IMG/VR virus record: IMGVR_UViG_3300006990_004842 | Span: 34,635 to 98,634 of that record | DNA from: a virus | Length of the DNA stretch: 64,000 nucleotides | Strand: one strand, 5' to 3' | Shown: in pieces, positions 1 through 64,000 of the stretch | Layout: every line of letters starts with the position of its first letter | Numbering within the stretch: position 1 is the stretch's first letter | Translations under genes and position numbers: made by a program | The notes under the pieces: model-generated | The model's database searches: none | Told to the model about the DNA's origin: nothing | The model's input: only the letters and a program-made list of their open reading frames with translations

Positions 1-387
1 TTCGTTAGATGCAAAACTTGCAAGTTGAATATCACGTGCATTATTGCTTGAATTTTTAGCCACATCTGATTGAATCCATAAGCCGCCAAGTGTTGCAACT
101 GGTGTTGCAAGTACTTTAGCCCAACTTAGTGCTTGGTCTTCAATATATTGTGGGGCGATTGTAGCATCCTTGCTCATTGCAATAGCCATCGTGGCCACTG
201 CTTTTGATGCCGCGTCACCAGAGTTTGCAATAGTGGCTAACGCCCTATAACGTGCTTCGGATTGTGCGGCTTGTGCTTGTGCTGACTGTTGCACTGCGAG
301 ATAGTAGTCTGACCTAGCACCAGAATTGGCACAGGCAGATACTAATACAGTGGCAGTTAACACAAACAATAGTCTAACTACGTTCAT
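1..387 (-). CDS. Lipoprotein, hypothetical (partial, runs off the window edge)
   Basis: Not in the ORF track. Manual translation gives MNVVRLLFVLTATVLVSACANSG..., with lipobox LVSAC, a GAGGA SD and an open frame to position 1. Confidence 0.75.
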   Translation of the reverse strand, partial: MNVVRLLFVLTATVLVSACANSGARSDYYLAVQQSAQAQAAQSEARYRALATIANSGDAASKAVATMAIAMSKDATIAPQYIEDQALSWAKVLATPVATLGGLWIQSDVAKNSSNNARDIQLASFASNE

Positions 388-493
388 GATTGTATCCTCT
401 TTGTTTATATAAACTACTCGTCAAAGTATTCCTCAACGAAACACTTTGAAAGTAACTCAAACAATGCATGATACCACTGTACATTGAAACAAC

Positions 494-521
494 ATTATAT
501 AACATGCCAAGTAATTGTCAA
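494..521 (-). promoter_or_regulatory. Sigma70-type early promoter
   Basis: Minus strand reads GG-TTGACA-N16-TATAAT. Confidence 0.65.
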
Positions 522-542
522 CCTATATATGCTGTGTAAAGG

Positions 543-560
543 TATTTATTGTAGTAAATA
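543..560. promoter_or_regulatory. Divergent late-promoter-like boxes
   Basis: AATAAATA on minus (543-550) and AGTAAATA on plus (553-560), the latter 5 nt before ATG 566. Confidence 0.45.
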
Positions 561-565
561 ACATT

Positions 566-1711
566 ATGCAAGATAATTTGAACAGAAATATAACTGCTAT
601 GTACGGGTCAGTAATAGACACAGTACACATTAAAAAGCCTGTGCTATATCATTGTTTAATAAGACAAAAGGATTATGATGCACTAGACTTTAATCCACAT
701 GACGGCACAACGTATGTGCCAAAATTTGATTTCAGTGGTATATGGAGTAAGCAGGAAATTAGACAAATAGTGTTTTCTAAGGGTGCTGTAATTGTTGATT
801 TTTCCGGAGAAAATTATCATGATAATCTTGATGTATGTAAAGGTGTCGTTGATGCGTTAGGTGAACTAGGAATACCTGGTAATCAAGTAATATATCTCAG
901 TGGTAAACACAATGAAGCATCTATAAGAAAAACATCTGCGTATGTTTTACACTTGCCTGTGTTTGATTATTACATGAGAAAAAGATACAACGACAGTGTA
1001 GATCGGGTAAAATTTTTGCAGGATAATACACAAGAAAAATTATTTGTATGCCCGATGCGTAGACTGCACAGTCTTAAAACATTTCGCACTAGAATGTTAC
1101 TTGATATGTATGATGCTGATTGTATACAACATGGCATGATATCACATATGAGTATGCCTGAAAATTACAGACGTTTTTTTACAGATGAAGAATGTAAAAA
1201 ACTAGACAGTATTCTACCTTTGTGGATCGATTATAATATGGATGACACACACGGAAGTGAAATATCACACGATCCTTATAAGGGTAAAGGTTACTTATCA
1301 CCATATTCAGACATGATGGTAAACACATATTTTCATGCTACTGTTGAAACCTGGATAGATCAATTCTTCATAACAGAAAAAACATTTAGGCCAATGTATC
1401 ACAAGATGCCTGTGCTTATATTAGGTGGCGTAGGATCAAACACAAAAATACAAGAGTATGGATATAAGACATACGAAGACTGGTTTGATTTGAGTTGGGA
1501 CAACGAGCCTGATGATAACAAAAGAATTAAATGCTATGTTAAAGAAATACAACGTGTATGCAACTTGCTAAAAAATATGTCTGTGCAAGAACGCATAGAT
1601 TGGAGTACAAAAAATTTAGAAGTGTTAGAACACAATTACAATAACATGAAACAATCTAATTTTTTAGAGAACCAATTTGCCAAATTAGCAGACTATGTGA
1701 ACCAACTATGA
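566..1711 (+). CDS. Glycosyltransferase-like (GT10/GT-B-like) phage protein, paralog 1
   Basis: C-terminal FITEKTFRP..P....G...GYKTYEDWFDLSWD..LEHN motif shared with 1708-2886 and 44395-45468. Start moved to ATG 566. Confidence 0.5.
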   Translation: MQDNLNRNITAMYGSVIDTVHIKKPVLYHCLIRQKDYDALDFNPHDGTTYVPKFDFSGIWSKQEIRQIVFSKGAVIVDFSGENYHDNLDVCKGVVDALGELGIPGNQVIYLSGKHNEASIRKTSAYVLHLPVFDYYMRKRYNDSVDRVKFLQDNTQEKLFVCPMRRLHSLKTFRTRMLLDMYDADCIQHGMISHMSMPENYRRFFTDEECKKLDSILPLWIDYNMDDTHGSEISHDPYKGKGYLSPYSDMMVNTYFHATVETWIDQFFITEKTFRPMYHKMPVLILGGVGSNTKIQEYGYKTYEDWFDLSWDNEPDDNKRIKCYVKEIQRVCNLLKNMSVQERIDWSTKNLEVLEHNYNNMKQSNFLENQFAKLADYVNQL

Positions 1712-2886
1712 ACAAATGGCAGATAGGTAAAGACGCTTCAAATGAATCTTTGAGAACTTTTGACATTGCATTAAATGGTTTGTCGTTTGAGCAATTCTTA
1801 TACCCTATTATGGGCGAAGGTGAATATGACTTGCAAACAATCGCAAAGTCCAGTATCTTGCCTTTAGATCAAGGTGATATATCACAGCCAACCCATTATA
1901 AAGACCTATTTGTAAAACCCAAAAAAGGTTATACAAGATTACCAACATTGCAATTATTCCTAGGCGTATGGAATCACAAGTATACAAATTATTTTTCAGC
2001 AATATCACCTGCTGTATTACAAATGTTAAAAAACAAAGGAGTAGTGATTGTGTTCAACAACTTCAGTGAAGCATGGCCGCATGACATGTATAACATTCCT
2101 ATTGCTATAGAAAATGAAGCAATTAAATATGGCTTTCCATTAGAAAACATTGTTTACATTTCAGGTAATATGTACGACCGTGAACGTTATATAAAGGAAA
2201 GTATATATAAAACACTAAATGTAGTCAGCATTTCTTACTGGCATGTGATGACACATTTTAATAATCACAACTTTGATCATTATAAAAAACCTGCTACATA
2301 CAATAAAATATATGCTTGTTTGATGAGGAAAAACAGAATACACAGAAAAAAATTGCTAGACATGCTCGAAGAGAATAACTTATCTCAACATGGCTTGATT
2401 TCCTTTCCAGATGTTCATCAAATTGATCAGCCATTACACAGTGTACAGTTTCTCAATACACTAGAACACATACATCAAGATTGTATGTTTAGTATTACAG
2501 CAGAAACACATCATAACAGCACAGTTTACACAGAAAAAGTTATCAAACCAATGTTATGCAGAATGCCACAACTGATAATCGGCAATGTGAATGCAAACAG
2601 AGATCTCAAATTAGCAGGTTATAAAACGTATGAGGACTGGTTTGATTTAAGTTGGGATAGCGAAAACGACTTAGAAAAGAGGCTTCATTGTGCTGTTGAA
2701 GAAATTAAAAGTGCTGTAAGACGGTTATACGCACTCACAGACACCGAAAAGCATGCCTGGGTGAACAAAAATACAGAAGTTTTAGAACATAATTATCAAC
2801 AAACAGTTAATAATAATGCTTGTAAAAAAGAACTAATTAGGCTTTTGAATGTCTTGAATACTGATCCAGTAAAGCCTGACCAGTAA
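1708..2886 (+). CDS. Glycosyltransferase-like phage protein, paralog 2
   Basis: YTEKVIKP..RMP...GYKTYEDWFDLSWD..EVLEHNY, near-identical to the upstream paralog. ATGA overlap. Confidence 0.5.
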   Translation: MNKWQIGKDASNESLRTFDIALNGLSFEQFLYPIMGEGEYDLQTIAKSSILPLDQGDISQPTHYKDLFVKPKKGYTRLPTLQLFLGVWNHKYTNYFSAISPAVLQMLKNKGVVIVFNNFSEAWPHDMYNIPIAIENEAIKYGFPLENIVYISGNMYDRERYIKESIYKTLNVVSISYWHVMTHFNNHNFDHYKKPATYNKIYACLMRKNRIHRKKLLDMLEENNLSQHGLISFPDVHQIDQPLHSVQFLNTLEHIHQDCMFSITAETHHNSTVYTEKVIKPMLCRMPQLIIGNVNANRDLKLAGYKTYEDWFDLSWDSENDLEKRLHCAVEEIKSAVRRLYALTDTEKHAWVNKNTEVLEHNYQQTVNNNACKKELIRLLNVLNTDPVKPDQ

Positions 2887-3112
2887 GTCTTTCACCAAAA
2901 ACATGTATAAGTTTTCCGGCCTTATACCTTTCTATGACCCCATTGTTATAGGCACGGTCTGTAACACATTGGTCACCTTCTGTGTCTTGTGGTCTATCAT
3001 CATACCACATACTACTCAATGAATGTACATGAAGGTCTTTAAGACCTTTTGCCCACTCTTCTGCTTCAAGTAATAATCTTTGCCTTTCCACTGCTTTATT
3101 ATGTTCAGTCAT
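2837..3112 (-). CDS. Hypothetical protein
   Basis: Start MTEHNK overlaps the stop of the upstream exonuclease (ATGA). Confidence 0.65.
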   Translation of the reverse strand: MTEHNKAVERQRLLLEAEEWAKGLKDLHVHSLSSMWYDDRPQDTEGDQCVTDRAYNNGVIERYKAGKLIHVFGERLTGQALLDQYSRHSKA

Positions 3113-3648
3113 CTTTCTAATACTCCAAAGTGTGCAAATGTTTGCTGAACACATACTGCTTGATAGTATGCATCGGCGTCTGCACTGTGTAAATCTTGTT
3201 GTATGGCTTTACGTGGGTCAACTGGCATCATATTAAAGATTGTTCTACAATCTTGTACTTGCCAAAATGCCCAACGTCTATGATGATCAAATTGTTTGAA
3301 CAAGTCCTCAAGAATTACCATATCAAATTGTGGACCTTGACACCAAATTTTGTCAACGTCCCATAACCATTTATTTAAGTCCTTAAAAAATTCATCTAGT
3401 GGCAGTCTACCTTCTTCGCTGAATGCTTCGTCTTGGATATGCTGTGGTAACTTTGCCCACCATTCTAATGTGCTTTCTAACACACTACGTCCAGATTCCA
3501 TTTGTTCATCAGCACTTGGGCGCCACAATGTTTTAGTATGCGGTTCTTGTGAAGTGTAAGGATTAAACTTAACAGCACCAACAGATAAGACAACACAATC
3601 AGGTTCTGTGCCTAGTGTTTCTATGTCTATCATAGCATGTGTAGCCAT
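3109..3648 (-). CDS. DEDDh 3'-5' exonuclease (Rv2179c/RNase AS-like)
   Basis: Motifs MIDIETLG, W.QG..FD, D.RT, H.A..DA. Confidence 0.8.
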   Translation of the reverse strand: MATHAMIDIETLGTEPDCVVLSVGAVKFNPYTSQEPHTKTLWRPSADEQMESGRSVLESTLEWWAKLPQHIQDEAFSEEGRLPLDEFFKDLNKWLWDVDKIWCQGPQFDMVILEDLFKQFDHHRRWAFWQVQDCRTIFNMMPVDPRKAIQQDLHSADADAYYQAVCVQQTFAHFGVLER

Positions 3649-3671
3649 ACGATTACTCCATTAAAAGTAAT

Positions 3672-3700
3672 ATTATACTATGTTATGAGAGAATTGTCAA
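3672..3700 (-). promoter_or_regulatory. Sigma70 consensus promoter
   Basis: Perfect TTGACA-N17-TATAAT upstream of the exonuclease. Confidence 0.8.
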
Positions 3701-4390
3701 GAATTGTGCCGCAAAATATTTATGGCCTTTTGCAGATATATGTCCATCATGTGTTTCTCCAAACCGCATTGCCGCACCTGTCATTGTAAAAGGCATAGAT
3801 ATATTATTCCAATGTGGGTTGCTTATGTGTGTGTAATTCCAAATTTGGTTAGAAAATTTTACTTCTGACAACATTTCATATTCTGGTACCAATGGTACCG
3901 CTGTGTGGATAATTTTATTTACACCTATATTTTTCAAGTATGTATCCACATGATTCATATACAAAAGTGTGTTTATAAAACCATCAGTAGAATTATGAAG
4001 ATTACTGTAATAACTAATTACTGGTTCTTCCTCCAGCCATGGGCCAATGGTATAGATATCACTTTGGTATATGTCAACAGAAGAATCATCTGATGTTCTT
4101 GTTTCAGGATAACGATCAGGTGTATATGCATCAGTGAGTATGCTTACTCTATCTGGGAACGACCAACAAAGTATTACTGTGTCATCTTTTTTGTGCTCTG
4201 AGTTTAAGACAACATGCCAAATATGTTTGTTACCAATTCCACAACATGCTCTGTTAGAGCAATCAAAATTTAATGACTTTGCTAATATATACGGCCACGA
4301 ATTTTTGTCTGGTATTTCTGGACTTAGGTCATCTAGATCTAGACCTTGTCCTACAGTAAAACTATCGCCGTAAGCAACAATCCTAGACAT
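3683..4390 (-). CDS. SGNH/GDSL-like hydrolase or acyltransferase
   Basis: N-terminal YGDSFTVG, central N....G.GN, C-terminal DGHI...GH. Confidence 0.6.
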   Translation of the reverse strand: MSRIVAYGDSFTVGQGLDLDDLSPEIPDKNSWPYILAKSLNFDCSNRACCGIGNKHIWHVVLNSEHKKDDTVILCWSFPDRVSILTDAYTPDRYPETRTSDDSSVDIYQSDIYTIGPWLEEEPVISYYSNLHNSTDGFINTLLYMNHVDTYLKNIGVNKIIHTAVPLVPEYEMLSEVKFSNQIWNYTHISNPHWNNISMPFTMTGAAMRFGETHDGHISAKGHKYFAAQFLTILS

Positions 4391-4391
4391 T

Positions 4392-5255
4392 TTACAAGAC
4401 TAATTTTTCTTCGTCAGCAATCTTGTTTTTATTAGCATTTACTGAACTGAGCTGACCAGCACCTTTAACACCTTCAGCCCAAACCATTTTTTCAAATGGA
4501 TCTTGTTCGCCTGTTTTGACTCTTTCCCAAAATTCAGACTTTTGTCCTATTCTTTCTAAGAACCAAGAAATCTTGTATGCACTACGCACTCTGGCATTTT
4601 GCATATCAGGATGACCAAAGTCTCTGGGATCGTCTGGATTACCTTCCATGTACTTTCTATTTTGGAAAGTTTCGTCATCATTGTTGCCTGTGATATCAGC
4701 TCTATCGTGAATAAACTCTACATCAATTCTTTCAAAGATATCCAGCATGTATGCAATGTGACTAAGCCAAGCATCGTTCTGTGCATTTTGGCTGAGATGA
4801 TCCATTAAGCGGAACCAATCTTTAGGCACAATAGGTAGAATAGCATATGGGTGTCCACCATGATTATCTCTAGGTGCTAGTAATTTGAATTGACCATTAT
4901 ACTTGGTAATTTCATCGTCCCAATTATCACTAACCATTAATGCATCATCATTCCAAAAGAATAACCATTCTCCAGTAGAACTTCCTGCTAGTGTGTTCAC
5001 ATAGGTGTGCAGATTTTCATATCCAAGAGGTTTGAAAATATTTGCTCTACATTCAATTTCATGTTCACGCAAATAAGGAGCAATTTCATCTTCAATGTAT
5101 TTTTTTACATCGTTATCGTCTTCATCTAATCCTAAGATGATCTCTATTCGTTTAGTTACTCTTGCCTTTGATACTAAAGTTTCTAAACTTGTTTTTAATA
5201 CTTCTGTTCTCCCTCTTGTGGGTAACAGTACCGTGATTATTGTTTCATCACTCAT
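4392..5255 (-). CDS. GT2-family glycosyltransferase
   Basis: LLPTRGR...L....D.DD and the WNDDA DxD-like motif. Confidence 0.65.
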   Translation of the reverse strand: MSDETIITVLLPTRGRTEVLKTSLETLVSKARVTKRIEIILGLDEDDNDVKKYIEDEIAPYLREHEIECRANIFKPLGYENLHTYVNTLAGSSTGEWLFFWNDDALMVSDNWDDEITKYNGQFKLLAPRDNHGGHPYAILPIVPKDWFRLMDHLSQNAQNDAWLSHIAYMLDIFERIDVEFIHDRADITGNNDDETFQNRKYMEGNPDDPRDFGHPDMQNARVRSAYKISWFLERIGQKSEFWERVKTGEQDPFEKMVWAEGVKGAGQLSSVNANKNKIADEEKLVL

Positions 5256-6151
5256 TGAGGATTACCTGTAAATAGTTTTCTGATATTGCCACGGAATGTG
5301 TAATGTCCTACATGGCTAAGTGCTGTACGTGGATCTAAATAAACTTTACCACCCATTTGTTGCCACAGTCTACAGAATGTGTAGTCCTCTGACAAATAAC
5401 GTCTTGTATCAGGATCAATCATTGTGTCAAACAATGCATACATAAATGGTTCAAACTTTTGATCTACGTTGATGTCATTGTTGTATTTCATCTCTGGGTG
5501 AGCATCAAACATTTGTTGTATAGTATCTTTACGGATACACATAAATCCTGTACCAGCATCTTTGAGTTCTATCAAGTTGTCTGTGATTTGAACCTGTGTT
5601 GTTTTTTCGCCTTTATCATTTTTCATAAAGTCAAAATTTACAACATAGTTTGAACTATGTCCCTCAATAGTATTTTCATTCTCTTCTGGATTGGCTCTAG
5701 CCGCACCAATAATACTTTGCCAGTTAATTGCTTTTTTAGGATAAGCACCAACCACAACAGGTTTATCATATGCTACCATGCGTAACATATCTTCAGGATT
5801 GAATTCAATGTCAGCATCAACAAAAAATAAATGTGTTGCTTCTTTGTTTTCCATAAAGAAACTTGTTAGTGTGTTTCTTCCTCTGGTAACTAAACTTTCA
5901 TTTGCAAGTGTACTAACAGTATAAGGAATATCATACTTGCCAAAAAGAATAGCAAGTCTCATCATACTTCTAAAGTAAGGTTCACCAATTTGTCCACCAT
6001 AACAAGGTGTAGCAATAAAGATATGTTTTTGTCTTAATAATCCTACTGGTATTTCGATCTTTTGATCAAGTAATTTATGCATTACAGATTCGTCATTCTT
6101 TGGGTTCTGTTTTGCAGGTGGTTTTTGTTTTGCTTTTTTCTTAGCCGGCAT
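5252..6151 (-). CDS. GT-A fold glycosyltransferase-like protein
   Basis: IATPCYGG, ESLVTRGRN, FVDADI, GTGFM and YLSEDY.FC motifs. Confidence 0.7.
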   Translation of the reverse strand: MPAKKKAKQKPPAKQNPKNDESVMHKLLDQKIEIPVGLLRQKHIFIATPCYGGQIGEPYFRSMMRLAILFGKYDIPYTVSTLANESLVTRGRNTLTSFFMENKEATHLFFVDADIEFNPEDMLRMVAYDKPVVVGAYPKKAINWQSIIGAARANPEENENTIEGHSSNYVVNFDFMKNDKGEKTTQVQITDNLIELKDAGTGFMCIRKDTIQQMFDAHPEMKYNNDINVDQKFEPFMYALFDTMIDPDTRRYLSEDYTFCRLWQQMGGKVYLDPRTALSHVGHYTFRGNIRKLFTGNPQ

Positions 6152-6212
6152 GTGTATGTCCTGTAATTTATATCTATACTTAGTTAGTAATTACTATTGT
6201 TTAGTAGTAATC

Positions 6213-6302
6213 TGGCGGAGAGTGAGGGATTCGAACCCTCGATACAGTTACCCGTATAACACCTTAGCAGGGTGCCGCTTTCGACCACTCAGCCAACTCT
6301 CC
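6213..6302 (-). tRNA. tRNA-Ser(GCT)
   Basis: GGAGAG...CT GCT AA anticodon loop, long variable arm, GTTCGAATCC, encoded CCA. Confidence 0.93.
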
Positions 6303-6307
6303 GAAAT

Positions 6308-6382
6308 TGGAGCGGATACCGAGAATCGAACTCGGATCTAAACGTTGGCAACGTCTTGTAATAGCCGTTATACTATATCCGC
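6308..6382 (-). tRNA. tRNA-Gly(GCC)
   Basis: GCGGATA...TT GCC AA...GTTCGATTC...TATCCGCTCCA. Confidence 0.92.
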
Positions 6383-6389
6383 AACATAA

Positions 6390-6974
6390 TTATTTAACGA
6401 ACGTGACCAAATTATTCTCATAAGTTTGGTTAGTATCTATTGTAGCATTAGATATGTGAATGTCAAGAGTTAATCTCAAGGTATTATTGTCAGGTACACG
6501 GACCTTGTGCTTGATATGACCACTGTGAATTATCAGTCTATTGTACATATTGTGAAAGTATTGGTCTTCTAAAAACAAGCCAGAGTTTTTATCTTTGTCT
6601 AATGGATTTAGAAACAATGTAGATGACACATAAAATGTATCATCATTAACACCAATAAAATCTTGGTGCTCAGAAACTTTACTGCCATGAGAAAAAATTG
6701 GCATGTCTGATTTTACTTTCTGAGATAATGTTGCACGTGGTTCATATTCTGTGAGATAATCTGTAAACCAATGTTGCAATAAAAAAGTTTGTTGTAGAGT
6801 ACCTTGTTTTACGGGCATGCCAAAATGAATATGTTTAGATTCTCCATATTCTTTGTAGTAATTAGTAAAATTTGCTTTGGTTTTAATCCACGTTTGTATG
6901 GATTCTAAATGTTGGGCAGGAATAGCATTGTCTATAATATGTACAGGACTATTTTTAATTTTTGTTTTAATCAT
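6390..6974 (-). CDS. 2OG-Fe(II) oxygenase-like protein
   Basis: HQD...H...R triad with NRLIIH. Lies between two tRNA pairs. Confidence 0.6.
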   Translation of the reverse strand: MIKTKIKNSPVHIIDNAIPAQHLESIQTWIKTKANFTNYYKEYGESKHIHFGMPVKQGTLQQTFLLQHWFTDYLTEYEPRATLSQKVKSDMPIFSHGSKVSEHQDFIGVNDDTFYVSSTLFLNPLDKDKNSGLFLEDQYFHNMYNRLIIHSGHIKHKVRVPDNNTLRLTLDIHISNATIDTNQTYENNLVTFVK

Positions 6975-6983
6975 AATCCTACC

Positions 6984-7059
6984 TGGTGGAGCCGACAGGG
7001 GTCGAACCTGCGACCTTCTGGATGCAAACCAGACGCTCTCCCAACTGAGCTACGGCCCC
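6984..7059 (-). tRNA. tRNA-Ala(TGC)
   Basis: GGGGCCGTAGCTCAG, TT TGC AT loop, G3:U70 pair, CCA. Confidence 0.95.
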
Positions 7060-7064
7060 GAATT

Positions 7065-7140
7065 TGGAGCTCGTAATCGGAATCGAACCAATGACCTACT
7101 GATTACAAATCAGTTGCTCTACCTGCTGAGCTATACGAGC
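7065..7140 (-). tRNA. tRNA-Thr(TGT)
   Basis: GCTCGTATAGCTCAG, TT TGT AA loop, GTTCGATTCC, CCA. Confidence 0.94.
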
Positions 7141-7151
7141 ATAACAGTTTT

Positions 7152-7159
7152 TATTTATA
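7152..7159 (-). promoter_or_regulatory. T4-type late promoter upstream of the tRNA cluster
   Basis: TATAAATA on minus, 11 nt before tRNA-Thr. Confidence 0.6.
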
Positions 7160-7168
7160 GTTCAGTGA

Positions 7169-7336
7169 TTACCTTTCGTTTGGCTTTTTGGATACAAATT
7201 CATTTAGACGTTCGGCTTCTTTGAGTACGTCTTCAGTGGTAGGCATGTCCTCAGGATTTTTTGCTCTAGCCTGTAGGATTTCTCTTGCCTCGCGAACTAG
7301 ATCAAGTCTAATCTCATATGGTGTTTTATTGGACAT
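7169..7336 (-). CDS. Small hypothetical phage protein (55 aa)
   Basis: Below the track cutoff. MSNKTPYEIRLDLVREAREIL...MPTTEDVLKEAERLNEFVSKKPNER, with an AAGGA SD and a late box at 7369-7376. Confidence 0.75.
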   Translation of the reverse strand: MSNKTPYEIRLDLVREAREILQARAKNPEDMPTTEDVLKEAERLNEFVSKKPNER

Positions 7337-7368
7337 TTATTAATTTCCTTTACAAATTATTATAAACA

Positions 7369-7420
7369 TATTTATCAGTATCTAAATAATTAGTTAACAC
7401 GAGCTTTAAGTTGATAAATA
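7369..7420. promoter_or_regulatory. Divergent late promoters
   Basis: GATAAATA on minus (7369-7376) and on plus (7413-7420). Confidence 0.6.
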
Positions 7421-7440
7421 GAACATCAACAAGGAGAGAA

Positions 7441-7647
7441 ATGCCTATAAAATTTAAGCCCTCACAAAAAACATTCGTAAAAGGACGAGGAACTAGAATT
7501 GAGCATTTCTACATCAAGAACACATCGACTAAAGAACTTATTGAGTACATCAATAAAGGTCAAAAACCAAAAGTAAAACAAAAGTGTCGTAATGAACTCG
7601 ATCGTAGAGGTGTAAATTTAGTTTGGGTTCCAGTAACGTCTGACTAG
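7441..7647 (+). CDS. Small basic hypothetical protein
   Basis: AAGGAG SD before ATG 7441 (MPIKFKPS...). Confidence 0.75.
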   Translation: MPIKFKPSQKTFVKGRGTRIEHFYIKNTSTKELIEYINKGQKPKVKQKCRNELDRRGVNLVWVPVTSD

Positions 7648-8016
7648 TTTGTATTCTAAACCGTACGCCTCAACTTCACGTTGATCTCTGCCTTTGTGGC
7701 TTTTCCTAGATTCAAAAGTACACCCTTCTATAAGTTGTTTTGCATGAACTAATTCATGTGCAAAGGTCACAACAACTTCATCAAAGTCATACCTTTCGTA
7801 TTCATAACCTATGTTGGTGCCTCTTGCTAATTCTATAATAATAGATTCGTTGTCTCCTAAACAATAACCCATAGCACCATCCAGATGTTTTTCAGATCTT
7901 ATTTCTATATCAACGTCGTGATCGATGTCTTTACACAGATGATTTAGAACATCTTGACCAAACTGTTCTAGTTGACGCTTCTGCTGGAGTTGTCCTGTAA
8001 AGAAAAAGTGAATCAT
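7618..8016 (-). CDS. Zincin-like HExxH metallopeptidase-domain protein
   Basis: FAHELVHAKQ...EVEAY. Confidence 0.6.
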   Translation of the reverse strand: MIHFFFTGQLQQKRQLEQFGQDVLNHLCKDIDHDVDIEIRSEKHLDGAMGYCLGDNESIIIELARGTNIGYEYERYDFDEVVVTFAHELVHAKQLIEGCTFESRKSHKGRDQREVEAYGLEYKLVRRYWNPN

Positions 8017-9077
8017 ATGTCTGTACCAATCCTATTAGAATTTTGTATATCCTTATCTTTGACATAGTCATTAAAAATTTCAAGCAAAGGTTCAAAGTTG
8101 TGAAACTTTGGAGCAAGTTGATACTGTCTTTTATTATACCAATCAGTTAGTTCATTGTACTTAACCAATGGTTTTCTGTACAGGGTATTAAAATAATCTA
8201 AATTGCCAGATTGTTTCATATAGTGTATACGAAGTAATTCAAAACCTGTTTCTTTTCTAAATGGTACTTTGTATTCTGCCCAATCAAATGCTTTGTAATA
8301 TTTTATTTTGTAATCATACTGATCATATCTAAACATTTTATCATTGAGCATGTAAGGCATTTCATGATATTGTTTGATTACACGCATATTATTATAGTAT
8401 GCAAGATATAAAATTTCACTACTCATATAGAAAGGGTCAACAATCAAATCTATATTATTTTTATTTGCAAAATTTAACCATGGCACATATCTTCTTTTAT
8501 AAAGATCTTTATCCTGCTCGATCCTCATATCAGTAGATACTGGATTTGGTTTATAACCTGGAGGATAACATTTGCCATCAAAGTAACCTATGTGTTGAGC
8601 CTCGCCACCTATTACAAATGTACTGTCATCTAAATTGTCTAATATGCATTTAGCCTGTGTTGCAATTTGAGGACTGTTAAAATAATATTCCTTAGCAAAA
8701 TCTAACACATGATTGTCTTCTATGAAATCACGCAAATCAAAATCAACGTATGTGTGGTCAGCACCCATATGGTCTGCAAATATTTTACTAGATACTACAT
8801 CGCCTGGGTTGACCACACTGTCGTCCCACATAAATCTAAAGGTTATACATTTTACATTATTACAGTACCTATTAAACACATTAAAAGCAAACTGGCTGTC
8901 TATGCCGCCACTTAGTAACAATGTAATGGGTTTATCTTTGTAAGGTTCTAATGCTTTTTTGAAATGATGTTGTATGTCATAATTGGTTGGCTCTTGTATA
9001 TAGACGTTGGATACTCCTTCAGAAAAATCAAAAGAAAATGATTTAGAGTCACCAAAAGATAGAGCGTTTGTTGCCAT
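8013..9077 (-). CDS. PP-loop (adenine nucleotide alpha-hydrolase, Asn-synthase-like) protein
   Basis: LLLSGGIDSQ PP-loop. Confidence 0.55.
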   Translation of the reverse strand: MATNALSFGDSKSFSFDFSEGVSNVYIQEPTNYDIQHHFKKALEPYKDKPITLLLSGGIDSQFAFNVFNRYCNNVKCITFRFMWDDSVVNPGDVVSSKIFADHMGADHTYVDFDLRDFIEDNHVLDFAKEYYFNSPQIATQAKCILDNLDDSTFVIGGEAQHIGYFDGKCYPPGYKPNPVSTDMRIEQDKDLYKRRYVPWLNFANKNNIDLIVDPFYMSSEILYLAYYNNMRVIKQYHEMPYMLNDKMFRYDQYDYKIKYYKAFDWAEYKVPFRKETGFELLRIHYMKQSGNLDYFNTLYRKPLVKYNELTDWYNKRQYQLAPKFHNFEPLLEIFNDYVKDKDIQNSNRIGTDI

Positions 9078-9083
9078 ACAATG

Positions 9084-9111
9084 TATTTATTCTAGTAAAA
9101 TATGATAAATA
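9084..9111. promoter_or_regulatory. Divergent late promoters
   Basis: AATAAATA on minus (9084-9091) and GATAAATA on plus (9104-9111). Confidence 0.55.
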
Positions 9112-9158
9112 CTTATTAGAAATATCCATACATTTAGGACATTACTGGAGCAAATAAA

Positions 9159-10733
9159 ATGGCAAAATATTTAATATCGTTAGATAGTGAAGTATATGCT
9201 GATAATGCGGCTGGTGCTACAGCCATTACTGATACGGGTGCATCAATTTACACTACGTTTAACTTACCGTTAACGTATGAAATTGAAGCAACGCCAGAGC
9301 AAATGAACGACATCAGTAATATTACATTACAAGAATATTCAACACTTTCAACGCAAATTATACCTCAAGGTGCAACATTTAGTTTAGCACACTTGAATTA
9401 CACTCAAGATCCGCAAGGAAACATTACGTATCAAAACGTACAAAATGGTGCAGGAGTAGATGTATTCTTGATTGATACAGGAATCAACCCATCTCACCAA
9501 GAATTTACAACTGCAAACATTTCCAACTTGTGGTCAAATTTTTCAGATGATAGCGAAATAGATGATTACCTCGATGTTGTTGGGCATGGAACAGCAGTTG
9601 GAAGTTTAATTGCAGGTGGTAACATTGGCGCGGCTCCAGGCGCACAAATTCACAATGTTAAACTGTTTAATGCAGTTGACGGTAATGTCACTATAGGTCA
9701 AATTGTAAACAGTCTAGATGCTGTATATAACTATCACCAAAGCAATGATAACACAAAACCTAAAATTGTTTGTACACCATGGGTAATCAGCCAAAACAGT
9801 TTTGTTGATGCAAAGATTCAACAGATGAATCAGAACAACATGATTGTTGTTGCATCAGCCGGTAACAATGGACAAGACGTAAACATGTATTCACCAGCAG
9901 GAAATGATTTTGCAATCACTGTAGGTGCATTTAACAGCAGTAATGAAGTAACAACATTTACTAATGGTCCTACAACAGACGGTAGTAGTGGTTTTGTAAA
10001 CTATGGTTCGGCACTAGATTGTTTTGCACTAGCAGTAGATATTAGTGTTGCTGATAGCAGTAATGTTGCAAACTATAATACGTCAACAGGAACAAGTTTA
10101 GCGGCAGGTATTGCGGCAGGTGCTCTTGCAGGTTATGCTCAACGTGATACTGATCTAAGTGCTCCAGAACTTAAAGAAAGATTCTTAGCAGAAGGTCACA
10201 TGTGGGGAGTCAACGACTTAACATATGATAATGCCAATGTTAACTATAGCACAGTTTACAAATCAATGGTAACAACCATAAGTAATCAAACACCAGTTTT
10301 GTTTGCAGAACAATCAGGTAGAATTAAAAACGTACAACATGGTACAACTACAACTTTTGATTTAGGCAAAGTTGCCAACTCTGCAGAAATTGCAGTACTA
10401 GACTTTGCTCCTTTACCACCGTGGATCAGTTTAGATGTAAACACAGGTATTGTGACAATTGATGGCACTCATGCAGACTGTAGTGCAGATTTAGCACCAG
10501 GTGTATATATCTTTGCTGTCAAAGGCACAGTGTCACCTACAGCAGATTCTGCAGACAATGTTATTGTTGTTGAAGAATACAGTGTTGGTTTATATACAAC
10601 AAATGAATCAGAAGTGGATGGCAGTGGTGACGGTGCAATCAGTTCATACTACTATGATAATAGTAATAACGAATATGATGAAGTTGTAAACTATCAAGTT
10701 GCTCCTTCAAGTACACCATCATTTAAGCACTAA
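9159..10733 (+). CDS. Subtilisin-like S8 serine protease with C-terminal Ig-like domain
   Basis: Catalytic motifs LIDTG, GHGT, SAGN and GTSLA. LPPWISLD..TG resembles an Ig-like repeat. Confidence 0.85.
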   Translation: MAKYLISLDSEVYADNAAGATAITDTGASIYTTFNLPLTYEIEATPEQMNDISNITLQEYSTLSTQIIPQGATFSLAHLNYTQDPQGNITYQNVQNGAGVDVFLIDTGINPSHQEFTTANISNLWSNFSDDSEIDDYLDVVGHGTAVGSLIAGGNIGAAPGAQIHNVKLFNAVDGNVTIGQIVNSLDAVYNYHQSNDNTKPKIVCTPWVISQNSFVDAKIQQMNQNNMIVVASAGNNGQDVNMYSPAGNDFAITVGAFNSSNEVTTFTNGPTTDGSSGFVNYGSALDCFALAVDISVADSSNVANYNTSTGTSLAAGIAAGALAGYAQRDTDLSAPELKERFLAEGHMWGVNDLTYDNANVNYSTVYKSMVTTISNQTPVLFAEQSGRIKNVQHGTTTTFDLGKVANSAEIAVLDFAPLPPWISLDVNTGIVTIDGTHADCSADLAPGVYIFAVKGTVSPTADSADNVIVVEEYSVGLYTTNESEVDGSGDGAISSYYYDNSNNEYDEVVNYQVAPSSTPSFKH

Positions 10734-10763
10734 AAATTATATCAAGAATTTTTTAATTCTTTG

Positions 10764-10808
10764 AAACCTCATTATAAATACTAGCAACAGTAAATTATAA
10801 TGAGGTTT
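10764..10808 (+). promoter_or_regulatory. 14-bp inverted repeat overlapping a late promoter (TATAAATA 10773-10780) and an RBS
   Basis: AAACCTCATTATAA-N17-TTATAATGAGGTTT. The right arm contains the GAGG SD for ATG 10813. Confidence 0.7.
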
Positions 10809-10812
10809 TTTT

Positions 10813-11841
10813 ATGGAACTTGACTTAACAACAAAGAACAATGTTTTTAATGCAGTTGGCTCTCAGGGGCAATGGTTTCAACACAGATGGGGTAAACGTT
10901 CTTACCCAAACTTAGAGCTCGACTTTGACGACGTAAAGAAAATTGTTTCTAAACTTGGCAAAGATGAATCTGTATATGCAAAATCAGTATACGGTGATTC
11001 CATGCAATGGGAAAACATTGCCGATTTAGCAAAGTTGTTAGGCGAAAAACTTATTATCACAACATACGGTATGGCTGGCGAAGACCAAATAGAAGCCATT
11101 AATAAAACTGGTGCATTTGTGCATGTCATGTTAGATGGCATAGATGATTTATGTGGTAAAGTTTTTCTTAGAGCAAAATGGTCTAAGATAGATAAATTTA
11201 TCGAAACATGCAATAACAGACTAATTGAGTTTTATGTGTATGAGCATAACAAACATCAAATTCCAGATCTTATTAAGTACTGTCATAACAAAGACATTTT
11301 CCTAAAACTATCACCTGGCACAGCAAAAGATGCAGTTGGTAGTGCAATCATTGATCAAATGGGAGAGTGGCTATATGATGTTATGCCAGAGGCAGTAAAC
11401 ACAGACTTTAAGGGGCCTGGATATTGGACTGACGAACTTGAAGATTATGAAAATATCAAACCTATTGAACTTCAACGTAACACAGAAAATCACACATCAT
11501 TAAGAACTTTTATGACCAGTCCTGAAGGACGAAGTGTGCTAGAAAAGCCACTGGTATCATCATTCATTCCCAACGAAGATTATTTTGATGACTTTGCTGA
11601 TGAGTACAAAGAAGAAACATCAGATAATTGCTATATTGCAGTGTCTGGTCATGTGTTTAAGAACCATGAAGAATACACAATGTTTTCTCAAATGCTCTCA
11701 CCTGATTGGGACGTATCTACCGAAACTTGTAAAACAGATGCAGTAACACATAATTTATTTGCACAAAAAGTTTTATGGTACGCCAAAAGATTCGATGAAG
11801 AATACATCAACGAAATCGAAATAGATAAAGTCTTTTCTTAA
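10813..11841 (+). CDS. Radical-SAM-fold-like protein lacking CxxxCxxC
   Basis: Motif order ELDLTT.N, YGD, TYG, LDG, F.VYEHNKHQI resembles phage radical-SAM proteins, but the cluster cysteines are absent. Confidence 0.45.
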   Translation: MELDLTTKNNVFNAVGSQGQWFQHRWGKRSYPNLELDFDDVKKIVSKLGKDESVYAKSVYGDSMQWENIADLAKLLGEKLIITTYGMAGEDQIEAINKTGAFVHVMLDGIDDLCGKVFLRAKWSKIDKFIETCNNRLIEFYVYEHNKHQIPDLIKYCHNKDIFLKLSPGTAKDAVGSAIIDQMGEWLYDVMPEAVNTDFKGPGYWTDELEDYENIKPIELQRNTENHTSLRTFMTSPEGRSVLEKPLVSSFIPNEDYFDDFADEYKEETSDNCYIAVSGHVFKNHEEYTMFSQMLSPDWDVSTETCKTDAVTHNLFAQKVLWYAKRFDEEYINEIEIDKVFS

Positions 11842-12125
11842 ACTAACCCAACGTATGTATTAGGAGACCCTGTTGATACAGGGTGTCCACACGTGGCTAA
11901 TGCGCCGATATGTGCAGGTGGTAATCCAGAACACCTAACTCTTGGAGCACCTTGTGCAATAAATGAAACTGTGTGAGGAGGTTCGCCGTGGGCTGATATT
12001 GCATCACCCAAAAGGCTTACAGGAATACCATTTACATTAACTCCAAAAGGAGGTATAGCACCAGGGCCAACAATGACTCCTAGTGTAACTAAATCTCCTA
12101 TTTTTGAAATTGGTACGCCTGGCAT
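11838..12125 (-). CDS. PAAR-repeat spike-tip protein
   Basis: Three PAAR-like repeats (PISKIGD, PVSLLGD, PPAHIGA) plus CGH...GSPN. Confidence 0.85.
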   Translation of the reverse strand: MPGVPISKIGDLVTLGVIVGPGAIPPFGVNVNGIPVSLLGDAISAHGEPPHTVSFIAQGAPRVRCSGLPPAHIGALATCGHPVSTGSPNTYVGLV

Positions 12126-12129
12126 GCAA

Positions 12130-12453
12130 TTATTTATCTTCAGTAGAATCGGAGCCTTGCAACTCCATCTTAACTTCTTGATCAATCATGTCTTTATAAT
12201 CATTTGCAGTAAGTTCTAAACTCTCTGCCAGTGTAAATATTTCTCTTGTACTTAATATAAGTTCTTGAGATGGTGAGGTTAGTAAGAAAGGTAGTAAGAC
12301 AACATCTTCTTGATTAACATAAACTACTTTAGGTCTATCAACAGTGAGATACTTTTTATCTTCATCAACACCATTTAGTTTACATATAATCTCTTGTCCG
12401 TTGTTAGTACGAATAGTAACAACTTTACCTATTAGGTCAACAACGTTGTACAT
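12130..12453 (-). CDS. Hypothetical protein (possible Sm/SH3-like fold)
   Basis: VVTIRTNNGQEIICKL. Translationally coupled to glutaredoxin. Confidence 0.6.
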   Translation of the reverse strand: MYNVVDLIGKVVTIRTNNGQEIICKLNGVDEDKKYLTVDRPKVVYVNQEDVVLLPFLLTSPSQELILSTREIFTLAESLELTANDYKDMIDQEVKMELQGSDSTEDK

Positions 12454-12695
12454 TAGATATCACCTAATTTGCTAGTATCCAGTAATGCTTTGAACTCAGT
12501 GTAGCCGCCAATCTTTTCACCGTCAACAATAATTTGCGGAAAAGTTCTTGCTCCTGGAAATGTTTCCATTAGTGTTTCTCTGTCAAAGTCCTCGTCTAAC
12601 ATTTTGTATGTTAGTTCGTGTCCTTCTCTTTCTGCTAATGCTTTTGCCTGTACGCAAAAAGGACATTGCGGTTTGCTGTATATTTCTACTATCAT
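12453..12695 (-). CDS. Glutaredoxin
   Basis: CPFC, TFPQI, IGGY. Directly downstream of nrdB. Confidence 0.92.
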   Translation of the reverse strand: MIVEIYSKPQCPFCVQAKALAEREGHELTYKMLDEDFDRETLMETFPGARTFPQIIVDGEKIGGYTEFKALLDTSKLGDI

Positions 12696-13777
12696 TATAA
12701 ACTTAATCCCTTAAATGTGTCTTCAGTTACATCTTGTTTAGTGCCACCAATAACATAACTGCTGATCTCTGTCTCTTGTGGTGCAACTTGTACTTCGCCA
12801 CCGCTTATCCATTTTTGTGTCCACGGTAACGGATTACTTGCACTAACACTATATGGTGCAGTTAATCCAACTGCTCTCATACGTTTTGCACCAATCCATT
12901 CTACATAGTCTTTGAGAAGTTGTGCATTTAGTCCAATCATGGAACCATCTTTGAACAAATACTCTGCCCAATCTTTTTCTTCTCTGATTGCACTCATAAA
13001 CATTTCAATACACTCGTTCTCACATTCTGCTTTAATTTTTGCAAAGTCTTTATCGTCTTGTGGCAAAAACTTCAGCATCTGTTGAGTACTAGCCAAATGT
13101 ACATTTTCGTCTCTGGCTATCAATTTAATTATCTTGGCATTACCTTCCATTTTCTTTAATTCGGCAAACGCCCAACTACAAGCAAATGACACATAAAAGC
13201 GAACACCTTCTAAAATGTTTACTGCCATTAGTGCTAACCATAATGCCTTTTTATGTTCATAACTACCAAACTCTTTGTCCTCAACATCATTCATATCCAT
13301 GAGGTTATCATAATACTTGCTGATGCTATCACTACATTTTACAATTTCTTTGATGTCTAGTAATTCATCAAACACTTTACTTGGATCAGAATAAATGTTT
13401 CTAATAATATGAGTGTAACTTCTGCTGTGAATAGTTTCTGAGAATGCCCATGTTTCTATCCATGTTTCTAGTTCAGGTAAACTCACAATAGGCAATAGTG
13501 CTAAATTAGGAGAACGTCCTTGTACACTATCTAGCAATATCTGTCTTTTGAGATTGCTTGTAAAAATATGTTGTTCATGTTCAGTGAGATCTTTGAAATC
13601 TTTACTATCTCTACTAATATCAACTTCTTCAGGTCGCCAAAAGAAACCCAACTGTTTGTCAGTTAATTTATCAAACTGTCTATACTTTAATGTGTCGTAC
13701 CGTTGAATATTTACACCACCATCAAAGAACATTTTGTTTTTAGTGTGGTCTGTTTTTTTAGCATTAAATACTGTCAT
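12695..13777 (-). CDS. nrdB: Ribonucleotide reductase class Ia beta subunit
   Basis: FFWRPEE, LDSVQGR, ETIHSRSY, EGVRFY, RDENVH, QVAPQE. Confidence 0.96.
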   Translation of the reverse strand: MTVFNAKKTDHTKNKMFFDGGVNIQRYDTLKYRQFDKLTDKQLGFFWRPEEVDISRDSKDFKDLTEHEQHIFTSNLKRQILLDSVQGRSPNLALLPIVSLPELETWIETWAFSETIHSRSYTHIIRNIYSDPSKVFDELLDIKEIVKCSDSISKYYDNLMDMNDVEDKEFGSYEHKKALWLALMAVNILEGVRFYVSFACSWAFAELKKMEGNAKIIKLIARDENVHLASTQQMLKFLPQDDKDFAKIKAECENECIEMFMSAIREEKDWAEYLFKDGSMIGLNAQLLKDYVEWIGAKRMRAVGLTAPYSVSASNPLPWTQKWISGGEVQVAPQETEISSYVIGGTKQDVTEDTFKGLSL

Positions 13778-13779
13778 AG

Positions 13780-16080
13780 TTAAATTTTGCAACTGTCGCA
13801 ATCCTCATCATCTGTGATAGTTTGTGACAAAGGAGTTTCTGATTCATTAGATTCAATATCTAACTCACCTTGTCCATCAAACGTGTTATTGTAATATAAT
13901 TGTTTGCCACCATATTTGTAAAACATGATGATATGTTGTAACAAAACACTCATTGGAATCTTTTCATCTTCGTAGTGTTCTGGATTGTATGAAGTATTTA
14001 CCGAAATACCTTGATCTATGTACTTTTGTAATACAGCACAAATTTTCAAATAACCTTCTGGGCTCTTTTGATCCCATAATAAATCATACTTGTTTTTTAA
14101 TTTAGCATACTGCGGCACTACCTGTTTGAGTACTCCATGTTTGCTTTGTTTAACACTTACAAAACTACGTGGTGGCTCAATGCCGTTTGTGCTGTTACTA
14201 ATTTGTGCAGATGTTTCTGCAGGCATAAGTGCCATTAATGTACTGTTTCTAATACCAGTTTCTTTTAATTGCTTACGTAATCCTTTCCAATCCATACGCT
14301 CTTTGTGTTTAACAAGTTCGTCAATGTCTTTCTTGTATGTTTGATTAGGAGTAATACCCTGTCCATATTTTGTTTCGTGATTACCAGGTATACAGCCTTT
14401 TTCAAGTGCTAGATCTGCACTGGCTTTGATCAAGTAATAACTCCATGCTTCTGCCCATTCATCAACAAGTTCCAAGTTAGGATCTTGATAGTTTGTATCA
14501 TTTTTAGCCAACCAAAATGCAAAGTTAATAATGCCAATACCTAAAGGTCTGCGTTTCTCAGTTGCTAACTGTGCCGCAATAACCGGGTACTTCTGGTAGT
14601 CTAGCAGTGCGTCTAAGCCTCTTACAGCAAGTTCGCAAGGCTTCTGGAAGTCTTGTGTTGCTTTAATCCTACCCCAGTTAATTGCACTTAAAGTACACAA
14701 TGCAATTTCACCATCTTCGTCGTTTGCACTCATTAATGGCTTCGTTGGTAGATTGATTTCACAACAAAGGTTGCTCATTCTAACAGGTGCTTGTTCTTCT
14801 ACAAAACTACTATGTGTGTTAGCATGATCAACATTCATCAAGTATATTCTACCTGTGTCTTTACGTTCTGTTACAAACGCAGAAAACAAATCAATTGCTT
14901 TGATAGACTTCTTTTTAATACGTGTATTACGTTCTGCTGTTTCGTATAACTCTTTGAACCTGTCCTGATCTGCGTAGAATGCATCATATAATCCCGGCAC
15001 ATCATGCGGAGAAAACAATGTAATATCACCGTTACCTAATAATCTTTCATACATTAACTTGTTAAATTGCACACCATAATCCATGTGCCTTACACGATTT
15101 TCTTCTGTGCCTTTGTTGTTCTTTAACACCAGCATGTCTTCAATTTCTAAGTGCCAAATAGGATAGTATAGTGTAGCGGCTCCGCCTCTTACACCACCTT
15201 GGCTACATGACTTAACTGCTGATTGAAATAATTTATAGAAGGGGATAACGCCTGTGTGAGTTGCATCTCCACTCCTGATAGGTGAACCAATTGCTCTAAT
15301 ACTTCCTGCACCAATACCAATACCTGCTTTTTGACTTACATACTTAACAATACTACTGGTAGTAGCATTAATACTATCAAGGCTATCGTCGCTCTCAATG
15401 AGAACGCACGAACTGAACTGACGTTGCGGAGTTCGTACACCAGCCATGACAGGAGTAGGAAGAGAGATATAGTGTAAACTAATTGCATCATAATACTCCT
15501 TGATCCATTGTAATCGAGTTTCTGCTGGATAATCTGCAAACAGTGTTGCTGATATCAGCATGTATGCAACTTGTGGTGTCTCAAATATCTCACCTGTTGC
15601 TCTATTTTGTACTAGATACTTGCCGCGGAATTGTTCCATAGCCGCATAAGTCAATTCTTCATCACGAGTGTGATCAATATATTCACTAAGCTCGTTGATT
15701 TCTTCTTTGCTAAACTTTTCTAATATTTCTGCATCATAAAATCCTCTGTCAATATTATCCTGAATAATATCGCATAAGCAAGGAGGATCAAAAGAAGTAT
15801 ATACTTGCTTTCGTAAATGATAGTTAATAAGCCTACCAGCAACAAACTGGTAGTTGGGTGTTTCTTCTGTGATTAGATCTGCGGCACTTTTAATCAGTGT
15901 TTCTTGAATATCCGAACTTGTAATGCCACTATAGAATTGAATGTGGCTTTTGATTTCTACTTCACTTGCACTGACACCGGTAATACCATCACATGCATGA
16001 AAGACAACTTTATGGAGTTTATCTAAATCTAAATCCTCTTTACGGCCGTCTCTCTTTGTAATCTGTATGTGTTTTGACAT
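13780..16080 (-). CDS. nrdA: Ribonucleotide reductase class Ia alpha subunit
   Basis: ATP cone (TKRDG), QFSSC, SNLCCEI, C-terminal CDSCKI. Confidence 0.97.
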   Translation of the reverse strand: MSKHIQITKRDGRKEDLDLDKLHKVVFHACDGITGVSASEVEIKSHIQFYSGITSSDIQETLIKSAADLITEETPNYQFVAGRLINYHLRKQVYTSFDPPCLCDIIQDNIDRGFYDAEILEKFSKEEINELSEYIDHTRDEELTYAAMEQFRGKYLVQNRATGEIFETPQVAYMLISATLFADYPAETRLQWIKEYYDAISLHYISLPTPVMAGVRTPQRQFSSCVLIESDDSLDSINATTSSIVKYVSQKAGIGIGAGSIRAIGSPIRSGDATHTGVIPFYKLFQSAVKSCSQGGVRGGAATLYYPIWHLEIEDMLVLKNNKGTEENRVRHMDYGVQFNKLMYERLLGNGDITLFSPHDVPGLYDAFYADQDRFKELYETAERNTRIKKKSIKAIDLFSAFVTERKDTGRIYLMNVDHANTHSSFVEEQAPVRMSNLCCEINLPTKPLMSANDEDGEIALCTLSAINWGRIKATQDFQKPCELAVRGLDALLDYQKYPVIAAQLATEKRRPLGIGIINFAFWLAKNDTNYQDPNLELVDEWAEAWSYYLIKASADLALEKGCIPGNHETKYGQGITPNQTYKKDIDELVKHKERMDWKGLRKQLKETGIRNSTLMALMPAETSAQISNSTNGIEPPRSFVSVKQSKHGVLKQVVPQYAKLKNKYDLLWDQKSPEGYLKICAVLQKYIDQGISVNTSYNPEHYEDEKIPMSVLLQHIIMFYKYGGKQLYYNNTFDGQGELDIESNESETPLSQTITDDEDCDSCKI

Positions 16081-16116
16081 GTGTTTCCTTTATGGTGTGA
16101 ATGATTGCACAATAGT

Positions 16117-16145
16117 ATTTTATACTACTATACTTATCTTGTCAA
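16117..16145 (-). promoter_or_regulatory. Sigma70-type promoter for nrdAB
   Basis: TTGACA-N17-TAAAAT. The spacer also contains a GATAAGTA late-like box. Confidence 0.6.
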
Positions 16146-16150
16146 GCATT

Positions 16151-16579
16151 TTAGTTATCTAGTGCTATATTATACTTGGAAAAAACGGTACAGTTATCGA
16201 GGGCATACTGGTCATCGACAAGTTGATCTGCAATAAAATTATAGCACTTGCCTTCGTGGAAAAATACTGCACCATCCACTCCGTTTATATGATTACTTAT
16301 GCCTCTGAAAATTAAATTTTCTTGATTAATGAAACCTAATTCTTTGAGAGTATGTGCAAGAATATAACTGATTCCGGACTGGCAAAAATAGCCTTCTGCT
16401 ACAATTTCAAACACATTAGGCCAGTCTTTACAATTATAGTAATCTAAGTATCTTGGAAGTATTTTGATTTGGGAAAAGGTCTCGAGTACGTCTTCAACAG
16501 TTCCATCACTGGGGAAATCATTTCTGTATTGGCGCCAAACTCTTAATCTATCCGAGCTCGAATGTGTGGGTAAAAACAT
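16151..16579 (-). CDS. Hypothetical protein
   Basis: ORF abutting the upstream structural gene. Confidence 0.65.
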   Translation of the reverse strand: MFLPTHSSSDRLRVWRQYRNDFPSDGTVEDVLETFSQIKILPRYLDYYNCKDWPNVFEIVAEGYFCQSGISYILAHTLKELGFINQENLIFRGISNHINGVDGAVFFHEGKCYNFIADQLVDDQYALDNCTVFSKYNIALDN

Positions 16580-19500
16580 TTATGATGTACTTGACCAACG
16601 TCTAATAATATACTTTAATCTCAACTCTGCACCAATGTTGTGTGCAGTATAAGTAAATGGTGTAACATTCGGATCTACAATTTGATTTTGTAATTTAAGT
16701 TCTACTTCGTCGCCATTTAACACTGCTTCAAACTGTGGTTCTACTACAGGGTCACTTGAACTAATCTCGTATGAACTAGAGAATGTATCATTTAATACTA
16801 CAGCATTTGCTGGGTCACTGAAATCAGTCCTTGCAGACACAGTCATAGTACCAATTCTCATATACTTGTTTGCAGAGCCTGCCTTCTCAGTTAATGTATA
16901 GTCTAATACAAAACTGTTAAACACACCAACACCAACACTAAACAAGGCGTCTCCAGCACTGTCGCTTAACAGTATTGGTTCAATTGTCAAAGAGTTATAT
17001 GTTGTTGTAGTTTCGCCAAATGCCGCGGCTTCTCTGGTCTGTAATTCTAAATTTGTTTTTAGATTTAATAATCCTTTAGTACCATCAGATGTATCAGTTT
17101 CTCTGTCTATTGGACTTTGATTATAAATTTTATTTGACAACTCATTAAAATAACCTGCTTCTTCTCTGGTAGCAAAAGTTATTTCATTGTATGTTGTATC
17201 TATAACTAAATCAAATGAATCTGCTAAGTTATTATTAATATGTGTTAATCCACTTGCATACAAAGGACCGCCTGTGAATACATCAACAAACATATTAACA
17301 TCTCTGTCTTTAATTAATCCATCTAACCAAGTTTCTAATTTTGCTCTAACAGTATTATTTGCTCTGTCATACTCGCCCGGTGTTAAACCCAAAACACTTA
17401 AAGTTGGTCGAGTACTATCTTCATATAATGTGAACGGTATACCACCTGCCGCTACACTGGATAAACTTGGTCTTTGCGATACATACAATTTATTCAAACT
17501 GCCATCTTCTTGCAAACTCCAATTCATTGTTGGGAAAATACTGGTGTTTGCACCTGTTGCTGTTGTCTGAACTAATGATCTATTAAGTGTAACAATCGCA
17601 TCTTGCACACTACTAGCACTTGATAAATCAACTGATAATACTGGTGCTACCTTTGTTGTTCCTGTGTATGAAGAACCTAACACAGGCATCATTCCATTAG
17701 CACCATTAGAACCTTTTAATGCGGAAGTATCTGAACGCATTGAACCGTTAGTAACAAATACAGTATTTGCTGTTGTTTGATCTGCATCAATAGTTGATGT
17801 AGTGTTTACTATTGTTCCGTCGTTGTCAACTGTTATAATAACACTTGTGACTAAACTTGTAAATCCATTATCTTCTGATACCAGTCTAAAACTAGTATCA
17901 ACGTTTGCTGAGCCAACGCCGTGATCTATAAATCCAACATTAGCAATATTTGCAGTCATGGTTGCTGTGTTACCACCAAGTATACCATTCTGTATTTCAA
18001 TCAAGAAAGAATTATTAGCAGTAGACACTTCTTGTACTTCAAAAATAGCATCATCTAGTGTGCCTGCATCAACCATTCTCACATAATTACCTACTGCAAG
18101 TCCTTCAATAAAATTGCTGTCTGCACTAGAGATTGATACATTGGTTTCACCTGCTTGACTAGTAACTAAATTAGCCTCGCCATATCTAACCAAATTCCAT
18201 GATGTTTGTGGTATGGTAATATCTAATGTTTTTGCTGTGTCATTAATATTATGCACATTAAACATTTTGTTGTTGAGATAATCGTTTACATTAGGTGTTT
18301 TTACTTTTGCTTTATTATAACGATATGTTCCGCTGTCAACACTAAAGATTGAATTGAAGTTTGCATTATCAAACTCAACAGTATATTTTGTAGGTGTACT
18401 TGTACCTGAATGATACGTGCTAACATTACCTGTTACATCAGCATCATAAAATTGATCTTCTCTGCCAATAATGAATGAACCTAATTGTAATGGACTTGGC
18501 AATGCAACAATATTTGCACCTTCTGCATATACTGCAATATGTTTATTTTCTAATGCAAAAAATCCAGTACCAGAACTTGTACTTACTCTGATATTCTGTT
18601 CTGGTATTTTTCTATGATGCGGAATACTGTATGCATCATAAAAACTATTTGCTTGGTTTGTTGCAGAAATATTTCCGTTAACACCTGTTAATGCTAAATT
18701 TACATTTGCGTTACCGTAATAGCAAACTGAAACATCGTCTGTTACATTTGGTGCTGTTCTCAATGTTAAAGTATGATAACCAGTAGAAGTAATATTGCTA
18801 CCATTAAATGTATAATCTGAATTTGCACTTGGTATTGATAGCACAGAAGCATTGGATTCTGGTATTAGTTTAATACCATTTTTTCTCACAATAACATCAG
18901 TACTCTTAAATGTATCAGTGTTATGGTTATTAACAATGTTGTTAGGTATAAATTCTATATTGGAGTTTTGAGTTAGTGTTTGAGCTCTATTCAATGTAAT
19001 TGTATAATTGTTAAAACCATCATTTACAATATTGAGAAGTTTAACTTGGTCTCCAGTAATCTCTGGACCAGTTAAAAAATCACCTATACGTACACCATCA
19101 AAGTCTGCAGGATTTCCTGCATTATTAATCACAAAAGTATCAGAACCATTTACATCTGCATTTGCTAATAAATGTACACTGTTAGTTGTTTCGGTACTGA
19201 ATACAGGAAAGTCAGAACTCATATTGTAGAATTCTGTTTTAACACCTGCACTTGAACCTGTTAATAAAGAACGTACTTCTTTTGCTTCGATAGAATCTGA
19301 AAATTGTGTACCATCAAACTCTCCCTTTTTGATAAAGTAAAAAGGAACTGTAAATGCAATAATGTTATTGTTTGAAATACTTATTACATGGTCTCTGGCA
19401 CTTACGGTGTTCTCAATAAAACTAGTGGTACTAAGATCAACAGAATTAGGATTATCAGGATCATGCCCAATATATACTTGCTTACTATCAACAGCCAAAC

Positions 19501-19594
19501 CAATTTCACCTGGTCGCAAAGGCTGTGGGAGATCTTGTTTAAGTCCTCTTCTGTGTTGTATTCTAGATACTATAGTTTTATCGTTTTCTGCCAC
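16580..19594 (-). CDS. Virion structural protein (tail fibre/baseplate-like)
   Basis: N-terminal SRIQHRRG..LP..L..GEIG.AVD...YIG fibre-attachment-like motif, N/S/T-rich beta composition, late box at 19620. Confidence 0.65.
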   Translation of the reverse strand: MAENDKTIVSRIQHRRGLKQDLPQPLRPGEIGLAVDSKQVYIGHDPDNPNSVDLSTTSFIENTVSARDHVISISNNNIIAFTVPFYFIKKGEFDGTQFSDSIEAKEVRSLLTGSSAGVKTEFYNMSSDFPVFSTETTNSVHLLANADVNGSDTFVINNAGNPADFDGVRIGDFLTGPEITGDQVKLLNIVNDGFNNYTITLNRAQTLTQNSNIEFIPNNIVNNHNTDTFKSTDVIVRKNGIKLIPESNASVLSIPSANSDYTFNGSNITSTGYHTLTLRTAPNVTDDVSVCYYGNANVNLALTGVNGNISATNQANSFYDAYSIPHHRKIPEQNIRVSTSSGTGFFALENKHIAVYAEGANIVALPSPLQLGSFIIGREDQFYDADVTGNVSTYHSGTSTPTKYTVEFDNANFNSIFSVDSGTYRYNKAKVKTPNVNDYLNNKMFNVHNINDTAKTLDITIPQTSWNLVRYGEANLVTSQAGETNVSISSADSNFIEGLAVGNYVRMVDAGTLDDAIFEVQEVSTANNSFLIEIQNGILGGNTATMTANIANVGFIDHGVGSANVDTSFRLVSEDNGFTSLVTSVIITVDNDGTIVNTTSTIDADQTTANTVFVTNGSMRSDTSALKGSNGANGMMPVLGSSYTGTTKVAPVLSVDLSSASSVQDAIVTLNRSLVQTTATGANTSIFPTMNWSLQEDGSLNKLYVSQRPSLSSVAAGGIPFTLYEDSTRPTLSVLGLTPGEYDRANNTVRAKLETWLDGLIKDRDVNMFVDVFTGGPLYASGLTHINNNLADSFDLVIDTTYNEITFATREEAGYFNELSNKIYNQSPIDRETDTSDGTKGLLNLKTNLELQTREAAAFGETTTTYNSLTIEPILLSDSAGDALFSVGVGVFNSFVLDYTLTEKAGSANKYMRIGTMTVSARTDFSDPANAVVLNDTFSSSYEISSSDPVVEPQFEAVLNGDEVELKLQNQIVDPNVTPFTYTAHNIGAELRLKYIIRRWSSTS

Positions 19595-19619
19595 TGCTAA
19601 GTCTCCAATTGCTTAACAG

Positions 19620-19627
19620 TATTTATC
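19620..19627 (-). promoter_or_regulatory. Late promoter
   Basis: GATAAATA. Confidence 0.6.
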
Positions 19628-20300
19628 ACTTTTGTTCATAATAATCCAGCAGACGTTTGCCCCACTTCTCACAATACTCGTCAAACTCGTCACCTTCAAT
19701 TACAAAATCTTTATATTGTCCTTCTCTGTCTACCATTAAGATAGCAACTTGTTTGATGTTTGTACCAAACATTTCATTGTGTGCTAGTGCATATGCACAA
19801 CCTTGCATAAAGTAATCTTCAATCCATTCTCTTTTCTTGATCTTTTTAGCAGTCTTAAAGTCAATAATTGCAGGTTTGCCGTTCCACATGCCTATTGCAT
19901 CACTGGTACCTGCATAAAGTCCTTCGCTGATCAATGCTACTTCAACACCCCACAATTCATCAATTTGGCTCATGCCATCTCTGACCATTTTGTCTACCAT
20001 TTGTTTAGCCATAATACTGATTAAATTGTTTCCAGTAATTTCCCATGTTTCGCCTAATACATATTTTTCTAATGCATTATGCACTTTAGTTCCTAGGCCT
20101 GCGGCTTCTCTGCTCACACGGTTTGCTTCTTCCTCACCAACACGTTTACGCCATGCTATGAGAGCAGTTTTATCTCCTGTATCAGAAAGTATTGTTGTTA
20201 CACTAGGCACCGGTTTATTGTCTTCGCCTGTGTATTGACGTTGTCCTGATTTTGCTGTTACCCTTTTTAATGTAGGGTATTCATATTTTTCAACTAGCAT
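19626..20300 (-). CDS. PD-(D/E)XK exonuclease (Cas4/MGME1-like phage exonuclease)
   Basis: PSVTTIL, GT.VH, E, AGTSD, IDFKT, Q..AYA. Confidence 0.85.
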   Translation of the reverse strand: MLVEKYEYPTLKRVTAKSGQRQYTGEDNKPVPSVTTILSDTGDKTALIAWRKRVGEEEANRVSREAAGLGTKVHNALEKYVLGETWEITGNNLISIMAKQMVDKMVRDGMSQIDELWGVEVALISEGLYAGTSDAIGMWNGKPAIIDFKTAKKIKKREWIEDYFMQGCAYALAHNEMFGTNIKQVAILMVDREGQYKDFVIEGDEFDEYCEKWGKRLLDYYEQK

Positions 20301-21120
20301 CTAGTATCTCCAGTAATTTATTAGCCATTTGATCATGGCAATGTAGGTTAGGGTGAAATTGGCAAGGGTGTATATATTCTTTATGAATTGGATGGGATTT
20401 ATTAACTCTGAATTCAACTGCTTGATATTCATTTTCGGTTGTGCCTTTTGTTATCGGCATTCCCAATATATCAACATAATTTGTTCCGGTTGTCAAACCA
20501 AAAAGTGTATCTGTTTTTTTGATAAGCCAGCATTCATCGGGTACTAAATTTATTTCTTCAGATATGTGTATTGGTCCCCACACGTTAAAAATATAGAACT
20601 TTATATTATGTGCTTTACATACGGAATACATTTCATTTATTGTTTTAGTTGATTCATACTCACTAAAAGGAATAAGAGGTCTGAGCTTGTCTTTGAAAAA
20701 CACTTTGTGGCGTTCTGCATGTCGTTGAATGTTTTGATGATAGTGACAAAGGTCTTCTTCAGTTCTAGCAAAATCTCTGCTTTGTGCAGTAGTACTTAAA
20801 AAAACTATATTATTATGCTCTAACTCTTTTGGATACTTTTTAATCCACTCATACAGATTATACAAAGCAAACGATATACTGCCGCCACTAAATCCAAAAT
20901 TCCAATGTTTTGCACCAATTGTATCACTTACTTTTCTTCCAAAAACAAAATTAGGCATGTTATAACCAAATGTAGCATTAGGAACATATTTTGGAGAAAC
21001 ATAGGCATTTGCAAAACCGCCTGTCTCTGGATCTCCACTACCATTCCTGAACCTAGGCTCTTTGTAAAGTTCGGAACCAATAACCCAACTATCACCAAAC
21101 CATAAATGATTAGTTTTCAC
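20290..21120 (-). CDS. SGNH-like protein
   Basis: WFGDSWVIG...N....GGS...FHPN...H. Confidence 0.55.
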   Translation of the reverse strand: MKTNHLWFGDSWVIGSELYKEPRFRNGSGDPETGGFANAYVSPKYVPNATFGYNMPNFVFGRKVSDTIGAKHWNFGFSGGSISFALYNLYEWIKKYPKELEHNNIVFLSTTAQSRDFARTEEDLCHYHQNIQRHAERHKVFFKDKLRPLIPFSEYESTKTINEMYSVCKAHNIKFYIFNVWGPIHISEEINLVPDECWLIKKTDTLFGLTTGTNYVDILGMPITKGTTENEYQAVEFRVNKSHPIHKEYIHPCQFHPNLHCHDQMANKLLEILDAS

Positions 21121-21868
21121 TGAGGGCCTCCATTAACTTAATATGCATCTGTTTGTGCCCTGATATATTGAGGTGGTAATCATTTATATAATTTGCATTG
21201 ATATCATTGTTTTCATCGTTCCAAACATCATATATTTCAGCACCAAATGTTTCATTAAATAAGGTACCTGGGAGCAAGTAGTGTGTTGATAAATTAAAAA
21301 CATCAATATGTTTTAATGTTGTTATTTGCTCCCAGGTAGATAGTAAATGTAGTTTTACATTGTAATTTTTACAGAGTGCAACTACTTGATTTAGAATTCT
21401 AGTGTTGTTGTATTCAAAAAATACAGGTACTTCCCATTTATCTGTTAAAAAATTATGTTCGCTTTCTTTACTTAATTGTCCTTTAGGGTGTACATGGTAT
21501 TCTTTATGCTCTATATCATCAATAAAAAATGCTCGTGTGTTTCCACTAACACAAAAAAAGATTGTGTAATTAATGTTAGGTTGATAAATGTTCTTGAAAA
21601 ATTTTGTCAATTGGACTAATTGAAACTCTATTGAACTACCAGGGAAAGCAAAATTAATGTATTCAACATCTCTTTCTTTACTGGTCAAACTTGCAAAAGA
21701 ATACTCAGGGTGCGACCAATCTCTCGTTAAATTTGGAAAACGCCCTGTGTGTTTTAATTCTTGATGATGTAATTCTGGTGTTTTAGATTTATCTTGTTGG
21801 TATATTTCGTCATACAAACCTGTACCAATGACCCAACTATCACCAAACCATACGTCTGTTTTATTCAT
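21110..21868 (-). CDS. SGNH-like protein (tandem paralog)
   Basis: WFGDSWVIG...NFA..GSS...YHLN..GH. Confidence 0.55.
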   Translation of the reverse strand: MNKTDVWFGDSWVIGTGLYDEIYQQDKSKTPELHHQELKHTGRFPNLTRDWSHPEYSFASLTSKERDVEYINFAFPGSSIEFQLVQLTKFFKNIYQPNINYTIFFCVSGNTRAFFIDDIEHKEYHVHPKGQLSKESEHNFLTDKWEVPVFFEYNNTRILNQVVALCKNYNVKLHLLSTWEQITTLKHIDVFNLSTHYLLPGTLFNETFGAEIYDVWNDENNDINANYINDYHLNISGHKQMHIKLMEALSEN

Positions 21869-21930
21869 AATAATTTATCAACCACTACTAATATATAGTA
21901 GTTGTACGGTTTAATTTAATTAATTATTGA

Positions 21931-22245
21931 TTACCAGGCAACGTTCCAGATTATGGTTTGAGTATCATTCTGTTTGATGTTTACTCCGTAACCTAAATCT
22001 GTAAAGTATTTTTTGACGTAATTTATTTGATCTACTTTTGCGGCGTCAGTTGTAATACTAAAGTATGCCTTGTAAAAAGCATTACTATCAGTCATTGTTG
22101 TACCGCTTGACACGTTTGCATACAACACACCAGCAGATACATTTGCTAGAATAGCACTTTCTATACTACGAACTTCGCCATGTATAGTTACATTGTTCCT
22201 AGTATCTATTCTTGCATCTTTAGCATTTGTAAATATGTTTGCCAT
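21931..22245 (-). CDS. Putative small virion protein
   Basis: Last gene of a late operon; A/N/S/T-rich. Confidence 0.5.
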   Translation of the reverse strand: MANIFTNAKDARIDTRNNVTIHGEVRSIESAILANVSAGVLYANVSSGTTMTDSNAFYKAYFSITTDAAKVDQINYVKKYFTDLGYGVNIKQNDTQTIIWNVAW

Positions 22246-22246
22246 A

Positions 22247-22594
22247 TTAATTCGCCTTTATATCACTTAGTGCTTTGTCGCCTGCCATTTTACCAACATC
22301 AACTGTAGGTTCTGCATCAGTGTCAACATCGCCACTTAATTCATCTGCAGGCACAATTTTTTCTGAATCTGCACTACTTGCAAATCCTGAATCTCTTACT
22401 TTTTTAACAAGTGTGTCTATGTCAATTAAATGTCCTTGTTTTGCTAACAAGTCCTGAAATAATTCTGTAGGTATAGACTTTGCATCCATTCTAGTCATCA
22501 CTTCAGACGATAGCAAGTCACCGATAGCATCATCCATTTCGCTATCTGCTGTTTTTTGTGCATACTCCAGCAATGTGACTTCGCGAATTAACAT
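22247..22594 (-). CDS. Acidic hypothetical protein with internal-protein-like leader
   Basis: MLIREVTLLE leader. Confidence 0.55.
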   Translation of the reverse strand: MLIREVTLLEYAQKTADSEMDDAIGDLLSSEVMTRMDAKSIPTELFQDLLAKQGHLIDIDTLVKKVRDSGFASSADSEKIVPADELSGDVDTDAEPTVDVGKMAGDKALSDIKAN

Positions 22595-23916
22595 TAAATT
22601 TCAGCTCTGCCCAATGGCTCCTCTTCAGGACCAGCACTTGCAGGAATATTATCTTCTAAGTCACCCTCAGGTTCGCCTAGTCCCATATCGCCAGTATCTA
22701 AATCGTCGCCGCCTAAATCACCAGTGTCAGCCATTGCTCCACCTGCTACAAAACCTTCTCCTGAAAGTTCTGCAACTGCTTGATCAAAGCCTGTTTTAAT
22801 TGCTTTTGTTGCTTCTAAGTGCTGAGACAACAATCCGTTAATGTTATCTGAAAAACTAACTGCTTTGTCTCCGCCCATTTCGCCACGTACTTGATCAGCA
22901 ATAGCAGGCAAGTCTTCGTTCATCATACGACCTAATCTTTCTACTTGATCTTGAATATCATCTGCTAATGCACGTACAGCCATAACAACTTCTGCTTCTT
23001 CAACGTTTACTTCTTCAGAAATCATTTCACTTAAGATATCATCAAACATGCTATTAAATTCTTCTTTAACGTTTGATTTTTTTGATTCTGTTTTATTCAT
23101 TGCATCTGTAACTTCTTCAGGTTTCATACCTAATTCTTTAGCAATGTCTTCGATACTTTTTCCGTCTTTCTTTAGTTTATGCATGTATTGAATACTGTCA
23201 TTTAATTTTCTTTCTGCAATTTTGCGACCAAACATTTGAATACCACTTACAACTGCATCTTCTTCGAGACCATTAAGGAAACCAACCACTGAGTCTCTGC
23301 TTTTACCTGATACTTCTGCAAATTTACCTAACGTTTCTTCGATAGCATCGTAACTGCTAGTGTCAACAATTTCAACACCAATCTCTTTAGCAAGTTCTGA
23401 TAATAGACGTTCATTAAGATCGCTGTCTATACTTTCTGCACTTGCCATAACAGCACCGCTACCACATTCATCCATGTAGTCTTTTGCCGCTTTGATAACA
23501 ATAGTCTTTGCTGTGTCATCGTCGTAAGCAAAACGATTGTCCATTCTGTAACGGTTCATGCATTCTGTACATGCTTCATCCATTGTATAACCGCTGTCCA
23601 TAAGTTGTCTTACACTGTCAGAAATCATGCCTTTCATTTCCATATATGCAGGTGATTCTGCATACATGCCTTCTGCTAACATGACGTCTATTGCATCTCT
23701 AATACCTAAAAATTTTGCATATTCAGGTTCTAGTTGAAACTTTTTATTGCTGTTGCGAAGTTTGACTACGGCCAAATTAGCAGTTTCTTTTAACTCAAGC
23801 AACTTTCTCTTTGGCAAAAATGCCTTCTTAAAAGAAACACCAAACTCTTCGCCCAACACTTTTGATATTTTGCCTAGTTTGGAACTAGGTGTTGGATTTA
23901 ATTGATTTAATAACAT
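22594..23916 (-). CDS. Putative prohead core/internal helical protein
   Basis: Acidic and helical with many (L/I/V)xE sites. Late box at 23949. Confidence 0.5.
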   Translation of the reverse strand: MLLNQLNPTPSSKLGKISKVLGEEFGVSFKKAFLPKRKLLELKETANLAVVKLRNSNKKFQLEPEYAKFLGIRDAIDVMLAEGMYAESPAYMEMKGMISDSVRQLMDSGYTMDEACTECMNRYRMDNRFAYDDDTAKTIVIKAAKDYMDECGSGAVMASAESIDSDLNERLLSELAKEIGVEIVDTSSYDAIEETLGKFAEVSGKSRDSVVGFLNGLEEDAVVSGIQMFGRKIAERKLNDSIQYMHKLKKDGKSIEDIAKELGMKPEEVTDAMNKTESKKSNVKEEFNSMFDDILSEMISEEVNVEEAEVVMAVRALADDIQDQVERLGRMMNEDLPAIADQVRGEMGGDKAVSFSDNINGLLSQHLEATKAIKTGFDQAVAELSGEGFVAGGAMADTGDLGGDDLDTGDMGLGEPEGDLEDNIPASAGPEEEPLGRAEI

Positions 23917-23948
23917 AGTGGTTTCCTATTCATAACTGTAATAGTACT

Positions 23949-23956
23949 TATTTATC
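23949..23956 (-). promoter_or_regulatory. Late promoter
   Basis: GATAAATA. Confidence 0.6.
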
Positions 23957-23981
23957 ATTTTATTGAGAATTGTGAAAGGAC

Positions 23982-24434
23982 TTAGAATAGGTTTTGTACA
24001 TTGCTTAAGGCATATTTCTGCCTTAATACAGTTTCTATGAGTCTGTGACGTGTGGCTTCAAACTTAAAAGCGTCTTTTGTGGTCTTCATAGTGTGTCTAT
24101 AAAACATGCATTCGTTTTTTGCATCAACATATTTGTTTATAAGCTCTTGTGGCTTTCTAAACATACCACCGTCTCTAATAGTCTGTTGGTGCAATTTCTT
24201 GCTGTTTAGACGCACACAGAGCACGTTAGCAAGTTTTTTAGTGGGAATGTAGGTCAATACTACCCTTTTGGTTATAGCCTCTAAAATTTGATACATTTCT
24301 ATGGACTTGTCATAGGAAATCACAAAGACACCACGTTTAGCAACATTTTGTGCTATCTTGTCTAACTTTTTACCTATAACTCTTTTATTCAATTTTACTT
24401 TTTTGTGGGTAGACCTTGAAACCAACGATATCAT
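23982..24434 (-). CDS. Basic hypothetical protein
   Basis: Probable start MISLVS. Confidence 0.6.
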   Translation of the reverse strand: MISLVSRSTHKKVKLNKRVIGKKLDKIAQNVAKRGVFVISYDKSIEMYQILEAITKRVVLTYIPTKKLANVLCVRLNSKKLHQQTIRDGGMFRKPQELINKYVDAKNECMFYRHTMKTTKDAFKFEATRHRLIETVLRQKYALSNVQNLF

Positions 24435-24609
24435 TTTTTCTGACCTTTTGTAGTATGTTTCTACAATACATGTCTTCTGCCATGTATCTTGTTCTCTCGT
24501 CAAATTTATTTATTGGACAAAACTTTTCAAAATCTATTTTATTGAACAGGCGAGTCTCATCTCTGGTGATGAAACTTAAATTACCATTTTTGCATTTAAC
24601 TGCTTTCAT
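24385..24609 (-). CDS. Hypothetical protein
   Basis: 74-aa ORF within the operon. Confidence 0.6.
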   Translation of the reverse strand: MKAVKCKNGNLSFITRDETRLFNKIDFEKFCPINKFDERTRYMAEDMYCRNILQKVRKNDIVGFKVYPQKSKIE

Positions 24610-24611
24610 GT

Positions 24612-25166
24612 TTAACCGCCGGCATGCATTGCGGCCATATGTGCTTTATATTTTTTAGTGCCTTTCTTATGTGGGCTTTTACCTTCGTCTAAACCTAATT
24701 CTGCTATAGCATCTTCTATTGCTTTTCCTGTGTCTCTGCCACGATAAAACTCTGGCATGTTATCAGACATAAATGATTCTATTTCATCTTTGCTTTCGAA
24801 GTTATCTAAACCTTTTTCATTAACTAATGCAACTAATATACTTACAGCCTGTTCTCTTTTGGGATTGCTTTCAGACACTTTCTTTTTCTTAGAAAACACA
24901 GAAGGATTTTGGCGTCTGTGCAGTTTGCCCATTGGCATGGCAAAACTTCCTATTGCTCCGGCTACTGTTTCTTTTAATGATTCTACGATTTCAAAATCAT
25001 CATCTGATGTACCACTATAACGTGATGCTCCTACAGCACCTGATTTGATCCTGGCCTTTTGTTTGGCACTATTGTCGCTCATAGCCGTAACATGATATAC
25101 TTTACCAGTTTTTTTATGCTTTACTTTGTAGTGCTTAAATGATTCTGTTAGGTCTGAAATCTTCAT
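24612..25166 (-). CDS. Modular basic protein with internal-protein-like leader
   Basis: MKISDLTE leader. Segments bounded by IVE/LKE/VSE/LDE. Ends ...KAHMAAMHAGG. GATAAATA at 25172-25179. Confidence 0.6.
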   Translation of the reverse strand: MKISDLTESFKHYKVKHKKTGKVYHVTAMSDNSAKQKARIKSGAVGASRYSGTSDDDFEIVESLKETVAGAIGSFAMPMGKLHRRQNPSVFSKKKKVSESNPKREQAVSILVALVNEKGLDNFESKDEIESFMSDNMPEFYRGRDTGKAIEDAIAELGLDEGKSPHKKGTKKYKAHMAAMHAGG

Positions 25167-25177
25167 AATAGTATTTA

Positions 25178-26344
25178 TCAATCATAAGATACGTTGGGAA
25201 TAGAATAACCTAAACTGTTTAAGCCGTTAATAACTTGGTTTGCATAGTATGTAGCATTTGCTCCAGCAATCACATCAGTTTCAACACGTACTTCTACGTT
25301 TGCTCTATCACTAAGTCCTGCTGTACCACTGTAATTACCAGTACCATTTATAACAGCATTAACATAATCTTTATATCCGCCATAACTACCAGGCCCTGTG
25401 TTTACTTGGAACAACACACTTCTAAAATATGAACTGCTATTTGCTGTTTCTGCAGTTGCTATTGTACTTCTCAGTGAAGTAATATCAGTGGTATGTTGAG
25501 TAGTTGGGTTAGTTGGATACGTACTAGTTGCACCATACGGTGAGTTTTCATCTGAGAATACCAAATTAATGACCTGCGTAACATTTGAATTTGAACCCAT
25601 TGTTTCCATTTGGCTCCATACTCTTTCATTGCCTTCTTCTGTGAATGAAACATTATTATCATAAGCATCACCGTCGTCATCATAAAAAGGTAATAATGCA
25701 TTTTTAAGTACATCATTTTTCATAGTACGTAAAGGTGTTAACGAACTATTCATACTACCACTGCTGTCAAAGAATATATTGATTTCTGTTTGCGTATCAA
25801 TTTGATTTTGCGGTGCGGCAAACAATGTGCCACCTGAATATAAAATCATTACTCTTGCTGTACCCGAAGTTGCACCACCTTGTGTTACTGTGCTTCTCAA
25901 TGTTGTTCTATTACTGTAAAGATAGTTTGTTTCATCAACTGTAGAAACTGTGGGATCAAAATGTGTAAACAATCTATCAGGATCTGCACTATCACCAATA
26001 GTAATATTTGTATTAGCATCAGCACCAGCCCAATTTGTTAATGCTTCTATACTAACACTTAAAACTGTTGTGTTAGCAGGAACAACTATCATATTAGTAG
26101 TACTGCTATCATAAGAAATAACGTTGCTAAATGTTCTATTAATGTTTATACTTTCCAATTGAGAAAGTGTTTGTGCCTGGTCTGCATTTTCACCGGGTGC
26201 TACTTTTGCTCTGTTGAGATCGTTGTTTCTATCAAACAGAGAAATGTCATCATCACTGGAAACAATAGTTGCTTGATATTCTCTACCAAGTTCAATATTT
26301 CCACTTACACCAGTTATGCCATAATTTTTAACTGAATCTACCAT
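25178..26344 (-). CDS. Putative structural protein with vWA-like domain
   Basis: MIDAS-like FFDSSGSM followed later by FSDE. Confidence 0.55.
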   Translation of the reverse strand: MVDSVKNYGITGVSGNIELGREYQATIVSSDDDISLFDRNNDLNRAKVAPGENADQAQTLSQLESININRTFSNVISYDSSTTNMIVVPANTTVLSVSIEALTNWAGADANTNITIGDSADPDRLFTHFDPTVSTVDETNYLYSNRTTLRSTVTQGGATSGTARVMILYSGGTLFAAPQNQIDTQTEINIFFDSSGSMNSSLTPLRTMKNDVLKNALLPFYDDDGDAYDNNVSFTEEGNERVWSQMETMGSNSNVTQVINLVFSDENSPYGATSTYPTNPTTQHTTDITSLRSTIATAETANSSSYFRSVLFQVNTGPGSYGGYKDYVNAVINGTGNYSGTAGLSDRANVEVRVETDVIAGANATYYANQVINGLNSLGYSIPNVSYD

Positions 26345-26922
26345 TATTTTTTCTTCCCACCTTTCATGTTAGCACACCAGTGATACATTTTACCACGTTC
26401 ACCACTGTACTTTTTTGCTTTTGCTCTTAAACTTGTTACAGAACCTTTACAACTGGCTCCTGCTTTTTTAACTCTGCCCGGTCTGCTTTTGCCTTTTTTC
26501 TTACCGTCAGCAAAGTTTTCGTCTAATTTACTTGCGTCTATATACCAAACTTTTGCTTTGCCTTTTGTACTAATAAGTCCTATAAGTCGTGTGTTGCCTG
26601 CTATAAGTTCTAATTTACCGTTTGGCATTTTCATCACAATAGGCATTTCTATTGTACCTGACTTCATTGCTTTTTTCAATCTTTGAACTTTTTCAGGTTC
26701 TAAATCTGCAAGTGTCTCTGATCCATCTGCGCCAGTGTTGCCTATCTTCTTTACAATATTACTATTTACATTAGCAACTTTACCAGTCTGTGCTAATTCT
26801 ATCCATCCATCTTTACCTAACTTGTCTAAGAACGGATAGCGATTTGCTTCTTCCCATTCTAGATCAAACTGTGGCTCAGCAAAGTTTTCATCTAGTATAC
26901 TTATAATTTCACTTATCAGCAT
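26344..26922 (-). CDS. ParB/Srx-like domain plus C-terminal basic two-Cys peptide
   Basis: MPIV...LIAGNTRL. LDENFA occurs twice, flanking the domain. Confidence 0.6.
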   Translation of the reverse strand: MLISEIISILDENFAEPQFDLEWEEANRYPFLDKLGKDGWIELAQTGKVANVNSNIVKKIGNTGADGSETLADLEPEKVQRLKKAMKSGTIEMPIVMKMPNGKLELIAGNTRLIGLISTKGKAKVWYIDASKLDENFADGKKKGKSRPGRVKKAGASCKGSVTSLRAKAKKYSGERGKMYHWCANMKGGKKK

Positions 26923-27640
26923 CGTCGATGTCCTTTTTCAAATCATCTAAGTCTGCTTCTATATCATATAGTCTAAACTTATTTACTTTGTCTTCTTGTC
27001 CTGGTTTTAACTCAGGATGAAATTTCATTTCAACTATTCTAGCATCTTTCTTTATAGACTTACCATCCACTAATACTTCAACTTCAAATGGTACATGTTT
27101 TTCATACCAATATGCCATCTCATATCCGCCATCGTCTAATAATTTTACTAATAGTCCTCTGTCGTAATCTTTTTCTTCTGCTTTGAGTACTTTCATTTCA
27201 CCACGTGGTAAATTCAAAGCAATGTTCCTATCACCTGATGTAGGTTTATCTTCTTTTACTTTTTCATTTTTGACACAGTTAGGCACACGTTTTCCAAACA
27301 TGGTTTTCATGCCCTTCTTCTTGTAGCCTTTCCAACATTTTTCAACTATTGTTTCTACAATGCTTGGGTCTATTTCTTGTGCTGTAAATTGTTGCATCAA
27401 TTCAACAATGTCATCATCGTGATCTAAAATTTTATAATCAGCATCAACTATGAGTGCTACATTGTCTTCGTAACCATGATTCTCACCACTAAGTACATGC
27501 ATTCCATTACTTAATTCTATATGGTCTTCTTGGTTGACCCATTGATGAATAACTGATTCTACTTCTTCATGTGGCAGTTTACCTAACTTAGGTGCTGTAT
27601 TAAGAGTAGTTAAATCTTCTATGATTTCGTTAATAAGCAT
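26909..27640 (-). CDS. Modular protein containing a KCWKGY...VPNCV cassette
   Basis: MLINEIIE leader. The basic cassette is bounded by IVE and KNE. Confidence 0.6.
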   Translation of the reverse strand: MLINEIIEDLTTLNTAPKLGKLPHEEVESVIHQWVNQEDHIELSNGMHVLSGENHGYEDNVALIVDADYKILDHDDDIVELMQQFTAQEIDPSIVETIVEKCWKGYKKKGMKTMFGKRVPNCVKNEKVKEDKPTSGDRNIALNLPRGEMKVLKAEEKDYDRGLLVKLLDDGGYEMAYWYEKHVPFEVEVLVDGKSIKKDARIVEMKFHPELKPGQEDKVNKFRLYDIEADLDDLKKDIDDADK

Positions 27641-27644
27641 GTTA

Positions 27645-28799
27645 CTACATCATGTCCTTGTACTTGTCTTTGAATATTTTCCAAGACTCTTGTTCATCAT
27701 ACATCCATTTAGGATCTTTGCGTTTTTCTTGAAACCAATGTGTAAAGTTTTCAATAGGACTCTGGTTTCGATTATATTTCCATTCATTATCTAATTCGCG
27801 TCTAGCAGGTACCATAACATCTAACATGCCATCTCCCGAGTCTTTTCTAGGATTCTTAAAGATGTCATGATTTCTCTGAAACGTTTGGCTTCTACCCCTT
27901 CTAGGATTATTAGATCTTTTGTAAGTTTTGATATCTTCAGCAGTGTGTGCAAAAGTTTCCATTATGGAATCTAACTTTGCTTCAACCTTGATTGCTTTTA
28001 CATACTTTTTATTTAATTCTAAGACAACATCTAATCTATGGTGACCGTTTATTAATACATTGTTTTCATCAATTATTAAAGGGTCGTAATTATTACTAGT
28101 AATTTTTTCAAATGCCTTTTTATGCATTTTTTTAGATCTGTCTTTTTGTACAGTGACTATACTTTCAGTTTTTATAAAACCTTTTTTATATGATATGTTT
28201 GCATCTAGTAAATCTTGTTCATTAATTTGAGGCATGTCTTTTCTTTCATACACGCCTTTGCCAAAGTCAAATCCACTGCTTGATTTCTTTTTCTTCTTTT
28301 TCTTTTTAGAATTTTTACTAGGACGTAATCCATAAGCAAAAAAGTGTCCTACGCCACGTGGTTCTGCAGTAGGGGTGGAGTCAGGGGAATTCGAATCGCC
28401 AGTATCGGCAACTCCGGAATCTGCAGACCCGCTGTCTCCACTTGAACCTGTTGAACCGCCATCACCACCAGCACTTGCACCAGCACCAGCACCAGCACCA
28501 GCACCAGCACCAGCACCAGCACCCGCACCACCGCCTCCGGCTTCAGCATCTATACGTGATTGCGAACGTACTTGTTGCTTATTTTCTTGTTCCCAACGTT
28601 GAATAAGTGCTCTTGCATCACGTGCCATAACATGGAATCTTGCTTGAAGCTCACGTTGTATTTGTACTTTACCCATGCCTCGTTGTACAAGTTTTGATAT
28701 TACATCGGTGTACACCGAATAATCATGCATTCCGTACTTGTCGTAAGTGAGGTCTGGAAACCTCATATCGCCTTCTCTAAAAAATTCGTTTAATTTCAT
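27645..28799 (-). CDS. Modular protein with Gly-Ala repeat and ParB/Srx-like domain
   Basis: MKLNEFFRE leader, (GA)n tract, PLIID...INGHHRL. Confidence 0.6.
   Translation of the reverse strand: MKLNEFFREGDMRFPDLTYDKYGMHDYSVYTDVISKLVQRGMGKVQIQRELQARFHVMARDARALIQRWEQENKQQVRSQSRIDAEAGGGGAGAGAGAGAGAGAGAGASAGGDGGSTGSSGDSGSADSGVADTGDSNSPDSTPTAEPRGVGHFFAYGLRPSKNSKKKKKKKKSSSGFDFGKGVYERKDMPQINEQDLLDANISYKKGFIKTESIVTVQKDRSKKMHKKAFEKITSNNYDPLIIDENNVLINGHHRLDVVLELNKKYVKAIKVEAKLDSIMETFAHTAEDIKTYKRSNNPRRGRSQTFQRNHDIFKNPRKDSGDGMLDVMVPARRELDNEWKYNRNQSPIENFTHWFQEKRKDPKWMYDEQESWKIFKDKYKDMM
28477..28530. repeat. (GCACCA)x9 coding microsatellite encoding a Gly-Ala tract
   Basis: Read directly; one unit is GCACCC. 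Confidence 0.9.
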
Positions 28800-29341
28800 T
28801 CTGATAACCTTATAACCCCACAGCCAACTCTGTCACCAGCGTTTCCTGTTTTCAAACTTTCCTCGTCACCACCTTTGCCTAAATCATCTACATCAGCATG
28901 TACAACTATTGCTCTGCCTACAACACTTCGATCGCCATGTAAATCAACACGTGGTAATACTAAATCTATTTTTGCAACACCACTATCATCTGCAACAATA
29001 TTGCCTAAGTCGCCTACATGGCCTTCTTTGATATTGCCATGATCGACTCCGTCTGGATTGTAGTGTGGTCCTGCACTTGCACAACCGTCACTTAAATCAC
29101 CAAACTCATGTATGTGAAATCCATGCTCACCAGGTTCAAGTCCACTTACTTCACCCACTAACATTGTAGGCTGACCTGGATTTTGCTTAAACAAAAAATG
29201 TCCTACAACATCACCCTCTGTGTGTTCTAGTTCGCATTTTGCTTTGATTGTTTGTTCTGCTTCTTGTAAACCTTTGATACCTGCACAATCACAACCTTTT
29301 GCTTTTGTTCTAGGGCAACTTTTTACTTGTGAAAATTTCAT
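28796..29341 (-). CDS. sodC: Cu/Zn superoxide dismutase
   Basis: HGFHIH, GC.SAGPHYNP, HVGDLGN, VVH, GNAG.R..CG. No signal peptide. Confidence 0.93.
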   Translation of the reverse strand: MKFSQVKSCPRTKAKGCDCAGIKGLQEAEQTIKAKCELEHTEGDVVGHFLFKQNPGQPTMLVGEVSGLEPGEHGFHIHEFGDLSDGCASAGPHYNPDGVDHGNIKEGHVGDLGNIVADDSGVAKIDLVLPRVDLHGDRSVVGRAIVVHADVDDLGKGGDEESLKTGNAGDRVGCGVIRLSE

Positions 29342-32300
29342 TATACTGTTCCCTTATTAAGTGTTAACTGTGCCCATTGCTCTCTACCAGCACCTGCCTG
29401 TGTAGGTATAATACTGATGCTTGTAGAATTAGCATGTCCACTTCTTCTAAATGCAATTAAATCTTCTGGCGTTCTAATCATTCCGGTTTTTCTATTTGGT
29501 ATATGCATTAACAACAATGCATCAAAATGATCTCTGTCTTGGTACCAACGTAAATTTTGTGCCAAGTAAGAATCTTCAATTGCAGTTAAATCCTGGCTGG
29601 TTGCTATTGTATCTATTACAGGACCTGCAAAATTCTCTAAATCCATAACTAATAATTCTGTAGCAATAGCCTTTCTAACTTTTTGATTGTTTACATCTGT
29701 TGGAGGTAAATCAATATTAAGTGCTTTTACAAATGCAGGCAAACCTAAACTTCCACCTACTCCGCCAATGCTTTGCATTACTGTTGGAATACTTTCAGCA
29801 TATTTGTCCAACACTGCACGTTTGGCTTTTTGGCTACCGCCGCCATATCCAATACGGCCTCCGCTACTAGATAATGCCGCCTTGAGCTCAACTTTACCAA
29901 TGCCCTCAATTTCCAAGTCACCTTCACCTTCTGCTAAACGTATTTGATTACTCAAACATGCAAGAGCATATTCACCTGGACCTTTTTGTTTTTTACCCAC
30001 ACCATAATCTGCCAATGCAATAAATGCATTAATTGCTGTATCATCACCGAACACACTTTGGAATGTGTTAATTGGCTGTGCTAATTCTTTTAGGTTTACA
30101 ATAGTACCAGTTGTTTCTAGTCTCTTTAAGAACTTGTTCATGGTGCCATAGTCGCTGTCTATGCCGCCAATTATTCTAGTCATGTCTTGAATAACTTTTG
30201 CTTTTTCTTTTTCTGGCATAAGTTCGTCTGCAACACCTTTTTGGAATGCAACACCCATTGTACTATCAATATGTTCGCTATTGAGCAGTTTATAAATTCT
30301 ATCTAATAACTGTGCATGTGCTTCGTTGCTGGCATCCAATCCGCTGATTGTTTTAATGATATTTTCTTTTTCAGAACCTAAATCATCATACTCATTGACA
30401 GTGATATATCTGTTTTCTTTGAGAGACTTTTTCAATCTCTTTTGATCGTCTTTGTGTAACATATCCATATAACCTTTTACTATGTGTCTGAGATCAGCAT
30501 TATCACCATTTTGTGCTCTGGCAGTTTTGAAATCTCTTATCATTGAAGGGACTGGCAACACAAAATAAACTTCCATTTGTGCTTTCAGGTCACTTGCTAG
30601 TATAGGTTCTTTTAATAATTTTGTCAACTTATGTATTTTATCATTGTTAGGCACACTTTCGCCTAAGTCTATTTTTTGTAAAGGTAAGTCTGTAAAGCCA
30701 CCTCTGTTATATGCATCAACTAATGCGTTTGCTAGTTCTATTGCAGATGCTCCCAAGTCTTCTGCTTTTCCATTGAGCACACCTACCATATGTCCTACTT
30801 TACCGTTTTCACTTGGTATAACCACAAACTTGTCAAAATTTTGTCCTGGTGCAATTTTTCTACTAACAGGAACATCAACTGCTTTGTGATATTTGTCTTT
30901 GCCTTTTTGTGCTCTACGTCTATCTAACGAATTACTAACATCGCCTTCGTTTTTCTTTTTACCAGCACAATGAGCCTTTTGACTAAACCCTTTTGGATTT
31001 GAACAATTGATACTATTCTTATACTTTTTGCTCCATGCTTCATTTATTTTGTTAGCATCTACTTTGTCTAACAACTGTAATTTTTCAATCAGTGGTAACT
31101 TATCAAATTTAGTAAATACACTTTCCCATGTCATGGCGTTTCTACCTAATTCTAATGCTTGTTGTATGTCTACTGGTTCTCTTCTACCTGCACCAGTTGC
31201 ATTCTTTTTCATGGCTCGCAATACTGAAAGTTTATAATTCTCACTAAAGCCACCAACCAAAAATTTGACTAGTCTATTTACATCTGCTTGTACCATATAG
31301 TTTTGCATGCCGTTTTGCATCATCTCATCAAATATTTCGTAGTTGCCTCTGGCTTCTTGATAACTGGTATCAGTGAGTTCAATGCTGTCTAGTTCTCCAA
31401 CATTAGCACTTGATCTGTTAGTGTACAAACCGCCAATGTCATCGCCTGGCTTACCCTCTGCATCTTTTCTAAAATAGTTTCCGCCACTTACCATATAATT
31501 TTGTTCAATATATTGCTTGGCTAATTTAACTGCAGATACAAATCTTTCCATGCCAAATCCTTCGGCACCTGGCATATCATTGCTGTTATATGAATCAGTA
31601 ACTCTCTTTAACAAATTTATACCTTGTTTTTCAACACCAGCATCAATTTTGAGATAATTTGCTAATTGTATATAGTTAGCATACTGTTCTATAGTATTAG
31701 AACTTGAACCTTCGTAGTCTAAAACATCTGCATGGATAGGTATTTGTCTCTCTATACTGTTGAGATACTCTTGCTCTTTTGCTTTTGCCTTACTTGCTAG
31801 TTTAGGATTATTAACTTTCCATGATACTGCGGAAGAAGGGCTAAACGGTTCACCAAAAGGTCCCTGCATGTCATCTGATGGTAATAACGGATCAGGTCCC
31901 ATACCAGTTCTACCATCGCCCAAATTTTTATCAATATTGACTCTGGCATCTTTTAATTTTTGTTTTAGATCTTCTTTATTGATATCAACAAAGTAATCAT
32001 CAATTTGCTGAAAGTGAACAGAATACAAGTCCCTGAATTTGTCTAGTATATTTTTTGCAACACTTTCTCTCCAAGTACCTTTATAATTGTCACTCTTGCT
32101 CACCTCATACGCATCAAGTGCTGTAAAGTAATGAGCATTAGGTATTACTAATACATCTCCTCGTTCACTGCGATATGAGTTCCTTCCAGGTTCAGTATAA
32201 CGATATATGGTTCGATCATCGATATTTGTGCCTCTTTTCAAATCGCTGGCAAATGAATTACTAATAAAAACATTGCCGCCAAAATCATATGTATTAATAG

Positions 32301-35300
32301 TGCCTACATATTTTGCACCATGCTTTTTCTTGAATTCTTTTTCTTTGTCATCTAATTTACGTTTTTGATCAAGTGCTTTTTGTTGGCTATCAAAACCTAA
32401 CTTTTGTGAAATCTTGTCAAATTCTTCTAAGAACTCTTGTATAACATCTAATCTGCCTTGAACAAGTGCTTGTACAGGACGAACCTTATCGTAATAGTCC
32501 TTACCGTGCCTTATTTTATTAGTGTAATATCTTTCAAATGAACTTGAAATATAATTTTGAATATTGTCTCTTAATCTATGTGCAACAGGTTCGCCAAAAG
32601 GATCTGGTCGATTTATAGCATCTAATGCATCAGTTAAGTTATTTGCTACTCCTCTACGCATACCCAAAAATTCTGGACCGTCATAATCATCTTTGAATTC
32701 TGTATCTTCAATACCTTCTCCTGCCATTATTTCTGCCAGTTTATCATCTGTATCGGCTTTGTTCATGTCAATAAGATATTCCACCAAGTCACCAATTTCT
32801 TTCATAGTGTCGTGGTATACTGAAGGATTTTCTTCTTTGATATCTTCCAGGTGTTCCCAACGCATTCTCAACTTTTGCATGATTTTACTCAATGCATTTT
32901 CTCTATAACTATCATCGCCGGTTAAATTAGGATTATGTTTTCTTGATACTGGGTGGTTCCATTCTGGATACTGCTTGAGGTGATCCATGAATTTATTAAA
33001 TGCTTTTTTATTATATGGTGTTCCTGGTTCAAATAAAGGACCATAACTATAAGAACCACTTACCAGGTGTCTATGAAACTCTTTGTATTCCCTACCAATA
33101 GTACCCATATCATCTAGCATAATAGCCAATCTATCTTGCTTAGAGTCAGTGTTAGTGCCAGGCATTGCATCAGCACCCATCTTAATAAACTGTTTTGACT
33201 GCTCACTGTCTTTGATTTCTTCACTGTTTACAGCATGCCACATACCTTGTATTGCACGTTCTACATGTGATATGCTTATGTACTCAGGTTCTTTAAGAAC
33301 ATCCTTCTTGAATAATCGATCAACTCCGTTTTTGATTCTTTGAAAACGTTGACTGGGTTTAATTTTTGTATGTCTATCTGCACTAATTGTAATTTCGTCC
33401 TCAACATCTTTCATTATCTTATCAAATTGTTGATAGTTAAGTTCAAAGTCTTTTAATGTGTTTCTCAATATACCAATTGTCTTTGCATTTACAGGTTTAC
33501 GATTTAGATTTTGACTTAGATCATATCCTGCTTGAGCAACACTTAACACAAATCCTCTTTGTGCTTTGCTTAAATAATATGGTGCATTTCTGCTTGGTGC
33601 TGTTGCATCAGGTTTCATGTAACCTCTTATAGGTTCACCTTCTGTAACTTCTTCTATCTCAACTTTTTCACCAGTGGCTTTTTCATAATCTGCAATCTTT
33701 TGTTTCCACTTTTCATCTGCACCCGGTGCTGATGCTTCTTTGTATCTTTCAAGCATTTCAAATGCACCAGTAAGATAATGCATGTACTTGACAAAATTTT
33801 CTTTACCAAAGAAATTTTTCAATGCATCTATTGCAGGATGATCAACTTTACCCTTTACACTTTCCTCATCGTCTGCAGATATTTTACCAACATTATTAAT
33901 TAATCTAAACAGTGCTTTGACATAATCACCTTTATATGCTGTTTCGCTGTATGCCGCAGATAATGTTGTAGCATAACGTACAACTGCTTTCATGGTAGTT
34001 GGAAAATCATTATGATAGTCATGTCCGCCACCAATTCTAAATTCTATAAGTTGATTTTTTGTATCGCCGTCTAATTGGTCTTTGAAATTTATAGCAGTAA
34101 ATTTGTCACCCTGAATACCTGATGCTAAAATTTGTTCTATATTTTGAATTGTTTTGACATTATCAGGGTCTGCTTTTAACTTGTAGGCTAATTTTTCCAA
34201 ACTGGCCATTTGACTTTTTGCATAACTGTTACCCTTTCTGCCAAATGTACTGAGTAGATATTTGTCACCTAATAATATTGCTAACTTAACTTTATTAACA
34301 GTGATGCCGTTTGCATAGTCGTCATCATTCTTGCCTGCATAACTCATAGTGACATGCAAACCTGTTGAATTGTTTGTTTCTACATTATTTTGCTGTAGCA
34401 TATCAAACAAACTTTTCATTTCTGTAAGCATTGTACGTGGTGTTTCGTACACAGGAGAAATAATTTCTGCACCTGTGCCGTAACTGTCAATAGAGCTATC
34501 AGATTCTACACGCCAATATGTTTGATTAGCACCATAATAACTGTGATAATCTCCGTATCGTACTTCACTGCGTTCACTATTGTCATCAGCCCAAGTTTCT
34601 ACGTATTCAGAAACTTCTGCAAGGCCGCGGCCTTCCCCATCAGGATTACTCAAATAGTAACCATGTTCACTTAGTGTACTACTCCAACTACCATATTCGT
34701 CATTAGCCCAAGTATCTATGTCGTTTTCTTCACCTGCAATTTCATAGGCTCTGTCCATTGCTTCGCCTTCATCACGAATTGTTTCTTCAAGCCAATCTAG
34801 ATATTCTGCTTCGTATTCTTCTTCTACAAATTCTCTGACCCAGTTCATATAATTCCAACCATCTTCTTCGCGGTTTTGGAATTCTACAGGATCGTCTTCT
34901 TCAAATTCTGCTTTGTATTGTTCTACTGCTTCACTGCTGGGACCACTAGAACTATCTATAAAATCATTTAACTCATTTTCTTCTTCTTTGCGATCTGCTA
35001 CTAATTCGTCTATGACATCTTGCTCGTAATCCATGGCTTTTTCACCGAGCCATTCTTGATAACTTTCGTTTATCTCTTGTACAGCACGGCGGCCCTCTTG
35101 GTCATTAAGAAAATCTTCAATGTCATACCAATTATATTCATATAACCAATCGTCTTCATCGTTGGTATCTGATATGCCTTCCCAACTAGTTTCTGCTTCA
35201 AAGCCACACTTGATCGGCAAGTCTAATGCTTCTTTGGCAAGTTTTTTGTTGTTGAAATTAATTTCAAACAGTTGTTCTTTGCCTTGCTCTATGAGTTTAT

Positions 35301-35775
35301 TTTTACGTATTAATTTTTTGATTTTTCTGTGTAAACGATTTTTCTTGTCTGTTTTGTTTAACAGTTTGTTTATTTTGCTACTGCTTTCTTGTGCATAATC
35401 TGGATTATTGATATTCAATTCGTCGTCTGCATCTACAACAGAATATTTTTTATTCTTTGGATCTTGTACAACAACTGCGTCTGGATTTGGTCCATCGCCA
35501 ATTGAAGTTTTTACAACACCTAATTCATTGCCTTTATCATCATAGTATGAATCACCTTGTCCTAGTTCTCCTGCTTTTGCAGGCACAAATGGTTGTATAG
35601 GATCTTTAGGTTGAACGCCTGTGGTTACAGGACTAGATTTAGGTGGATTTGTATTTGGACTTTTTGCTTTAGGTTTTTGACTTGCTGTGCCACCTTTGTT
35701 ATAGGTAGGTGCTCCTGGCGTTGCACCATATTCTTTAAGAACGTGTTCTATTGTTTTAATATTCCTAAATTTCAT
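29341..35775 (-). CDS. Giant multidomain protein: amidoligase (COOH-NH2 ligase) domain, basic two-Cys cassette and C-terminal PD-(D/E)XK-like domain
   Basis: CGFEAE, GAEIISP, STGLHV, KFTAINF, IEFR (about 33960-35210). GPGE...GD......VELK near the C-terminus. Confidence 0.65.
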   Translation of the reverse strand: MKFRNIKTIEHVLKEYGATPGAPTYNKGGTASQKPKAKSPNTNPPKSSPVTTGVQPKDPIQPFVPAKAGELGQGDSYYDDKGNELGVVKTSIGDGPNPDAVVVQDPKNKKYSVVDADDELNINNPDYAQESSSKINKLLNKTDKKNRLHRKIKKLIRKNKLIEQGKEQLFEINFNNKKLAKEALDLPIKCGFEAETSWEGISDTNDEDDWLYEYNWYDIEDFLNDQEGRRAVQEINESYQEWLGEKAMDYEQDVIDELVADRKEEENELNDFIDSSSGPSSEAVEQYKAEFEEDDPVEFQNREEDGWNYMNWVREFVEEEYEAEYLDWLEETIRDEGEAMDRAYEIAGEENDIDTWANDEYGSWSSTLSEHGYYLSNPDGEGRGLAEVSEYVETWADDNSERSEVRYGDYHSYYGANQTYWRVESDSSIDSYGTGAEIISPVYETPRTMLTEMKSLFDMLQQNNVETNNSTGLHVTMSYAGKNDDDYANGITVNKVKLAILLGDKYLLSTFGRKGNSYAKSQMASLEKLAYKLKADPDNVKTIQNIEQILASGIQGDKFTAINFKDQLDGDTKNQLIEFRIGGGHDYHNDFPTTMKAVVRYATTLSAAYSETAYKGDYVKALFRLINNVGKISADDEESVKGKVDHPAIDALKNFFGKENFVKYMHYLTGAFEMLERYKEASAPGADEKWKQKIADYEKATGEKVEIEEVTEGEPIRGYMKPDATAPSRNAPYYLSKAQRGFVLSVAQAGYDLSQNLNRKPVNAKTIGILRNTLKDFELNYQQFDKIMKDVEDEITISADRHTKIKPSQRFQRIKNGVDRLFKKDVLKEPEYISISHVERAIQGMWHAVNSEEIKDSEQSKQFIKMGADAMPGTNTDSKQDRLAIMLDDMGTIGREYKEFHRHLVSGSYSYGPLFEPGTPYNKKAFNKFMDHLKQYPEWNHPVSRKHNPNLTGDDSYRENALSKIMQKLRMRWEHLEDIKEENPSVYHDTMKEIGDLVEYLIDMNKADTDDKLAEIMAGEGIEDTEFKDDYDGPEFLGMRRGVANNLTDALDAINRPDPFGEPVAHRLRDNIQNYISSSFERYYTNKIRHGKDYYDKVRPVQALVQGRLDVIQEFLEEFDKISQKLGFDSQQKALDQKRKLDDKEKEFKKKHGAKYVGTINTYDFGGNVFISNSFASDLKRGTNIDDRTIYRYTEPGRNSYRSERGDVLVIPNAHYFTALDAYEVSKSDNYKGTWRESVAKNILDKFRDLYSVHFQQIDDYFVDINKEDLKQKLKDARVNIDKNLGDGRTGMGPDPLLPSDDMQGPFGEPFSPSSAVSWKVNNPKLASKAKAKEQEYLNSIERQIPIHADVLDYEGSSSNTIEQYANYIQLANYLKIDAGVEKQGINLLKRVTDSYNSNDMPGAEGFGMERFVSAVKLAKQYIEQNYMVSGGNYFRKDAEGKPGDDIGGLYTNRSSANVGELDSIELTDTSYQEARGNYEIFDEMMQNGMQNYMVQADVNRLVKFLVGGFSENYKLSVLRAMKKNATGAGRREPVDIQQALELGRNAMTWESVFTKFDKLPLIEKLQLLDKVDANKINEAWSKKYKNSINCSNPKGFSQKAHCAGKKKNEGDVSNSLDRRRAQKGKDKYHKAVDVPVSRKIAPGQNFDKFVVIPSENGKVGHMVGVLNGKAEDLGASAIELANALVDAYNRGGFTDLPLQKIDLGESVPNNDKIHKLTKLLKEPILASDLKAQMEVYFVLPVPSMIRDFKTARAQNGDNADLRHIVKGYMDMLHKDDQKRLKKSLKENRYITVNEYDDLGSEKENIIKTISGLDASNEAHAQLLDRIYKLLNSEHIDSTMGVAFQKGVADELMPEKEKAKVIQDMTRIIGGIDSDYGTMNKFLKRLETTGTIVNLKELAQPINTFQSVFGDDTAINAFIALADYGVGKKQKGPGEYALACLSNQIRLAEGEGDLEIEGIGKVELKAALSSSGGRIGYGGGSQKAKRAVLDKYAESIPTVMQSIGGVGGSLGLPAFVKALNIDLPPTDVNNQKVRKAIATELLVMDLENFAGPVIDTIATSQDLTAIEDSYLAQNLRWYQDRDHFDALLLMHIPNRKTGMIRTPEDLIAFRRSGHANSTSISIIPTQAGAGREQWAQLTLNKGTV

Positions 35776-36050
35776 CGATTTAACATTCTCAATCTACGAC
35801 TTGCTGAACTAAACTTTTTAGTCCTTTGGGATTTTCTAGCCATCCTGCCGCCAAACTTTGCTTTGTTTCTTTTCAACGTCAAACGTTTTTTCATATTGAT
35901 AGGAGCACTACACTGACTTGCTGTTGCTACTACGCGGCCTTTGCGTCTGCCACTAGTACATCTTACAGCACGTTTAATTTTATTACCAACTTTACGCCAT
36001 ACCATTCTGGCTTCTAATAGATTTTCTTCTGTTAGTTGTTCGTACTTCAT
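35772..36050 (-). CDS. Very basic small protein with internal-protein-like leader
   Basis: MKYEQLTEENLLE followed by a K/R-rich segment with two Cys. Confidence 0.7.
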   Translation of the reverse strand: MKYEQLTEENLLEARMVWRKVGNKIKRAVRCTSGRRKGRVVATASQCSAPINMKKRLTLKRNKAKFGGRMARKSQRTKKFSSASRRLRMLNR

Positions 36051-36298
36051 CCCATCATTCTCATTATTAATCCACCTACTGTTGCAAGTAAAGTGGTAAC
36101 TGTAATGCCTACAATAGCAACAATCCAACTTTCTAATTTATTGAACCTTGCCTTACTATCCTCTTTGAATTCTCTTAATTCAGTTGTGATATTTTCTATA
36201 CGCAACATATCAGCAATGATGTGTGCTTCTAAATTACCATTCTCGATATATTTTGGCTCTTGTTCAACTTTAATCTTTGGTTCTGCTTTGCGTGGCAT
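36047..36298 (-). CDS. Small membrane protein (coiled coil plus C-terminal TM; XhlA/holin-like topology)
   Basis: Hydrophobic tail WIVAIVGITVTTLLATVGGLIM. Confidence 0.55.
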   Translation of the reverse strand: MPRKAEPKIKVEQEPKYIENGNLEAHIIADMLRIENITTELREFKEDSKARFNKLESWIVAIVGITVTTLLATVGGLIMRMMG

Positions 36299-36306
36299 AA
36301 CTTATC

Positions 36307-36711
36307 CTATAATAATTCTTGTTTAGTGAATTCCATATTAACTGAACTCGTTGTGTCTACTGTGCCATCATTTAGAACTATACCATCAAGTTCATTTTTT
36401 AATGTATCAATTGTGTGTACGTCTTCCCTTTCAAAAGCAAACTTAAAAATCCAGCCTGCTCCTGTTAAAGAAGGTGCTCCAAAATTTTCTAATACATTTG
36501 CACCAACACCATTTAATTCTACTGGATTATTCATCACAACTGGTTGAGCTCTTAATCCAATTACTTGAACAACACTTTCAAAATCCTTTTGTGTGTCGTC
36601 CGCATAATTACCTGTGCGTGTGATGTCTAATTTTGTAAACAATGAATAAAACTGAATGTTACCTGATACCACTTCAGAACTTCCCATTGCTCCGCTTCTT
36701 TGTCCAACCAT
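36307..36711 (-). CDS. Putative virion protein
   Basis: Has its own late box (36732-36739) and an AGGAG SD. Confidence 0.6.
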   Translation of the reverse strand: MVGQRSGAMGSSEVVSGNIQFYSLFTKLDITRTGNYADDTQKDFESVVQVIGLRAQPVVMNNPVELNGVGANVLENFGAPSLTGAGWIFKFAFEREDVHTIDTLKNELDGIVLNDGTVDTTSSVNMEFTKQELL

Positions 36712-36771
36712 ATGTGTCTCCTGTATTACACTATTTATCAGATCTGAATCAAGAAAAGACAGCCAAAAGAA

Positions 36772-36790
36772 AAGGGTCTAAACGACCCTT
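36772..36790 (-). terminator. Intrinsic terminator
   Basis: AAGGGTC-N5-GACCCTT hairpin followed by a U-rich tract on minus. Confidence 0.65.
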
Positions 36791-36845
36791 CTCAAATTTG
36801 TGCATAACGCACGATCCCTAAGGTATTAGGATTTGTTTAGTAATC

Positions 36846-37088
36846 TTAACTAAATGTTGCGATTACTGTAGTACCTGTGATTGAAGGTGTTGCGCCTGCG
36901 CCTTGTACAGCGATATGACTACCACTTACTAAACCTTCTACTGCTACAACTACGAAGCCTTCGTTTTGTGCTTCAGCACATGCCGCTTCAACTGTTACTG
37001 CTGTTACGTCATCTACTTCTAAGATGTGAGTTGTACCTACGAAACCGTTTGCCGCTCTAACTGCCGCGTTTGGATTTGCTTGTGCCAT
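36846..37088 (-). CDS. Small Ala/Val-rich putative virion (decoration) protein
   Basis: Late box at 37142-37149 and strong AGGAGA SD. Confidence 0.65.
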   Translation of the reverse strand: MAQANPNAAVRAANGFVGTTHILEVDDVTAVTVEAACAEAQNEGFVVVAVEGLVSGSHIAVQGAGATPSITGTTVIATFS

Positions 37089-37162
37089 TTTTATTCTCCT
37101 GAAAATGTTTTAATTGAGTAAAAATATTACTCTGTTACACTTATTTATCTTTTTAGTCAAAA

Positions 37163-37188
37163 AAATACCCGCTATATAGCGGGTATTT
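37163..37188 (-). terminator. Intrinsic terminator
   Basis: AAATACCCGCTA/TAGCGGGTATTT palindrome plus T-run on minus. Confidence 0.8.
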
Positions 37189-37204
37189 AATTAATTTTTT
37201 TAAC

Positions 37205-37465
37205 TTAAAATGAGATATCTGCAATAACGTGACCTGCAATGTCGCCGTTTGCTAAATTGTCTGCGCCTTCAAGTATCATGTTTACTACAGCACCGTTTAC
37301 TGCGCCTACTTTTAATACTGAAAGATTTAAGTTTTGAACTGAGCTAACCAATGCTGTGTATTGAGTTGCTGAAATGTTTCCTGATTGCTGAGTAAAACTC
37401 TTAAGAAATACATCCTTACCAATAAACTCGCCAGCCTCTGCCGCTCTTCTATCTACTTGTGCCAT
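37205..37465 (-). CDS. Small putative virion protein (possible paralog of 36846-37088)
   Basis: Near-identical translation start region AGGAGAATAAAA(A)ATGGCACA. Late box at 37511-37518. Confidence 0.65.
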   Translation of the reverse strand: MAQVDRRAAEAGEFIGKDVFLKSFTQQSGNISATQYTALVSSVQNLNLSVLKVGAVNGAVVNMILEGADNLANGDIAGHVIADISF

Positions 37466-37527
37466 TTTTATTCTCCTAAATAAATGCAAGTGCTTTGCAC
37501 TCTATACATATATTTATCAAAAATTAA

Positions 37528-38115
37528 CTATTTTTTAGGAGGAGGAGTAAGATTTTTCTTTGCCTTTCTATAGGCATCAATACCTAGGGCGGCTAACTTG
37601 GAAGGAGTTCTACGAATTACGCCTTTGCTTTTATCATCTGCATCTTGTTTAACTGCATCGGCACCTTTACTAATTAAATCAGTAACTGTTTTAACAGGGC
37701 TACCAAATGCCTTATCCACACCATAAGATCTGTAAGGGCCTTGTGGGTTAGCTCTGTCCAACTGATTTAATGATGCTGACTTATTGGATGAGAATTTTTT
37801 ATCCTGTCGTGTACGTATAGTACTGGGTTTATCTTTTTGAGCAGTTGAGCCCGAACCCGAACCCGTTCTAAGATGGCCGTGTGTTTGATCTGACCAACCG
37901 CCTGCTCCCTTGTTTCTTAATTTTTTATCTTCTAATTCTCTGTACCTATCACGTGCTAATTCAGCGGCAACGTCCCATGGTACATTAGCCTTTTGTAATT
38001 CGGCTTGGATAAGATTTGCAAGAACAGTAGATTTTTTATCACCAGCGGCTCGCATTCTATTAAGAATTGGCAAATGCTCGGGCCTTATTGCTTCTGTGAT
38101 CTCGTAAATCTTCAT
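37528..38115 (-). CDS. Basic protein with internal-protein-like leader
   Basis: MKIYEITE leader. Confidence 0.6.
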   Translation of the reverse strand: MKIYEITEAIRPEHLPILNRMRAAGDKKSTVLANLIQAELQKANVPWDVAAELARDRYRELEDKKLRNKGAGGWSDQTHGHLRTGSGSGSTAQKDKPSTIRTRQDKKFSSNKSASLNQLDRANPQGPYRSYGVDKAFGSPVKTVTDLISKGADAVKQDADDKSKGVIRRTPSKLAALGIDAYRKAKKNLTPPPKK

Positions 38116-38828
38116 ACTGTTTTCCTAGACCAAAACTTTTCTATTTTAGAAATACTTGGCTTACTACTGTATTTATCAACAACTGGTTTGGGCTTAGGTG
38201 CCTGCGTCGGCTTTGCTTTAGCAACTGGTCTGTTGATTGCGTCTAGTGATATTAATAATTCACTACCTCTGCCAGTACCACCTCCCATAACACGTAATTC
38301 ATTTTGAAAACGTCTAACCAATGCTCTTCGATTTTGATCATTAAGTCTAGGCCAATCTAATACAGAACGTCTCCAAGTTTTATATCTGCCGTCTGTGATA
38401 CCGAGTTGAGATTCTAACCTAAACAAGTATGTGGTAAGTTCACTGCCATCTACATAGTCTCTTTGTATTCTACGCAAAAAATTGATATGCTTATCTTTAC
38501 TGAATTGCAATCTATCTAAAAACTTTTTGCTGTTTATAGGATCTTTAATGTTGAAGTTATCGTTATCTGGATGGCATATTTGATATGCTAACAAATACAT
38601 ATCAGTGGCATGTGTTCTAAACAGTGAATAAGTGCTGTATTGTGCTGTAGCACTTGCATACTGCTTTGCTGTTTTGTTAAAATCTTTATCTAAGTACAGC
38701 ATAGCCATAATTAAATTGTTCAAGTACATGAGATTAGCAATGTCTTTGCCAGTAAGAGTTGCAAATCGTCTAGTACTTCTAAACAATCTTGATTCTGATA
38801 ATTCTTGATCAATTAATTGGAAGTCCAT
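38112..38828 (-). CDS. Hypothetical protein with leader MDFQLIDQELSE
   Basis: Translationally coupled ORF in the late operon. Confidence 0.6.
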   Translation of the reverse strand: MDFQLIDQELSESRLFRSTRRFATLTGKDIANLMYLNNLIMAMLYLDKDFNKTAKQYASATAQYSTYSLFRTHATDMYLLAYQICHPDNDNFNIKDPINSKKFLDRLQFSKDKHINFLRRIQRDYVDGSELTTYLFRLESQLGITDGRYKTWRRSVLDWPRLNDQNRRALVRRFQNELRVMGGGTGRGSELLISLDAINRPVAKAKPTQAPKPKPVVDKYSSKPSISKIEKFWSRKTV

Positions 38829-40096
38829 TATGAGCCCGGCTTTCCTGTACCAAAGTTTATTCTGCTAAACTCTAATCTATCTACTAACTTCAAGCCGTTG
38901 CCCATTCTGTCAATTGCTACAAAACCTTCATCGTTTGTTACACGGAACTCATCACCGTCTTGTGCAAACTTTTGCATGCCACTTAGTGCATTTAATTTTT
39001 GCACTATAATAACTTTAGCATGTATAATCTTCAAATACAAATCATATACTGCAACAATTTCTTTAGCATGTTCTTTAATAAATTTAACGCCTGCAATCAT
39101 TTTTTCTGTTTTAGCGTCTTTGGTTTCTTGTCTTTTAACTTTGTCTATTTCTTTTGTCCAGTAACCAATATATTTTTGCACAAAGCCATTAGCAAAAATT
39201 TCAGGTTCGTCAAATGCTCCTGCACGTATTGCATTGTTTACATGTGCTTTTAATTGTGGCAAGAATTGCTCAACTTCATTTTTAGCAGATTCTAACCATG
39301 TAAAAGTGCTCTTGTCAATCTGTTTGAGATAATTGTTAGCATCTGTGATAGCACCTAACACTGTAGCACTTTCGTCGTCAGTCATACTCACTGTACCACT
39401 AACATCATCTATTGTGGCATCTGCTAACCATACATCATTAGAATTACCTAAACTTTTTGCATTAAAGCCAAAATTTGCCTGCATGTCATTGATAGTAGGG
39501 CCACCAGTGTATTCTGTATGCCATACAATACCCATGTCAGTTGATAAAATTTTATTTGCTAATTCACTGTCTTTGGGAATAGCATACATAATTGTGTTTG
39601 GTTTGAATGCAATAAGTTTTTCGCCTTCCCATTCAATTTCTTGGATGTCTTCTTTGCTGTACATAAAGTCACCTTGTACAACTCTGCCATTCCAATTAAG
39701 TTTACCAAGTTTTGCTAATGCTAATTTTAATTTTTTATTTAGGCCCTCACCAGGATGATTGTTATCAATGTCTCTGCCTGTGAAATTCAGTTTTGGTGTT
39801 TTAGCAAACACACCTTTTGTACCCACAAAGAATCTATTACTTTGAGGATCAATGCCAGCAATTACAGCAGGAGCACCATCCCACTTGAGAGTCATGTTAA
39901 ATTTTTGTTTGCTGTTACCTTCTAGCATTTGATGTAAACTGTATAGATAGTCTACTGCTTCTTTGGCACCTGCATAGCCTTTGTTGAAGATGTGATCTTC
40001 AAGATGTTCCATGTGAGTGTTTTGTTCTGCTTCTGCAAGAAAACTTTCACTGAGTATTTGTGTTATTAGTGGTTTTGAAACTTCAACAAATCTCAT
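38828..40096 (-). CDS. Ligase-superfamily (KxDG) nucleotidyltransferase-like protein
   Basis: HMEHLED, LKWDGAP (motif I), QGDFM (III), EGFV (IV), KLVDR (V). AAGGA SD before MRFVEV. Confidence 0.6.
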   Translation of the reverse strand: MRFVEVSKPLITQILSESFLAEAEQNTHMEHLEDHIFNKGYAGAKEAVDYLYSLHQMLEGNSKQKFNMTLKWDGAPAVIAGIDPQSNRFFVGTKGVFAKTPKLNFTGRDIDNNHPGEGLNKKLKLALAKLGKLNWNGRVVQGDFMYSKEDIQEIEWEGEKLIAFKPNTIMYAIPKDSELANKILSTDMGIVWHTEYTGGPTINDMQANFGFNAKSLGNSNDVWLADATIDDVSGTVSMTDDESATVLGAITDANNYLKQIDKSTFTWLESAKNEVEQFLPQLKAHVNNAIRAGAFDEPEIFANGFVQKYIGYWTKEIDKVKRQETKDAKTEKMIAGVKFIKEHAKEIVAVYDLYLKIIHAKVIIVQKLNALSGMQKFAQDGDEFRVTNDEGFVAIDRMGNGLKLVDRLEFSRINFGTGKPGS

Positions 40097-40106
40097 GTTG
40101 ATTTCC

Positions 40107-40928
40107 TTAAATGCCTGGCATTTCTTGTTGTTGAGGGTCGCTAGGATCGGCTTTTTTAAGAGACAAACCGAGGCCGCCTGCAAGAATACTTGCTACTGCT
40201 TGTTTCTGTTGCGGCGATAAGTCTTTTAGATCATTAATTAACTCAGGGTCAACACTTCCTTTCGCTTTGGCAATAGCATCTACAGAATTTTTAGAACCAT
40301 AATAATTACCATGGTAGTCAGTTGCCTTTTGTGCTATTTTCAAAAACACAGAACCTAAGTACTTGTTTAATAATCTTGGATTATCAAAAACCTTTATAGG
40401 GTCAATTTTTGGCACATCTGGATACATGCCTTTTGCAATTTTGTCAATGGTGCCTTCTCTAACACCGTTGTCTTTGAGATATTTTCTTATCTTGCTAAAA
40501 TAATATCCGCCGCCAACTTTAAGATCTTGTGTTTCAACATTGGGATTAAGAACTTCTTGATGAAACCATTGTGTTTTGAGGTTTGCTATTTGTTGATCAA
40601 GATTTGCTGATGCATCTTGTTTATCTGCGTCCGAACCATCTGCAGGAAGTCTAAAATTTTGTGATTTTTGTTTTGTTGCTAACTGAGCTACACTCTTCTT
40701 GAAAGTACTTGTACCTCCATTACCAAACTGTACAGGTTGCCTTGTTTTAACATCTTGTATTACATCATTTGCTGGGTTAGGTAATTTAATACCTTTTTGA
40801 TTAGCAACTTTAAGCCAATCATCTAACAAAGATTTGCCTAAATCTTTTCCAAGTTTTTTACCTTGTGCGGCCGCCCCGCCTTTGAATAAATCTGTAATAA
40901 AATTTTCTGAAACTTCGTTAACTTTCAT
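40107..40928 (-). CDS. Hypothetical protein with leader MKVNEVSE
   Basis: ORF in the late operon. Confidence 0.6.
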   Translation of the reverse strand: MKVNEVSENFITDLFKGGAAAQGKKLGKDLGKSLLDDWLKVANQKGIKLPNPANDVIQDVKTRQPVQFGNGGTSTFKKSVAQLATKQKSQNFRLPADGSDADKQDASANLDQQIANLKTQWFHQEVLNPNVETQDLKVGGGYYFSKIRKYLKDNGVREGTIDKIAKGMYPDVPKIDPIKVFDNPRLLNKYLGSVFLKIAQKATDYHGNYYGSKNSVDAIAKAKGSVDPELINDLKDLSPQQKQAVASILAGGLGLSLKKADPSDPQQQEMPGI

Positions 40929-41184
40929 CGTTATCTCGTTGGCTTTCTTTTATAATTTTTTTAATGCCACGAGAAAATTTCATTGCGTCTCTGCCGCGAA
41001 TGCTGTTAACCAATCTATTTTGCAAATCTTTTGCTACATCTGCATCATAATATCTATCAATTTGTTCTAATAAATTGATTGCACTCTTAATTACATGCTC
41101 GCCACGATTTTCAACCACATGATTTCTATCTCTGTCGACAGAAATTTGGTTTAATTCCTCTAAAATACTTCGTGTTTTACGCAC
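40918..41184 (-). CDS. Hypothetical protein
   Basis: GTG start with GAGG SD. Late box at 41212-41219. Confidence 0.7.
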   Translation of the reverse strand: MRKTRSILEELNQISVDRDRNHVVENRGEHVIKSAINLLEQIDRYYDADVAKDLQNRLVNSIRGRDAMKFSRGIKKIIKESQRDNDES

Positions 41185-41217
41185 TGTAAATTTCCTCTAA
41201 GGTTATGCAAGTATTTA

Positions 41218-42597
41218 TCACTTTTTATTCTTTATAAAGTTCATTAACTCTAGAGATTGCTGTACAGTGTTGTCTGCATTGTCGCTGTCTGCTTTTATAC
41301 TATTGCCTCTTTTCAATTGATCTACTAATCCTGCTGTGGTTACTGTGAGTGCATCTTCTTCATCTTCGTTGAGATCTTCGATTTTCAATGTATCTGGATC
41401 AAACTTCAAGTCTACTTTACTACCAACACCACTACTTGAACGTGTTTTCATAAACTGTATTTGATATCTACCACGTTCTCGCATAGCATTACTTGTAAAA
41501 ATACCCACAACATTATCTGCTGTTTGTATTTTACTAATACCACCTGCAATATGACTGTGATCAAATTCTATTTCTTCTACTGCCGCTCTGTTTAACTGCG
41601 ATGCAGTTACCATTAACAAGTTACGTTCTGCCGCTAAGTTACGCAATTCTTCTGATACAAACTTGTCTTTGATAAATGTATTTTCAGCACTTACCTTGCC
41701 ACTGATAGGCATCATTAAGTCTAAGTAGTCAACCAGCAAACAGTCGACTTTTACACCGCTTTGTATTTCATATTCACGTAAGAATGCACGTATGTCGTTT
41801 GCAGTAATACCACTTGGCATGTACTTAACACGAAACTTACCAGCACTTTTGGATTTCATTTTCACTTTTAAGTGTACGTCATCCATGTTCTTCATGATTT
41901 CTCTAGCGGCATAACCACTAACCATGCTGTCAAGACGCATACTAATAAGTTGTTCACTGAGTTCTAAACTAATGTAAACAACATTAAGTCCTGCTAAACT
42001 CCAATTCACACCAAAGTTTTGCAAGAATAAACTTTTACCTGCGCCGGAGCCTCCTGCGAAAATCGTGATTTCGCCTCTGTTCAGTCCACCGTAAAGTTTT
42101 TGATCTATCGCTTTCCACCCCGTTGACACGGCGCCGCTTTGCTGTTTTATCCATTCCAATCTCTCCTTTGGATTTTCAAAGTATTCTAAGCCCAAGTCTT
42201 TTACTAGGCCTGTTTGTACGGCATCTTTGATTTTGCTTTCAACTGTGCCATAATCCTGTTTTTCTAGCAAGTCTGTGCTTTCAATGATTGCTTTTTCTAA
42301 TGCTTTATGTCTACAAAAAGTTTCAAACTCATCCATAAACCAGTTTTGATGATCTGGCGTTATGTTGGGCACAGGTTCAATTGGAACTTTGCTGATTGCG
42401 TTTAGTTGTTCTAATGTAGGCAGTGAATTATAATGTTCACTATGACTCAACAGCAATTCAATTGCTGGTTTATATTTTGTGTTAAAGTGGTCTGGATGCA
42501 CAATGTTTTGGCATCTTGAAAATAGATCAGGATCACTGATCAAGAACCTTACAAACAGTTCTTGTATTTCTTCGTTATATTCTTTTATATCACTCAT
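41218..42597 (-). CDS. Replicative DNA helicase (gp41/DnaB-like)
   Basis: Walker A GGSGAGKS, SLEL, VDYLD, TASQLNR, KTR. Confidence 0.93.
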   Translation of the reverse strand: MSDIKEYNEEIQELFVRFLISDPDLFSRCQNIVHPDHFNTKYKPAIELLLSHSEHYNSLPTLEQLNAISKVPIEPVPNITPDHQNWFMDEFETFCRHKALEKAIIESTDLLEKQDYGTVESKIKDAVQTGLVKDLGLEYFENPKERLEWIKQQSGAVSTGWKAIDQKLYGGLNRGEITIFAGGSGAGKSLFLQNFGVNWSLAGLNVVYISLELSEQLISMRLDSMVSGYAAREIMKNMDDVHLKVKMKSKSAGKFRVKYMPSGITANDIRAFLREYEIQSGVKVDCLLVDYLDLMMPISGKVSAENTFIKDKFVSEELRNLAAERNLLMVTASQLNRAAVEEIEFDHSHIAGGISKIQTADNVVGIFTSNAMRERGRYQIQFMKTRSSSGVGSKVDLKFDPDTLKIEDLNEDEEDALTVTTAGLVDQLKRGNSIKADSDNADNTVQQSLELMNFIKNKK

Positions 42598-43399
42598 CGG
42601 GTTTGTGTATCCAGTTTAATAAATCAAGTCTTTTCCAAATACAGTCAGCCATATACTTATAGCCCATTCTGTTTGGAGTAATAAAATCGTGATTGTCAAT
42701 TAAGTCATGATCAATCAAGTCTTCTTTGTCGGACAGGAAATCGTCAGTAGTAATTGCATTGGAAATAATATGTCGCTCGGTTATCCAATTGTATGTAGAA
42801 GAAAAACGATGATATAAATCATCCCATGGCAACCTAGACTGATTTGCAGTTATAGTAAGTAATCTCATTTTACGTCTGTTGACCCATTCTTGCATCATAA
42901 TACAAGATTCAAAAAACTTATTGTTTACATACTTTGCAGAGTAATGTTTGTCTGCTTCTCTAAAATATTCCAATGCATCATCTGCAATTTTTTGAATGTG
43001 TGGTGGACAATCTATGTGGTAATCTATATCGTCTATGAAAACTTTATCTTGTATGTAATCATACTGTAACCAAAAATTATAATCTGCATTATGCAATTCA
43101 TTATTACGAGGATGTGACATTTGCCAAATAACAATATGATTTTGAGCATGGTCTTCATTTACAGATTCTAATGATTCTATTACTTTTCTAACAGACCTAG
43201 TATTAGATGCTCCTGCCATTGACATATTATGCACAGAAGAATAATATGCTTCGTAGTGTCGTGACCACGTATGTTTGCTAATAATACTTTCAAGACCAGG
43301 CCCATGAACTTGTTTACCTATGTATTCTCTTTGGACTCCTTGAGATAATGCATCGCCTACTATTGTTAATGTTGTATGATCTTGTTGGGTATACTTCAT
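42590..43399 (-). CDS. Degenerate SGNH-like protein
   Basis: IVGDALSQG (no Ser), NMSMAGASN, TPNRMGY (no His). Confidence 0.4.
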   Translation of the reverse strand: MKYTQQDHTTLTIVGDALSQGVQREYIGKQVHGPGLESIISKHTWSRHYEAYYSSVHNMSMAGASNTRSVRKVIESLESVNEDHAQNHIVIWQMSHPRNNELHNADYNFWLQYDYIQDKVFIDDIDYHIDCPPHIQKIADDALEYFREADKHYSAKYVNNKFFESCIMMQEWVNRRKMRLLTITANQSRLPWDDLYHRFSSTYNWITERHIISNAITTDDFLSDKEDLIDHDLIDNHDFITPNRMGYKYMADCIWKRLDLLNWIHKPDE

Positions 43400-44370
43400 A
43401 ATAATTTACTTTTAACCTGTGCCTTTATTTTGTTTGCTGTAGCATAACTTAGAATACTTTGTAAAGTTCCTAACCGTGTATATTTATTTACTGCATCAGC
43501 GGCATCTTTGCAATCATGATGCCACGGTGGAAAACTTACTTCCCAACCCAAAGCAATAGCCTGATCAATTAATTCTTTACCTGCACTATCTCTGTCAGGA
43601 CACAGTATAACACGTTTGCCTAACTTTTCAATTAAGTGTGCTTGTTCTGGTGTAACACTGTTTCCTAATACACTAACACCATCTATCAGTATAGCATCAA
43701 ATACACCTTCGGTAACAATTACAACATCTCTGTCTGTGTCTGCAAACTTATCTATATTAAACACATAGCCTTTTTGCATATTATGTAGATACTTTGGTGT
43801 CTCCTTGTCTGGTGGATTAATATGTCTAGCAGTCCAACCTACCAATTCATTATTGTAAGTAAATGGAACTACCAATCTCTGCTTGTACAAACTTTCGTTA
43901 ATGTGTAACAATGGATATATGCCCAGTAGTCCTCTTTGTTTTGCATACTGTTTTACAGGATGATTCTCAGGTAAGTGAGATACACTTTCTACTGTTTTAG
44001 GTAATTGTACAGCATCAAATTTTGCCATTGAATAAACATAATCTGTTTCTGTTGTTGCAGATAACTCTTCACTATGTTTTAATAATTCTAATTGTACAGC
44101 ATGTACATCTGCTGAACTTGCACCTAACTTTTCACAGAGATCTTTGTAACGTTTACCCATATGAGGACTCGGTGTCCAGCCAGTAGTATAATTACAATTA
44201 AAACAATGATAACTTATTTTAGTGCCATTTGTGATAATACCACCACGTTTTCTTGTGTCACTGCACATAGGACAATCCATGGTAATCCAACCACTAGGAG
44301 TTTTGTTAGTTTTAATAGGTAAATTACTAACCACTAAGTTGTGTACTGAGTAAACAATCTCATCAATCAT
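43396..44370 (-). CDS. DNA primase (gp61-like)
   Basis: Zn finger CPMC...CFNC, KY, TOPRIM EGVFDA and DRD. Confidence 0.9.
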   Translation of the reverse strand: MIDEIVYSVHNLVVSNLPIKTNKTPSGWITMDCPMCSDTRKRGGIITNGTKISYHCFNCNYTTGWTPSPHMGKRYKDLCEKLGASSADVHAVQLELLKHSEELSATTETDYVYSMAKFDAVQLPKTVESVSHLPENHPVKQYAKQRGLLGIYPLLHINESLYKQRLVVPFTYNNELVGWTARHINPPDKETPKYLHNMQKGYVFNIDKFADTDRDVVIVTEGVFDAILIDGVSVLGNSVTPEQAHLIEKLGKRVILCPDRDSAGKELIDQAIALGWEVSFPPWHHDCKDAADAVNKYTRLGTLQSILSYATANKIKAQVKSKLL

Positions 44371-44376
44371 GTGTTT

Positions 44377-44405
44377 ATTATACACTCTAAATGTCTATAA
44401 GTCAA
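44377..44405 (-). promoter_or_regulatory. Sigma70 promoter (leaderless primase mRNA)
   Basis: TTGACT-N17-TATAAT, 6 nt before the ATG. Confidence 0.7.
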
Positions 44406-45468
44406 GACAATTATAGTTTCTTTTTCTTGCTGATGTTAGCCTAGCCAAAGCTCGTTTATTGGAAAGTAACCTAGGAAATAACTTTTGATATAGTGCTTCT
44501 AAATTTTCTCCTGATAAAAATTTAACTGCCTCAACTGGGTCTGCAGGAAAGTCTGCTTCAAAAGTGTAAAAACCTAATTCACGTAACTTGGCATGTGTAG
44601 TAGTTTCTCCTACAACCATGAAAGGTCTCATTCCTATAATTGGTTTGTAAGTTTTTTCTGTGAGCAAAGGTATGTAGTGATCGTCACGTTGTTCGCCTAA
44701 TGTTTCAGTTACAATACATAAAAAACTTTTTTTCCAAATATCTGAAATACCCAGACTGAATGCATCTGCAGGAATTTGATATTGGTCGTCATCACCAGAC
44801 ATAAGGGAGTTCATGCCATAATTGTTTTCATCAAAATTTCTATAGTGAGGAGGCTTTCCTTCCCAAGTTTCATAATCTTTGGTTTGTACTCCCATAGTAA
44901 ATACACCCTTATCTAAAAGGTTGTTCTGCATGAATTCGTATTGTAATTTAACTCTGTGAGCACTGGGCTTTCTGTTATAACAAAGATAGGTATTTGTAAA
45001 AGTGTCATATGGCTTGATTTCTTCATCTGTGTATTTTTTGAAGAATGTATCACATGCAAGAAACCAATAAGGTATGTACTCGGCATTGAATTCATCACTT
45101 GCTACATTGCCAACTACTTTTACATTATTGGCGCCTAAGCGATCAATGCAATACTCAAATGTGGACCACCAATTATCTAAATGCATTTTATCAAAAAACT
45201 CATAGAACATTATGCATTGTATGTCAGGATTACCATCTAGTAGTTGTTTGACTTGTTGGTATTTAGGTACATTTGATACACCTAATTCTTGCATGTTTCT
45301 ATTGTTGTTTACAGGATCAAATTCCCACATGGTATTAACTTTGATTCCAGAACGTTTACCAAAGTAAGTAGTGTACAATCTATCAGAAAGTTCAATGTCA
45401 AAATTAAATGTTGTAGATTCGGGGTTTGGATAACCGGCACCAAAAAGGTCGTAATGTATGTGTGTCAT
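44395..45468 (-). CDS. Glycosyltransferase-like phage protein, paralog 3
   Basis: CYNRKP..HR, VTET, LTEKTYKP....PF...G......L...GF.T. Confidence 0.5.
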   Translation of the reverse strand: MTHIHYDLFGAGYPNPESTTFNFDIELSDRLYTTYFGKRSGIKVNTMWEFDPVNNNRNMQELGVSNVPKYQQVKQLLDGNPDIQCIMFYEFFDKMHLDNWWSTFEYCIDRLGANNVKVVGNVASDEFNAEYIPYWFLACDTFFKKYTDEEIKPYDTFTNTYLCYNRKPSAHRVKLQYEFMQNNLLDKGVFTMGVQTKDYETWEGKPPHYRNFDENNYGMNSLMSGDDDQYQIPADAFSLGISDIWKKSFLCIVTETLGEQRDDHYIPLLTEKTYKPIIGMRPFMVVGETTTHAKLRELGFYTFEADFPADPVEAVKFLSGENLEALYQKLFPRLLSNKRALARLTSARKRNYNCLDL

Positions 45469-45477
45469 TGTGTGCTA

Positions 45478-46278
45478 TTAATTTCTTAACAACACTTTGT
45501 CAATTGATCCTGATTCCGGCTTACTTAAAATTCTTACCCAATTACAATTAATATTAAAATTCGTGTGGGAAATGGACGATGTATTACTTAGGTCAATGTT
45601 TTTAACATCAAACCAATCGGTACTTGCATCATCATTGTCAGGCACTGCTGTTAAACAACTTGCCTGAATTGTAACTTGTCCTGTGTAAGTGTTTGGATAT
45701 ATTGCCATAGTGTGTTGTGCATTAGCAAAGTTTCTATCTAAATTTCCGTAGAGTGCGTTTGTAACAAAAGTATTAGATGCATCGCCAATCATTGTGTTGC
45801 CTGTTTGTAAAAAAGTATTTTGAGTTTGTGTTGGAATTGGTGTTAGGCCCAGTTGGTCTGCAATTTCTATATCAAACGCAACATTGTTATTTTGATCACT
45901 GTACACAGGCCTGTCTTGTACTTCATCTTCTGACATAGTTATATAAATTTTATATAAGCCTGGGTTGATACCTGCTAAGTCTCCTTCAGATAGTGTTAAT
46001 TTAAGAACACCAATGTCTGAAGTATGTTCTAGTATACGTGATACCAATCTTTTTTTAGTAGTAGGACTAACTATGTATGCTCTTAATGTATGTGCAAAAA
46101 CATTCTGTTTTTTCCTATCTCTGTCACGCACATTTAGAAAAATGTCGTTTGTAACGCCCTTATGGGCAACTATTCGTCTGTTATTCATAGGTCTATTATC
46201 CAAGTTCAGACTGTCTCCGCCGATTACATAATCTATATGCTGTTCATATAGATACAGTCTGTTATTCAAAATACTCAT
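45478..46278 (-). CDS. Putative virion structural protein
   Basis: Start MSILNN lies 5 nt after GATAAATA (46284-46291). Beta-rich. Confidence 0.5.
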   Translation of the reverse strand: MSILNNRLYLYEQHIDYVIGGDSLNLDNRPMNNRRIVAHKGVTNDIFLNVRDRDRKKQNVFAHTLRAYIVSPTTKKRLVSRILEHTSDIGVLKLTLSEGDLAGINPGLYKIYITMSEDEVQDRPVYSDQNNNVAFDIEIADQLGLTPIPTQTQNTFLQTGNTMIGDASNTFVTNALYGNLDRNFANAQHTMAIYPNTYTGQVTIQASCLTAVPDNDDASTDWFDVKNIDLSNTSSISHTNFNINCNWVRILSKPESGSIDKVLLRN

Positions 46279-46283
46279 AACTA

Positions 46284-46313
46284 TATTTATCTGTCTTTCA
46301 AGATTGGTAAATA
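46284..46313. promoter_or_regulatory. Divergent late promoters
   Basis: GATAAATA on minus (46284-46291) and GTAAATA on plus (46307-46313). Confidence 0.55.
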
Positions 46314-46319
46314 TGTTTA

Positions 46320-46685
46320 ATGTCAGAAAACCCATATCAACAATTAGAATTCTTAACAGGAATATCGTACGCTGGTGAAGAATACGTTGGCATAGTAGTG
46401 AACCAAGATAACCAAATCATAACATTTTATGATGTACAATCAATCCCATCCAATGAGGCAAGAAAGGACTTCTTGGAGTATGGAGAACTTTGGTGGTGGG
46501 AAAGCAATAGACAGATACCAATAGATGTATTTTTGCATCATGAGATGAAAACATTTTTACCTGCTATAAAGACTTTTGCTATGAAGGATGTAGAAATATT
46601 GTTTGGTCCTGTAACTAGCCTACAAAAACTAATTAGAAAAAGAATTAAAAGACGTACTGTCCAACTAGTACGTAAAACTGACTAA
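46320..46685 (+). CDS. Hypothetical protein
   Basis: EYVGI...WWWESNRQIPI..F. Isolated plus-strand gene. Confidence 0.7.
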   Translation: MSENPYQQLEFLTGISYAGEEYVGIVVNQDNQIITFYDVQSIPSNEARKDFLEYGELWWWESNRQIPIDVFLHHEMKTFLPAIKTFAMKDVEILFGPVTSLQKLIRKRIKRRTVQLVRKTD

Positions 46686-47257
46686 CCCAACTGCTCAACT
46701 ATTAAATTTAACTGTGCTATAATAGCAATAGCATATCCATAACTGTGACTTTTCTTAAAGAAGTAAGTGTCGTCTTGTGGCTTTACCCAAACATCGGCCT
46801 CAATTTCTTGCCATGTCTTGCCAACTAAATGTCTTTTACCAGGTCGGATCATTGCTAGTATCATTGCTAGTTGATCTACACTTGTAGGAGGATATTGTTT
46901 TACAATATCCCAATGGTTGTTGATGTGAAATAATTGCTCTACAATGTCTTGATGTTCAAACAATTCCCAAATAGGTTCAGCATCTATTAGACTTTGTAAA
47001 TGGCTTTCACTTTTTACATCTTTGTATATGTGATTATTAAGGAAGTCGACCTTGAACCAACCTTGCTCTTCTGCATCTTTATAATCAATGGTGCTGTATC
47101 CTTCTATTGGAAGAAAAGGAATGTTCTGAAAGTACACGCCAGTATTGTGTTTTGTGTATTCACCGTTCTTCAATATACTAGCAGGAGTTGTCTTAACTAA
47201 TTTTAAGAACTCATCTCTGTTAAACATATCGATGTCTACATCAAAATCAATCTTCAT
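46682..47257 (-). CDS. Minimal DNA polymerase III alpha (DnaE)-like catalytic core
   Basis: DVDID, KHNTGVY, GWFKVDFL, IRPG, FKKSHSYGYA in DnaE order. Confidence 0.7.
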   Translation of the reverse strand: MKIDFDVDIDMFNRDEFLKLVKTTPASILKNGEYTKHNTGVYFQNIPFLPIEGYSTIDYKDAEEQGWFKVDFLNNHIYKDVKSESHLQSLIDAEPIWELFEHQDIVEQLFHINNHWDIVKQYPPTSVDQLAMILAMIRPGKRHLVGKTWQEIEADVWVKPQDDTYFFKKSHSYGYAIAIIAQLNLIVEQLG

Positions 47258-47504
47258 CGCTGAACAACATACTCCACTTCATTAATTTTTCTTTTTTCTC
47301 TTTCATTCTATCTGTGATTTGTTCATTGGTGACGAGACCACTCATTTTCATTATCTCAATCATGGTCATAACGTCACCAATTTCGTCTTGGAGATTACGC
47401 AAATACTTTGTTTTGCCTTTAGTACGGATTACTTTACTACAGGCTTGTATTAACTCGCCACATTCTTCCATAGTAATGACTAACATTTCTTCGCGTTTTT
47501 TCAT
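47247..47504 (-). CDS. MazG-like NTP pyrophosphohydrolase
   Basis: EECGELIQ...DEIGDV. Confidence 0.7.
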   Translation of the reverse strand: MKKREEMLVITMEECGELIQACSKVIRTKGKTKYLRNLQDEIGDVMTMIEIMKMSGLVTNEQITDRMKEKKEKLMKWSMLFSDED

Positions 47505-48160
47505 ATCTCTTTTCCTTTGAACTCTTCTGCTAATGGAAATATCTCTGCTATAACATCTGCCACAGCATGAGCAATATCCATATGCTCTTGTTGTGTGCCA
47601 TTAGCACCACGTAATTCAATATAATGAATCCAACTACGCAACGTACCATTAACGTACAAGCGGCTTAGTGTGTTTCCTTCCGGAAGTACTGCTCTTGCCT
47701 GCTCTTTGGCAATACCGTTGCTTACAGCGAAGTTATAAGCGTCTAAGGCGGCATCTATAACAGACTTTTGCATTTCCTGCCATGATAGTTCTAATGCAGG
47801 ATCATCACTAGGAATACTATTTTGCCTATTTTTAGGGTCTTGCATTCTTGCTTCACGTAATTCAAATTCTAAATCTTTTGTTGGGTCAGCATAACGTTGA
47901 CTAAACTCTTGGAAACTAAAACTCCTATGACGTAACAGTTGTCTTGCTATGTCTCTGGTTGTTTCTACTTCCATGCACACTGATACCATTTCAAGTGGTG
48001 ACCAATGTTTGTGTTTCATCAAATACTTCACAAGTTTTTCGCTTGTTTCTTTGTTGTTTTGATTATCTGGATTACTTACTCTGGCACAATAGGCCACTAA
48101 GTCTAATGCTGACTCATTGTAATCTGGTGCTTGTGAGTGACTAATTAATTTTACTTTCAT
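47501..48160 (-). CDS. thyX: Flavin-dependent thymidylate synthase
   Basis: HWSPLE, RHRSFSFQEFSQRY, EQARAVLP. Confidence 0.95.
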   Translation of the reverse strand: MKVKLISHSQAPDYNESALDLVAYCARVSNPDNQNNKETSEKLVKYLMKHKHWSPLEMVSVCMEVETTRDIARQLLRHRSFSFQEFSQRYADPTKDLEFELREARMQDPKNRQNSIPSDDPALELSWQEMQKSVIDAALDAYNFAVSNGIAKEQARAVLPEGNTLSRLYVNGTLRSWIHYIELRGANGTQQEHMDIAHAVADVIAEIFPLAEEFKGKEI

Positions 48161-48873
48161 TATATACCTGCTTGTTCACATGTGTCTTTAATTGCTTGAA
48201 CCTCATCTGGATTCTTTGCAAATACTTTAAGCCAAAATTGAGCATCAATAACATGCTCAATCATTTTGACTTGTTCACTGCTAAACCTTGTTAGCAATTG
48301 GTCTCCAGTGTTGCTCAAATAGATCAACCATGGGGATATTTTTACAGCTCTGATATCATGAACTGCTCTTGGAGCACTAACTAGTGTAAAATATTCAGTC
48401 CAATCAGCATCATTATCATTCGCCCACTCAGTGAGATAAATTACACTACGTTCTAATGCTCTCAATCCTGGTTCTTTCTTTACATACTGTAACAAGAACT
48501 CATCATACAGTTTATCTTTACTCCAGTCTGCTAATTTCTTAGCATTCTTAATCAACCATTCTGCAAACTTTTCTGGTTCTAAATATTCATTGCGAATACA
48601 ACTACGACCAAACTTAGTAAAACCTTCATAGTATTGGCTACGGATAAAGTCTTCCATAGTCTTTGGCTTACTTACAGTTGTGTTCAACTCATAGAACATT
48701 TGAAATACACGATAACCTAATCTAACGTGTGTCATATCTTTGTCTGCCCAACGTCTTTTACGTGGACACATGTGAGCGGCTAGTGTGCGTTCGCTACGAA
48801 AAGTTTTTTCGCACCACTTACACTTATTATCACTTTCCAAAGATATCTTTGATTGCTTTGTCATCGTAACCAT
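48160..48873 (-). CDS. Zinc-finger hypothetical protein (start uncertain)
   Basis: CKWCEKTF......AHMC. Confidence 0.6.
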   Translation of the reverse strand: MVTMTKQSKISLESDNKCKWCEKTFRSERTLAAHMCPRKRRWADKDMTHVRLGYRVFQMFYELNTTVSKPKTMEDFIRSQYYEGFTKFGRSCIRNEYLEPEKFAEWLIKNAKKLADWSKDKLYDEFLLQYVKKEPGLRALERSVIYLTEWANDNDADWTEYFTLVSAPRAVHDIRAVKISPWLIYLSNTGDQLLTRFSSEQVKMIEHVIDAQFWLKVFAKNPDEVQAIKDTCEQAGI

Positions 48874-49300
48874 GTGCTTCTGCTAATTGTTTTAATTCAT
48901 CTTTAGTGTTTATATCTAATATCATTTCCAACTCATCTGATTTGAGTGTGGGAAACAAGTCTGATAAAAACTCTGTAACCTTGTTCTTTTTCTTTCTGCT
49001 GTTTGGTGGCTTGATGTAAGGATGAAATTCTATCTTACCTGTGCCACACATACTCATCAACATCCATTGCAATTCTGGGTGCTTGTAAATCTCTTCAAAA
49101 TTTTTGTTTACAAGTTCATTAACCATAAAAATAAAATGTGCGGCATTCTTGCCTTGCACACTACTTGCATATCTCATCATCATCCATGTGCTAAATGCTT
49201 TTGTCTGTTCAGCATTTAGTCTATTATACCAACCTTTGTCTCTTTTGTCAATGGCGGCCATAACAGTTTTCAATGGCAATGCTGGTTGCTTCTTAGGCAT
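48830..49300 (-). CDS. Probable clamp-loader small subunit (gp62-like)
   Basis: F..WMMMRYAS...NE..N...HPELQW pattern, size and GK C-terminus resemble gp62-like proteins. Confidence 0.5.
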   Translation of the reverse strand: MPKKQPALPLKTVMAAIDKRDKGWYNRLNAEQTKAFSTWMMMRYASSVQGKNAAHFIFMVNELVNKNFEEIYKHPELQWMLMSMCGTGKIEFHPYIKPPNSRKKKNKVTEFLSDLFPTLKSDELEMILDINTKDELKQLAEAHGYDDKAIKDIFGK

Positions 49301-49820
49301 GATAGTCCTTGTAGATTGTAATAAAGTGTTCTTCGCCCTTTGCAACATTGTCTAGCCAACTTGTATCTGCACTGTCGTCTGCATTGTCGCTTACATACTT
49401 GTAACATTTGAAATCAATGCCTCTTTGCTGACAGGCTTTTGCAATAGCAAATGCCTCCATATCAACAACGTGAGCTGGTATTTCTAAATCTGGATCTGTA
49501 ACAAAGTTATCTCCTGTGCTACATGTATACCCAATACCATTTGAAATAGTAATTGGATCTTTTGGTAACATCATTTCTATTGCCTCAGGACACTTGCCTT
49601 TATCTCGTTCAACAAAGTTAACCATTTCATGGCATCCTTCTTTTAACACAATACCACCTGCTGTTCCAAAATTCCAAACTCTAATTGGCTTGAACTTCTG
49701 TATTAACCTAGCGGCTGTTAGTGCGGCATTGATTTTACCTACACCAGTAAAAAATACATTATCCCATTTGGCCATGTTAGGTGCCTCATGTTCTAATGCT
49801 ATTAAAATTAAGTCTTTCAT
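49293..49820 (-). CDS. mtnN: MTA/SAH nucleosidase-like enzyme (PNP_UDP_1 family)
   Basis: ALEHE, GVGKINAA, NFGTAG, STGDNF, VDMEAFA, YVSDNAD. Confidence 0.8.
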   Translation of the reverse strand: MKDLILIALEHEAPNMAKWDNVFFTGVGKINAALTAARLIQKFKPIRVWNFGTAGGIVLKEGCHEMVNFVERDKGKCPEAIEMMLPKDPITISNGIGYTCSTGDNFVTDPDLEIPAHVVDMEAFAIAKACQQRGIDFKCYKYVSDNADDSADTSWLDNVAKGEEHFITIYKDYHA

Positions 49821-50347
49821 TCGTTTATATCCATGACGCTGAATGTTTCCACTCCGCAATAGTCCTTTAGTTTAGCAGTTCCTTCTAAGAAAGTCAAGTC
49901 TATTATGCAGGCATAATTTATATCATATCCTCCTGCTTGTTTAATTAATTCTACCATAGCATTAGCAGTACCACCTGTAGCACTTACATCATCTACAATG
50001 CATATTCTATCAGTGTATGCAAACTGAACACTGTCTAGCATTTCTAAAGTTTCTTCACCGTACTCTAATGTGTATGAATATGACTTTACTTTGCCCGGCA
50101 ATTTACCAGGCTTACGAACAATGTGTAAAGGGATGCCTAATGCTAGTGCAACAGGAGCACCCCATATAAAGCCACGAGCATCGGGTGCAACAATCTGTGT
50201 TGCTTTGATACTTCTGCAATATGCAACGACCTTATCTACAGTGTACTTAAATGCTTTTGGGTCTTCGAGTATGCTTGATATATCTTTGAACATGACTCCC
50301 TCTATTGGGAAGTCAGGTACAGTACGGAGTATTTTATTGAGATCCAT
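49817..50347 (-). CDS. apt: Adenine phosphoribosyltransferase
   Basis: PDFP..GVMFKDI, ARGF, RKPGKLP, Y.LEYG, VDDVSATGGT. Confidence 0.93.
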   Translation of the reverse strand: MDLNKILRTVPDFPIEGVMFKDISSILEDPKAFKYTVDKVVAYCRSIKATQIVAPDARGFIWGAPVALALGIPLHIVRKPGKLPGKVKSYSYTLEYGEETLEMLDSVQFAYTDRICIVDDVSATGGTANAMVELIKQAGGYDINYACIIDLTFLEGTAKLKDYCGVETFSVMDINE

Positions 50348-50832
50348 TACTGAGGGAACACCCTTAGAGGACAATTTTGAGAATACCTTCTCTTTTGAAT
50401 ATGTCCACTTAAAATAACTTTGTCTCCTGTGGTAAATGTGTAATCACCTGCTTCTTGTGATACACTGATTCCTGACCCACCATTGTGTATATCTACAAAC
50501 AACATCACACCTGGTCTCGACATACCTTGTCCAACTCTATTACCAATTGCATTTCCTATTGCGACACCTGCTCCTGTTGCAAGTACTTTTGCTAATTCGC
50601 TTTCGTCCTTTGCAACACGATTACCAACGTAACCACCAGTAATAGCACCTGCGGCTTGTGCTGTTTCAACATCGCCTTCTATGATAATATCCTTAACAGA
50701 TATAACTGTACCGGTTACAAACGGACATGGCTCTCTGGCCTCATCACGTTTAGTTACTTCAGGTTTAAGACTGCCACCAACCGCACAACCTGTGAGTGCT
50801 AAAATTAACAACGTACTTAATAATACTCTCAT
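50347..50832 (-). CDS. SlyB-like outer-membrane lipoprotein (glycine zipper)
   Basis: Lipobox LTGC, GA..GG..G glycine zipper, ISVSQ...F..GD.V. Confidence 0.7.
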   Translation of the reverse strand: MRVLLSTLLILALTGCAVGGSLKPEVTKRDEAREPCPFVTGTVISVKDIIIEGDVETAQAAGAITGGYVGNRVAKDESELAKVLATGAGVAIGNAIGNRVGQGMSRPGVMLFVDIHNGGSGISVSQEAGDYTFTTGDKVILSGHIQKRRYSQNCPLRVFPQ

Positions 50833-50840
50833 AATATCTC

Positions 50841-51941
50841 CTAGAACAAATTAACTTGTTCCCAAGGTAAATCTGCTTTACCAAAATGACCATAATTAGT
50901 TGTGGTCGTTAAATCTAGACCAAACAAGTCAAACCTATCAATGATACCTTTGGGTGTTAAGTCTACTAATTGTTGAATTTCGTGTGCTAAGTCAGTTCTA
51001 ACTTTGCCATCTGCATACACATAAACACTAGTTGGTTCTTTGATACCAATAGCATAACTTAATTGTACTGTGGCATTCTGTGCTTTACCACTTGCTACAA
51101 TGTTCTTAGCCAAGTAACGTGCCATGTAAGCCGCACTTCTGTCTACCTTGGTACAGTCTTTGCCACTGAATGCTCCGCCACCGTGCGGTGCGTAACCGCC
51201 GTAAGTATCAACAATAATCTTTCTACCAGTTAATCCTGTGTCACCATCTGGACCACCAACAACAAACTTGCCAGTTGGATTGATCAAGTATTCAGTATTC
51301 TCATCAATTGGTGCATTACATTCTTGTAATGCTTTTACTACTAATTGTCTAATAGCATCACGAGTGTGTTCAAGTGGATAGTCTTCTGTGTGCTGACTGC
51401 TACAAACAACTTTGCTAATTCTTAGAGGTGTATTAATGTCTGCATATTCCATAGTGACTTGACTTTTGCTGTCTGGTCCTAACCATGTACTTGCTTTATT
51501 TCTTTCTTGCTCTAAAAATTTTAGAATCTTGTGACTGTAATAAATTGCACTAGGCATGTAATCTTCTGTTTCATTACATGCATATCCAAACATCAGTCCT
51601 TGGTCACCAGCACCAAACGTGTCTGTGCCTAATGCAATATCAGGTGATTGTCCGTGTAGTTCATTGTAAACTGTTAGTGTAGCCCAATGGAAGCCATCTT
51701 GCTCGTAACCAATTTCTTTTACTACGTCTCTGACAATTTTTTCAATTGCCATTTTGTTAAATTTATCACTCTTGTACTCACCTGCCAATGTAACCATGTT
51801 GGTAGTAACCAGTGTTTCTACAGCCGCTCTGTGGCTTAGTTTTCCATCAATTAAAAATGTTGCTACAGCATCTGAAATATGATCTGCAACTTTATCCGGG
51901 TGTCCAATACTTACACTTTCGCTAGTAAATTGGTAACTCAT
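50841..51941 (-). CDS. metK: S-adenosylmethionine synthetase
   Basis: FTSESV..GHPDK, GAGDQG, GLTGRKI, GGGAFSGKD. Confidence 0.96.
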   Translation of the reverse strand: MSYQFTSESVSIGHPDKVADHISDAVATFLIDGKLSHRAAVETLVTTNMVTLAGEYKSDKFNKMAIEKIVRDVVKEIGYEQDGFHWATLTVYNELHGQSPDIALGTDTFGAGDQGLMFGYACNETEDYMPSAIYYSHKILKFLEQERNKASTWLGPDSKSQVTMEYADINTPLRISKVVCSSQHTEDYPLEHTRDAIRQLVVKALQECNAPIDENTEYLINPTGKFVVGGPDGDTGLTGRKIIVDTYGGYAPHGGGAFSGKDCTKVDRSAAYMARYLAKNIVASGKAQNATVQLSYAIGIKEPTSVYVYADGKVRTDLAHEIQQLVDLTPKGIIDRFDLFGLDLTTTTNYGHFGKADLPWEQVNLF

Positions 51942-52435
51942 ACTAAATCTCCTATGTCTAAATCTGATACCTTGTTAAACTCCTTGACAAAAAATGCACA
52001 TCTGGGTTTCGGCTTATCCTCTAATGGTATTGCTAGTAAATGACCATTTTTTAGTTTAGGAAAGTACCATTTTACATCTTGGTAAATGTTCGTTATACTT
52101 ATTTCAAAACTGTCTGGTATCTTGTTACTTAATGGATTCATTGCTAATGCTCTAAACCCTCTATTGTTGAGACTTGTCAACGGCAAACATTCAACGCCGC
52201 CATAGTCCTCGTCACATAAAAGTATACTCCAATCCATTGGCATCTGTACATTATAATCACCAATCTGTAAACAAATTGCTGGGGCATAAAAACTTTCTAA
52301 AAAGATCAATGGTAAAAAATAAAAATCAACATCATCTGAATCACTGGCATCTAATGCACAGTATCGTAAATCATCAATTTCTTCTGGCACCGTATCTAAA
52401 TCATACGGCAGATTTTCAATAGTTAATATCTTCAT
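51938..52435 (-). CDS. Hypothetical protein
   Basis: Coupled (ATGA overlaps) between uvsW and metK. Confidence 0.7.
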   Translation of the reverse strand: MKILTIENLPYDLDTVPEEIDDLRYCALDASDSDDVDFYFLPLIFLESFYAPAICLQIGDYNVQMPMDWSILLCDEDYGGVECLPLTSLNNRGFRALAMNPLSNKIPDSFEISITNIYQDVKWYFPKLKNGHLLAIPLEDKPKPRCAFFVKEFNKVSDLDIGDLV

Positions 52436-53889
52436 TTATACTCCACTTTGGTTACAGTGTGACGAAAGTTCTGCTCCTTGTAATATGTCTTTCTTTTAGT
52501 TAGGTGTCGTCTACTGTATTTTAAGTTACTTGTTATGTCAATTATGTTAACATAATCTTTATCTTCTGCTTTTCGAATACCCCTTCCGATACTCTGTATG
52601 ACTCTTACAAAACTTTTACCTGGCTCTAATAGAACCAAATTAAATATCCTTGGTATATTAATACCAACTGCCGCAACGCCATATGTTGCAACAATAACCT
52701 TATTGTTCATCTCAGATATTTCATCATACTCAGATTGTCTATCCTTGACTTTCATACCACCACTAACAAATGCCCAATCAGGATTCATCTCAGAAAATAT
52801 TTCTCCAGTTTTAATTCTATCAATTAATACTAGTGTGTTTCCATGAGTAGACAACTCTTTAATCACAGTTGAGAGATGTGTGAGTCTATCAATGTCAGTT
52901 GTGAGCCACTTTAATTCTTGTGCATAACTGTTGAATCCTAGAGGACCATCTTGCATTTGTAATATACTAATGTCGAGGTCTGCTAGTACGCCCATATCTT
53001 GTAACTCTTTACTACTGAGCTCTCCTATAACTGGACCTAATGCACATACACAACCAACTGCTTCATGTTCATCCTTTGGTATTGTTCCAGTAAGTCCCCA
53101 ACGAATAGGAACGTTCTTAAACATACCACTCAACTGATCTCTGAGTACATCTGCTTTGGCTTTGTGTACTTCGTCTACCATAATGCAAACTACGTCCTCT
53201 AAGAATACATCTAGGTCAACTTCGGCTTCACCAGCCTTTGTTTTCTTTTCTAATACTGCAAGACTTTGCCATGTACAAATTGTATGTGTCTTGTCATATT
53301 CTTTTCTGTCACCAAACAGTACACCAACATCCATACCTAAATTCTTATAATCTTTTTCTGTTTGTACAACCAAGTCTTTGTTAGGTACAATAACAATAGT
53401 CCTGCCATAGTCTTGACACTTGTGACTAAGTACAGCAGTGATTAAAGTTTTACCTGCACCAGTTGCAATTTGTTGCAAACATTGAGGATTAGAAAGGAAT
53501 CTATTAATTGCTTCTACTTGATAGTCTCTTAATATAATAGGCAAGCCTTCTGCTGGATGATTCTTTGGCCACGCAATGTGATCAAAACTACTTGCTTCAA
53601 CAGGTTCAAAGTTGAAATCCCAACTCTGTCTATTATCAACTACCTCAACATTGTAACCTTCTTTGGTTACTATTGGTAGCAGTTGATCAAGTAGGTTGAG
53701 ATATGTTCTACCGCCTATATCGCAAAATCGAACACAACCATCCCATCTACCTAATTTGTATGCTGGCATATGATAAGCATACGGCAAAAAGTATTTCACT
53801 GCATCTGAAATCTTGCGTCTTGTTTTAACATCAAGTCCAACAAATTTAACGTTGACTTCGTCTCTAATTTCTAAAGTTACTTTTGCCAT
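52432..53889 (-). CDS. uvsW: SF2 DNA helicase (UvsW-like)
   Basis: GRWDG, LRDYQ, ATGAGKT, DEVH, TGT, QSIGRG.R. Confidence 0.88.
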   Translation of the reverse strand: MAKVTLEIRDEVNVKFVGLDVKTRRKISDAVKYFLPYAYHMPAYKLGRWDGCVRFCDIGGRTYLNLLDQLLPIVTKEGYNVEVVDNRQSWDFNFEPVEASSFDHIAWPKNHPAEGLPIILRDYQVEAINRFLSNPQCLQQIATGAGKTLITAVLSHKCQDYGRTIVIVPNKDLVVQTEKDYKNLGMDVGVLFGDRKEYDKTHTICTWQSLAVLEKKTKAGEAEVDLDVFLEDVVCIMVDEVHKAKADVLRDQLSGMFKNVPIRWGLTGTIPKDEHEAVGCVCALGPVIGELSSKELQDMGVLADLDISILQMQDGPLGFNSYAQELKWLTTDIDRLTHLSTVIKELSTHGNTLVLIDRIKTGEIFSEMNPDWAFVSGGMKVKDRQSEYDEISEMNNKVIVATYGVAAVGINIPRIFNLVLLEPGKSFVRVIQSIGRGIRKAEDKDYVNIIDITSNLKYSRRHLTKRKTYYKEQNFRHTVTKVEYK

Positions 53890-53896
53890 ATACTAT

Positions 53897-53925
53897 ATTT
53901 TATCTTATCTCAATGAAAAAGTCAA
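53897..53925 (-). promoter_or_regulatory. Sigma70 promoter (leaderless uvsW; heads the uvsW-metK-apt-mtnN-thyX operon)
   Basis: TTGACT-N17-TAAAAT, 7 nt before the ATG. Confidence 0.6.
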
Positions 53926-55521
53926 GAAGATTTTTTGTCCACCGACATTATATCCTGGAAGTATTTCAGTTACATCATCAAGTAAGTCTTGTACTGTTAA
54001 AGAAACTTCAAACTTGTCTGAAACTTTTCTTGTTAGCACAAAGTCTATTGAGGATATATCTTCTAATACTGCACCATCATATGGCCCAGGTTCTCTTTCA
54101 AACTGCCCACGGTATCTAAGTTCAGCAGTTGAATTTCCAAAACTTGCAAAATATGACACACTGCCTTTGTACTCAGGTACTCTAGGTTGATCTGTATCTG
54201 TGTATGCTAAGAATACATTTAGACTTCCATATGGTACTGGATACGTATCTTGGAACCTAATACCTTTTGTGTCGTACTTTCCTGTGTTTACATACTGGCT
54301 AATAGTTCCGTCATAGTCAATGTTTTCTTCAAACTTGTAACTGAACAATGAGAAACCTATGTAACCAAGTTCAATACCCATACCTTCTTCTGGTTGTAGA
54401 TTTGGATTTGGTTGTACCCATGAATCTCCATACTGCTGATACAATGTTGGATTTCTATAACTAGTACTGAAGTTACCATAAAGCCCTTCTAACTCATACC
54501 CAACACGATAAACTGTTGCATCTTCACTAATACGAGCACCAACTTGAAAAGTATCTCTAAAGTTAATAGTTGCATAACCACTAACATTATCTTGGTTTTC
54601 ACCAGCGTATTCTTCTTTGTCGTAAGTAATACCTGCAATAAGTTTTGCTGGTGGATAACCTAGTTCAAAAGATTCTCTGGCATCAAAGTAATAACGTTTT
54701 GCATCACTTTGCCAAGTGCTAACACCTTCAGTGAAGTATTCGCTATCTGTGTTACTGTAACCAAGAGTTAGATTGTTATTTCTAATACTGATATCAGTTT
54801 TCTCGCCGGACTGTAAACAATCATTTGACTGTGAAAACGATGCAGTATAGCAGTTGTCATAGTCATAATCATAATCAACATGTGACATTGCCACTGTGAA
54901 TCCTAGCACATCTTTAACTGACTTAATGGTTGTGTTTTTGTAATCATCTTGTTCAGTGTTATCATTACGCACACTGTCATTGACTACATCAAACGATGTA
55001 ATACTAATTGCATCAAACAGTGCTACATTTAGCAATCGGTGATCTTCACCAATTCTTACAACACCTTGATTTGATATCTCATCATTAATAAACACAGTAC
55101 CACCAAGACTACCAGAGCCATAAAGAACACCGTTTGGTCCACTAACAACTTTTACTGATTCCAACCCACTAACAATATCATGTGCAAAGTCATACCAACC
55201 TGCACCTGCATCATTAACCGGGACACCATTTCTGTAAACAGTTGTGTGTACTGTTTGAGCACCACGCTCATTGAATAATGCCGCACCGCCATAACCACCT
55301 GCAACAAATGATGTTGCTGGCATTAATGTTTCAATCAAAGAAAGATCCTGGGATACATCAGTTGCGTCTAGTATTTCTAAACTACCGACAACCACAATTT
55401 CTTCTATGTAGTCATTATTATTTTCTTCTGCCTTTAGATCAAATGCAATCATCATCACTAACATAATAAATGCCGTTATATATAATGGCATAAAGTTTTT
55501 ATCAAAATTTCCTAGTTTCAT
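53905..55521 (-). CDS. TonB-dependent outer-membrane receptor (BtuB-like, compact)
   Basis: Signal peptide, TonB box EEIVVVG, plug motifs NGVPVND and V.VVSGPNGVLYGS..LGG.V, barrel SYRNPTL.Q.Y. Confidence 0.85.
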   Translation of the reverse strand: MKLGNFDKNFMPLYITAFIMLVMMIAFDLKAEENNNDYIEEIVVVGSLEILDATDVSQDLSLIETLMPATSFVAGGYGGAALFNERGAQTVHTTVYRNGVPVNDAGAGWYDFAHDIVSGLESVKVVSGPNGVLYGSGSLGGTVFINDEISNQGVVRIGEDHRLLNVALFDAISITSFDVVNDSVRNDNTEQDDYKNTTIKSVKDVLGFTVAMSHVDYDYDYDNCYTASFSQSNDCLQSGEKTDISIRNNNLTLGYSNTDSEYFTEGVSTWQSDAKRYYFDARESFELGYPPAKLIAGITYDKEEYAGENQDNVSGYATINFRDTFQVGARISEDATVYRVGYELEGLYGNFSTSYRNPTLYQQYGDSWVQPNPNLQPEEGMGIELGYIGFSLFSYKFEENIDYDGTISQYVNTGKYDTKGIRFQDTYPVPYGSLNVFLAYTDTDQPRVPEYKGSVSYFASFGNSTAELRYRGQFEREPGPYDGAVLEDISSIDFVLTRKVSDKFEVSLTVQDLLDDVTEILPGYNVGGQKIFLTFSLR

Positions 55522-55547
55522 TTTACCTCTTATTGTTATAATAAAGT

Positions 55548-55573
55548 ACCCCCCGAAGTTATCTCCGGGGGGT
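55548..55573 (-). terminator. GC-rich hairpin terminator
   Basis: ACCCCCCG...CGGGGGGT downstream of the ATPase gene. Confidence 0.7.
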
Positions 55574-55602
55574 TTGTGTTGCTACACTATTGTGGGAGAA
55601 TG

Positions 55603-56625
55603 TTATGCAACACGTTTCATACAGGTTGATTCTGCAAGTTCTTTCCAAGTGTCTGGACTCATTTGTCGTAAGTCAGCAATCTTGAGAACCATCCTGAGTG
55701 AAATTTCACGTAATCTTGCACTCTTCAATAACATGAAGTCTACAATTTCAGTATTCTCATCTGGTGTCCAACCATATTCATCGAGCATACCATCACGTAC
55801 AATTTGATTGATTCTTATGAAACGATCTTCCACACTATCCATTTCCAAATCAATGTAGTGACAACGTGACATCAAAGCCGCTAAGTGATCTTGAATCTTC
55901 TTAGAACGAACATTCTCAAAGTTCACGTTAGTGATAAAGATCACGCCACCTTTGAAGTCAAACCTATCAGGTATACCTTCCCTACGCAAAGCCACTGATT
56001 CTGATTTCCAAGAAATAGTTCTCTTCTTACCGGAGTCAAGTACTGCCTTCAACATGTTCAAGCAAACCTCGTCAAACAAGATGCTGTCACAGTCGTCAAA
56101 CACAAGGATGTCACCTTTTGCTGAATTGTTGTAAAGAGTTTGAAACAAACCAATTGGTGTCATTGAGCCTTTGACAACTTCAGTTCTAGGCGGCTTGTTA
56201 GACAATTTTTGCATCATGTCATATTCGTCTAGAATCTTTTCAACACCAAAGGACTTACCAACTCCAGGAGGGCCACTTACAATAAGACCTCTAACAACAC
56301 CGTTTGCCACAGCATCAGTCATCTCATCGAGGATATTGAATCTACGTTTGATTCTATCCATAGCCTCTTCTACAGTTTCTTTTTTCTCAGCCTTTACAGG
56401 AGTTTCCTCAGCAACCTCACCAACATACTCAACATGTTTTGGATCTTCGAGTAAAACTCTAATAGCAGTTTTGTCTGGACCTAATACCTTGCTGGCATCT
56501 ACAGTTACAAACAAACCTTTCTTACCGAATGTACTAGGCTTGACCAACGGAAACACAGTATCAGTGATAGGTGCATTTCTGTAAGTGCCTTGGATAATTC
56601 GAACTTGCTTTTGCGTATTTTTCAT
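55603..56625 (-). CDS. P-loop AAA+-like ATPase
   Basis: GPPGVGKS, VFDDCD, FITN, SR. GGAGG SD. Confidence 0.8.
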   Translation of the reverse strand: MKNTQKQVRIIQGTYRNAPITDTVFPLVKPSTFGKKGLFVTVDASKVLGPDKTAIRVLLEDPKHVEYVGEVAEETPVKAEKKETVEEAMDRIKRRFNILDEMTDAVANGVVRGLIVSGPPGVGKSFGVEKILDEYDMMQKLSNKPPRTEVVKGSMTPIGLFQTLYNNSAKGDILVFDDCDSILFDEVCLNMLKAVLDSGKKRTISWKSESVALRREGIPDRFDFKGGVIFITNVNFENVRSKKIQDHLAALMSRCHYIDLEMDSVEDRFIRINQIVRDGMLDEYGWTPDENTEIVDFMLLKSARLREISLRMVLKIADLRQMSPDTWKELAESTCMKRVA

Positions 56626-56662
56626 AATTTTGCCTCCCACAGCAATTAATTAATATACATAT

Positions 56663-56690
56663 AGTATAACATCTTTTAGGATGTTGTCAA
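56663..56690 (-). promoter_or_regulatory. Early promoter
   Basis: AAAGG-TTGACA-N16-TATACT. Confidence 0.7.
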
Positions 56691-56695
56691 CCTTT

Positions 56696-57202
56696 TTATG
56701 CTACCTGTTTGTTAGATTCAAACCACTGAGTAAGTCCTGCATAGTTTACAGACTGCTGGTTGTCCATCAAGAACGTTTGAGCATAATCCTTCTGCTCACC
56801 ACCCCTTGCCATAGTCCACGACTCTGTCTTCTTGAGGATTTCACGACGCATGTAGCCCATGTCACCGTTATCAGAAACACGAACAGCATTCCACAACTTG
56901 CTCTCTGTGTCGAAGAACATAACAATGGGAGATTCCCATTCTTCGCATACAACTGCATCATCTTCTTCGATGCTCCAGTCCAGGATGTACTCCTCAAACA
57001 TCTCGCTCTTGCTCTCAATGAGCAGGCTCAATGTAGGGATACCGTGCTGAGCAATCTTGTTGACTGCCTTGCCACTAAGACCCTCGACAACATACGTGTT
57101 GCCACCCTTGAACTTCCAGTACTGAGGACATTCGCCCTCACCGTCCCAATCATGGGCACCGTAGTTCTCTTTGTGTTGGGTTTGAATAACTAACTTTGAC
57201 AT
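56696..57202 (-). CDS. Early hypothetical protein
   Basis: TQHKENYGAHDWDG.GECPQYWKFKGG. Has its own promoter and SD. Confidence 0.75.
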   Translation of the reverse strand: MSKLVIQTQHKENYGAHDWDGEGECPQYWKFKGGNTYVVEGLSGKAVNKIAQHGIPTLSLLIESKSEMFEEYILDWSIEEDDAVVCEEWESPIVMFFDTESKLWNAVRVSDNGDMGYMRREILKKTESWTMARGGEQKDYAQTFLMDNQQSVNYAGLTQWFESNKQVA

Positions 57203-57237
57203 ACCTTTCTACTCCTGTTTTCTCAAACTATGCATAT

Positions 57238-57265
57238 ATTATAGCAAATTTACAGGTTTTGTCAA
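57238..57265 (-). promoter_or_regulatory. Early promoter
   Basis: GG-TTGACA-N16-TATAAT with extended -10 TG. Confidence 0.75.
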
Positions 57266-57302
57266 CCGGATTATTTCACTAGTAGAATCAATGACTTAGA
57301 GG

Positions 57303-57377
<75 letters not shown>

Positions 57378-57384
57378 AAAAATA

Positions 57385-57406
57385 ACCCCCAGTTGCTTCT
57401 GGGGGT
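57385..57406 (-). terminator. Hairpin (terminator or processing site) just upstream of tRNA-Glu
   Basis: ACCCCCAG-N6-CTGGGGGT followed by TATTTTT on minus. Confidence 0.55.
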
Positions 57407-57597
57407 GCTACTCTTATGCACTATTTTGAGAGTCCAAGTGCTGTTGACTCGCAAGTTGTGGCTTTGTTGTTTCTCTTCTGTTCAAACCTCCACGCAACAT
57501 GGGAAAATCAGAAGTTATTATTATTTGCTGTTTGCAGTACACTTAGGGAATTTACAGGACTATATCCAACCCAATTTACGAAATACCACTCGGGCAA

Positions 57598-57780
57598 TCA
57601 GCAACCGTGTGTCATGTGTTCGTATGCATCATTGCAATCTTCCAACTGCTTTCCGCAAACACATTCTTCACTTTCTTCTAGTGAAGGCGCACCAACTAAA
57701 CTACGAACTTGGTCTTCACGCAATTTCTTGCGTTCTGCGTCTGCCCAACCACTTTCTATGTGTAATCCAACTGGTCTCAT
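57598..57780 (-). CDS. Small Cys/His-containing hypothetical protein
   Basis: GAGG SD, CVCG...C...Y.HMT.G, promoter at 57801-57828. Confidence 0.65.
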   Translation of the reverse strand: MRPVGLHIESGWADAERKKLREDQVRSLVGAPSLEESEECVCGKQLEDCNDAYEHMTHGC

Positions 57781-57800
57781 ATATACCTCACTAAAACATT

Positions 57801-57828
57801 AGTATAGCATCAAAGATATGTTTGTCAA
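57801..57828 (-). promoter_or_regulatory. Early promoter
   Basis: AAAGG-TTGACA-N16-TATACT with extended -10 TG. Confidence 0.7.
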
Positions 57829-57832
57829 CCTT

Positions 57833-58327
57833 TTATTTCCATTGTGGGCCATATAGCCAAGTCACAAGGGATAATCTAGAACCTGTTTTTACAGGTGCAA
57901 CAGAATGAGGAAGGTAACTTGGAAATATTACAGCATCGCCTTTTTCTATTTCCATGACCTCTCCCATAATTTCTAATTCGCCGCCAGTGAAATCATCTGT
58001 AATAAGTATAGACATACTGAGCTTTCTTACATCATCTTGTGAGTAGTAAACGTCTTGGTGCAATCCATAATTGCCGGCGTCTTCTTCGCGATATAAAATT
58101 AGTTGACTCTCAAATTTGTTATTTGTATCTACATTGTTGTAGTATTCAAACAACGGTTTCACAACTGCTTCTACAAGTGAATTGCTTGTCATGCTTTCAG
58201 CCCAACATCTGCGTATTGTAGAAATAGACTCGTTGTTTATTTGAGCACGTTTCCAATCAATTGGTATTTCTATTATGTGATCTAAAAAACTTTGTGGTAC
58301 TGCGTTATGGACTACTATTGGTGTCAT
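57833..58327 (-). CDS. 2OG-Fe(II) oxygenase (PKHD/prolyl-hydroxylase-like)
   Basis: HQD, RKLS, GGEL, FPS..PH.V.PV..G.R.SLV.W. Confidence 0.85.
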   Translation of the reverse strand: MTPIVVHNAVPQSFLDHIIEIPIDWKRAQINNESISTIRRCWAESMTSNSLVEAVVKPLFEYYNNVDTNNKFESQLILYREEDAGNYGLHQDVYYSQDDVRKLSMSILITDDFTGGELEIMGEVMEIEKGDAVIFPSYLPHSVAPVKTGSRLSLVTWLYGPQWK

Positions 58328-58785
58328 TCTATTACAATATCTTCCATACCAGCAGTTCTCAGTCTAGTAATGTGACCAATTTGCCATTGCTTGGTATCTA
58401 ACCCCTTCATTATTCCAAGATATTGGTTTCTTAAAAGGGCGTATTGGTTTGATAGGTGGGTTAGAGTTATAACAGAATCTTCACCATCAACAAACTTTTC
58501 AGCATCTCTACTGCTGAGTTGTCTATTGTAACTCTCTAGATATTTTCTAAAGACTTTACTGCGTTCTCTGCGTAACTCGATATTTAAGTGTTCTAGTATT
58601 GCTTCAATCTCTTGTAGTTGATTAAAACGATACTCAGTAATACCAGGTAGGGCAGAGCTGGATCTCTCCAGACTGCCCTTGATCCTGCATTCGTACCGGG
58701 CTTCTTGTAATTCATTCTCAAAGTATTGTATTGAATCAACAATACTACCTAGATCTTCAACTACTTTATTATACCAAGTACTCAT
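58324..58785 (-). CDS. uvsY: Recombination mediator UvsY-like
   Basis: K.....QI..IT.LR.AG C-terminus, size, and position downstream of uvsX. Confidence 0.7.
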   Translation of the reverse strand: MSTWYNKVVEDLGSIVDSIQYFENELQEARYECRIKGSLERSSSALPGITEYRFNQLQEIEAILEHLNIELRRERSKVFRKYLESYNRQLSSRDAEKFVDGEDSVITLTHLSNQYALLRNQYLGIMKGLDTKQWQIGHITRLRTAGMEDIVIE

Positions 58786-58791
58786 AGTTTT

Positions 58792-59034
58792 TTACCATTC
58801 TTCGCTATCTTCATCATCGAATTCGTCATCAAGTCCTTCATCATCATAATAACTTACTATAGCAGTTTTCATAACTTTGTCAAACTCATGTTTGTAAATT
58901 TCGATTTCGCTAATGTCAATAGACTCGTCAAATAGTCGTAGCATACTGTCTGCTACGTGTAGGCGATCCTTCGCGGAAATATGTGGTTTCACTAATTCCC
59001 ACGACTCGCTTAGAAGTGCAACTTCAGGACTCAT
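58792..59034 (-). CDS. Acidic hypothetical protein
   Basis: MSPEVALL... with an acidic tail. Confidence 0.65.
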   Translation of the reverse strand: MSPEVALLSESWELVKPHISAKDRLHVADSMLRLFDESIDISEIEIYKHEFDKVMKTAIVSYYDDEGLDDEFDDEDSEEW

Positions 59035-60133
59035 CGACTGTCTCCTCAGATAAATCATTATAAGTGTCTAGGTCATCATCAAGATCTACTGCTTCTTTTT
59101 GTGCAATAGGATTTTGACCCCACTCATCTATAATTACCTGAAGTTTGTCTCCTGTCCAGCCTTTTCTGAACTCCTTTATTTCTTCACCTGTTACTGGTGA
59201 GACATAAGAGAGTTTGTTGCCGACTTTTTCTACAATACCTTTTGATTCAAGCATTTCCAATAGGCCACTATATGGATCCATGCCTGTTTCATATGGTATT
59301 TTAATTTGAACGCCTTCAAACGGTTTGCTGTAACGTGACTTCATCACTTTACATGCGGCTCTAATACCTTGTACTGTTGATACTTTGTTGCCATCTAAAT
59401 CCTCTTTGAGTTTTAGTTTCTTCATTGCAACAACAATACTACTTGCGTATATAAAGCCCTGTCCACCACTGATTTTGTCATCTGGGTCAAACATGTCCTG
59501 TGATGCGTATGTGTGGTTAGTAGCGATCAATGCAATTGGAAAAGGAGCAATCTGGTTAACAGTGTTTCTAACCAAAGCAGTTAATGCCTTAGGTTTTCTA
59601 CCCATGTCACCTTTCATGTCACCTTTTTCAAATTGTGCTACATCAGTGGGTGTTAATAACATACCTAAACTGTCAATTACGAAAACAAGTTTAGGCATTT
59701 CATCGTATTCCAAGTCACCATAATTAGACTTGTAGTCTTTCATGAATTCCGAAATGGCTTTTGCTACATCGTCAATCATGGAAACTGAAATACGCAATAG
59801 TTTTTCTGGACTAGTATCAACATCGAGTGCTTGTAACCATTCTTCATCAAGAGCATTCTCTGAATCGAACAGTACAACCTGACAGCCCATTTCCTGGGCT
59901 GACTTTACAATGTTGCCTGAACAGATAAACGATTTACCAGAACCTGACTCACCTGCGAACACACTGACTTTTCCTAATGGAATGCCTTTATTGAAATCCT
60001 GAGATATCAAATAGTTTAGTGTGTAATTGCCAGTGCTGATCCAATCCTTAGGGTCGAAAAAGCCAGCACTAATGCCTGTGATGCTTTTAGTCAGTCCAGT
60101 TCTGAACTTAGTTAAGTCAAAAGGTTTCTGCAT
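59024..60133 (-). CDS. uvsX: RecA-like recombinase
   Basis: GESGSGKS, FDSE.A, VIDSL, NHTY, SGG. Confidence 0.9.
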   Translation of the reverse strand: MQKPFDLTKFRTGLTKSITGISAGFFDPKDWISTGNYTLNYLISQDFNKGIPLGKVSVFAGESGSGKSFICSGNIVKSAQEMGCQVVLFDSENALDEEWLQALDVDTSPEKLLRISVSMIDDVAKAISEFMKDYKSNYGDLEYDEMPKLVFVIDSLGMLLTPTDVAQFEKGDMKGDMGRKPKALTALVRNTVNQIAPFPIALIATNHTYASQDMFDPDDKISGGQGFIYASSIVVAMKKLKLKEDLDGNKVSTVQGIRAACKVMKSRYSKPFEGVQIKIPYETGMDPYSGLLEMLESKGIVEKVGNKLSYVSPVTGEEIKEFRKGWTGDKLQVIIDEWGQNPIAQKEAVDLDDDLDTYNDLSEETVDES

Positions 60134-60142
60134 GGTAACTCC

Positions 60143-61144
60143 TTAGTTCTGTCTAGAACGGATCATGCTGAGGATATCCTCTGCTGATTTTTTACCGGAA
60201 TCAACCTCTGCACTAGGTGCAGGTGCGACTTCAGCAACTGGTGCTGGAGCAGGCGTACTTGCAACTGTAGGTGCAACTGGTGCAGGTGCAACTGGTGCCG
60301 CTGGTGCTGGTGCTTGTTGAGCAGGAGCACTTGTAGCAGGTGTTGCTGTGCTTGGAACTTCTACGCCATATGGCTTGTAAAAGTTACCCCATTTTGCAGG
60401 ATCATAAAGATCGCCTTCGACACTTGCGTGGAACATTTCTGCAATGGCTTGGTAGCCTTCAGCAGTAGGTTGTGTAGGCAAGAAGTCTTTCAAGTTGAAC
60501 AATCCATGTTGATCAACTGCCGCAAGTTGCACTTCATCTAATGCACTCTCTTTACGAGCCCATTTTGAAGTACTATAATCAGCATACTGTCCTTTAGTAG
60601 TTTTAGTAATTCTAAAGTCAGTACCATTAACGTAATCAGTTGGAATGTTTTCCATATCTGGGTCCATTAATGATGCTTTAATAATGTTAAAGATCTGAGG
60701 TGAGATAACAAACCTTCTGATTGGATTCTCTGGTGATTCCTCAGCCAAAGGATTCTCAGTAACAAAGCCTTGGAAAATGTATGAACGTTTTTTCCAATAC
60801 TTTCTGCCCATGTCTTCAAGACTTGCATCTTTGAACCAAGGACGTACTTCAGTGAGAACAGGACATGTGTCACCATACATTTCACCGCATGGTACTTGTA
60901 CTGTTACAGGTTTATTTTCGCCACCAACAACACCTGGGAAGGTGAGTCGGATCATTTGTCGTTCTACCCAAAAGAACGCATTGTCAGTATCAGAGTCAGG
61001 TAAGAACCTCAGTGTTGCTGAAGTACCTTCATCGATATTCCAATGTGGGTAGATTGCTTTGTCGCTCTGTTGTGAGCTATTGGATCCAGGCTTGGATTCC
61101 ATTTGTGCTAGTTTCGCACGGATTTCATCTAATTTAGAAGCCAT
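60143..61144 (-). CDS. Single-stranded DNA-binding protein (gp32-like)
   Basis: LRFLP, C......CPV, D...G.DF, Y..S, Pro/Ala linker. Upstream of uvsX. Confidence 0.85.
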   Translation of the reverse strand: MASKLDEIRAKLAQMESKPGSNSSQQSDKAIYPHWNIDEGTSATLRFLPDSDTDNAFFWVERQMIRLTFPGVVGGENKPVTVQVPCGEMYGDTCPVLTEVRPWFKDASLEDMGRKYWKKRSYIFQGFVTENPLAEESPENPIRRFVISPQIFNIIKASLMDPDMENIPTDYVNGTDFRITKTTKGQYADYSTSKWARKESALDEVQLAAVDQHGLFNLKDFLPTQPTAEGYQAIAEMFHASVEGDLYDPAKWGNFYKPYGVEVPSTATPATSAPAQQAPAPAAPVAPAPVAPTVASTPAPAPVAEVAPAPSAEVDSGKKSAEDILSMIRSRQN

Positions 61145-61211
61145 AATGTTTTCTCCTTATATGTGCCATATTTGCCATGTTCGTAATACACAACATGTGT
61201 ATCACTATTCT

Positions 61212-61240
61212 ATTATAATGCCTAGATAGAAAAAAGTCAA
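61212..61240 (-). promoter_or_regulatory. Sigma70 promoter for the SSB-uvsX-uvsY operon
   Basis: AAAGG-TTGACT-N17-TATAAT. Additional CATAAATA late box at 61272-61279. Confidence 0.75.
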
Positions 61241-61280
61241 CCTTTTTGTTAAACTTTTTTTCTAACAATGTTATTTATGA

Positions 61281-61305
61281 AAAAACCCGCATAAAGCGGG
61301 TTTTT
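61281..61305. terminator. Bidirectional intrinsic terminator
   Basis: AAAAACCCGC-ATAAA-GCGGGTTTTT. Confidence 0.85.
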
Positions 61306-61330
61306 CTGGTTAGTTTAATAAGCCCAATAA

Positions 61331-62590
61331 TTATAGTATATCGAACTGTTCTAAAAACCGTTCGTATCTAGATTCTGCACTTTCTGCTACACTAGTTTTC
61401 ATACGAGGTTCGTTTGCACTTAATAAACAACTTTTGATAGTTGAATATTCAAATTGATTTAGCGATTGACCGCCGTGCAATTTCTTACTGATGCCGTTGA
61501 GATAGTTTCCTAACATGGCATCATTTGATGCTATGCTCATTTGACCTACTTGGTATCCTAATTTTGCATGTGGTGTAGTAAAATCCAAACTGTCATTTTC
61601 ACTAATCAAATCCTTCAGGCCACTAAAAGATTCTTTTGCGATTGCTTCTTGTATTCTACTTTCGAATGATTTTCTTCTTGCCATTGCATTCTTGATAGTA
61701 CCAACTACCCCAGATACTCTATCATCAAAATGAGTTTCAGTAAATTTGCTTTCTAAATCTATATCATCCTCTAAAATTTCTACAGAGTTGCGATGCTCTA
61801 CTTCGTTAACAGTACTTGCATAAGTTTTAGTACCTGCAAGTTTCTTAAACGTTCCTCTTATAGAAGATATATTTTCTAAAGCAATATTGACAAACTCTTC
61901 GTTAGTTTCATTAATTAAATTTGCTGATCTTACGTATCTAACAAACTCTTGTAACTTACGATATTCTCTTGCCATTTCAGTGATGTTTGTTCCGATTGCA
62001 TCAAAAGTTTCACCACCTTTTTGTATATGACGAGCCATTGCTCTTGCGGCTGATAAATTATTCTCTGACATCTTGAATCTTTCATCGCCACGTTGGATAA
62101 AGATGCTGTGAATATTTCTACTTCTAGCACCTCTGATTTCTTCATTGACTGGCTTTTTGTGTTTTACAACTATCTTAACATTATCAAGACCTTGATAACT
62201 TGTTTTGGAACTACCAGTCATTGTACCGAAACCTTCCATTACATCTGCCATATCTTTCTCCGATGACTGAACTATATCTATTTTTTCAGCCTTTGGTTTT
62301 ATAGTTTTATTAAAAATTCTAAAATCGAATGTTAATAAAAAATCATTTGCTATTTCTTTTAGACTTCCTCGTAAACTATCATGGTCTACTGAGTCGCCCA
62401 CTGCTAATGCAATTTCTTTTGTATTGGCATCTAGTCGTACTAGCAAATTTGGTTCTGCGACTGCAAATCTTGTTGCTTCTTGTGGATCAGTTACTAGTTC
62501 ACCGTTTTTGTTAAAACTTTTCACTACATATCCTTTACCTTTCAGTAAATTGAATATTTTTTCTGATACCACTTCTGTATTTACAGCCAT
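61331..62590 (-). CDS. Late hypothetical protein (possible head component)
   Basis: GATAAATA at 62609-62616, GGAG SD, many xxE sites. Follows the terminase. Confidence 0.55.
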   Translation of the reverse strand: MAVNTEVVSEKIFNLLKGKGYVVKSFNKNGELVTDPQEATRFAVAEPNLLVRLDANTKEIALAVGDSVDHDSLRGSLKEIANDFLLTFDFRIFNKTIKPKAEKIDIVQSSEKDMADVMEGFGTMTGSSKTSYQGLDNVKIVVKHKKPVNEEIRGARSRNIHSIFIQRGDERFKMSENNLSAARAMARHIQKGGETFDAIGTNITEMAREYRKLQEFVRYVRSANLINETNEEFVNIALENISSIRGTFKKLAGTKTYASTVNEVEHRNSVEILEDDIDLESKFTETHFDDRVSGVVGTIKNAMARRKSFESRIQEAIAKESFSGLKDLISENDSLDFTTPHAKLGYQVGQMSIASNDAMLGNYLNGISKKLHGGQSLNQFEYSTIKSCLLSANEPRMKTSVAESAESRYERFLEQFDIL

Positions 62591-62629
62591 TGAATTCTCC
62601 TTCAATACTATTTATCTTCTTGTATAGGT

Positions 62630-64000
62630 TTAGAGGTATGGCATGGGTTCATCATACTCGTCTTCGGGTATCATGATTTCTGCATTTGTGAGATTACTAT
62701 TGACTATGTTATATACTTCATCTTCAAAGGTTGATATATACGATATCATTCTCACGCCTAATAAGAATGACATAACCAGGTCATCGTGTTCTCCTGGTTT
62801 AGCACAAAAACTATTTCCTTTTGCAACAAAGTTTTTAAGTTCGCTAATTAATGCTTTACTGTTTAACTTAAACTTGTCTTGTTCTATAAAACGTTTTAAT
62901 TGTACACATGATTCTACTTTTGTTCTATGACTGGTATGGAAACCTTTGCGACCTTTCTGCCCTTGTATCTTCTTTGGTTCATGTAGCATGTCTCCTGGAA
63001 AACTTTCTTCGCCTGTGTCTCTGATCACTACCAGTGCCGCTTCACCAATACTATTATTCTCTACACTCCAATAAATTTGCTGTACTTGTAATTCTTTGAG
63101 ATATTGTAGTATCTCCATCATAGTACGCATTTGTCCTTCTACTGGAGTTCTGTTGTGTTGCCACTCAGCAATCTGTGTCATTGTGGGCAATTCTATTACT
63201 TGTATTGCACTGTAATCTCCACCTGTTCCTGCACTAGGATCTAAACTTACAACATAAGTGCAATTAGGATGTGGATGTTTATACCAACGAACTTGTCCCA
63301 TTTGACGTATAGGATCTATGCCATGTAAGTCAACCAATTTCAAAGGAGAAATTAATGTTTCATCATAGATAACAAATTCACAATCATGTTCACGTCTAAA
63401 ACGTTCAGTGCCAATACTGGACTTTTCTTGTAACGCCCAAGCCTCATCACGTTCTGGGTGTTCGTCCCATTTTGCTAAGAAAGGCTTAAAGCCATTAACA
63501 CCAACTTCTTGTTCATTGCCGTGTTCATCAAACATTTTATTTGCACCACGCCAAATAGTTGCAAACTGATCATCATCATTGTTTGGTGTTGATGTTACAA
63601 TAGCCTTACCACCTGTTGCTAGTGTGGGTGACAAGGAAGTCCAAAACTCTTTCGCAATAGTATTACGCACAAACGCAAACTCATCACAATATATAAGTGT
63701 TAAGGACATACCACGTCCAGTGTTTTCTGTTGTTGTACTACTAACAATACGTGAACCATTATCAAAGGTTATACTGCCTTTGTTGTATTCTGCAACACCT
63801 GCTCTTATATAATCGGGTACATTCTCATAAGCATAACGTATACGTTGCATGATTTCACTTGCACCTGCCGCTTTGTGTGCCGCAACTAATATTGTACTAT
63901 CAGGCTTAAACATAGCATACCACAGCAAGTATCCTGCGGCTACAGTAGTTTTACCCATCTGTCTACCCAGCATGTTTATACTGTATCTGTAATTATTATA
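62630..64000 (-). CDS. terL: Large terminase subunit (gp17-like), 5' partial
   Basis: RQMGKTT, GRG, YCDEFAF, STPN, LDP..G.G.DYS, HDDLV. Frame is open to the window edge. Confidence 0.93.
   Translation of the reverse strand, partial: YNNYRYSINMLGRQMGKTTVAAGYLLWYAMFKPDSTILVAAHKAAGASEIMQRIRYAYENVPDYIRAGVAEYNKGSITFDNGSRIVSSTTTENTGRGMSLTLIYCDEFAFVRNTIAKEFWTSLSPTLATGGKAIVTSTPNNDDDQFATIWRGANKMFDEHGNEQEVGVNGFKPFLAKWDEHPERDEAWALQEKSSIGTERFRREHDCEFVIYDETLISPLKLVDLHGIDPIRQMGQVRWYKHPHPNCTYVVSLDPSAGTGGDYSAIQVIELPTMTQIAEWQHNRTPVEGQMRTMMEILQYLKELQVQQIYWSVENNSIGEAALVVIRDTGEESFPGDMLHEPKKIQGQKGRKGFHTSHRTKVESCVQLKRFIEQDKFKLNSKALISELKNFVAKGNSFCAKPGEHDDLVMSFLLGVRMISYISTFEDEVYNIVNSNLTNAEIMIPEDEYDEPMPYL

Follow-up and report, generated by a model that had tools for sequence, protein, structure and literature searches.

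Unrelated, predicted late proteins of a marine jumbo phage share an N-terminal leader that is probably a T4-type capsid-targeting propeptide

Why do so many otherwise unrelated, putatively late genes of one phage begin with nearly the same few codons' worth of protein? The question is raised by a block at positions 22247-40928 of the window, i.e. the whole 64,000-nucleotide stretch analysed here, which is part of a 98.6-kb contig (about 27% of a genome) from an uncultured marine jumbo phage, a relative of Pseudomonas phage PA5oct. The block sits between the gp41 helicase gene and an exonuclease gene. The initial annotation had quoted eleven leaders ending in Glu, and all of them were found, on the minus strand like all the genes located below; three of them start inside the longest ORF (at 25166, 36050 and 40096), each start abutting the stop of the upstream gene. 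The leader has the form M-[K/R/L]-hydrophobic-x-[E/D/Q]-hydrophobic, followed by hydrophobic-x-Glu, so that two of its first six residues, three positions apart, are hydrophobic, with Lys/Arg and an acidic or amide residue on their flanks. We argue from sequence comparison that this N-terminus is probably a T4-type capsid-targeting propeptide, and that about 16 proteins bearing it most likely enter the capsid and are shortened by a head protease. This reading is based on the enrichment and clustering of the leader, on the conservation of the leader and its Glu, on leaderless homologues found elsewhere, on a gp21-type protease in a syntenic relative and on the virion status of PA5oct proteins in mass spectrometry (MS).

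The N-termini encoded by 127 genes were scanned with the regular expression ^M[KLRDI][ILVFY].[EDQN][ILVFA]. It matches 12 of the 20 genes of the block, and the gene at 38112-38828, which has a close variant of the leader, brings the total to 13. Outside the window, a second block (contig positions 17695-24612) has matches in 4 of its 9 genes; one of these, an AOX/PTOX gene, is a false positive, which leaves 3/9. Only 1 of the 98 genes in the rest of the contig matches, the expectation from amino-acid composition is 0.96 matches per 127 genes, and a control on internal Met residues gives 5/706. A membrane receptor was another false positive of the expression. The Fisher test gives 1.8e-10 for the first block, an in-sample value, and 1.6e-3 for the second block, which is out-of-sample and was calculated with the false positive removed. 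The shared leader described in the initial annotation is confirmed. Of the 16 leader proteins, 13 have a hydrophobic-x-Glu site whose end falls within residues 8-17, vs 14 of the 111 other proteins; over the whole set the span from the start to the Glu is 8-27 residues, and two cases are atypical, a 440-aa protein without an early Glu and a superoxide dismutase (SOD) in which a Cys motif separates the core from the Glu. BLAST comparison of all pairs among the 16 mature parts gave no match at E<0.01, so only the leader is common to them. The pI is at least 9.3 in 10 of the 16, compared to 13% of the contig genes outside the two blocks with a pI above 9; T4 internal proteins are basic as well.

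At the helicase end, an 88-aa protein (40918..41184, late box at 41219) resembles PA5oct gp259, annotated 'virion structural protein' (blastp, 2.3e-18), and CBB gp292, with the same annotation, is at the same position. The leader genes begin with a basic 273-aa protein (40107..40928, pI 9.3, 8-residue leader ending V-S-E), which gave no Pfam or PHROG family, followed by a 422-aa DUF6267 protein, a putative ligase-like nucleotidyltransferase with a KWDG motif (38828..40096, Pfam 2.9e-100, 17 residues ending L-S-E), a basic 238-aa protein (38112..38828, pI 9.9, 12 residues ending L-S-E) and a basic 195-aa protein (37528..38115, pI 10.1, leader MKIYEITE/A, where the slash stands behind the Glu, with a GATAAATA box at 38177). 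The leader of the 238-aa protein is identical in an orthologue of 50% identity, and in L006 the orthologue is fused behind an extra module. Four leaderless genes follow, two of them for small acidic proteins of 86 aa (37205..37465) and 80 aa (36846..37088), one for an acidic 134-aa protein (36307..36711) and one for an 83-aa protein (36047..36298); the first three have late boxes of their own at 37518, 37149 and 36739, respectively, and the 134-aa protein matches PA5oct gp250, an MS virion protein (blastp, 2.4e-24).

Leaders are again found on a 92-aa protein, described as protamine-like, that is extremely basic (35772..36050, pI 12, 31% K+R) and has 13 leader residues ending L-L-E, kept in 4/4 orthologues; on a multi-domain giant of 2144 aa (29341..35775, 15 residues ending L-K-E); on a 181-aa Cu/Zn SOD (28796..29341), in which an extended N-terminus has L-Q-E at residue 27; on a basic 384-aa protein (27645..28799), in which MKLNEFFRE is followed by a Gly/Ala-rich linker and a ParB/Srx-like motif, NGHHR; on an acidic 243-aa protein (26909..27640, 8 residues ending I-I-E) with an internal two-Cys cationic cassette, matched by phrog_727 and related families at residues about 100-145; and on a basic 192-aa protein (26344..26922, 12 residues ending L-D-E) with a possible ParB-like motif and a basic, Cys-containing tail, whose OAR match was spurious and for which no other significant family was found. 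The acidic, leaderless 388-aa protein (25178..26344) has an N-terminus in common with two paralogues in the second block; it is therefore probably not head cargo but a fibre-like virion protein. Towards the exonuclease gene there are a basic 184-aa protein (24612..25166, 8 residues ending L-T-E), whose late box ends 6 nt before the ATG; a basic 74-aa protein (24385..24609) without a canonical leader, which matches phrog_16215 at 4.5e-11 and, by tblastn, has homologues in CBB and BF, two Rak2-like jumbo phages, where they bear the annotation 'virion structural protein'; the acidic, regex-positive 440-aa protein (22594..23916, late box at 23956), whose first Glu site is only at residue 23 and which matches PA5oct gp247, an MS virion protein (blastp, 2.7e-19), and phrog_14154, 'virion structural protein' (1e-10); and an acidic 115-aa protein (22247..22594, 10 residues ending L-L-E). 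Just outside the block, the gene of a 104-aa protein (21931..22245; blastp 2e-19 to PA5oct gp245, also an MS virion protein) adjoins the exonuclease gene and marks the end of the syntenic virion block. The ~19 kb that the initial annotation read as one payload block are thus mixed, as beside the 13 of 20 genes with leaders they contain the fibre-like gene, the four small leaderless genes and the gene of the 74-aa virion-protein homologue.

The putative late box GATAAATA, one base away from T4's TATAAATA, occurs 21 times vs about 8 expected, mostly just upstream of starts. The statement that the leader genes lie downstream of late boxes is partly confirmed in this sense, but the box is directly ahead of only some block genes, and those without a box of their own would be co-transcribed. 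In several cases only 5-7 nt separate the end of the box from the ATG, and no Shine-Dalgarno sequence is present, so some transcripts would be nearly leaderless. The similar N-termini could then reflect a translation-initiation constraint of late, partly leaderless mRNAs, i.e. favoured codons after the AUG and no protein signal, the more so as A+T-rich genomes often have Lys at position 2 and early codons rich in A/T. However, the codons at the conserved leader sites differ at each of their three bases, although the class of residue stays the same, most tagged genes are operon-internal, and the 80-, 86- and 134-aa proteins as well as the fibre-like late genes have their own boxes without the motif. 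The conserved Glu, moreover, lies up to 27 residues in, and homologues in other phages do without the whole segment, so we consider this explanation very improbable.

The behaviour of the leader in homologous proteins speaks for a protein signal. The leader and its Glu persist in orthologues with 50-97% identity, and the core and Glu site are retained in 26/26 distinct SOD N-termini. Among 120 DUF6267 homologues the leader is retained, E17, the predicted P1 Glu, is at least 90% conserved, and indels begin right after it; a near-invariant Glu followed by an indel-rich linker is as expected of a cleavage site. The DUF6267 homologue of cyanophage S-PM2 is leaderless and starts 5 residues before the conserved HLEHLED motif, while in the AlphaFold model of our DUF6267 protein residues 1-30 have a pLDDT below 50 and lie apart from the fold. 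In L010, an Fe/Mn SOD occupies the position of the Cu/Zn SOD, and its Pfam domain begins at residue 17, behind a leader of its own. Taken together, the S-PM2 homologue, the L010 enzyme and the low pLDDT indicate that the leader is an add-on to the mature proteins, as judged from these comparisons. The set of putative cargo proteins varies between close relatives.

No protease, scaffold or capsid gene was found on the 98.6-kb contig; the link to gp21 comes from relatives at about 50% identity or less. The syntenic relative G001 contains a portal, a small core protein, a Peptidase_S77 protease, a scaffold and a major capsid protein; the protease is of the gp21 type (8.3e-28), with GELxHP and GVSSRG motifs as in T4 gp21, and among the 86 ORFs of G001 the leader motif marks only cargo genes and the small core protein adjoining the protease. 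PA5oct also has a Peptidase_S77 protease (7e-25), and there too the motif is present on the small core protein beside it. The proposal of a capsid-targeting propeptide cut after hydrophobic-x-Glu fits every comparative test that was run, even though the protease and head genes that it involves are absent from the contig itself.

The system can be compared to that of T4, where IPI, IPII, IPIII and Alt, as well as gp24, gp67 and gp68, have a capsid targeting sequence cut by gp21 (PMC9026906, PMC3012670, PMC5694885); the T4 propeptides of 10-19 residues target proteins to the core, and gp21 cuts after Glu (PMC9026906, PMC5694885). Firstly, in both phages a short N-terminal propeptide (predicted here, with 8-27 residues) is found on unrelated, often basic late proteins. 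Secondly, both have two hydrophobic positions three apart and then hydrophobic-x-Glu, with a gp21-family protease in the lineage, and both have a cargo, a putative one here, that varies between close relatives and includes an enzyme (cf. Alt). The T4 leaders read from NC_000866, MKTYQEFIAE/A in IPII and IPIII and MAKINELLRE/S in gp24, resemble MKIYEITE/A, the block leader nearest to that of IPII/IPIII, and MKLNEFFRE/G, which is closely similar to the gp24 propeptide. The differences are that the consensus here is M-K-hydrophobic-x-E-hydrophobic-x-E as opposed to MKTYQEFIAE, that about 16 proteins are tagged as opposed to about 4-7 in T4, that the present system is known from sequence alone, that its putative cargo includes SOD, a ligase-like enzyme and a multi-domain protein of 2144 aa, and that its genes are located between the gp41 helicase and exonuclease genes and not at the T4 ip loci.

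In the cultured phage PA5oct the helicase-to-exonuclease block is syntenic, and 11 of its 15 genes encode virion proteins identified by ESI-MS/MS. Seven of the 13 regex-positive PA5oct proteins are virion proteins, vs 93/461 (20%) overall (p=0.007), and gp245, gp247 and gp250 have direct homologues in the present phage. Proteins resembling gp32, UvsX and kinases are on the MS list as well, so it cannot be taken as a clean list of virion components. Neither the ligase-like gp256, encoded at the DUF6267 position, nor the motif-bearing gp103 and gp213 were detected, and the published PA5oct work makes no mention of leaders or N-terminal processing. The synteny extends to CBB, where annotated virion proteins are again encoded. 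The blocks of PA5oct (gp258-gp245) and CBB (gp292-gp299) resemble ours in their position between a DnaB-like helicase and an exonuclease and in having several proteins with the same type of leader, detected in virions, but they are smaller (about 9.5 kb and about 3.6 kb, respectively, vs 19 kb) and lack both a SOD and the giant protein, nor was a DUF6267 homologue detected in them.

As these data say 'virion-associated' rather than 'inside the head', and the block also contains fibre-like and small acidic structural genes, the leader might be a virion-assembly or sorting tag that directs proteins to, for instance, another virion part or assembly site and stays on the mature protein. We find this rather unlikely, given the near-invariant Glu with its indel-rich linker, the motif on the small core protein beside the protease in both G001 and PA5oct, and the close resemblance to T4 IP and gp24 propeptides, which are cleaved; the leaderless fibre-like genes, in turn, have a conserved N-terminus of their own that is unlike the leader.

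The domain labels of the cargo proteins differ in strength. The SOD label is solid: Sod_Cu (PF00080) matches at 4.2e-44 over profile positions 2-133 of 133, from residue 46 on. The N-terminal extension of the SOD is non-hydrophobic and replaces the signal peptide, in the order core leader, Cys motif and L-Q-E, and relatives are found on 229 viral contigs. That the DUF6267 protein is ligase-like, as a candidate member of the covalent nucleotidyltransferase superfamily of ligases and capping enzymes, is moderately supported by the family match, by the KWDG (KxDG motif I) that is invariant among homologues, and by residues 60-233 of the model, which match RNA/DNA ligase adenylyltransferase domains with Z 5.0-6.2 over a stretch of about 100 residues; no significant match came from Foldseek or from a sequence search of the PDB. 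The two ParB/Srx domains fared less well, as the 384-aa protein has the NGHHR motif and a phrog_620 ParB-like match of 5.9e-6 over 36 residues, but no Pfam match even at E 0.1, and in the 192-aa protein the motif was seen by eye only. Similarly weak is the amidoligase/nuclease label of the giant protein: Amidoligase_2 (PF12224) is just under the Pfam cut-off (2.5e-4, 21.4 bits vs 22, 75 residues covered), and the C-terminus, with a weak atlas lead (0.78) to restriction endonucleases, is only possibly of that kind. The amidoligase-like region is at about 409-600 and a two-Cys cationic cassette at about 1581-1614; residues 403-629 have tblastn matches in Atu_ph07 and RsoM2USA, most of the 2144 residues are without a family, and two orthologues, 2131 and 1790 aa long, show indels of the size of modules.

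The presence of an Amidoligase_2-like domain within the same block suggests yet another possibility, i.e. that the leader is a recognition or modification site for an enzyme such as this one, comparable to shared tags that serve one maturase. We regard this as the least probable of the alternatives: leaders of the same type are found in PA5oct, Melnitz and HTVC008M, whereas blastp (E<=1e-3) finds no counterpart of the giant protein in PA5oct, and its tblastn search of the phage collection gave no PA5oct, Melnitz or HTVC008M record; the enzyme that does co-occur in relatives is the gp21-type protease, and the amidoligase match is below the Pfam cut-off. In its great length the giant resembles the polyvalent proteins of phages and conjugative elements, which are very long, combine several conflict-type enzyme domains and for which entry into the host along with the DNA has been proposed (Iyer et al. 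2017, PMC5512222). Pfam shows no typical polyvalent-protein domain in it; the sub-threshold amidoligase match and the weak nuclease lead are all that was found. Delivery here, unlike in polyvalent proteins, would use a T4-type leader.

Under the propeptide reading, the two hydrophobic leader positions would dock a newly made late protein onto the prohead scaffolding core, and a gp21-family prohead protease (Peptidase S77) would then cut the hydrophobic-x-Glu site 8-27 residues from the start. Within the head, the cut would set the mature protein free, and the numerous basic members could align along the DNA there. The tagged proteins might then be ejected with the DNA and act before phage transcription. 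The predicted users of the tag include the Cu/Zn SOD, the ligase-like nucleotidyltransferase, a ParB/Srx-like protein, the protamine-like 92-aa protein and the 2144-aa protein. A head loaded with many proteins, as predicted here, is also found in the jumbo phages phiKZ, 201phi2-1 and SPN3US. The protease of phiKZ-like phages is related to gp21 and recognises a motif of three residues, cutting behind its Glu (PMC5694885). However, that motif is (S/A/G)-x-Glu and the propeptides are mostly long, whereas P3 is hydrophobic here, as in T4; the phiKZ-like phages belong to another lineage, which has a phage nucleus and a virion RNA polymerase, while the head module here is, judging from relatives, T4-like.

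With less than even confidence, we speculate that marine jumbo phages of an abundant clade bring along, together with their DNA, a large proteome made in advance, i.e. at least 15 capsid-loaded proteins or about 6,000 residues per set. If this is true, SOD would be important enough for a non-homologous replacement (Cu/Zn or Fe/Mn) at the same position, the cargo would include a ligase-like repair enzyme, and the 2144-residue multi-enzyme may be cut into modules by the head protease. In that case the helicase-to-exonuclease locus would serve as a plug-in site, and any gene gaining the 8-residue tag there would become injected cargo.

On sequence comparison the source of the contig (98,634 bp, about 27% complete according to CheckV, which implies a genome of about 350 kb) is an uncultured marine T4-related jumbo phage of the PA5oct/Rak2 group. 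We place it there because its large terminase shares 58.6% identity with that of Pseudomonas jumbo phage PA5oct and 55% with that of Agrobacterium phage Atu_ph07, and because the order terminase, then gp32, UvsX, primase and gp41-type helicase, then exonuclease and ribonucleotide reductase matches PA5oct 128.8-165.4 kb collinearly. The window takes up bases 34635-98634 of this IMG/VR contig. The genes discussed here are all on the minus strand and tightly packed; a megablast search of their block (22247-40928; window positions are used unless a contig is named) against cultured phages gave no match. On the minus strand, 6213-7140 and 57303-57377 hold tRNA genes, five in all (Ser-GCT, Gly-GCC, Ala-TGC, Thr-TGT and Glu-TTC).

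The initial annotation had quoted eleven short N-terminal leaders ending in Glu, and all eleven are found in the sequence; three of them (starts 25166, 36050 and 40096) need an ATG inside the longest ORF, and each of these starts abuts an upstream stop codon. The leader was written as a pattern over the first six residues (Met; K, L, R, D or I; hydrophobic; any; E, D, Q or N; hydrophobic) and all 127 ORFs of the contig were scanned. The pattern matches 12 of the 20 genes of the block (13 with a close variant at 38112-38828) and 1 of the 98 genes in the rest of the contig, i.e. the leader is commoner here than in other genes. A second block on the plus strand (contig 17695-24612), beyond the stretch first annotated, served as an out-of-sample test and gave 4 matches in 9 genes. 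Composition alone would give 0.96 matches per 127 genes, and internal Met residues, taken as a control, gave 5 in 706. The match at contig 19880-20452 was dropped as a false positive because the product is an AOX/PTOX enzyme with a Pfam domain from residue 2 onwards, leaving 3 of 9 genes in the second block versus 1 of 98 elsewhere (p = 0.0016); a membrane receptor at 53905-55521 is a second false positive. A hydrophobic-x-Glu ending at residues 8-17 is present in 13 of the 16 leader proteins versus 14 of the 111 others. The tagged ORFs are, again as claimed, mutually unrelated: the mature parts of the 16 proteins have no BLAST match with one another, which rules out paralogy as the origin of the common N-termini. 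A Sec or Tat signal is also ruled out, as the leaders are acidic/amphipathic and without a hydrophobic core. The leader is real and far beyond chance.

The late promoter-like box GATAAATA differs at one base from the late promoter of T4, TATAAATA. It was counted 21 times versus about 8 expected, and lies just upstream of several block starts (23956, 25179, 36739, 37149, 37518, 38177 and 41219). The claim that leader genes lie downstream of late boxes therefore stands as regards the enrichment of the box, but a box is directly ahead of several starts only. At window 25166 and at contig starts 19880, 20461 and 22756 the boxes end 5-7 nt 5' of the ATG with no Shine-Dalgarno sequence, so that these late mRNAs are predicted to be leaderless or nearly so. 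The shared N-termini might then reflect a constraint on translation initiation from partly leaderless late mRNAs, an explanation that we consider less likely than a T4-type propeptide: every codon base varies at the conserved leader positions but the residue class stays constant, so selection acts on the peptide. The AOX/PTOX gene (plus strand, outside the window; Pfam AOX, 2e-68) lies among the tagged late genes with a AATAAATA box 6 nt before its ATG, and its match to the leader pattern is due to chance.

The resemblance to T4 was examined by retrieving the T4 leader sequences and comparing them directly. The leader MKIYEITE/A at 37528-38115 is closely alike to that of T4 IPII/IPIII (MKTYQEFIAE/A), and MKLNEFFRE/G at 27645-28799 to the gp24 propeptide (MAKINELLRE/S). 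Head proteins of T4 carry N-terminal propeptides of 10-19 residues that direct them to the core, residues 4 and 7 serving targeting and residues 8 and 10 processing, and gp21 cleaves them off after Glu (PMC9026906, PMC5694885, PMC3012670). Neither a protease nor a major capsid protein was found on the whole contig, which is expected and uninformative since the contig is only about 27% of the genome. A tag recognised by another enzyme is one explanation of the leader that we regard as less likely than a T4-type propeptide. An 83-kb relative, G001, has three cargo genes at one end and a head module in T4 order: portal, a 66-aa protein, an acidic 263-aa protein, Peptidase_S77 (8.3e-28), scaffold and major capsid protein. 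Its protease (gene at 70153-70779) retains the GELxHP and GVSSRG motifs of T4 gp21. Of the 86 ORFs of G001 the leader pattern picks out just three: two cargo genes and, beside the protease, the 66-aa protein, which occupies the position of T4 gp67. The homologue of this protein in PA5oct, gp333, has the leader and is a virion protein; PA5oct also encodes a Peptidase_S77 protease, gp331. In the major capsid proteins of G001 and PA5oct a hydrophobic-x-Glu lies about 24 residues before a conserved IRR...GVQPM block; T4 gp23 is cut after Glu65 (PMC5694885), about 33 residues ahead of this block.

Comparison of relatives shows that the leader is an add-on to the protein body. Orthologues in the related viral contigs L002-L006 (91-99% identity) and L007-L010 (about 50%) retain it. 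In the 422-aa DUF6267 protein (38828-40096) it is present in all 120 homologues (about 60% identity), at least 90% of them keep E17, the predicted P1 Glu, and length variation extends from directly after E17 up to an invariant core starting at N26; residues 1-30 of the alignment-based AlphaFold model have pLDDT <50 and stand apart from the folded body. We judge the alternative of an uncleaved assembly tag less likely than a propeptide that is removed. The DUF6267 homologue in cyanophage S-PM2 is leaderless, with five residues ahead of the conserved HLEHLED motif, while pelagiphage HTVC008M and methylophage Melnitz carry leaders of 8 and 13 residues with a hydrophobic-x-Glu end in the equivalent place. 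Short leaders of this kind also occur in the gene run just 3' of the gp41 helicase in these Kyanoviridae (Melnitz 4932-9595, HTVC008M 4926-7209), in Melnitz including a 650-aa cytidyltransferase-like protein. Relatives of the Cu/Zn SOD (28796-29341) are found on 229 viral contigs; the 26 distinct N-termini of 80 loci examined all retain a six-residue core, a Cys motif and, before the enzyme begins, a hydrophobic-x-x-hydrophobic-S/T-Glu site. Clustering of the ORFs around these loci gave families that were mostly all-leader or all-leaderless. The gene after the giant protein in L010 (50% identity; L010:18400-18933) is instead an Fe/Mn SOD with a 16-residue leader and a Pfam domain from residue 17, a non-homologous replacement at one position in which both enzymes are tagged.

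The block of about 19 kb is cargo only in part: 13 of its 20 genes are tagged, but fibre-like, small and virion-homologue genes without leader are mixed in. The 388-aa acidic protein (25178-26344, minus strand) is, from its sequence, probably fibre-like; it shares with the products of contig 17695-18300 and 18315-18866 (plus strand), also acidic, an N-terminus of about 20 residues unlike the cargo leader, and the three probably form a module for fibre or whisker attachment. Four small genes also have no leader, three of them preceded by a late box of their own, and a 74-aa virion-protein homologue (24385-24609) is present. Turnover is evident even among close relatives. In L006 (91% identity; L006:9152-10705 and 12027-13004) the 238-aa protein is extended upstream by an in-frame fusion to an additional module (about 285 residues) that has a leader of its own; the old leader persists at the junction as an internal ...L-C-E/S site, and an opposite-strand 325-aa gene is inserted in the block. 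Module-sized indels make the giant protein (29341-35775) differ in length among three relatives (2144, 2131 and 1790 residues). T-even internal-protein loci show turnover of this kind (PMC3012670), and the helicase-exonuclease block is like them in this respect.

As to the identity of the cargo, the SOD proposed by the initial annotation is solid, and the other assignments hold to varying degrees. The ligase-like reading of the DUF6267 protein, homologues of which, as of the SOD, occur on contigs of 220-344 kb, has in its favour an invariant KWDG motif and the alignment of model residues 60-233 with adenylyltransferase domains of tRNA, RNA and DNA ligases (Z 5.0-6.2), a match that points the right way but is too weak to prove a fold. 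The alignment-based model (pLDDT 67) was used rather than the single-sequence one (pLDDT 37); Foldseek against PDB gave no significant match, and phmmer and hmmsearch against PDB sequences none. Two ParB/Srx domains had been proposed: for the 384-aa protein there is a weak PHROG match to a ParB-like family, together with an NGHHR motif, and for the 192-aa protein a ParB-like motif by eye, but Pfam finds no ParB domain (E up to 0.1) in the 243-, 384- and 192-aa proteins. The suggested amidoligase/nuclease, the giant protein, has an Amidoligase_2 match just below cut-off, in a region common to Atu_ph07 and RsoM2USA proteins, and the nuclease part is a weak C-terminal lead to restriction endonucleases. 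A pI of at least 9.3 is found in 10 of the 16 tagged proteins (pI 12 in a 92-residue member), while 13% of contig genes outside the two blocks exceed pI 9. Small cationic Cys-bearing cassettes (DUF7230/phrog_727/phrog_7595) lie inside or at the ends of several tagged proteins: window 26909-27640, 26344-26922, 29341-35775 (residues ~1581-1614) and 35772-36050, and L130 (whose 2880-3452 is contig 19880-20452) 1873-2868, 3461-3799 and 5756-7612. The giant-protein cassette is flanked by x-x-Glu sites and is missing from the L010 orthologue.

PA5oct, for which ESI-MS/MS virion data are available, serves as a proxy. Its helicase (gp260)-exonuclease (gp244) interval comprises gp259-gp245, and 11 of these 15 genes are noted as detected; gp247, gp250 and gp245 are direct homologues of 22594-23916, 36307-36711 and 21931-22245, respectively. 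The 440-aa protein at 22594-23916 had no match in tblastn against cultured phages, and gp247 was found by blastp against a PA5oct ORF set made in this analysis. Genome-wide, 7 of 13 PA5oct proteins with the leader pattern and a plausible start are virion proteins versus 93 of 461 overall (binomial p = 0.007), as are 5 of the 7 with a clear Glu site (p = 0.005). Carriers of the tag in PA5oct include gp333, gp279, gp246, gp105 and gp104. The list also flags gp32, UvsX and a kinase and is therefore not purely virion. The ligase-like gp256, at the DUF6267 position, and the tagged gp103 and gp213 were not detected, and neither leaders nor processing are mentioned in the PA5oct paper. Synteny is likewise kept in Rak2-like CBB, with annotated virion proteins that include a homologue of the 74-aa protein. 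PA5oct gp212 (NC_071039 180349-181020), MS-detected and annotated as a second 'head maturation protease', has an N-terminus that looks ClpP-like by eye.

Capsid targeting by a removable propeptide is textbook T4 biology; in T4, a propeptide with Asp in place of the Glu still targets but is not cut. Such a propeptide is the likely mechanism here too: the leader would target the cargo into the capsid and a gp21-type protease would then remove it, the T4-type tag most likely standing on a set of proteins that is unusually large and rich in enzymes. By analogy, the cargo may be ejected with the DNA and act early. The principle is already known, and the gain lies in scope and cargo, in a group abundant in marine viromes. 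Should the tag act as it does in T4, a single short peptide would select the proteins brought into the cell before any gene expression. The 'injected proteome' could then be read from metagenomes by a simple rule on sequence, a tractable relative such as PA5oct would gain a ready packaging tag, and the large differences in the helicase-exonuclease interval among close relatives would be accounted for. The cargo would also point to unexpected functions in the first minute of infection, i.e. superoxide removal, repair of nucleic-acid ends or ligation, and coating of the DNA by protamine-like proteins.

Follow-up and report, generated by a model that had tools for sequence, protein, structure and literature searches.

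A conserved apt-nucleosidase gene pair of marine phages and the variable presence of metK beside it

The conserved viral unit of this locus is apt, encoding adenine phosphoribosyltransferase (APRT), followed directly by the gene of a compact nucleosidase whose modelled fold is that of the MTA/SAH nucleosidases (MTAN); metK is an optional neighbour of the pair. The pair was analysed in a window of 64,000 nucleotides, taken from a viral contig of 98.6 kb. Probably, the two enzymes clear by-products of SAM use and salvage the adenine, metK having been added in one subclade and the nearby lipoprotein gene being unrelated.

Gene order and assembly of the locus

The ORFs of metK, the lipoprotein, apt and the nucleosidase are all encoded on the minus strand (Table 1). 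Their coordinates in the preliminary description were retained, whereas its TTG starts of apt and the nucleosidase gene were replaced by the likelier ATG codons at 50347 and 49820. The lipoprotein gene and apt overlap in TAATG, apt and the nucleosidase gene overlap in ATGA, and the ATG of metK overlaps the stop codon of the gene upstream. Apart from a single gap of 8 nt between metK and the lipoprotein gene, all junctions overlap or abut and genes of phage families lie on either side; the four genes are confirmed as intact and contiguous. The unit, reaching from the TonB-dependent receptor gene through an ORF at 46682-47257, is bracketed by two minus-strand terminator-like hairpins. In a scan for σ70 promoters, sites were no more numerous than in shuffled sequence. 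Among the listed sequencing runs that contain these sequences, none was recorded as RNA. Only short fragments of metK, apt and the helicase gene were present in two runs with a cDNA or RNA-Seq label, which may be DNA. The blastn matches of the uvsW-like helicase gene were helicase genes of the jumbo phages PA5oct, Phosso and Atu_ph07. The TonB-dependent receptor scored 55 bits against TIGR01779, far under the cut-off.

Table 1. Features of the unit and its bracketing hairpins (positions in the window).
Feature	Position	Strand	Basis
Terminator-like hairpin just upstream of the TonB-dependent receptor gene	55573-55548	-	
TonB-dependent receptor, BtuB-like, first gene of unit	53905..55521	-	Plug and TonB_dep_Rec_b-barrel domains
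uvsW-like DNA helicase	52432..53889	-	ResIII, DEAD and Helicase_C domains; phrog_16
Phage gene of unknown function, conserved upstream neighbour	51938..52435	-	phrog_11279, E 2e-49; syntenic in 37/80 viral loci
metK, methionine adenosyltransferase, 366 aa	50841..51941	-	TIGR01034, 3 S-AdoMet_synt Pfam domains, phrog_1569
SlyB-like outer-membrane lipoprotein, 161 aa	50347..50832	-	LTGC lipobox, weak PF05433
apt, adenine phosphoribosyltransferase, 176 aa	49817..50347	-	NF002636, PRPP loop
Compact MTAN-fold adenine-releasing nucleosidase (predicted), 175 aa	49293..49820	-	PF01048, AF2 and Foldseek
Phage gene, 8-nt overlap with the nucleosidase stop	48830..49300	-	phrog_11758; syntenic in 45/80 viral loci
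Phage gene	48160..48873	-	phrog_11058, E 2e-63; syntenic in 44/80 viral loci
thyX, flavin-dependent thymidylate synthase	47501..48160	-	PF02511, E 2e-42
MazG-like nucleotide pyrophosphohydrolase	47247..47504	-	PF03819, 24 bits
Terminator-like hairpin, unit end	46652..46673	-	Hairpin scan

Host contamination or a chimeric assembly, named as a possible objection in the preliminary description, might be suspected from the label ‘provirus’ of the record in IMG/VR and from the cellular look of metK, apt, the TonB-dependent receptor and the lipoprotein. However, the translationally coupled flanks on both sides belong to phage families (phrog_11279, phrog_11758, phrog_11058, uvsW-like helicase), the identical gene order was found on dozens of independent IMG/VR viral contigs, and the composition is even throughout the window. 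Furthermore, positions 48042-51074 and 51048-53900 are covered, at 0 to 3 mismatches, by contigs of two further marine runs. The flanks, the recurrence and these independent bridging contigs leave such an origin a negligible probability, and it is effectively refuted.

MetK, APRT and the lipoprotein

MetK reached 426 bits against the whole-protein equivalog TIGR01034 (cut-off 309) and matched PF00438, PF02772 and PF02773. The motifs GHPDK, GAGDQG, DGDTGLTGRKII and GGGAFSGKD are readable in the translation, and the set of substrate- and metal-binding motifs, which follows the list quoted in 10.1101/2021.01.05.425418, is completely present (GHPDK, GAGDQG, DxGxTGRKII, GGGAFSGKD, KVDRS).

The apt product scored 184 bits against NF002636, above the cut-off of 125 which five divergent viral apt alleles passed as well, and 175 bits against TIGR01090, just under the cut-off of 186. 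It contains the PRPP loop VDDVSATGGT, the LEYG loop and ARGF, which we take, by comparison with E. coli APRT, to be the PRPP-binding and catalytic flexible loop motifs. Two deep clades of apt alleles exist and have been swapped across viral genome contexts.

The lipoprotein has, besides its lipobox, a weak glycine-zipper match (18.7 bits). Its homologues comprise 7 clusters only, one of which was named SlyB by JGI, and among the related loci it was present in L003 and L004 only. Its gene, which separates metK from apt, is an unrelated insertion and does not belong to the enzyme set.

Family, fold and active site of the nucleosidase

The nucleosidase matched PF01048 with 54.6 bits and stayed under every MTAN equivalog cut-off (TIGR01704, 39.6 vs 73.8; NF004079, 56.3 vs 169), as well as under that of the NCBIfam model PRK05634 (‘nucleosidase’, 95.3 bits vs 129). 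The top Foldseek matches of its AF2 model (pLDDT 96.6) were exclusively MTAN or futalosine hydrolase (TMq 0.80-0.86), so the modelled fold is that of the MTANs. This fold is common to MtnN/Pfs (EC 3.2.2.9; E. coli 1jys/1nc1, H. pylori 4yo8/5cce), with which identity is ~24%. However, MtnN has about 232 aa and the phage protein, with 175 aa, is ~55 residues short of the canonical length and is without the N-terminal beta-hairpin (E. coli ~15-45) and the helix near 120-132.

Residues E12, D104, F106, M121, E122, K141, D145 and W155 are conserved among 94 family members, in which the counterparts of E. coli E12, F151, M173/E174, R193, D197 and F207 are invariant or nearly so. The water-activating Glu12 of MtnN, the N7 proton donor Asp197, the ribose contacts Met173/Glu174 and the adenine-stacking aromatics are thus kept, with Lys in place of Arg193 and Trp in place of F207. 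The equivalent of Glu12 was placed by the motif ALExE and its near-invariance in the family, since the MAFFT alignment misplaces the N-terminus. Together with the readable motifs of MetK and APRT, the kept equivalents of Glu12, Asp197 and Glu174 uphold the earlier statement that the catalytic motifs are intact.

A homodimer was predicted with an ipSAE of 0.88 (best control 0.15), a pLDDT of 93 and 100% contact agreement between runs; the mark applied was reached by 20/30 proteins solved as pairs and 1/23 solved as single chains, and since MTAN dimers have already been solved, the result may only mirror likeness to those. In the modelled dimer, the pocket loop lies at the interface, as in MtnN. 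The loop that lines the pocket for the 5'-substituent in E. coli MTAN, where it accommodates the 5'-alkylthio group, is remodelled in the subclade of the window: ERDKGKCPE..LPKDP replaces QRDM..LG..GQTPF. The specificity of the nucleosidase could therefore differ.

Distribution of the pair and of metK in viruses

In IMG/VR, relatives of the nucleosidase were found on no fewer than 565 stretches. The nucleosidase gene lies directly downstream of apt in 21/21 loci of one set. In the other set, in which co-occurrence and synteny of metK, apt and mtnN were examined, this pair was constant (74/80 viral loci), and metK adjoined it in 14 loci only. The pair occurs in at least three unrelated viral contexts: the jumbo-phage lineage of the window, T4-like phages with the order nrdA-nrdB-apt-nuc, and a context with AOX-dCMP deaminase. 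It directly follows nrdA-nrdB in 25 loci and in C48C1, the only deposited phage in which apt or the nucleosidase gene was found as a true phage gene. In L018 and L127 it is located between the genes of a dCMP deaminase and an NT5C-like 5'-nucleotidase, and in the window its neighbours are thyX, mazG and the helicase gene.

All metK-linked loci fall into one nucleosidase subclade of 15 rows (99% support). Within the jumbo lineage, where the slot from phrog_11279 to apt was fully covered, metK was absent from 26 loci and present in 14. It is lacking in L005, the nearest relative of the window, and none was found within 10 kb in pair-carrying T4-like phages. C48C1, whose genome is complete, has apt and the nucleosidase gene but neither metK nor speD. 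The three-enzyme set proposed in the preliminary description is therefore not a conserved module.

Cellular counterparts

In bacteria, apt was adjacent to the compact nucleosidase gene in 33/80 loci, and the pairing was seen in SAR11, SAR86, SAR116, Bdellovibrio and a verrucomicrobium. One protein, P0223, is a fusion of APRT and the compact nucleosidase. The short architecture is shared with the phage nucleosidase at 36-49% identity (Pelagibacter, SAR86, SAR116, Bdellovibrio, Chthoniobacteraceae MAG) and adjacency to apt is common to both, whereas the viral copies stand in a clade of their own: the viral nucleosidases and one verrucomicrobial locus were recovered together with an SH-aLRT of 100. 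At this locus (L026, from the Chthoniobacteraceae MAG), apt and the nucleosidase gene run in the same direction and overlap, like those of the phages, and both group with the viral genes. A phage contig binned into the MAG was considered and rejected, because the flanks are cellular. A complete Pelagibacter genome has the order apt (divergent), nucleosidase, speD-speE fusion, whereas the phage neighbours are RNR, thyX and helicase genes. The order apt-nuc...metK of Bdellovibrio was considered as an earlier instance of the trio in cells and rejected as an operon, since hpf and a histidine kinase gene intervene. Since the pairing already exists in cells, it points to ordinary salvage and not to an invention of phages.

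Relation to known viral systems

Both metK and mtnN have been listed as viral AMGs (bioRxiv 10.1101/2021.01.05.425418; PMC7678222). The SAM-cycle AMGs catalogued by Kieft et al. (bioRxiv 10.1101/2021.01.05.425418) are metK, mtnN, dcm, ahcY and luxS, and VP_139 from Lake Baikal encodes metK, MTAN, methyltransferases and radical SAM (PMC7678222). Like the present locus, these cases combine a phage MetK with an MTA/SAH-type nucleosidase and were read as modulation of the SAM cycle. Neither adenine nor apt is mentioned in these papers, whereas here the tight, conserved partner of the nucleosidase is apt and not metK. The literature search found no paper on the pairing with apt.

Proposed function and alternatives

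The enzyme identities given in the preliminary description were judged sound, as was the chemistry, in which SAM is made, adenine is freed from adenosyl by-products and adenine is then converted to AMP. The nucleosidase is predicted to be a homodimer of minimal size with the fold of the MTA/SAH nucleosidases, and it would cut the N-ribosyl bond of 5'-substituted adenosines (MTA, 5'-deoxyadenosine and possibly SAH). Such cleavage would remove product inhibitors and free adenine, APRT would convert adenine and PRPP to AMP, and AMP would return to the ATP/dATP pools on which the neighbouring nucleotide-metabolism genes draw. In one jumbo-phage subclade, which includes the window, metK appears to have been inserted just upstream of the pair; there, SAM synthesis may also be boosted and the three enzymes could run as a loop. 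Against by-products as substrates speak the failed MTAN cut-offs, the missing hairpin and helix and the rewritten pocket loop, with which the substrates could differ, as well as the genome of C48C1 with its pair free of metK and speD.

As to sources of such by-products, the 98.6-kb contig contains no radical-SAM enzyme, speD, speE or member of three methyltransferase families, but this is weak evidence because the contig represents only ~27% of the genome; among the relatives of the phage, contigs of up to 320-340 kb occur. To the same extent, it weakens the earlier suggestion that the genes sustain heavy methyltransferase or radical-SAM use. A radical-SAM gene was present in 5/5 relatives tested, a tally that has no control set of phages lacking the pair. 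The syntenic relative G005 carries a 622-aa B12-binding radical-SAM methyltransferase-like gene ~12 kb past the point at which the contig of the window ends, and in L181 a nucleosidase gene without apt lies ~2 kb from a B12 radical-SAM homologue. The Pelagibacter speD-speE fusion beside the nucleosidase gene is an MTA producer and thus a clue to the substrate. No speE was found in any relative searched. The speD-like genes, adjacent to agmatinase genes, of relatives G002 and G003 were rejected as proof of MTA production by phages, because speD homologues of marine phages are often arginine or ornithine decarboxylases and these genes may encode arginine decarboxylases (PMC9992855).

Alternatively, the pair could serve general salvage of purine nucleosides for DNA synthesis: a broad nucleosidase acting on adenosine and deoxyadenosine, with SAM by-products as minor substrates, would turn imported purines, or nucleosides from the turnover of host RNA or DNA, into the AMP that feeds the phage RNR. 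This is rather unlikely, though it would suit a pair that always lies among nucleotide-metabolism genes, mostly has no metK nearby and, in the subclade of the window, has a remodelled 5'-pocket loop; for Prochlorococcus, a SurE-MTAP-apt route of deoxyribonucleotide recycling has been suggested (PMC11698098). The fold and active site of the nucleosidase are nevertheless closest to MTAN, and the Pelagibacter context links the family to an MTA-producing enzyme. E. coli MTAN is poor on unsubstituted adenosine, and phages usually reuse dNMPs directly, bypassing the free base; both facts count against general salvage.

A role in counter-defence had also been put forward and is very improbable. Here, the genes would replenish adenylate or SAM after host ATP nucleosidases (Cap17 or Detocs type) or SAM-targeting systems had destroyed these pools. 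Adenine, the substrate of APRT, is the product of ATP-nucleosidase effectors (bioRxiv 10.1101/2023.01.24.525353), phage NAD+ reconstitution pathways provide a precedent (10.1101/2024.02.11.579819; PMC13464706), and the viral genes form a clade apart from nearly all cellular ones. However, APRT alone would suffice to convert adenine to AMP, yet it is constantly accompanied by a nucleosidase, which is itself a source of free adenine. In free-living bacteria the same two genes form a housekeeping pair, and the neighbours of the phage pair belong to nucleotide metabolism and not to anti-defence. With PADLOC, the nucleosidase was not assigned to the Cap17 or Detocs DtcC PNP effector models, its faint match being at superfamily level only (PDLC00759, 20 bits over 37 residues), and a search of the literature revealed no such adenylate/SAM counter-defence pathway. 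NARP1, NARP2 and NARP3 are likewise composed of a few phage salvage enzymes, by which a nucleotide cofactor is regenerated from its breakdown products; their counter-defence was shown experimentally, whereas the present pair has no link to immunity and is housekeeping in cells. For the metK subclade in particular, it is quite improbable that the rewritten loop accepts another adenosyl substrate and that the nucleosidase, with APRT and MetK, reconstitutes adenylate and SAM against ATP- or SAM-destroying defences. If true, this route would be the adenine counterpart of the NAD+ reconstitution pathways.

Clearance of SAM by-products with salvage of adenine would make the locus a sensible, fairly ordinary metabolic add-on; it is no new kind of system. 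The unit selected in marine phages is apt with a minimal MTAN and not the trio with metK, which extends the nucleotide and SAM-cycle AMGs known so far by the salvage of a purine base. Recovery of adenine, which would save nitrogen and avoid de novo purine synthesis, may be something that large phages of the nutrient-poor ocean pay to keep. SAR11, SAR86 and SAR116 genomes have no other enzyme of this kind than the uncharacterised compact MTAN family, and a single assignment of its activity would annotate thousands of genes.

Conserved gene pair in viral genomes

The element that recurs in viral genomes is a pair, apt followed directly by a gene for a compact nucleosidase. A first scan of IMG/VR found this order in 21 of 21 loci; a profile scan returned at least 565 viral stretches, and among the best 80 loci apt was directly upstream in 74. 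In the jumbo lineage of the window (about 45 loci) the pair is preceded by a TonB-dependent receptor, a helicase, phrog_11279 and optional inserts and followed by phrog_11758, phrog_11058 and thyX. T4-like phages (25 loci) have the order nrdA-nrdB-apt-nucleosidase, which is also that of C48C1 (Kyanoviridae, complete 156-kb genome), the sole deposited phage with the pair. In two loci of the profile-scan set, AOX and dCMP deaminase come before the pair and an NT5C-like gene after it.

The trio with metK, put forward as one set in the preliminary description, is not conserved as such: metK adjoins the pair in only 14 loci, and 26 loci of the same lineage have a fully covered slot without it. It is also missing from the slot in L005, the locus nearest to the window by nucleosidase sequence, and from the entire C48C1 genome; in the related record G003, some 40 kb separate it from the pair. 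The lipoprotein is limited to two loci (L003 and L004), and its homologues form seven protein clusters only, one of them named SlyB by JGI.

All apt alleles passed the APRT equivalog. They fall into two deep clades of about 40% mutual identity (L006:4925-5413, L003:2156-2677 and L018:5307-5834 were compared with apt of the window), whose distribution follows neither the genome backbone nor the nucleosidase tree but is shuffled against both, so apt alleles have been exchanged between phages by recombination. Compared with the window, L003 has a nucleosidase of 100% identity and an apt of just 61%.

Two optional kinds of insert follow phrog_11279, ahead of metK or apt (L006:2597-3391 and L006:3394-3828; also L008, L017, L115, L117, L120 and L125). 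One encodes a strongly acidic protein, some 250-265 AA long, that matches no family (34/80 loci), the other a P-loop kinase of 144 AA resembling APS kinase/AAA_33, immediately upstream of metK in five loci. Directly 3' of the nucleosidase, L018:6732-7835 encodes a 367-AA protein with an NT5C-type 5'-nucleotidase domain and a faint likeness (24 bits) to CntL, an MTA-releasing SAM aminobutyryltransferase. A viral subclade (L180, L181, L186, L187, L189, L191) has the nucleosidase without adjacent apt; in L181:2769-6550 a B12 radical-SAM homologue is found at a distance of about 2 kb from it.

Gene models and source record

The genes form a minus-strand unit bracketed by terminator-like hairpins, in the order TonB-dependent receptor, uvsW-like helicase, phrog_11279, metK, lipoprotein, apt, nucleosidase, phrog_11758, phrog_11058, thyX, mazG and a last ORF. 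With the preferred ATG starts read from the DNA, the junctions are TAATG, ATGA and then an 8-nt overlap into the next gene. The enzyme identities assigned earlier were borne out, metK and apt scoring above their model cut-offs and the nucleosidase having the MTAN fold. A perfect extended σ70 consensus is located within phrog_11758, just downstream of the nucleosidase; the frequency of promoter-like sites in the window overall is not above that in shuffled sequence.

Features of the unit in the window
Feature	Position	Strand	Remarks
Terminator-like hairpin	55573-55548		upstream bracket
TonB-dependent receptor	53905-55521	-	BtuB-like; first in unit
metK	51941..50841	-	TIGR01034, 426 bits (cut-off 309); every signature motif readable
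Lipoprotein	50832..50347	-	LTGC lipobox; weak glycine-zipper match
apt	49817-50347	-	ATG 50347; NF002636, 184 bits (cut-off 125); PRPP and LEYG loops intact
Nucleosidase	ATG 49820	-	PNP_UDP_1
Pocket loop	49570-49620		nucleosidase residues 72-87
σ70 consensus	49251-49223	-	TTGACA, 17 nt, TG, TATAAT
Last ORF	46682-47257	-
Terminator-like hairpin	46673-46652		downstream bracket

The window is the final 64 kb of a 98.6-kb record for which CheckV gives a completeness of about 27%; the record is thus a jumbo-phage fragment. Host contamination or misassembly of the block was dismissed: GC content is uniform at about 36%, phage protein families flank the block on both sides, the gene order is found again on dozens of independent viral contigs in IMG/VR, and two other marine metagenome runs yield contigs that span 48042-51074 and 51048-53900 and differ from the window at 0 to 3 positions. 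The uvsW-like helicase has DNA-level matches to the jumbo phages PA5oct, Phosso and Atu_ph07. IMG/VR classes the source record as ‘provirus’, though everything looked at within the window is phage-like; the cellular-looking auxiliary genes (receptor, metK, apt, lipoprotein) may have triggered this label, which, given flanks, recurring order and independent contigs, does not make the block host DNA.

Predicted structure of the compact nucleosidase

The nucleosidase has 175 AA, about 55 fewer than E. coli MtnN, and scored below the cut-off with all curated MTAN models; the model that it matched best was PRK05634 ‘nucleosidase’ (95 bits, cut-off 129). An AlphaFold model built from 94 homologues (pLDDT 96.6) was compared with the PDB using Foldseek, and the best matches listed were all MTA/SAH nucleosidases or futalosine hydrolases (TMq 0.80-0.86). 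In contrast to MtnN, the N-terminal β-hairpin and one helix are absent. The equivalents of E. coli Glu12, Asp149, Phe151, Met173, Glu174 and Asp197 are invariant or near-invariant in the compact family, as are Lys and Trp, which replace Arg193 and Phe207.

A homodimer was modelled with an ipSAE of 0.88 (best control 0.15; pLDDT 93) and contacts agreeing 100% over three runs. Of 30 proteins whose solved structure is a pair, 20 reach this mark, as does 1 of 23 for which a single chain was solved; since MTAN dimers have already been solved, the result may merely mirror likeness to them. The predicted interface includes residues 73-88, and the equivalent loop of E. coli MTAN lines the 5'-alkylthio pocket of the neighbouring subunit. 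In one 15-row nucleosidase subclade (99% support), which contains all metK-linked loci, the pocket loop is rewritten as ERDKGKCPEAIEMMLPKDP (ERDKGKCPE..LPKDP; QRDM..LG..GQTPF in the remaining viral and cellular members). As this is a single evolutionary event, its tie to metK may be coincidence.

Cellular counterparts

The compact nucleosidase is common in marine and other bacteria, including Pelagibacter, SAR86, SAR116, Rhodobacteraceae, SAR202, Planctomycetota, Bdellovibrio and Nitrobacteraceae, and apt adjoins it in 33 of 80 bacterial loci. A complete Pelagibacter genome has apt (divergent), the nucleosidase and then a fused SAM decarboxylase-spermidine synthase; these two activities together produce MTA. 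In P0223, a metagenomic protein of 680 AA, APRT (residues 4-154; 39% identity to the window) and compact nucleosidase (175-349; 36%) are fused, the remaining ~330 residues having no Pfam match. FastTree and IQ-TREE placed 41 viral representatives and one genuinely cellular Chthoniobacteraceae locus (L026) in one clade (SH-aLRT 100). The apt of L026 also falls among viral apts, and the trees fit movement of the pair as a unit between viruses and cells, in either direction.

Possible substrate sources

No radical-SAM, speD, speE or member of three methyltransferase families was found in the 98.6 kb, which says little as three quarters of the genome are absent. A radical-SAM gene is present in five of five relatives tested, a count with no control set. 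The window is colinear with the related record G005 up to the contig end; about 12 kb past this point, G005 (L109:1062-2930; contig 35.5-37.4 kb) has a gene for a B12-binding protein of 622 AA that resembles radical-SAM methyltransferases and scores 218 bits, under the cut-off, for the KedN5 family. The receptor is kept in 31 of 80 related loci, and phage-driven cobalamin uptake may be tied to a cobalamin- and SAM-dependent enzyme.

Genes resembling speD adjoin agmatinase in two relatives (L106:651-1827 of G003 and L107 of G002). Because phage speD homologues are often arginine decarboxylases (PMC9992855), these genes were not counted as MTA sources; with agmatinase they look like an arginine-agmatine-putrescine route rather than SAM decarboxylation.

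Probable function of the pair

The literature search found no paper on apt pairing with the nucleosidase. Both metK and mtnN have been listed before among viral auxiliary metabolic genes (10.1101/2021.01.05.425418), and a Lake Baikal phage population has metK, MTAN, methyltransferase and radical-SAM genes (PMC7678222).

The counter-defence role suggested earlier is very improbable, as the constant partner of APRT is itself an adenine-releasing enzyme, the same pair is housekeeping in cells, PADLOC gave faint superfamily matches only and the literature search turned up no such pathway. Broader nucleoside salvage feeding ribonucleotide reductase agrees with the gene neighbourhoods and is somewhat less remote, though still unlikely. 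The pair is probably a cassette for by-product clearance and adenine salvage, in which the nucleosidase would cleave MTA, 5'-deoxyadenosine and perhaps SAH, and APRT would return the adenine to AMP; the MetK added in one subclade would boost SAM supply.
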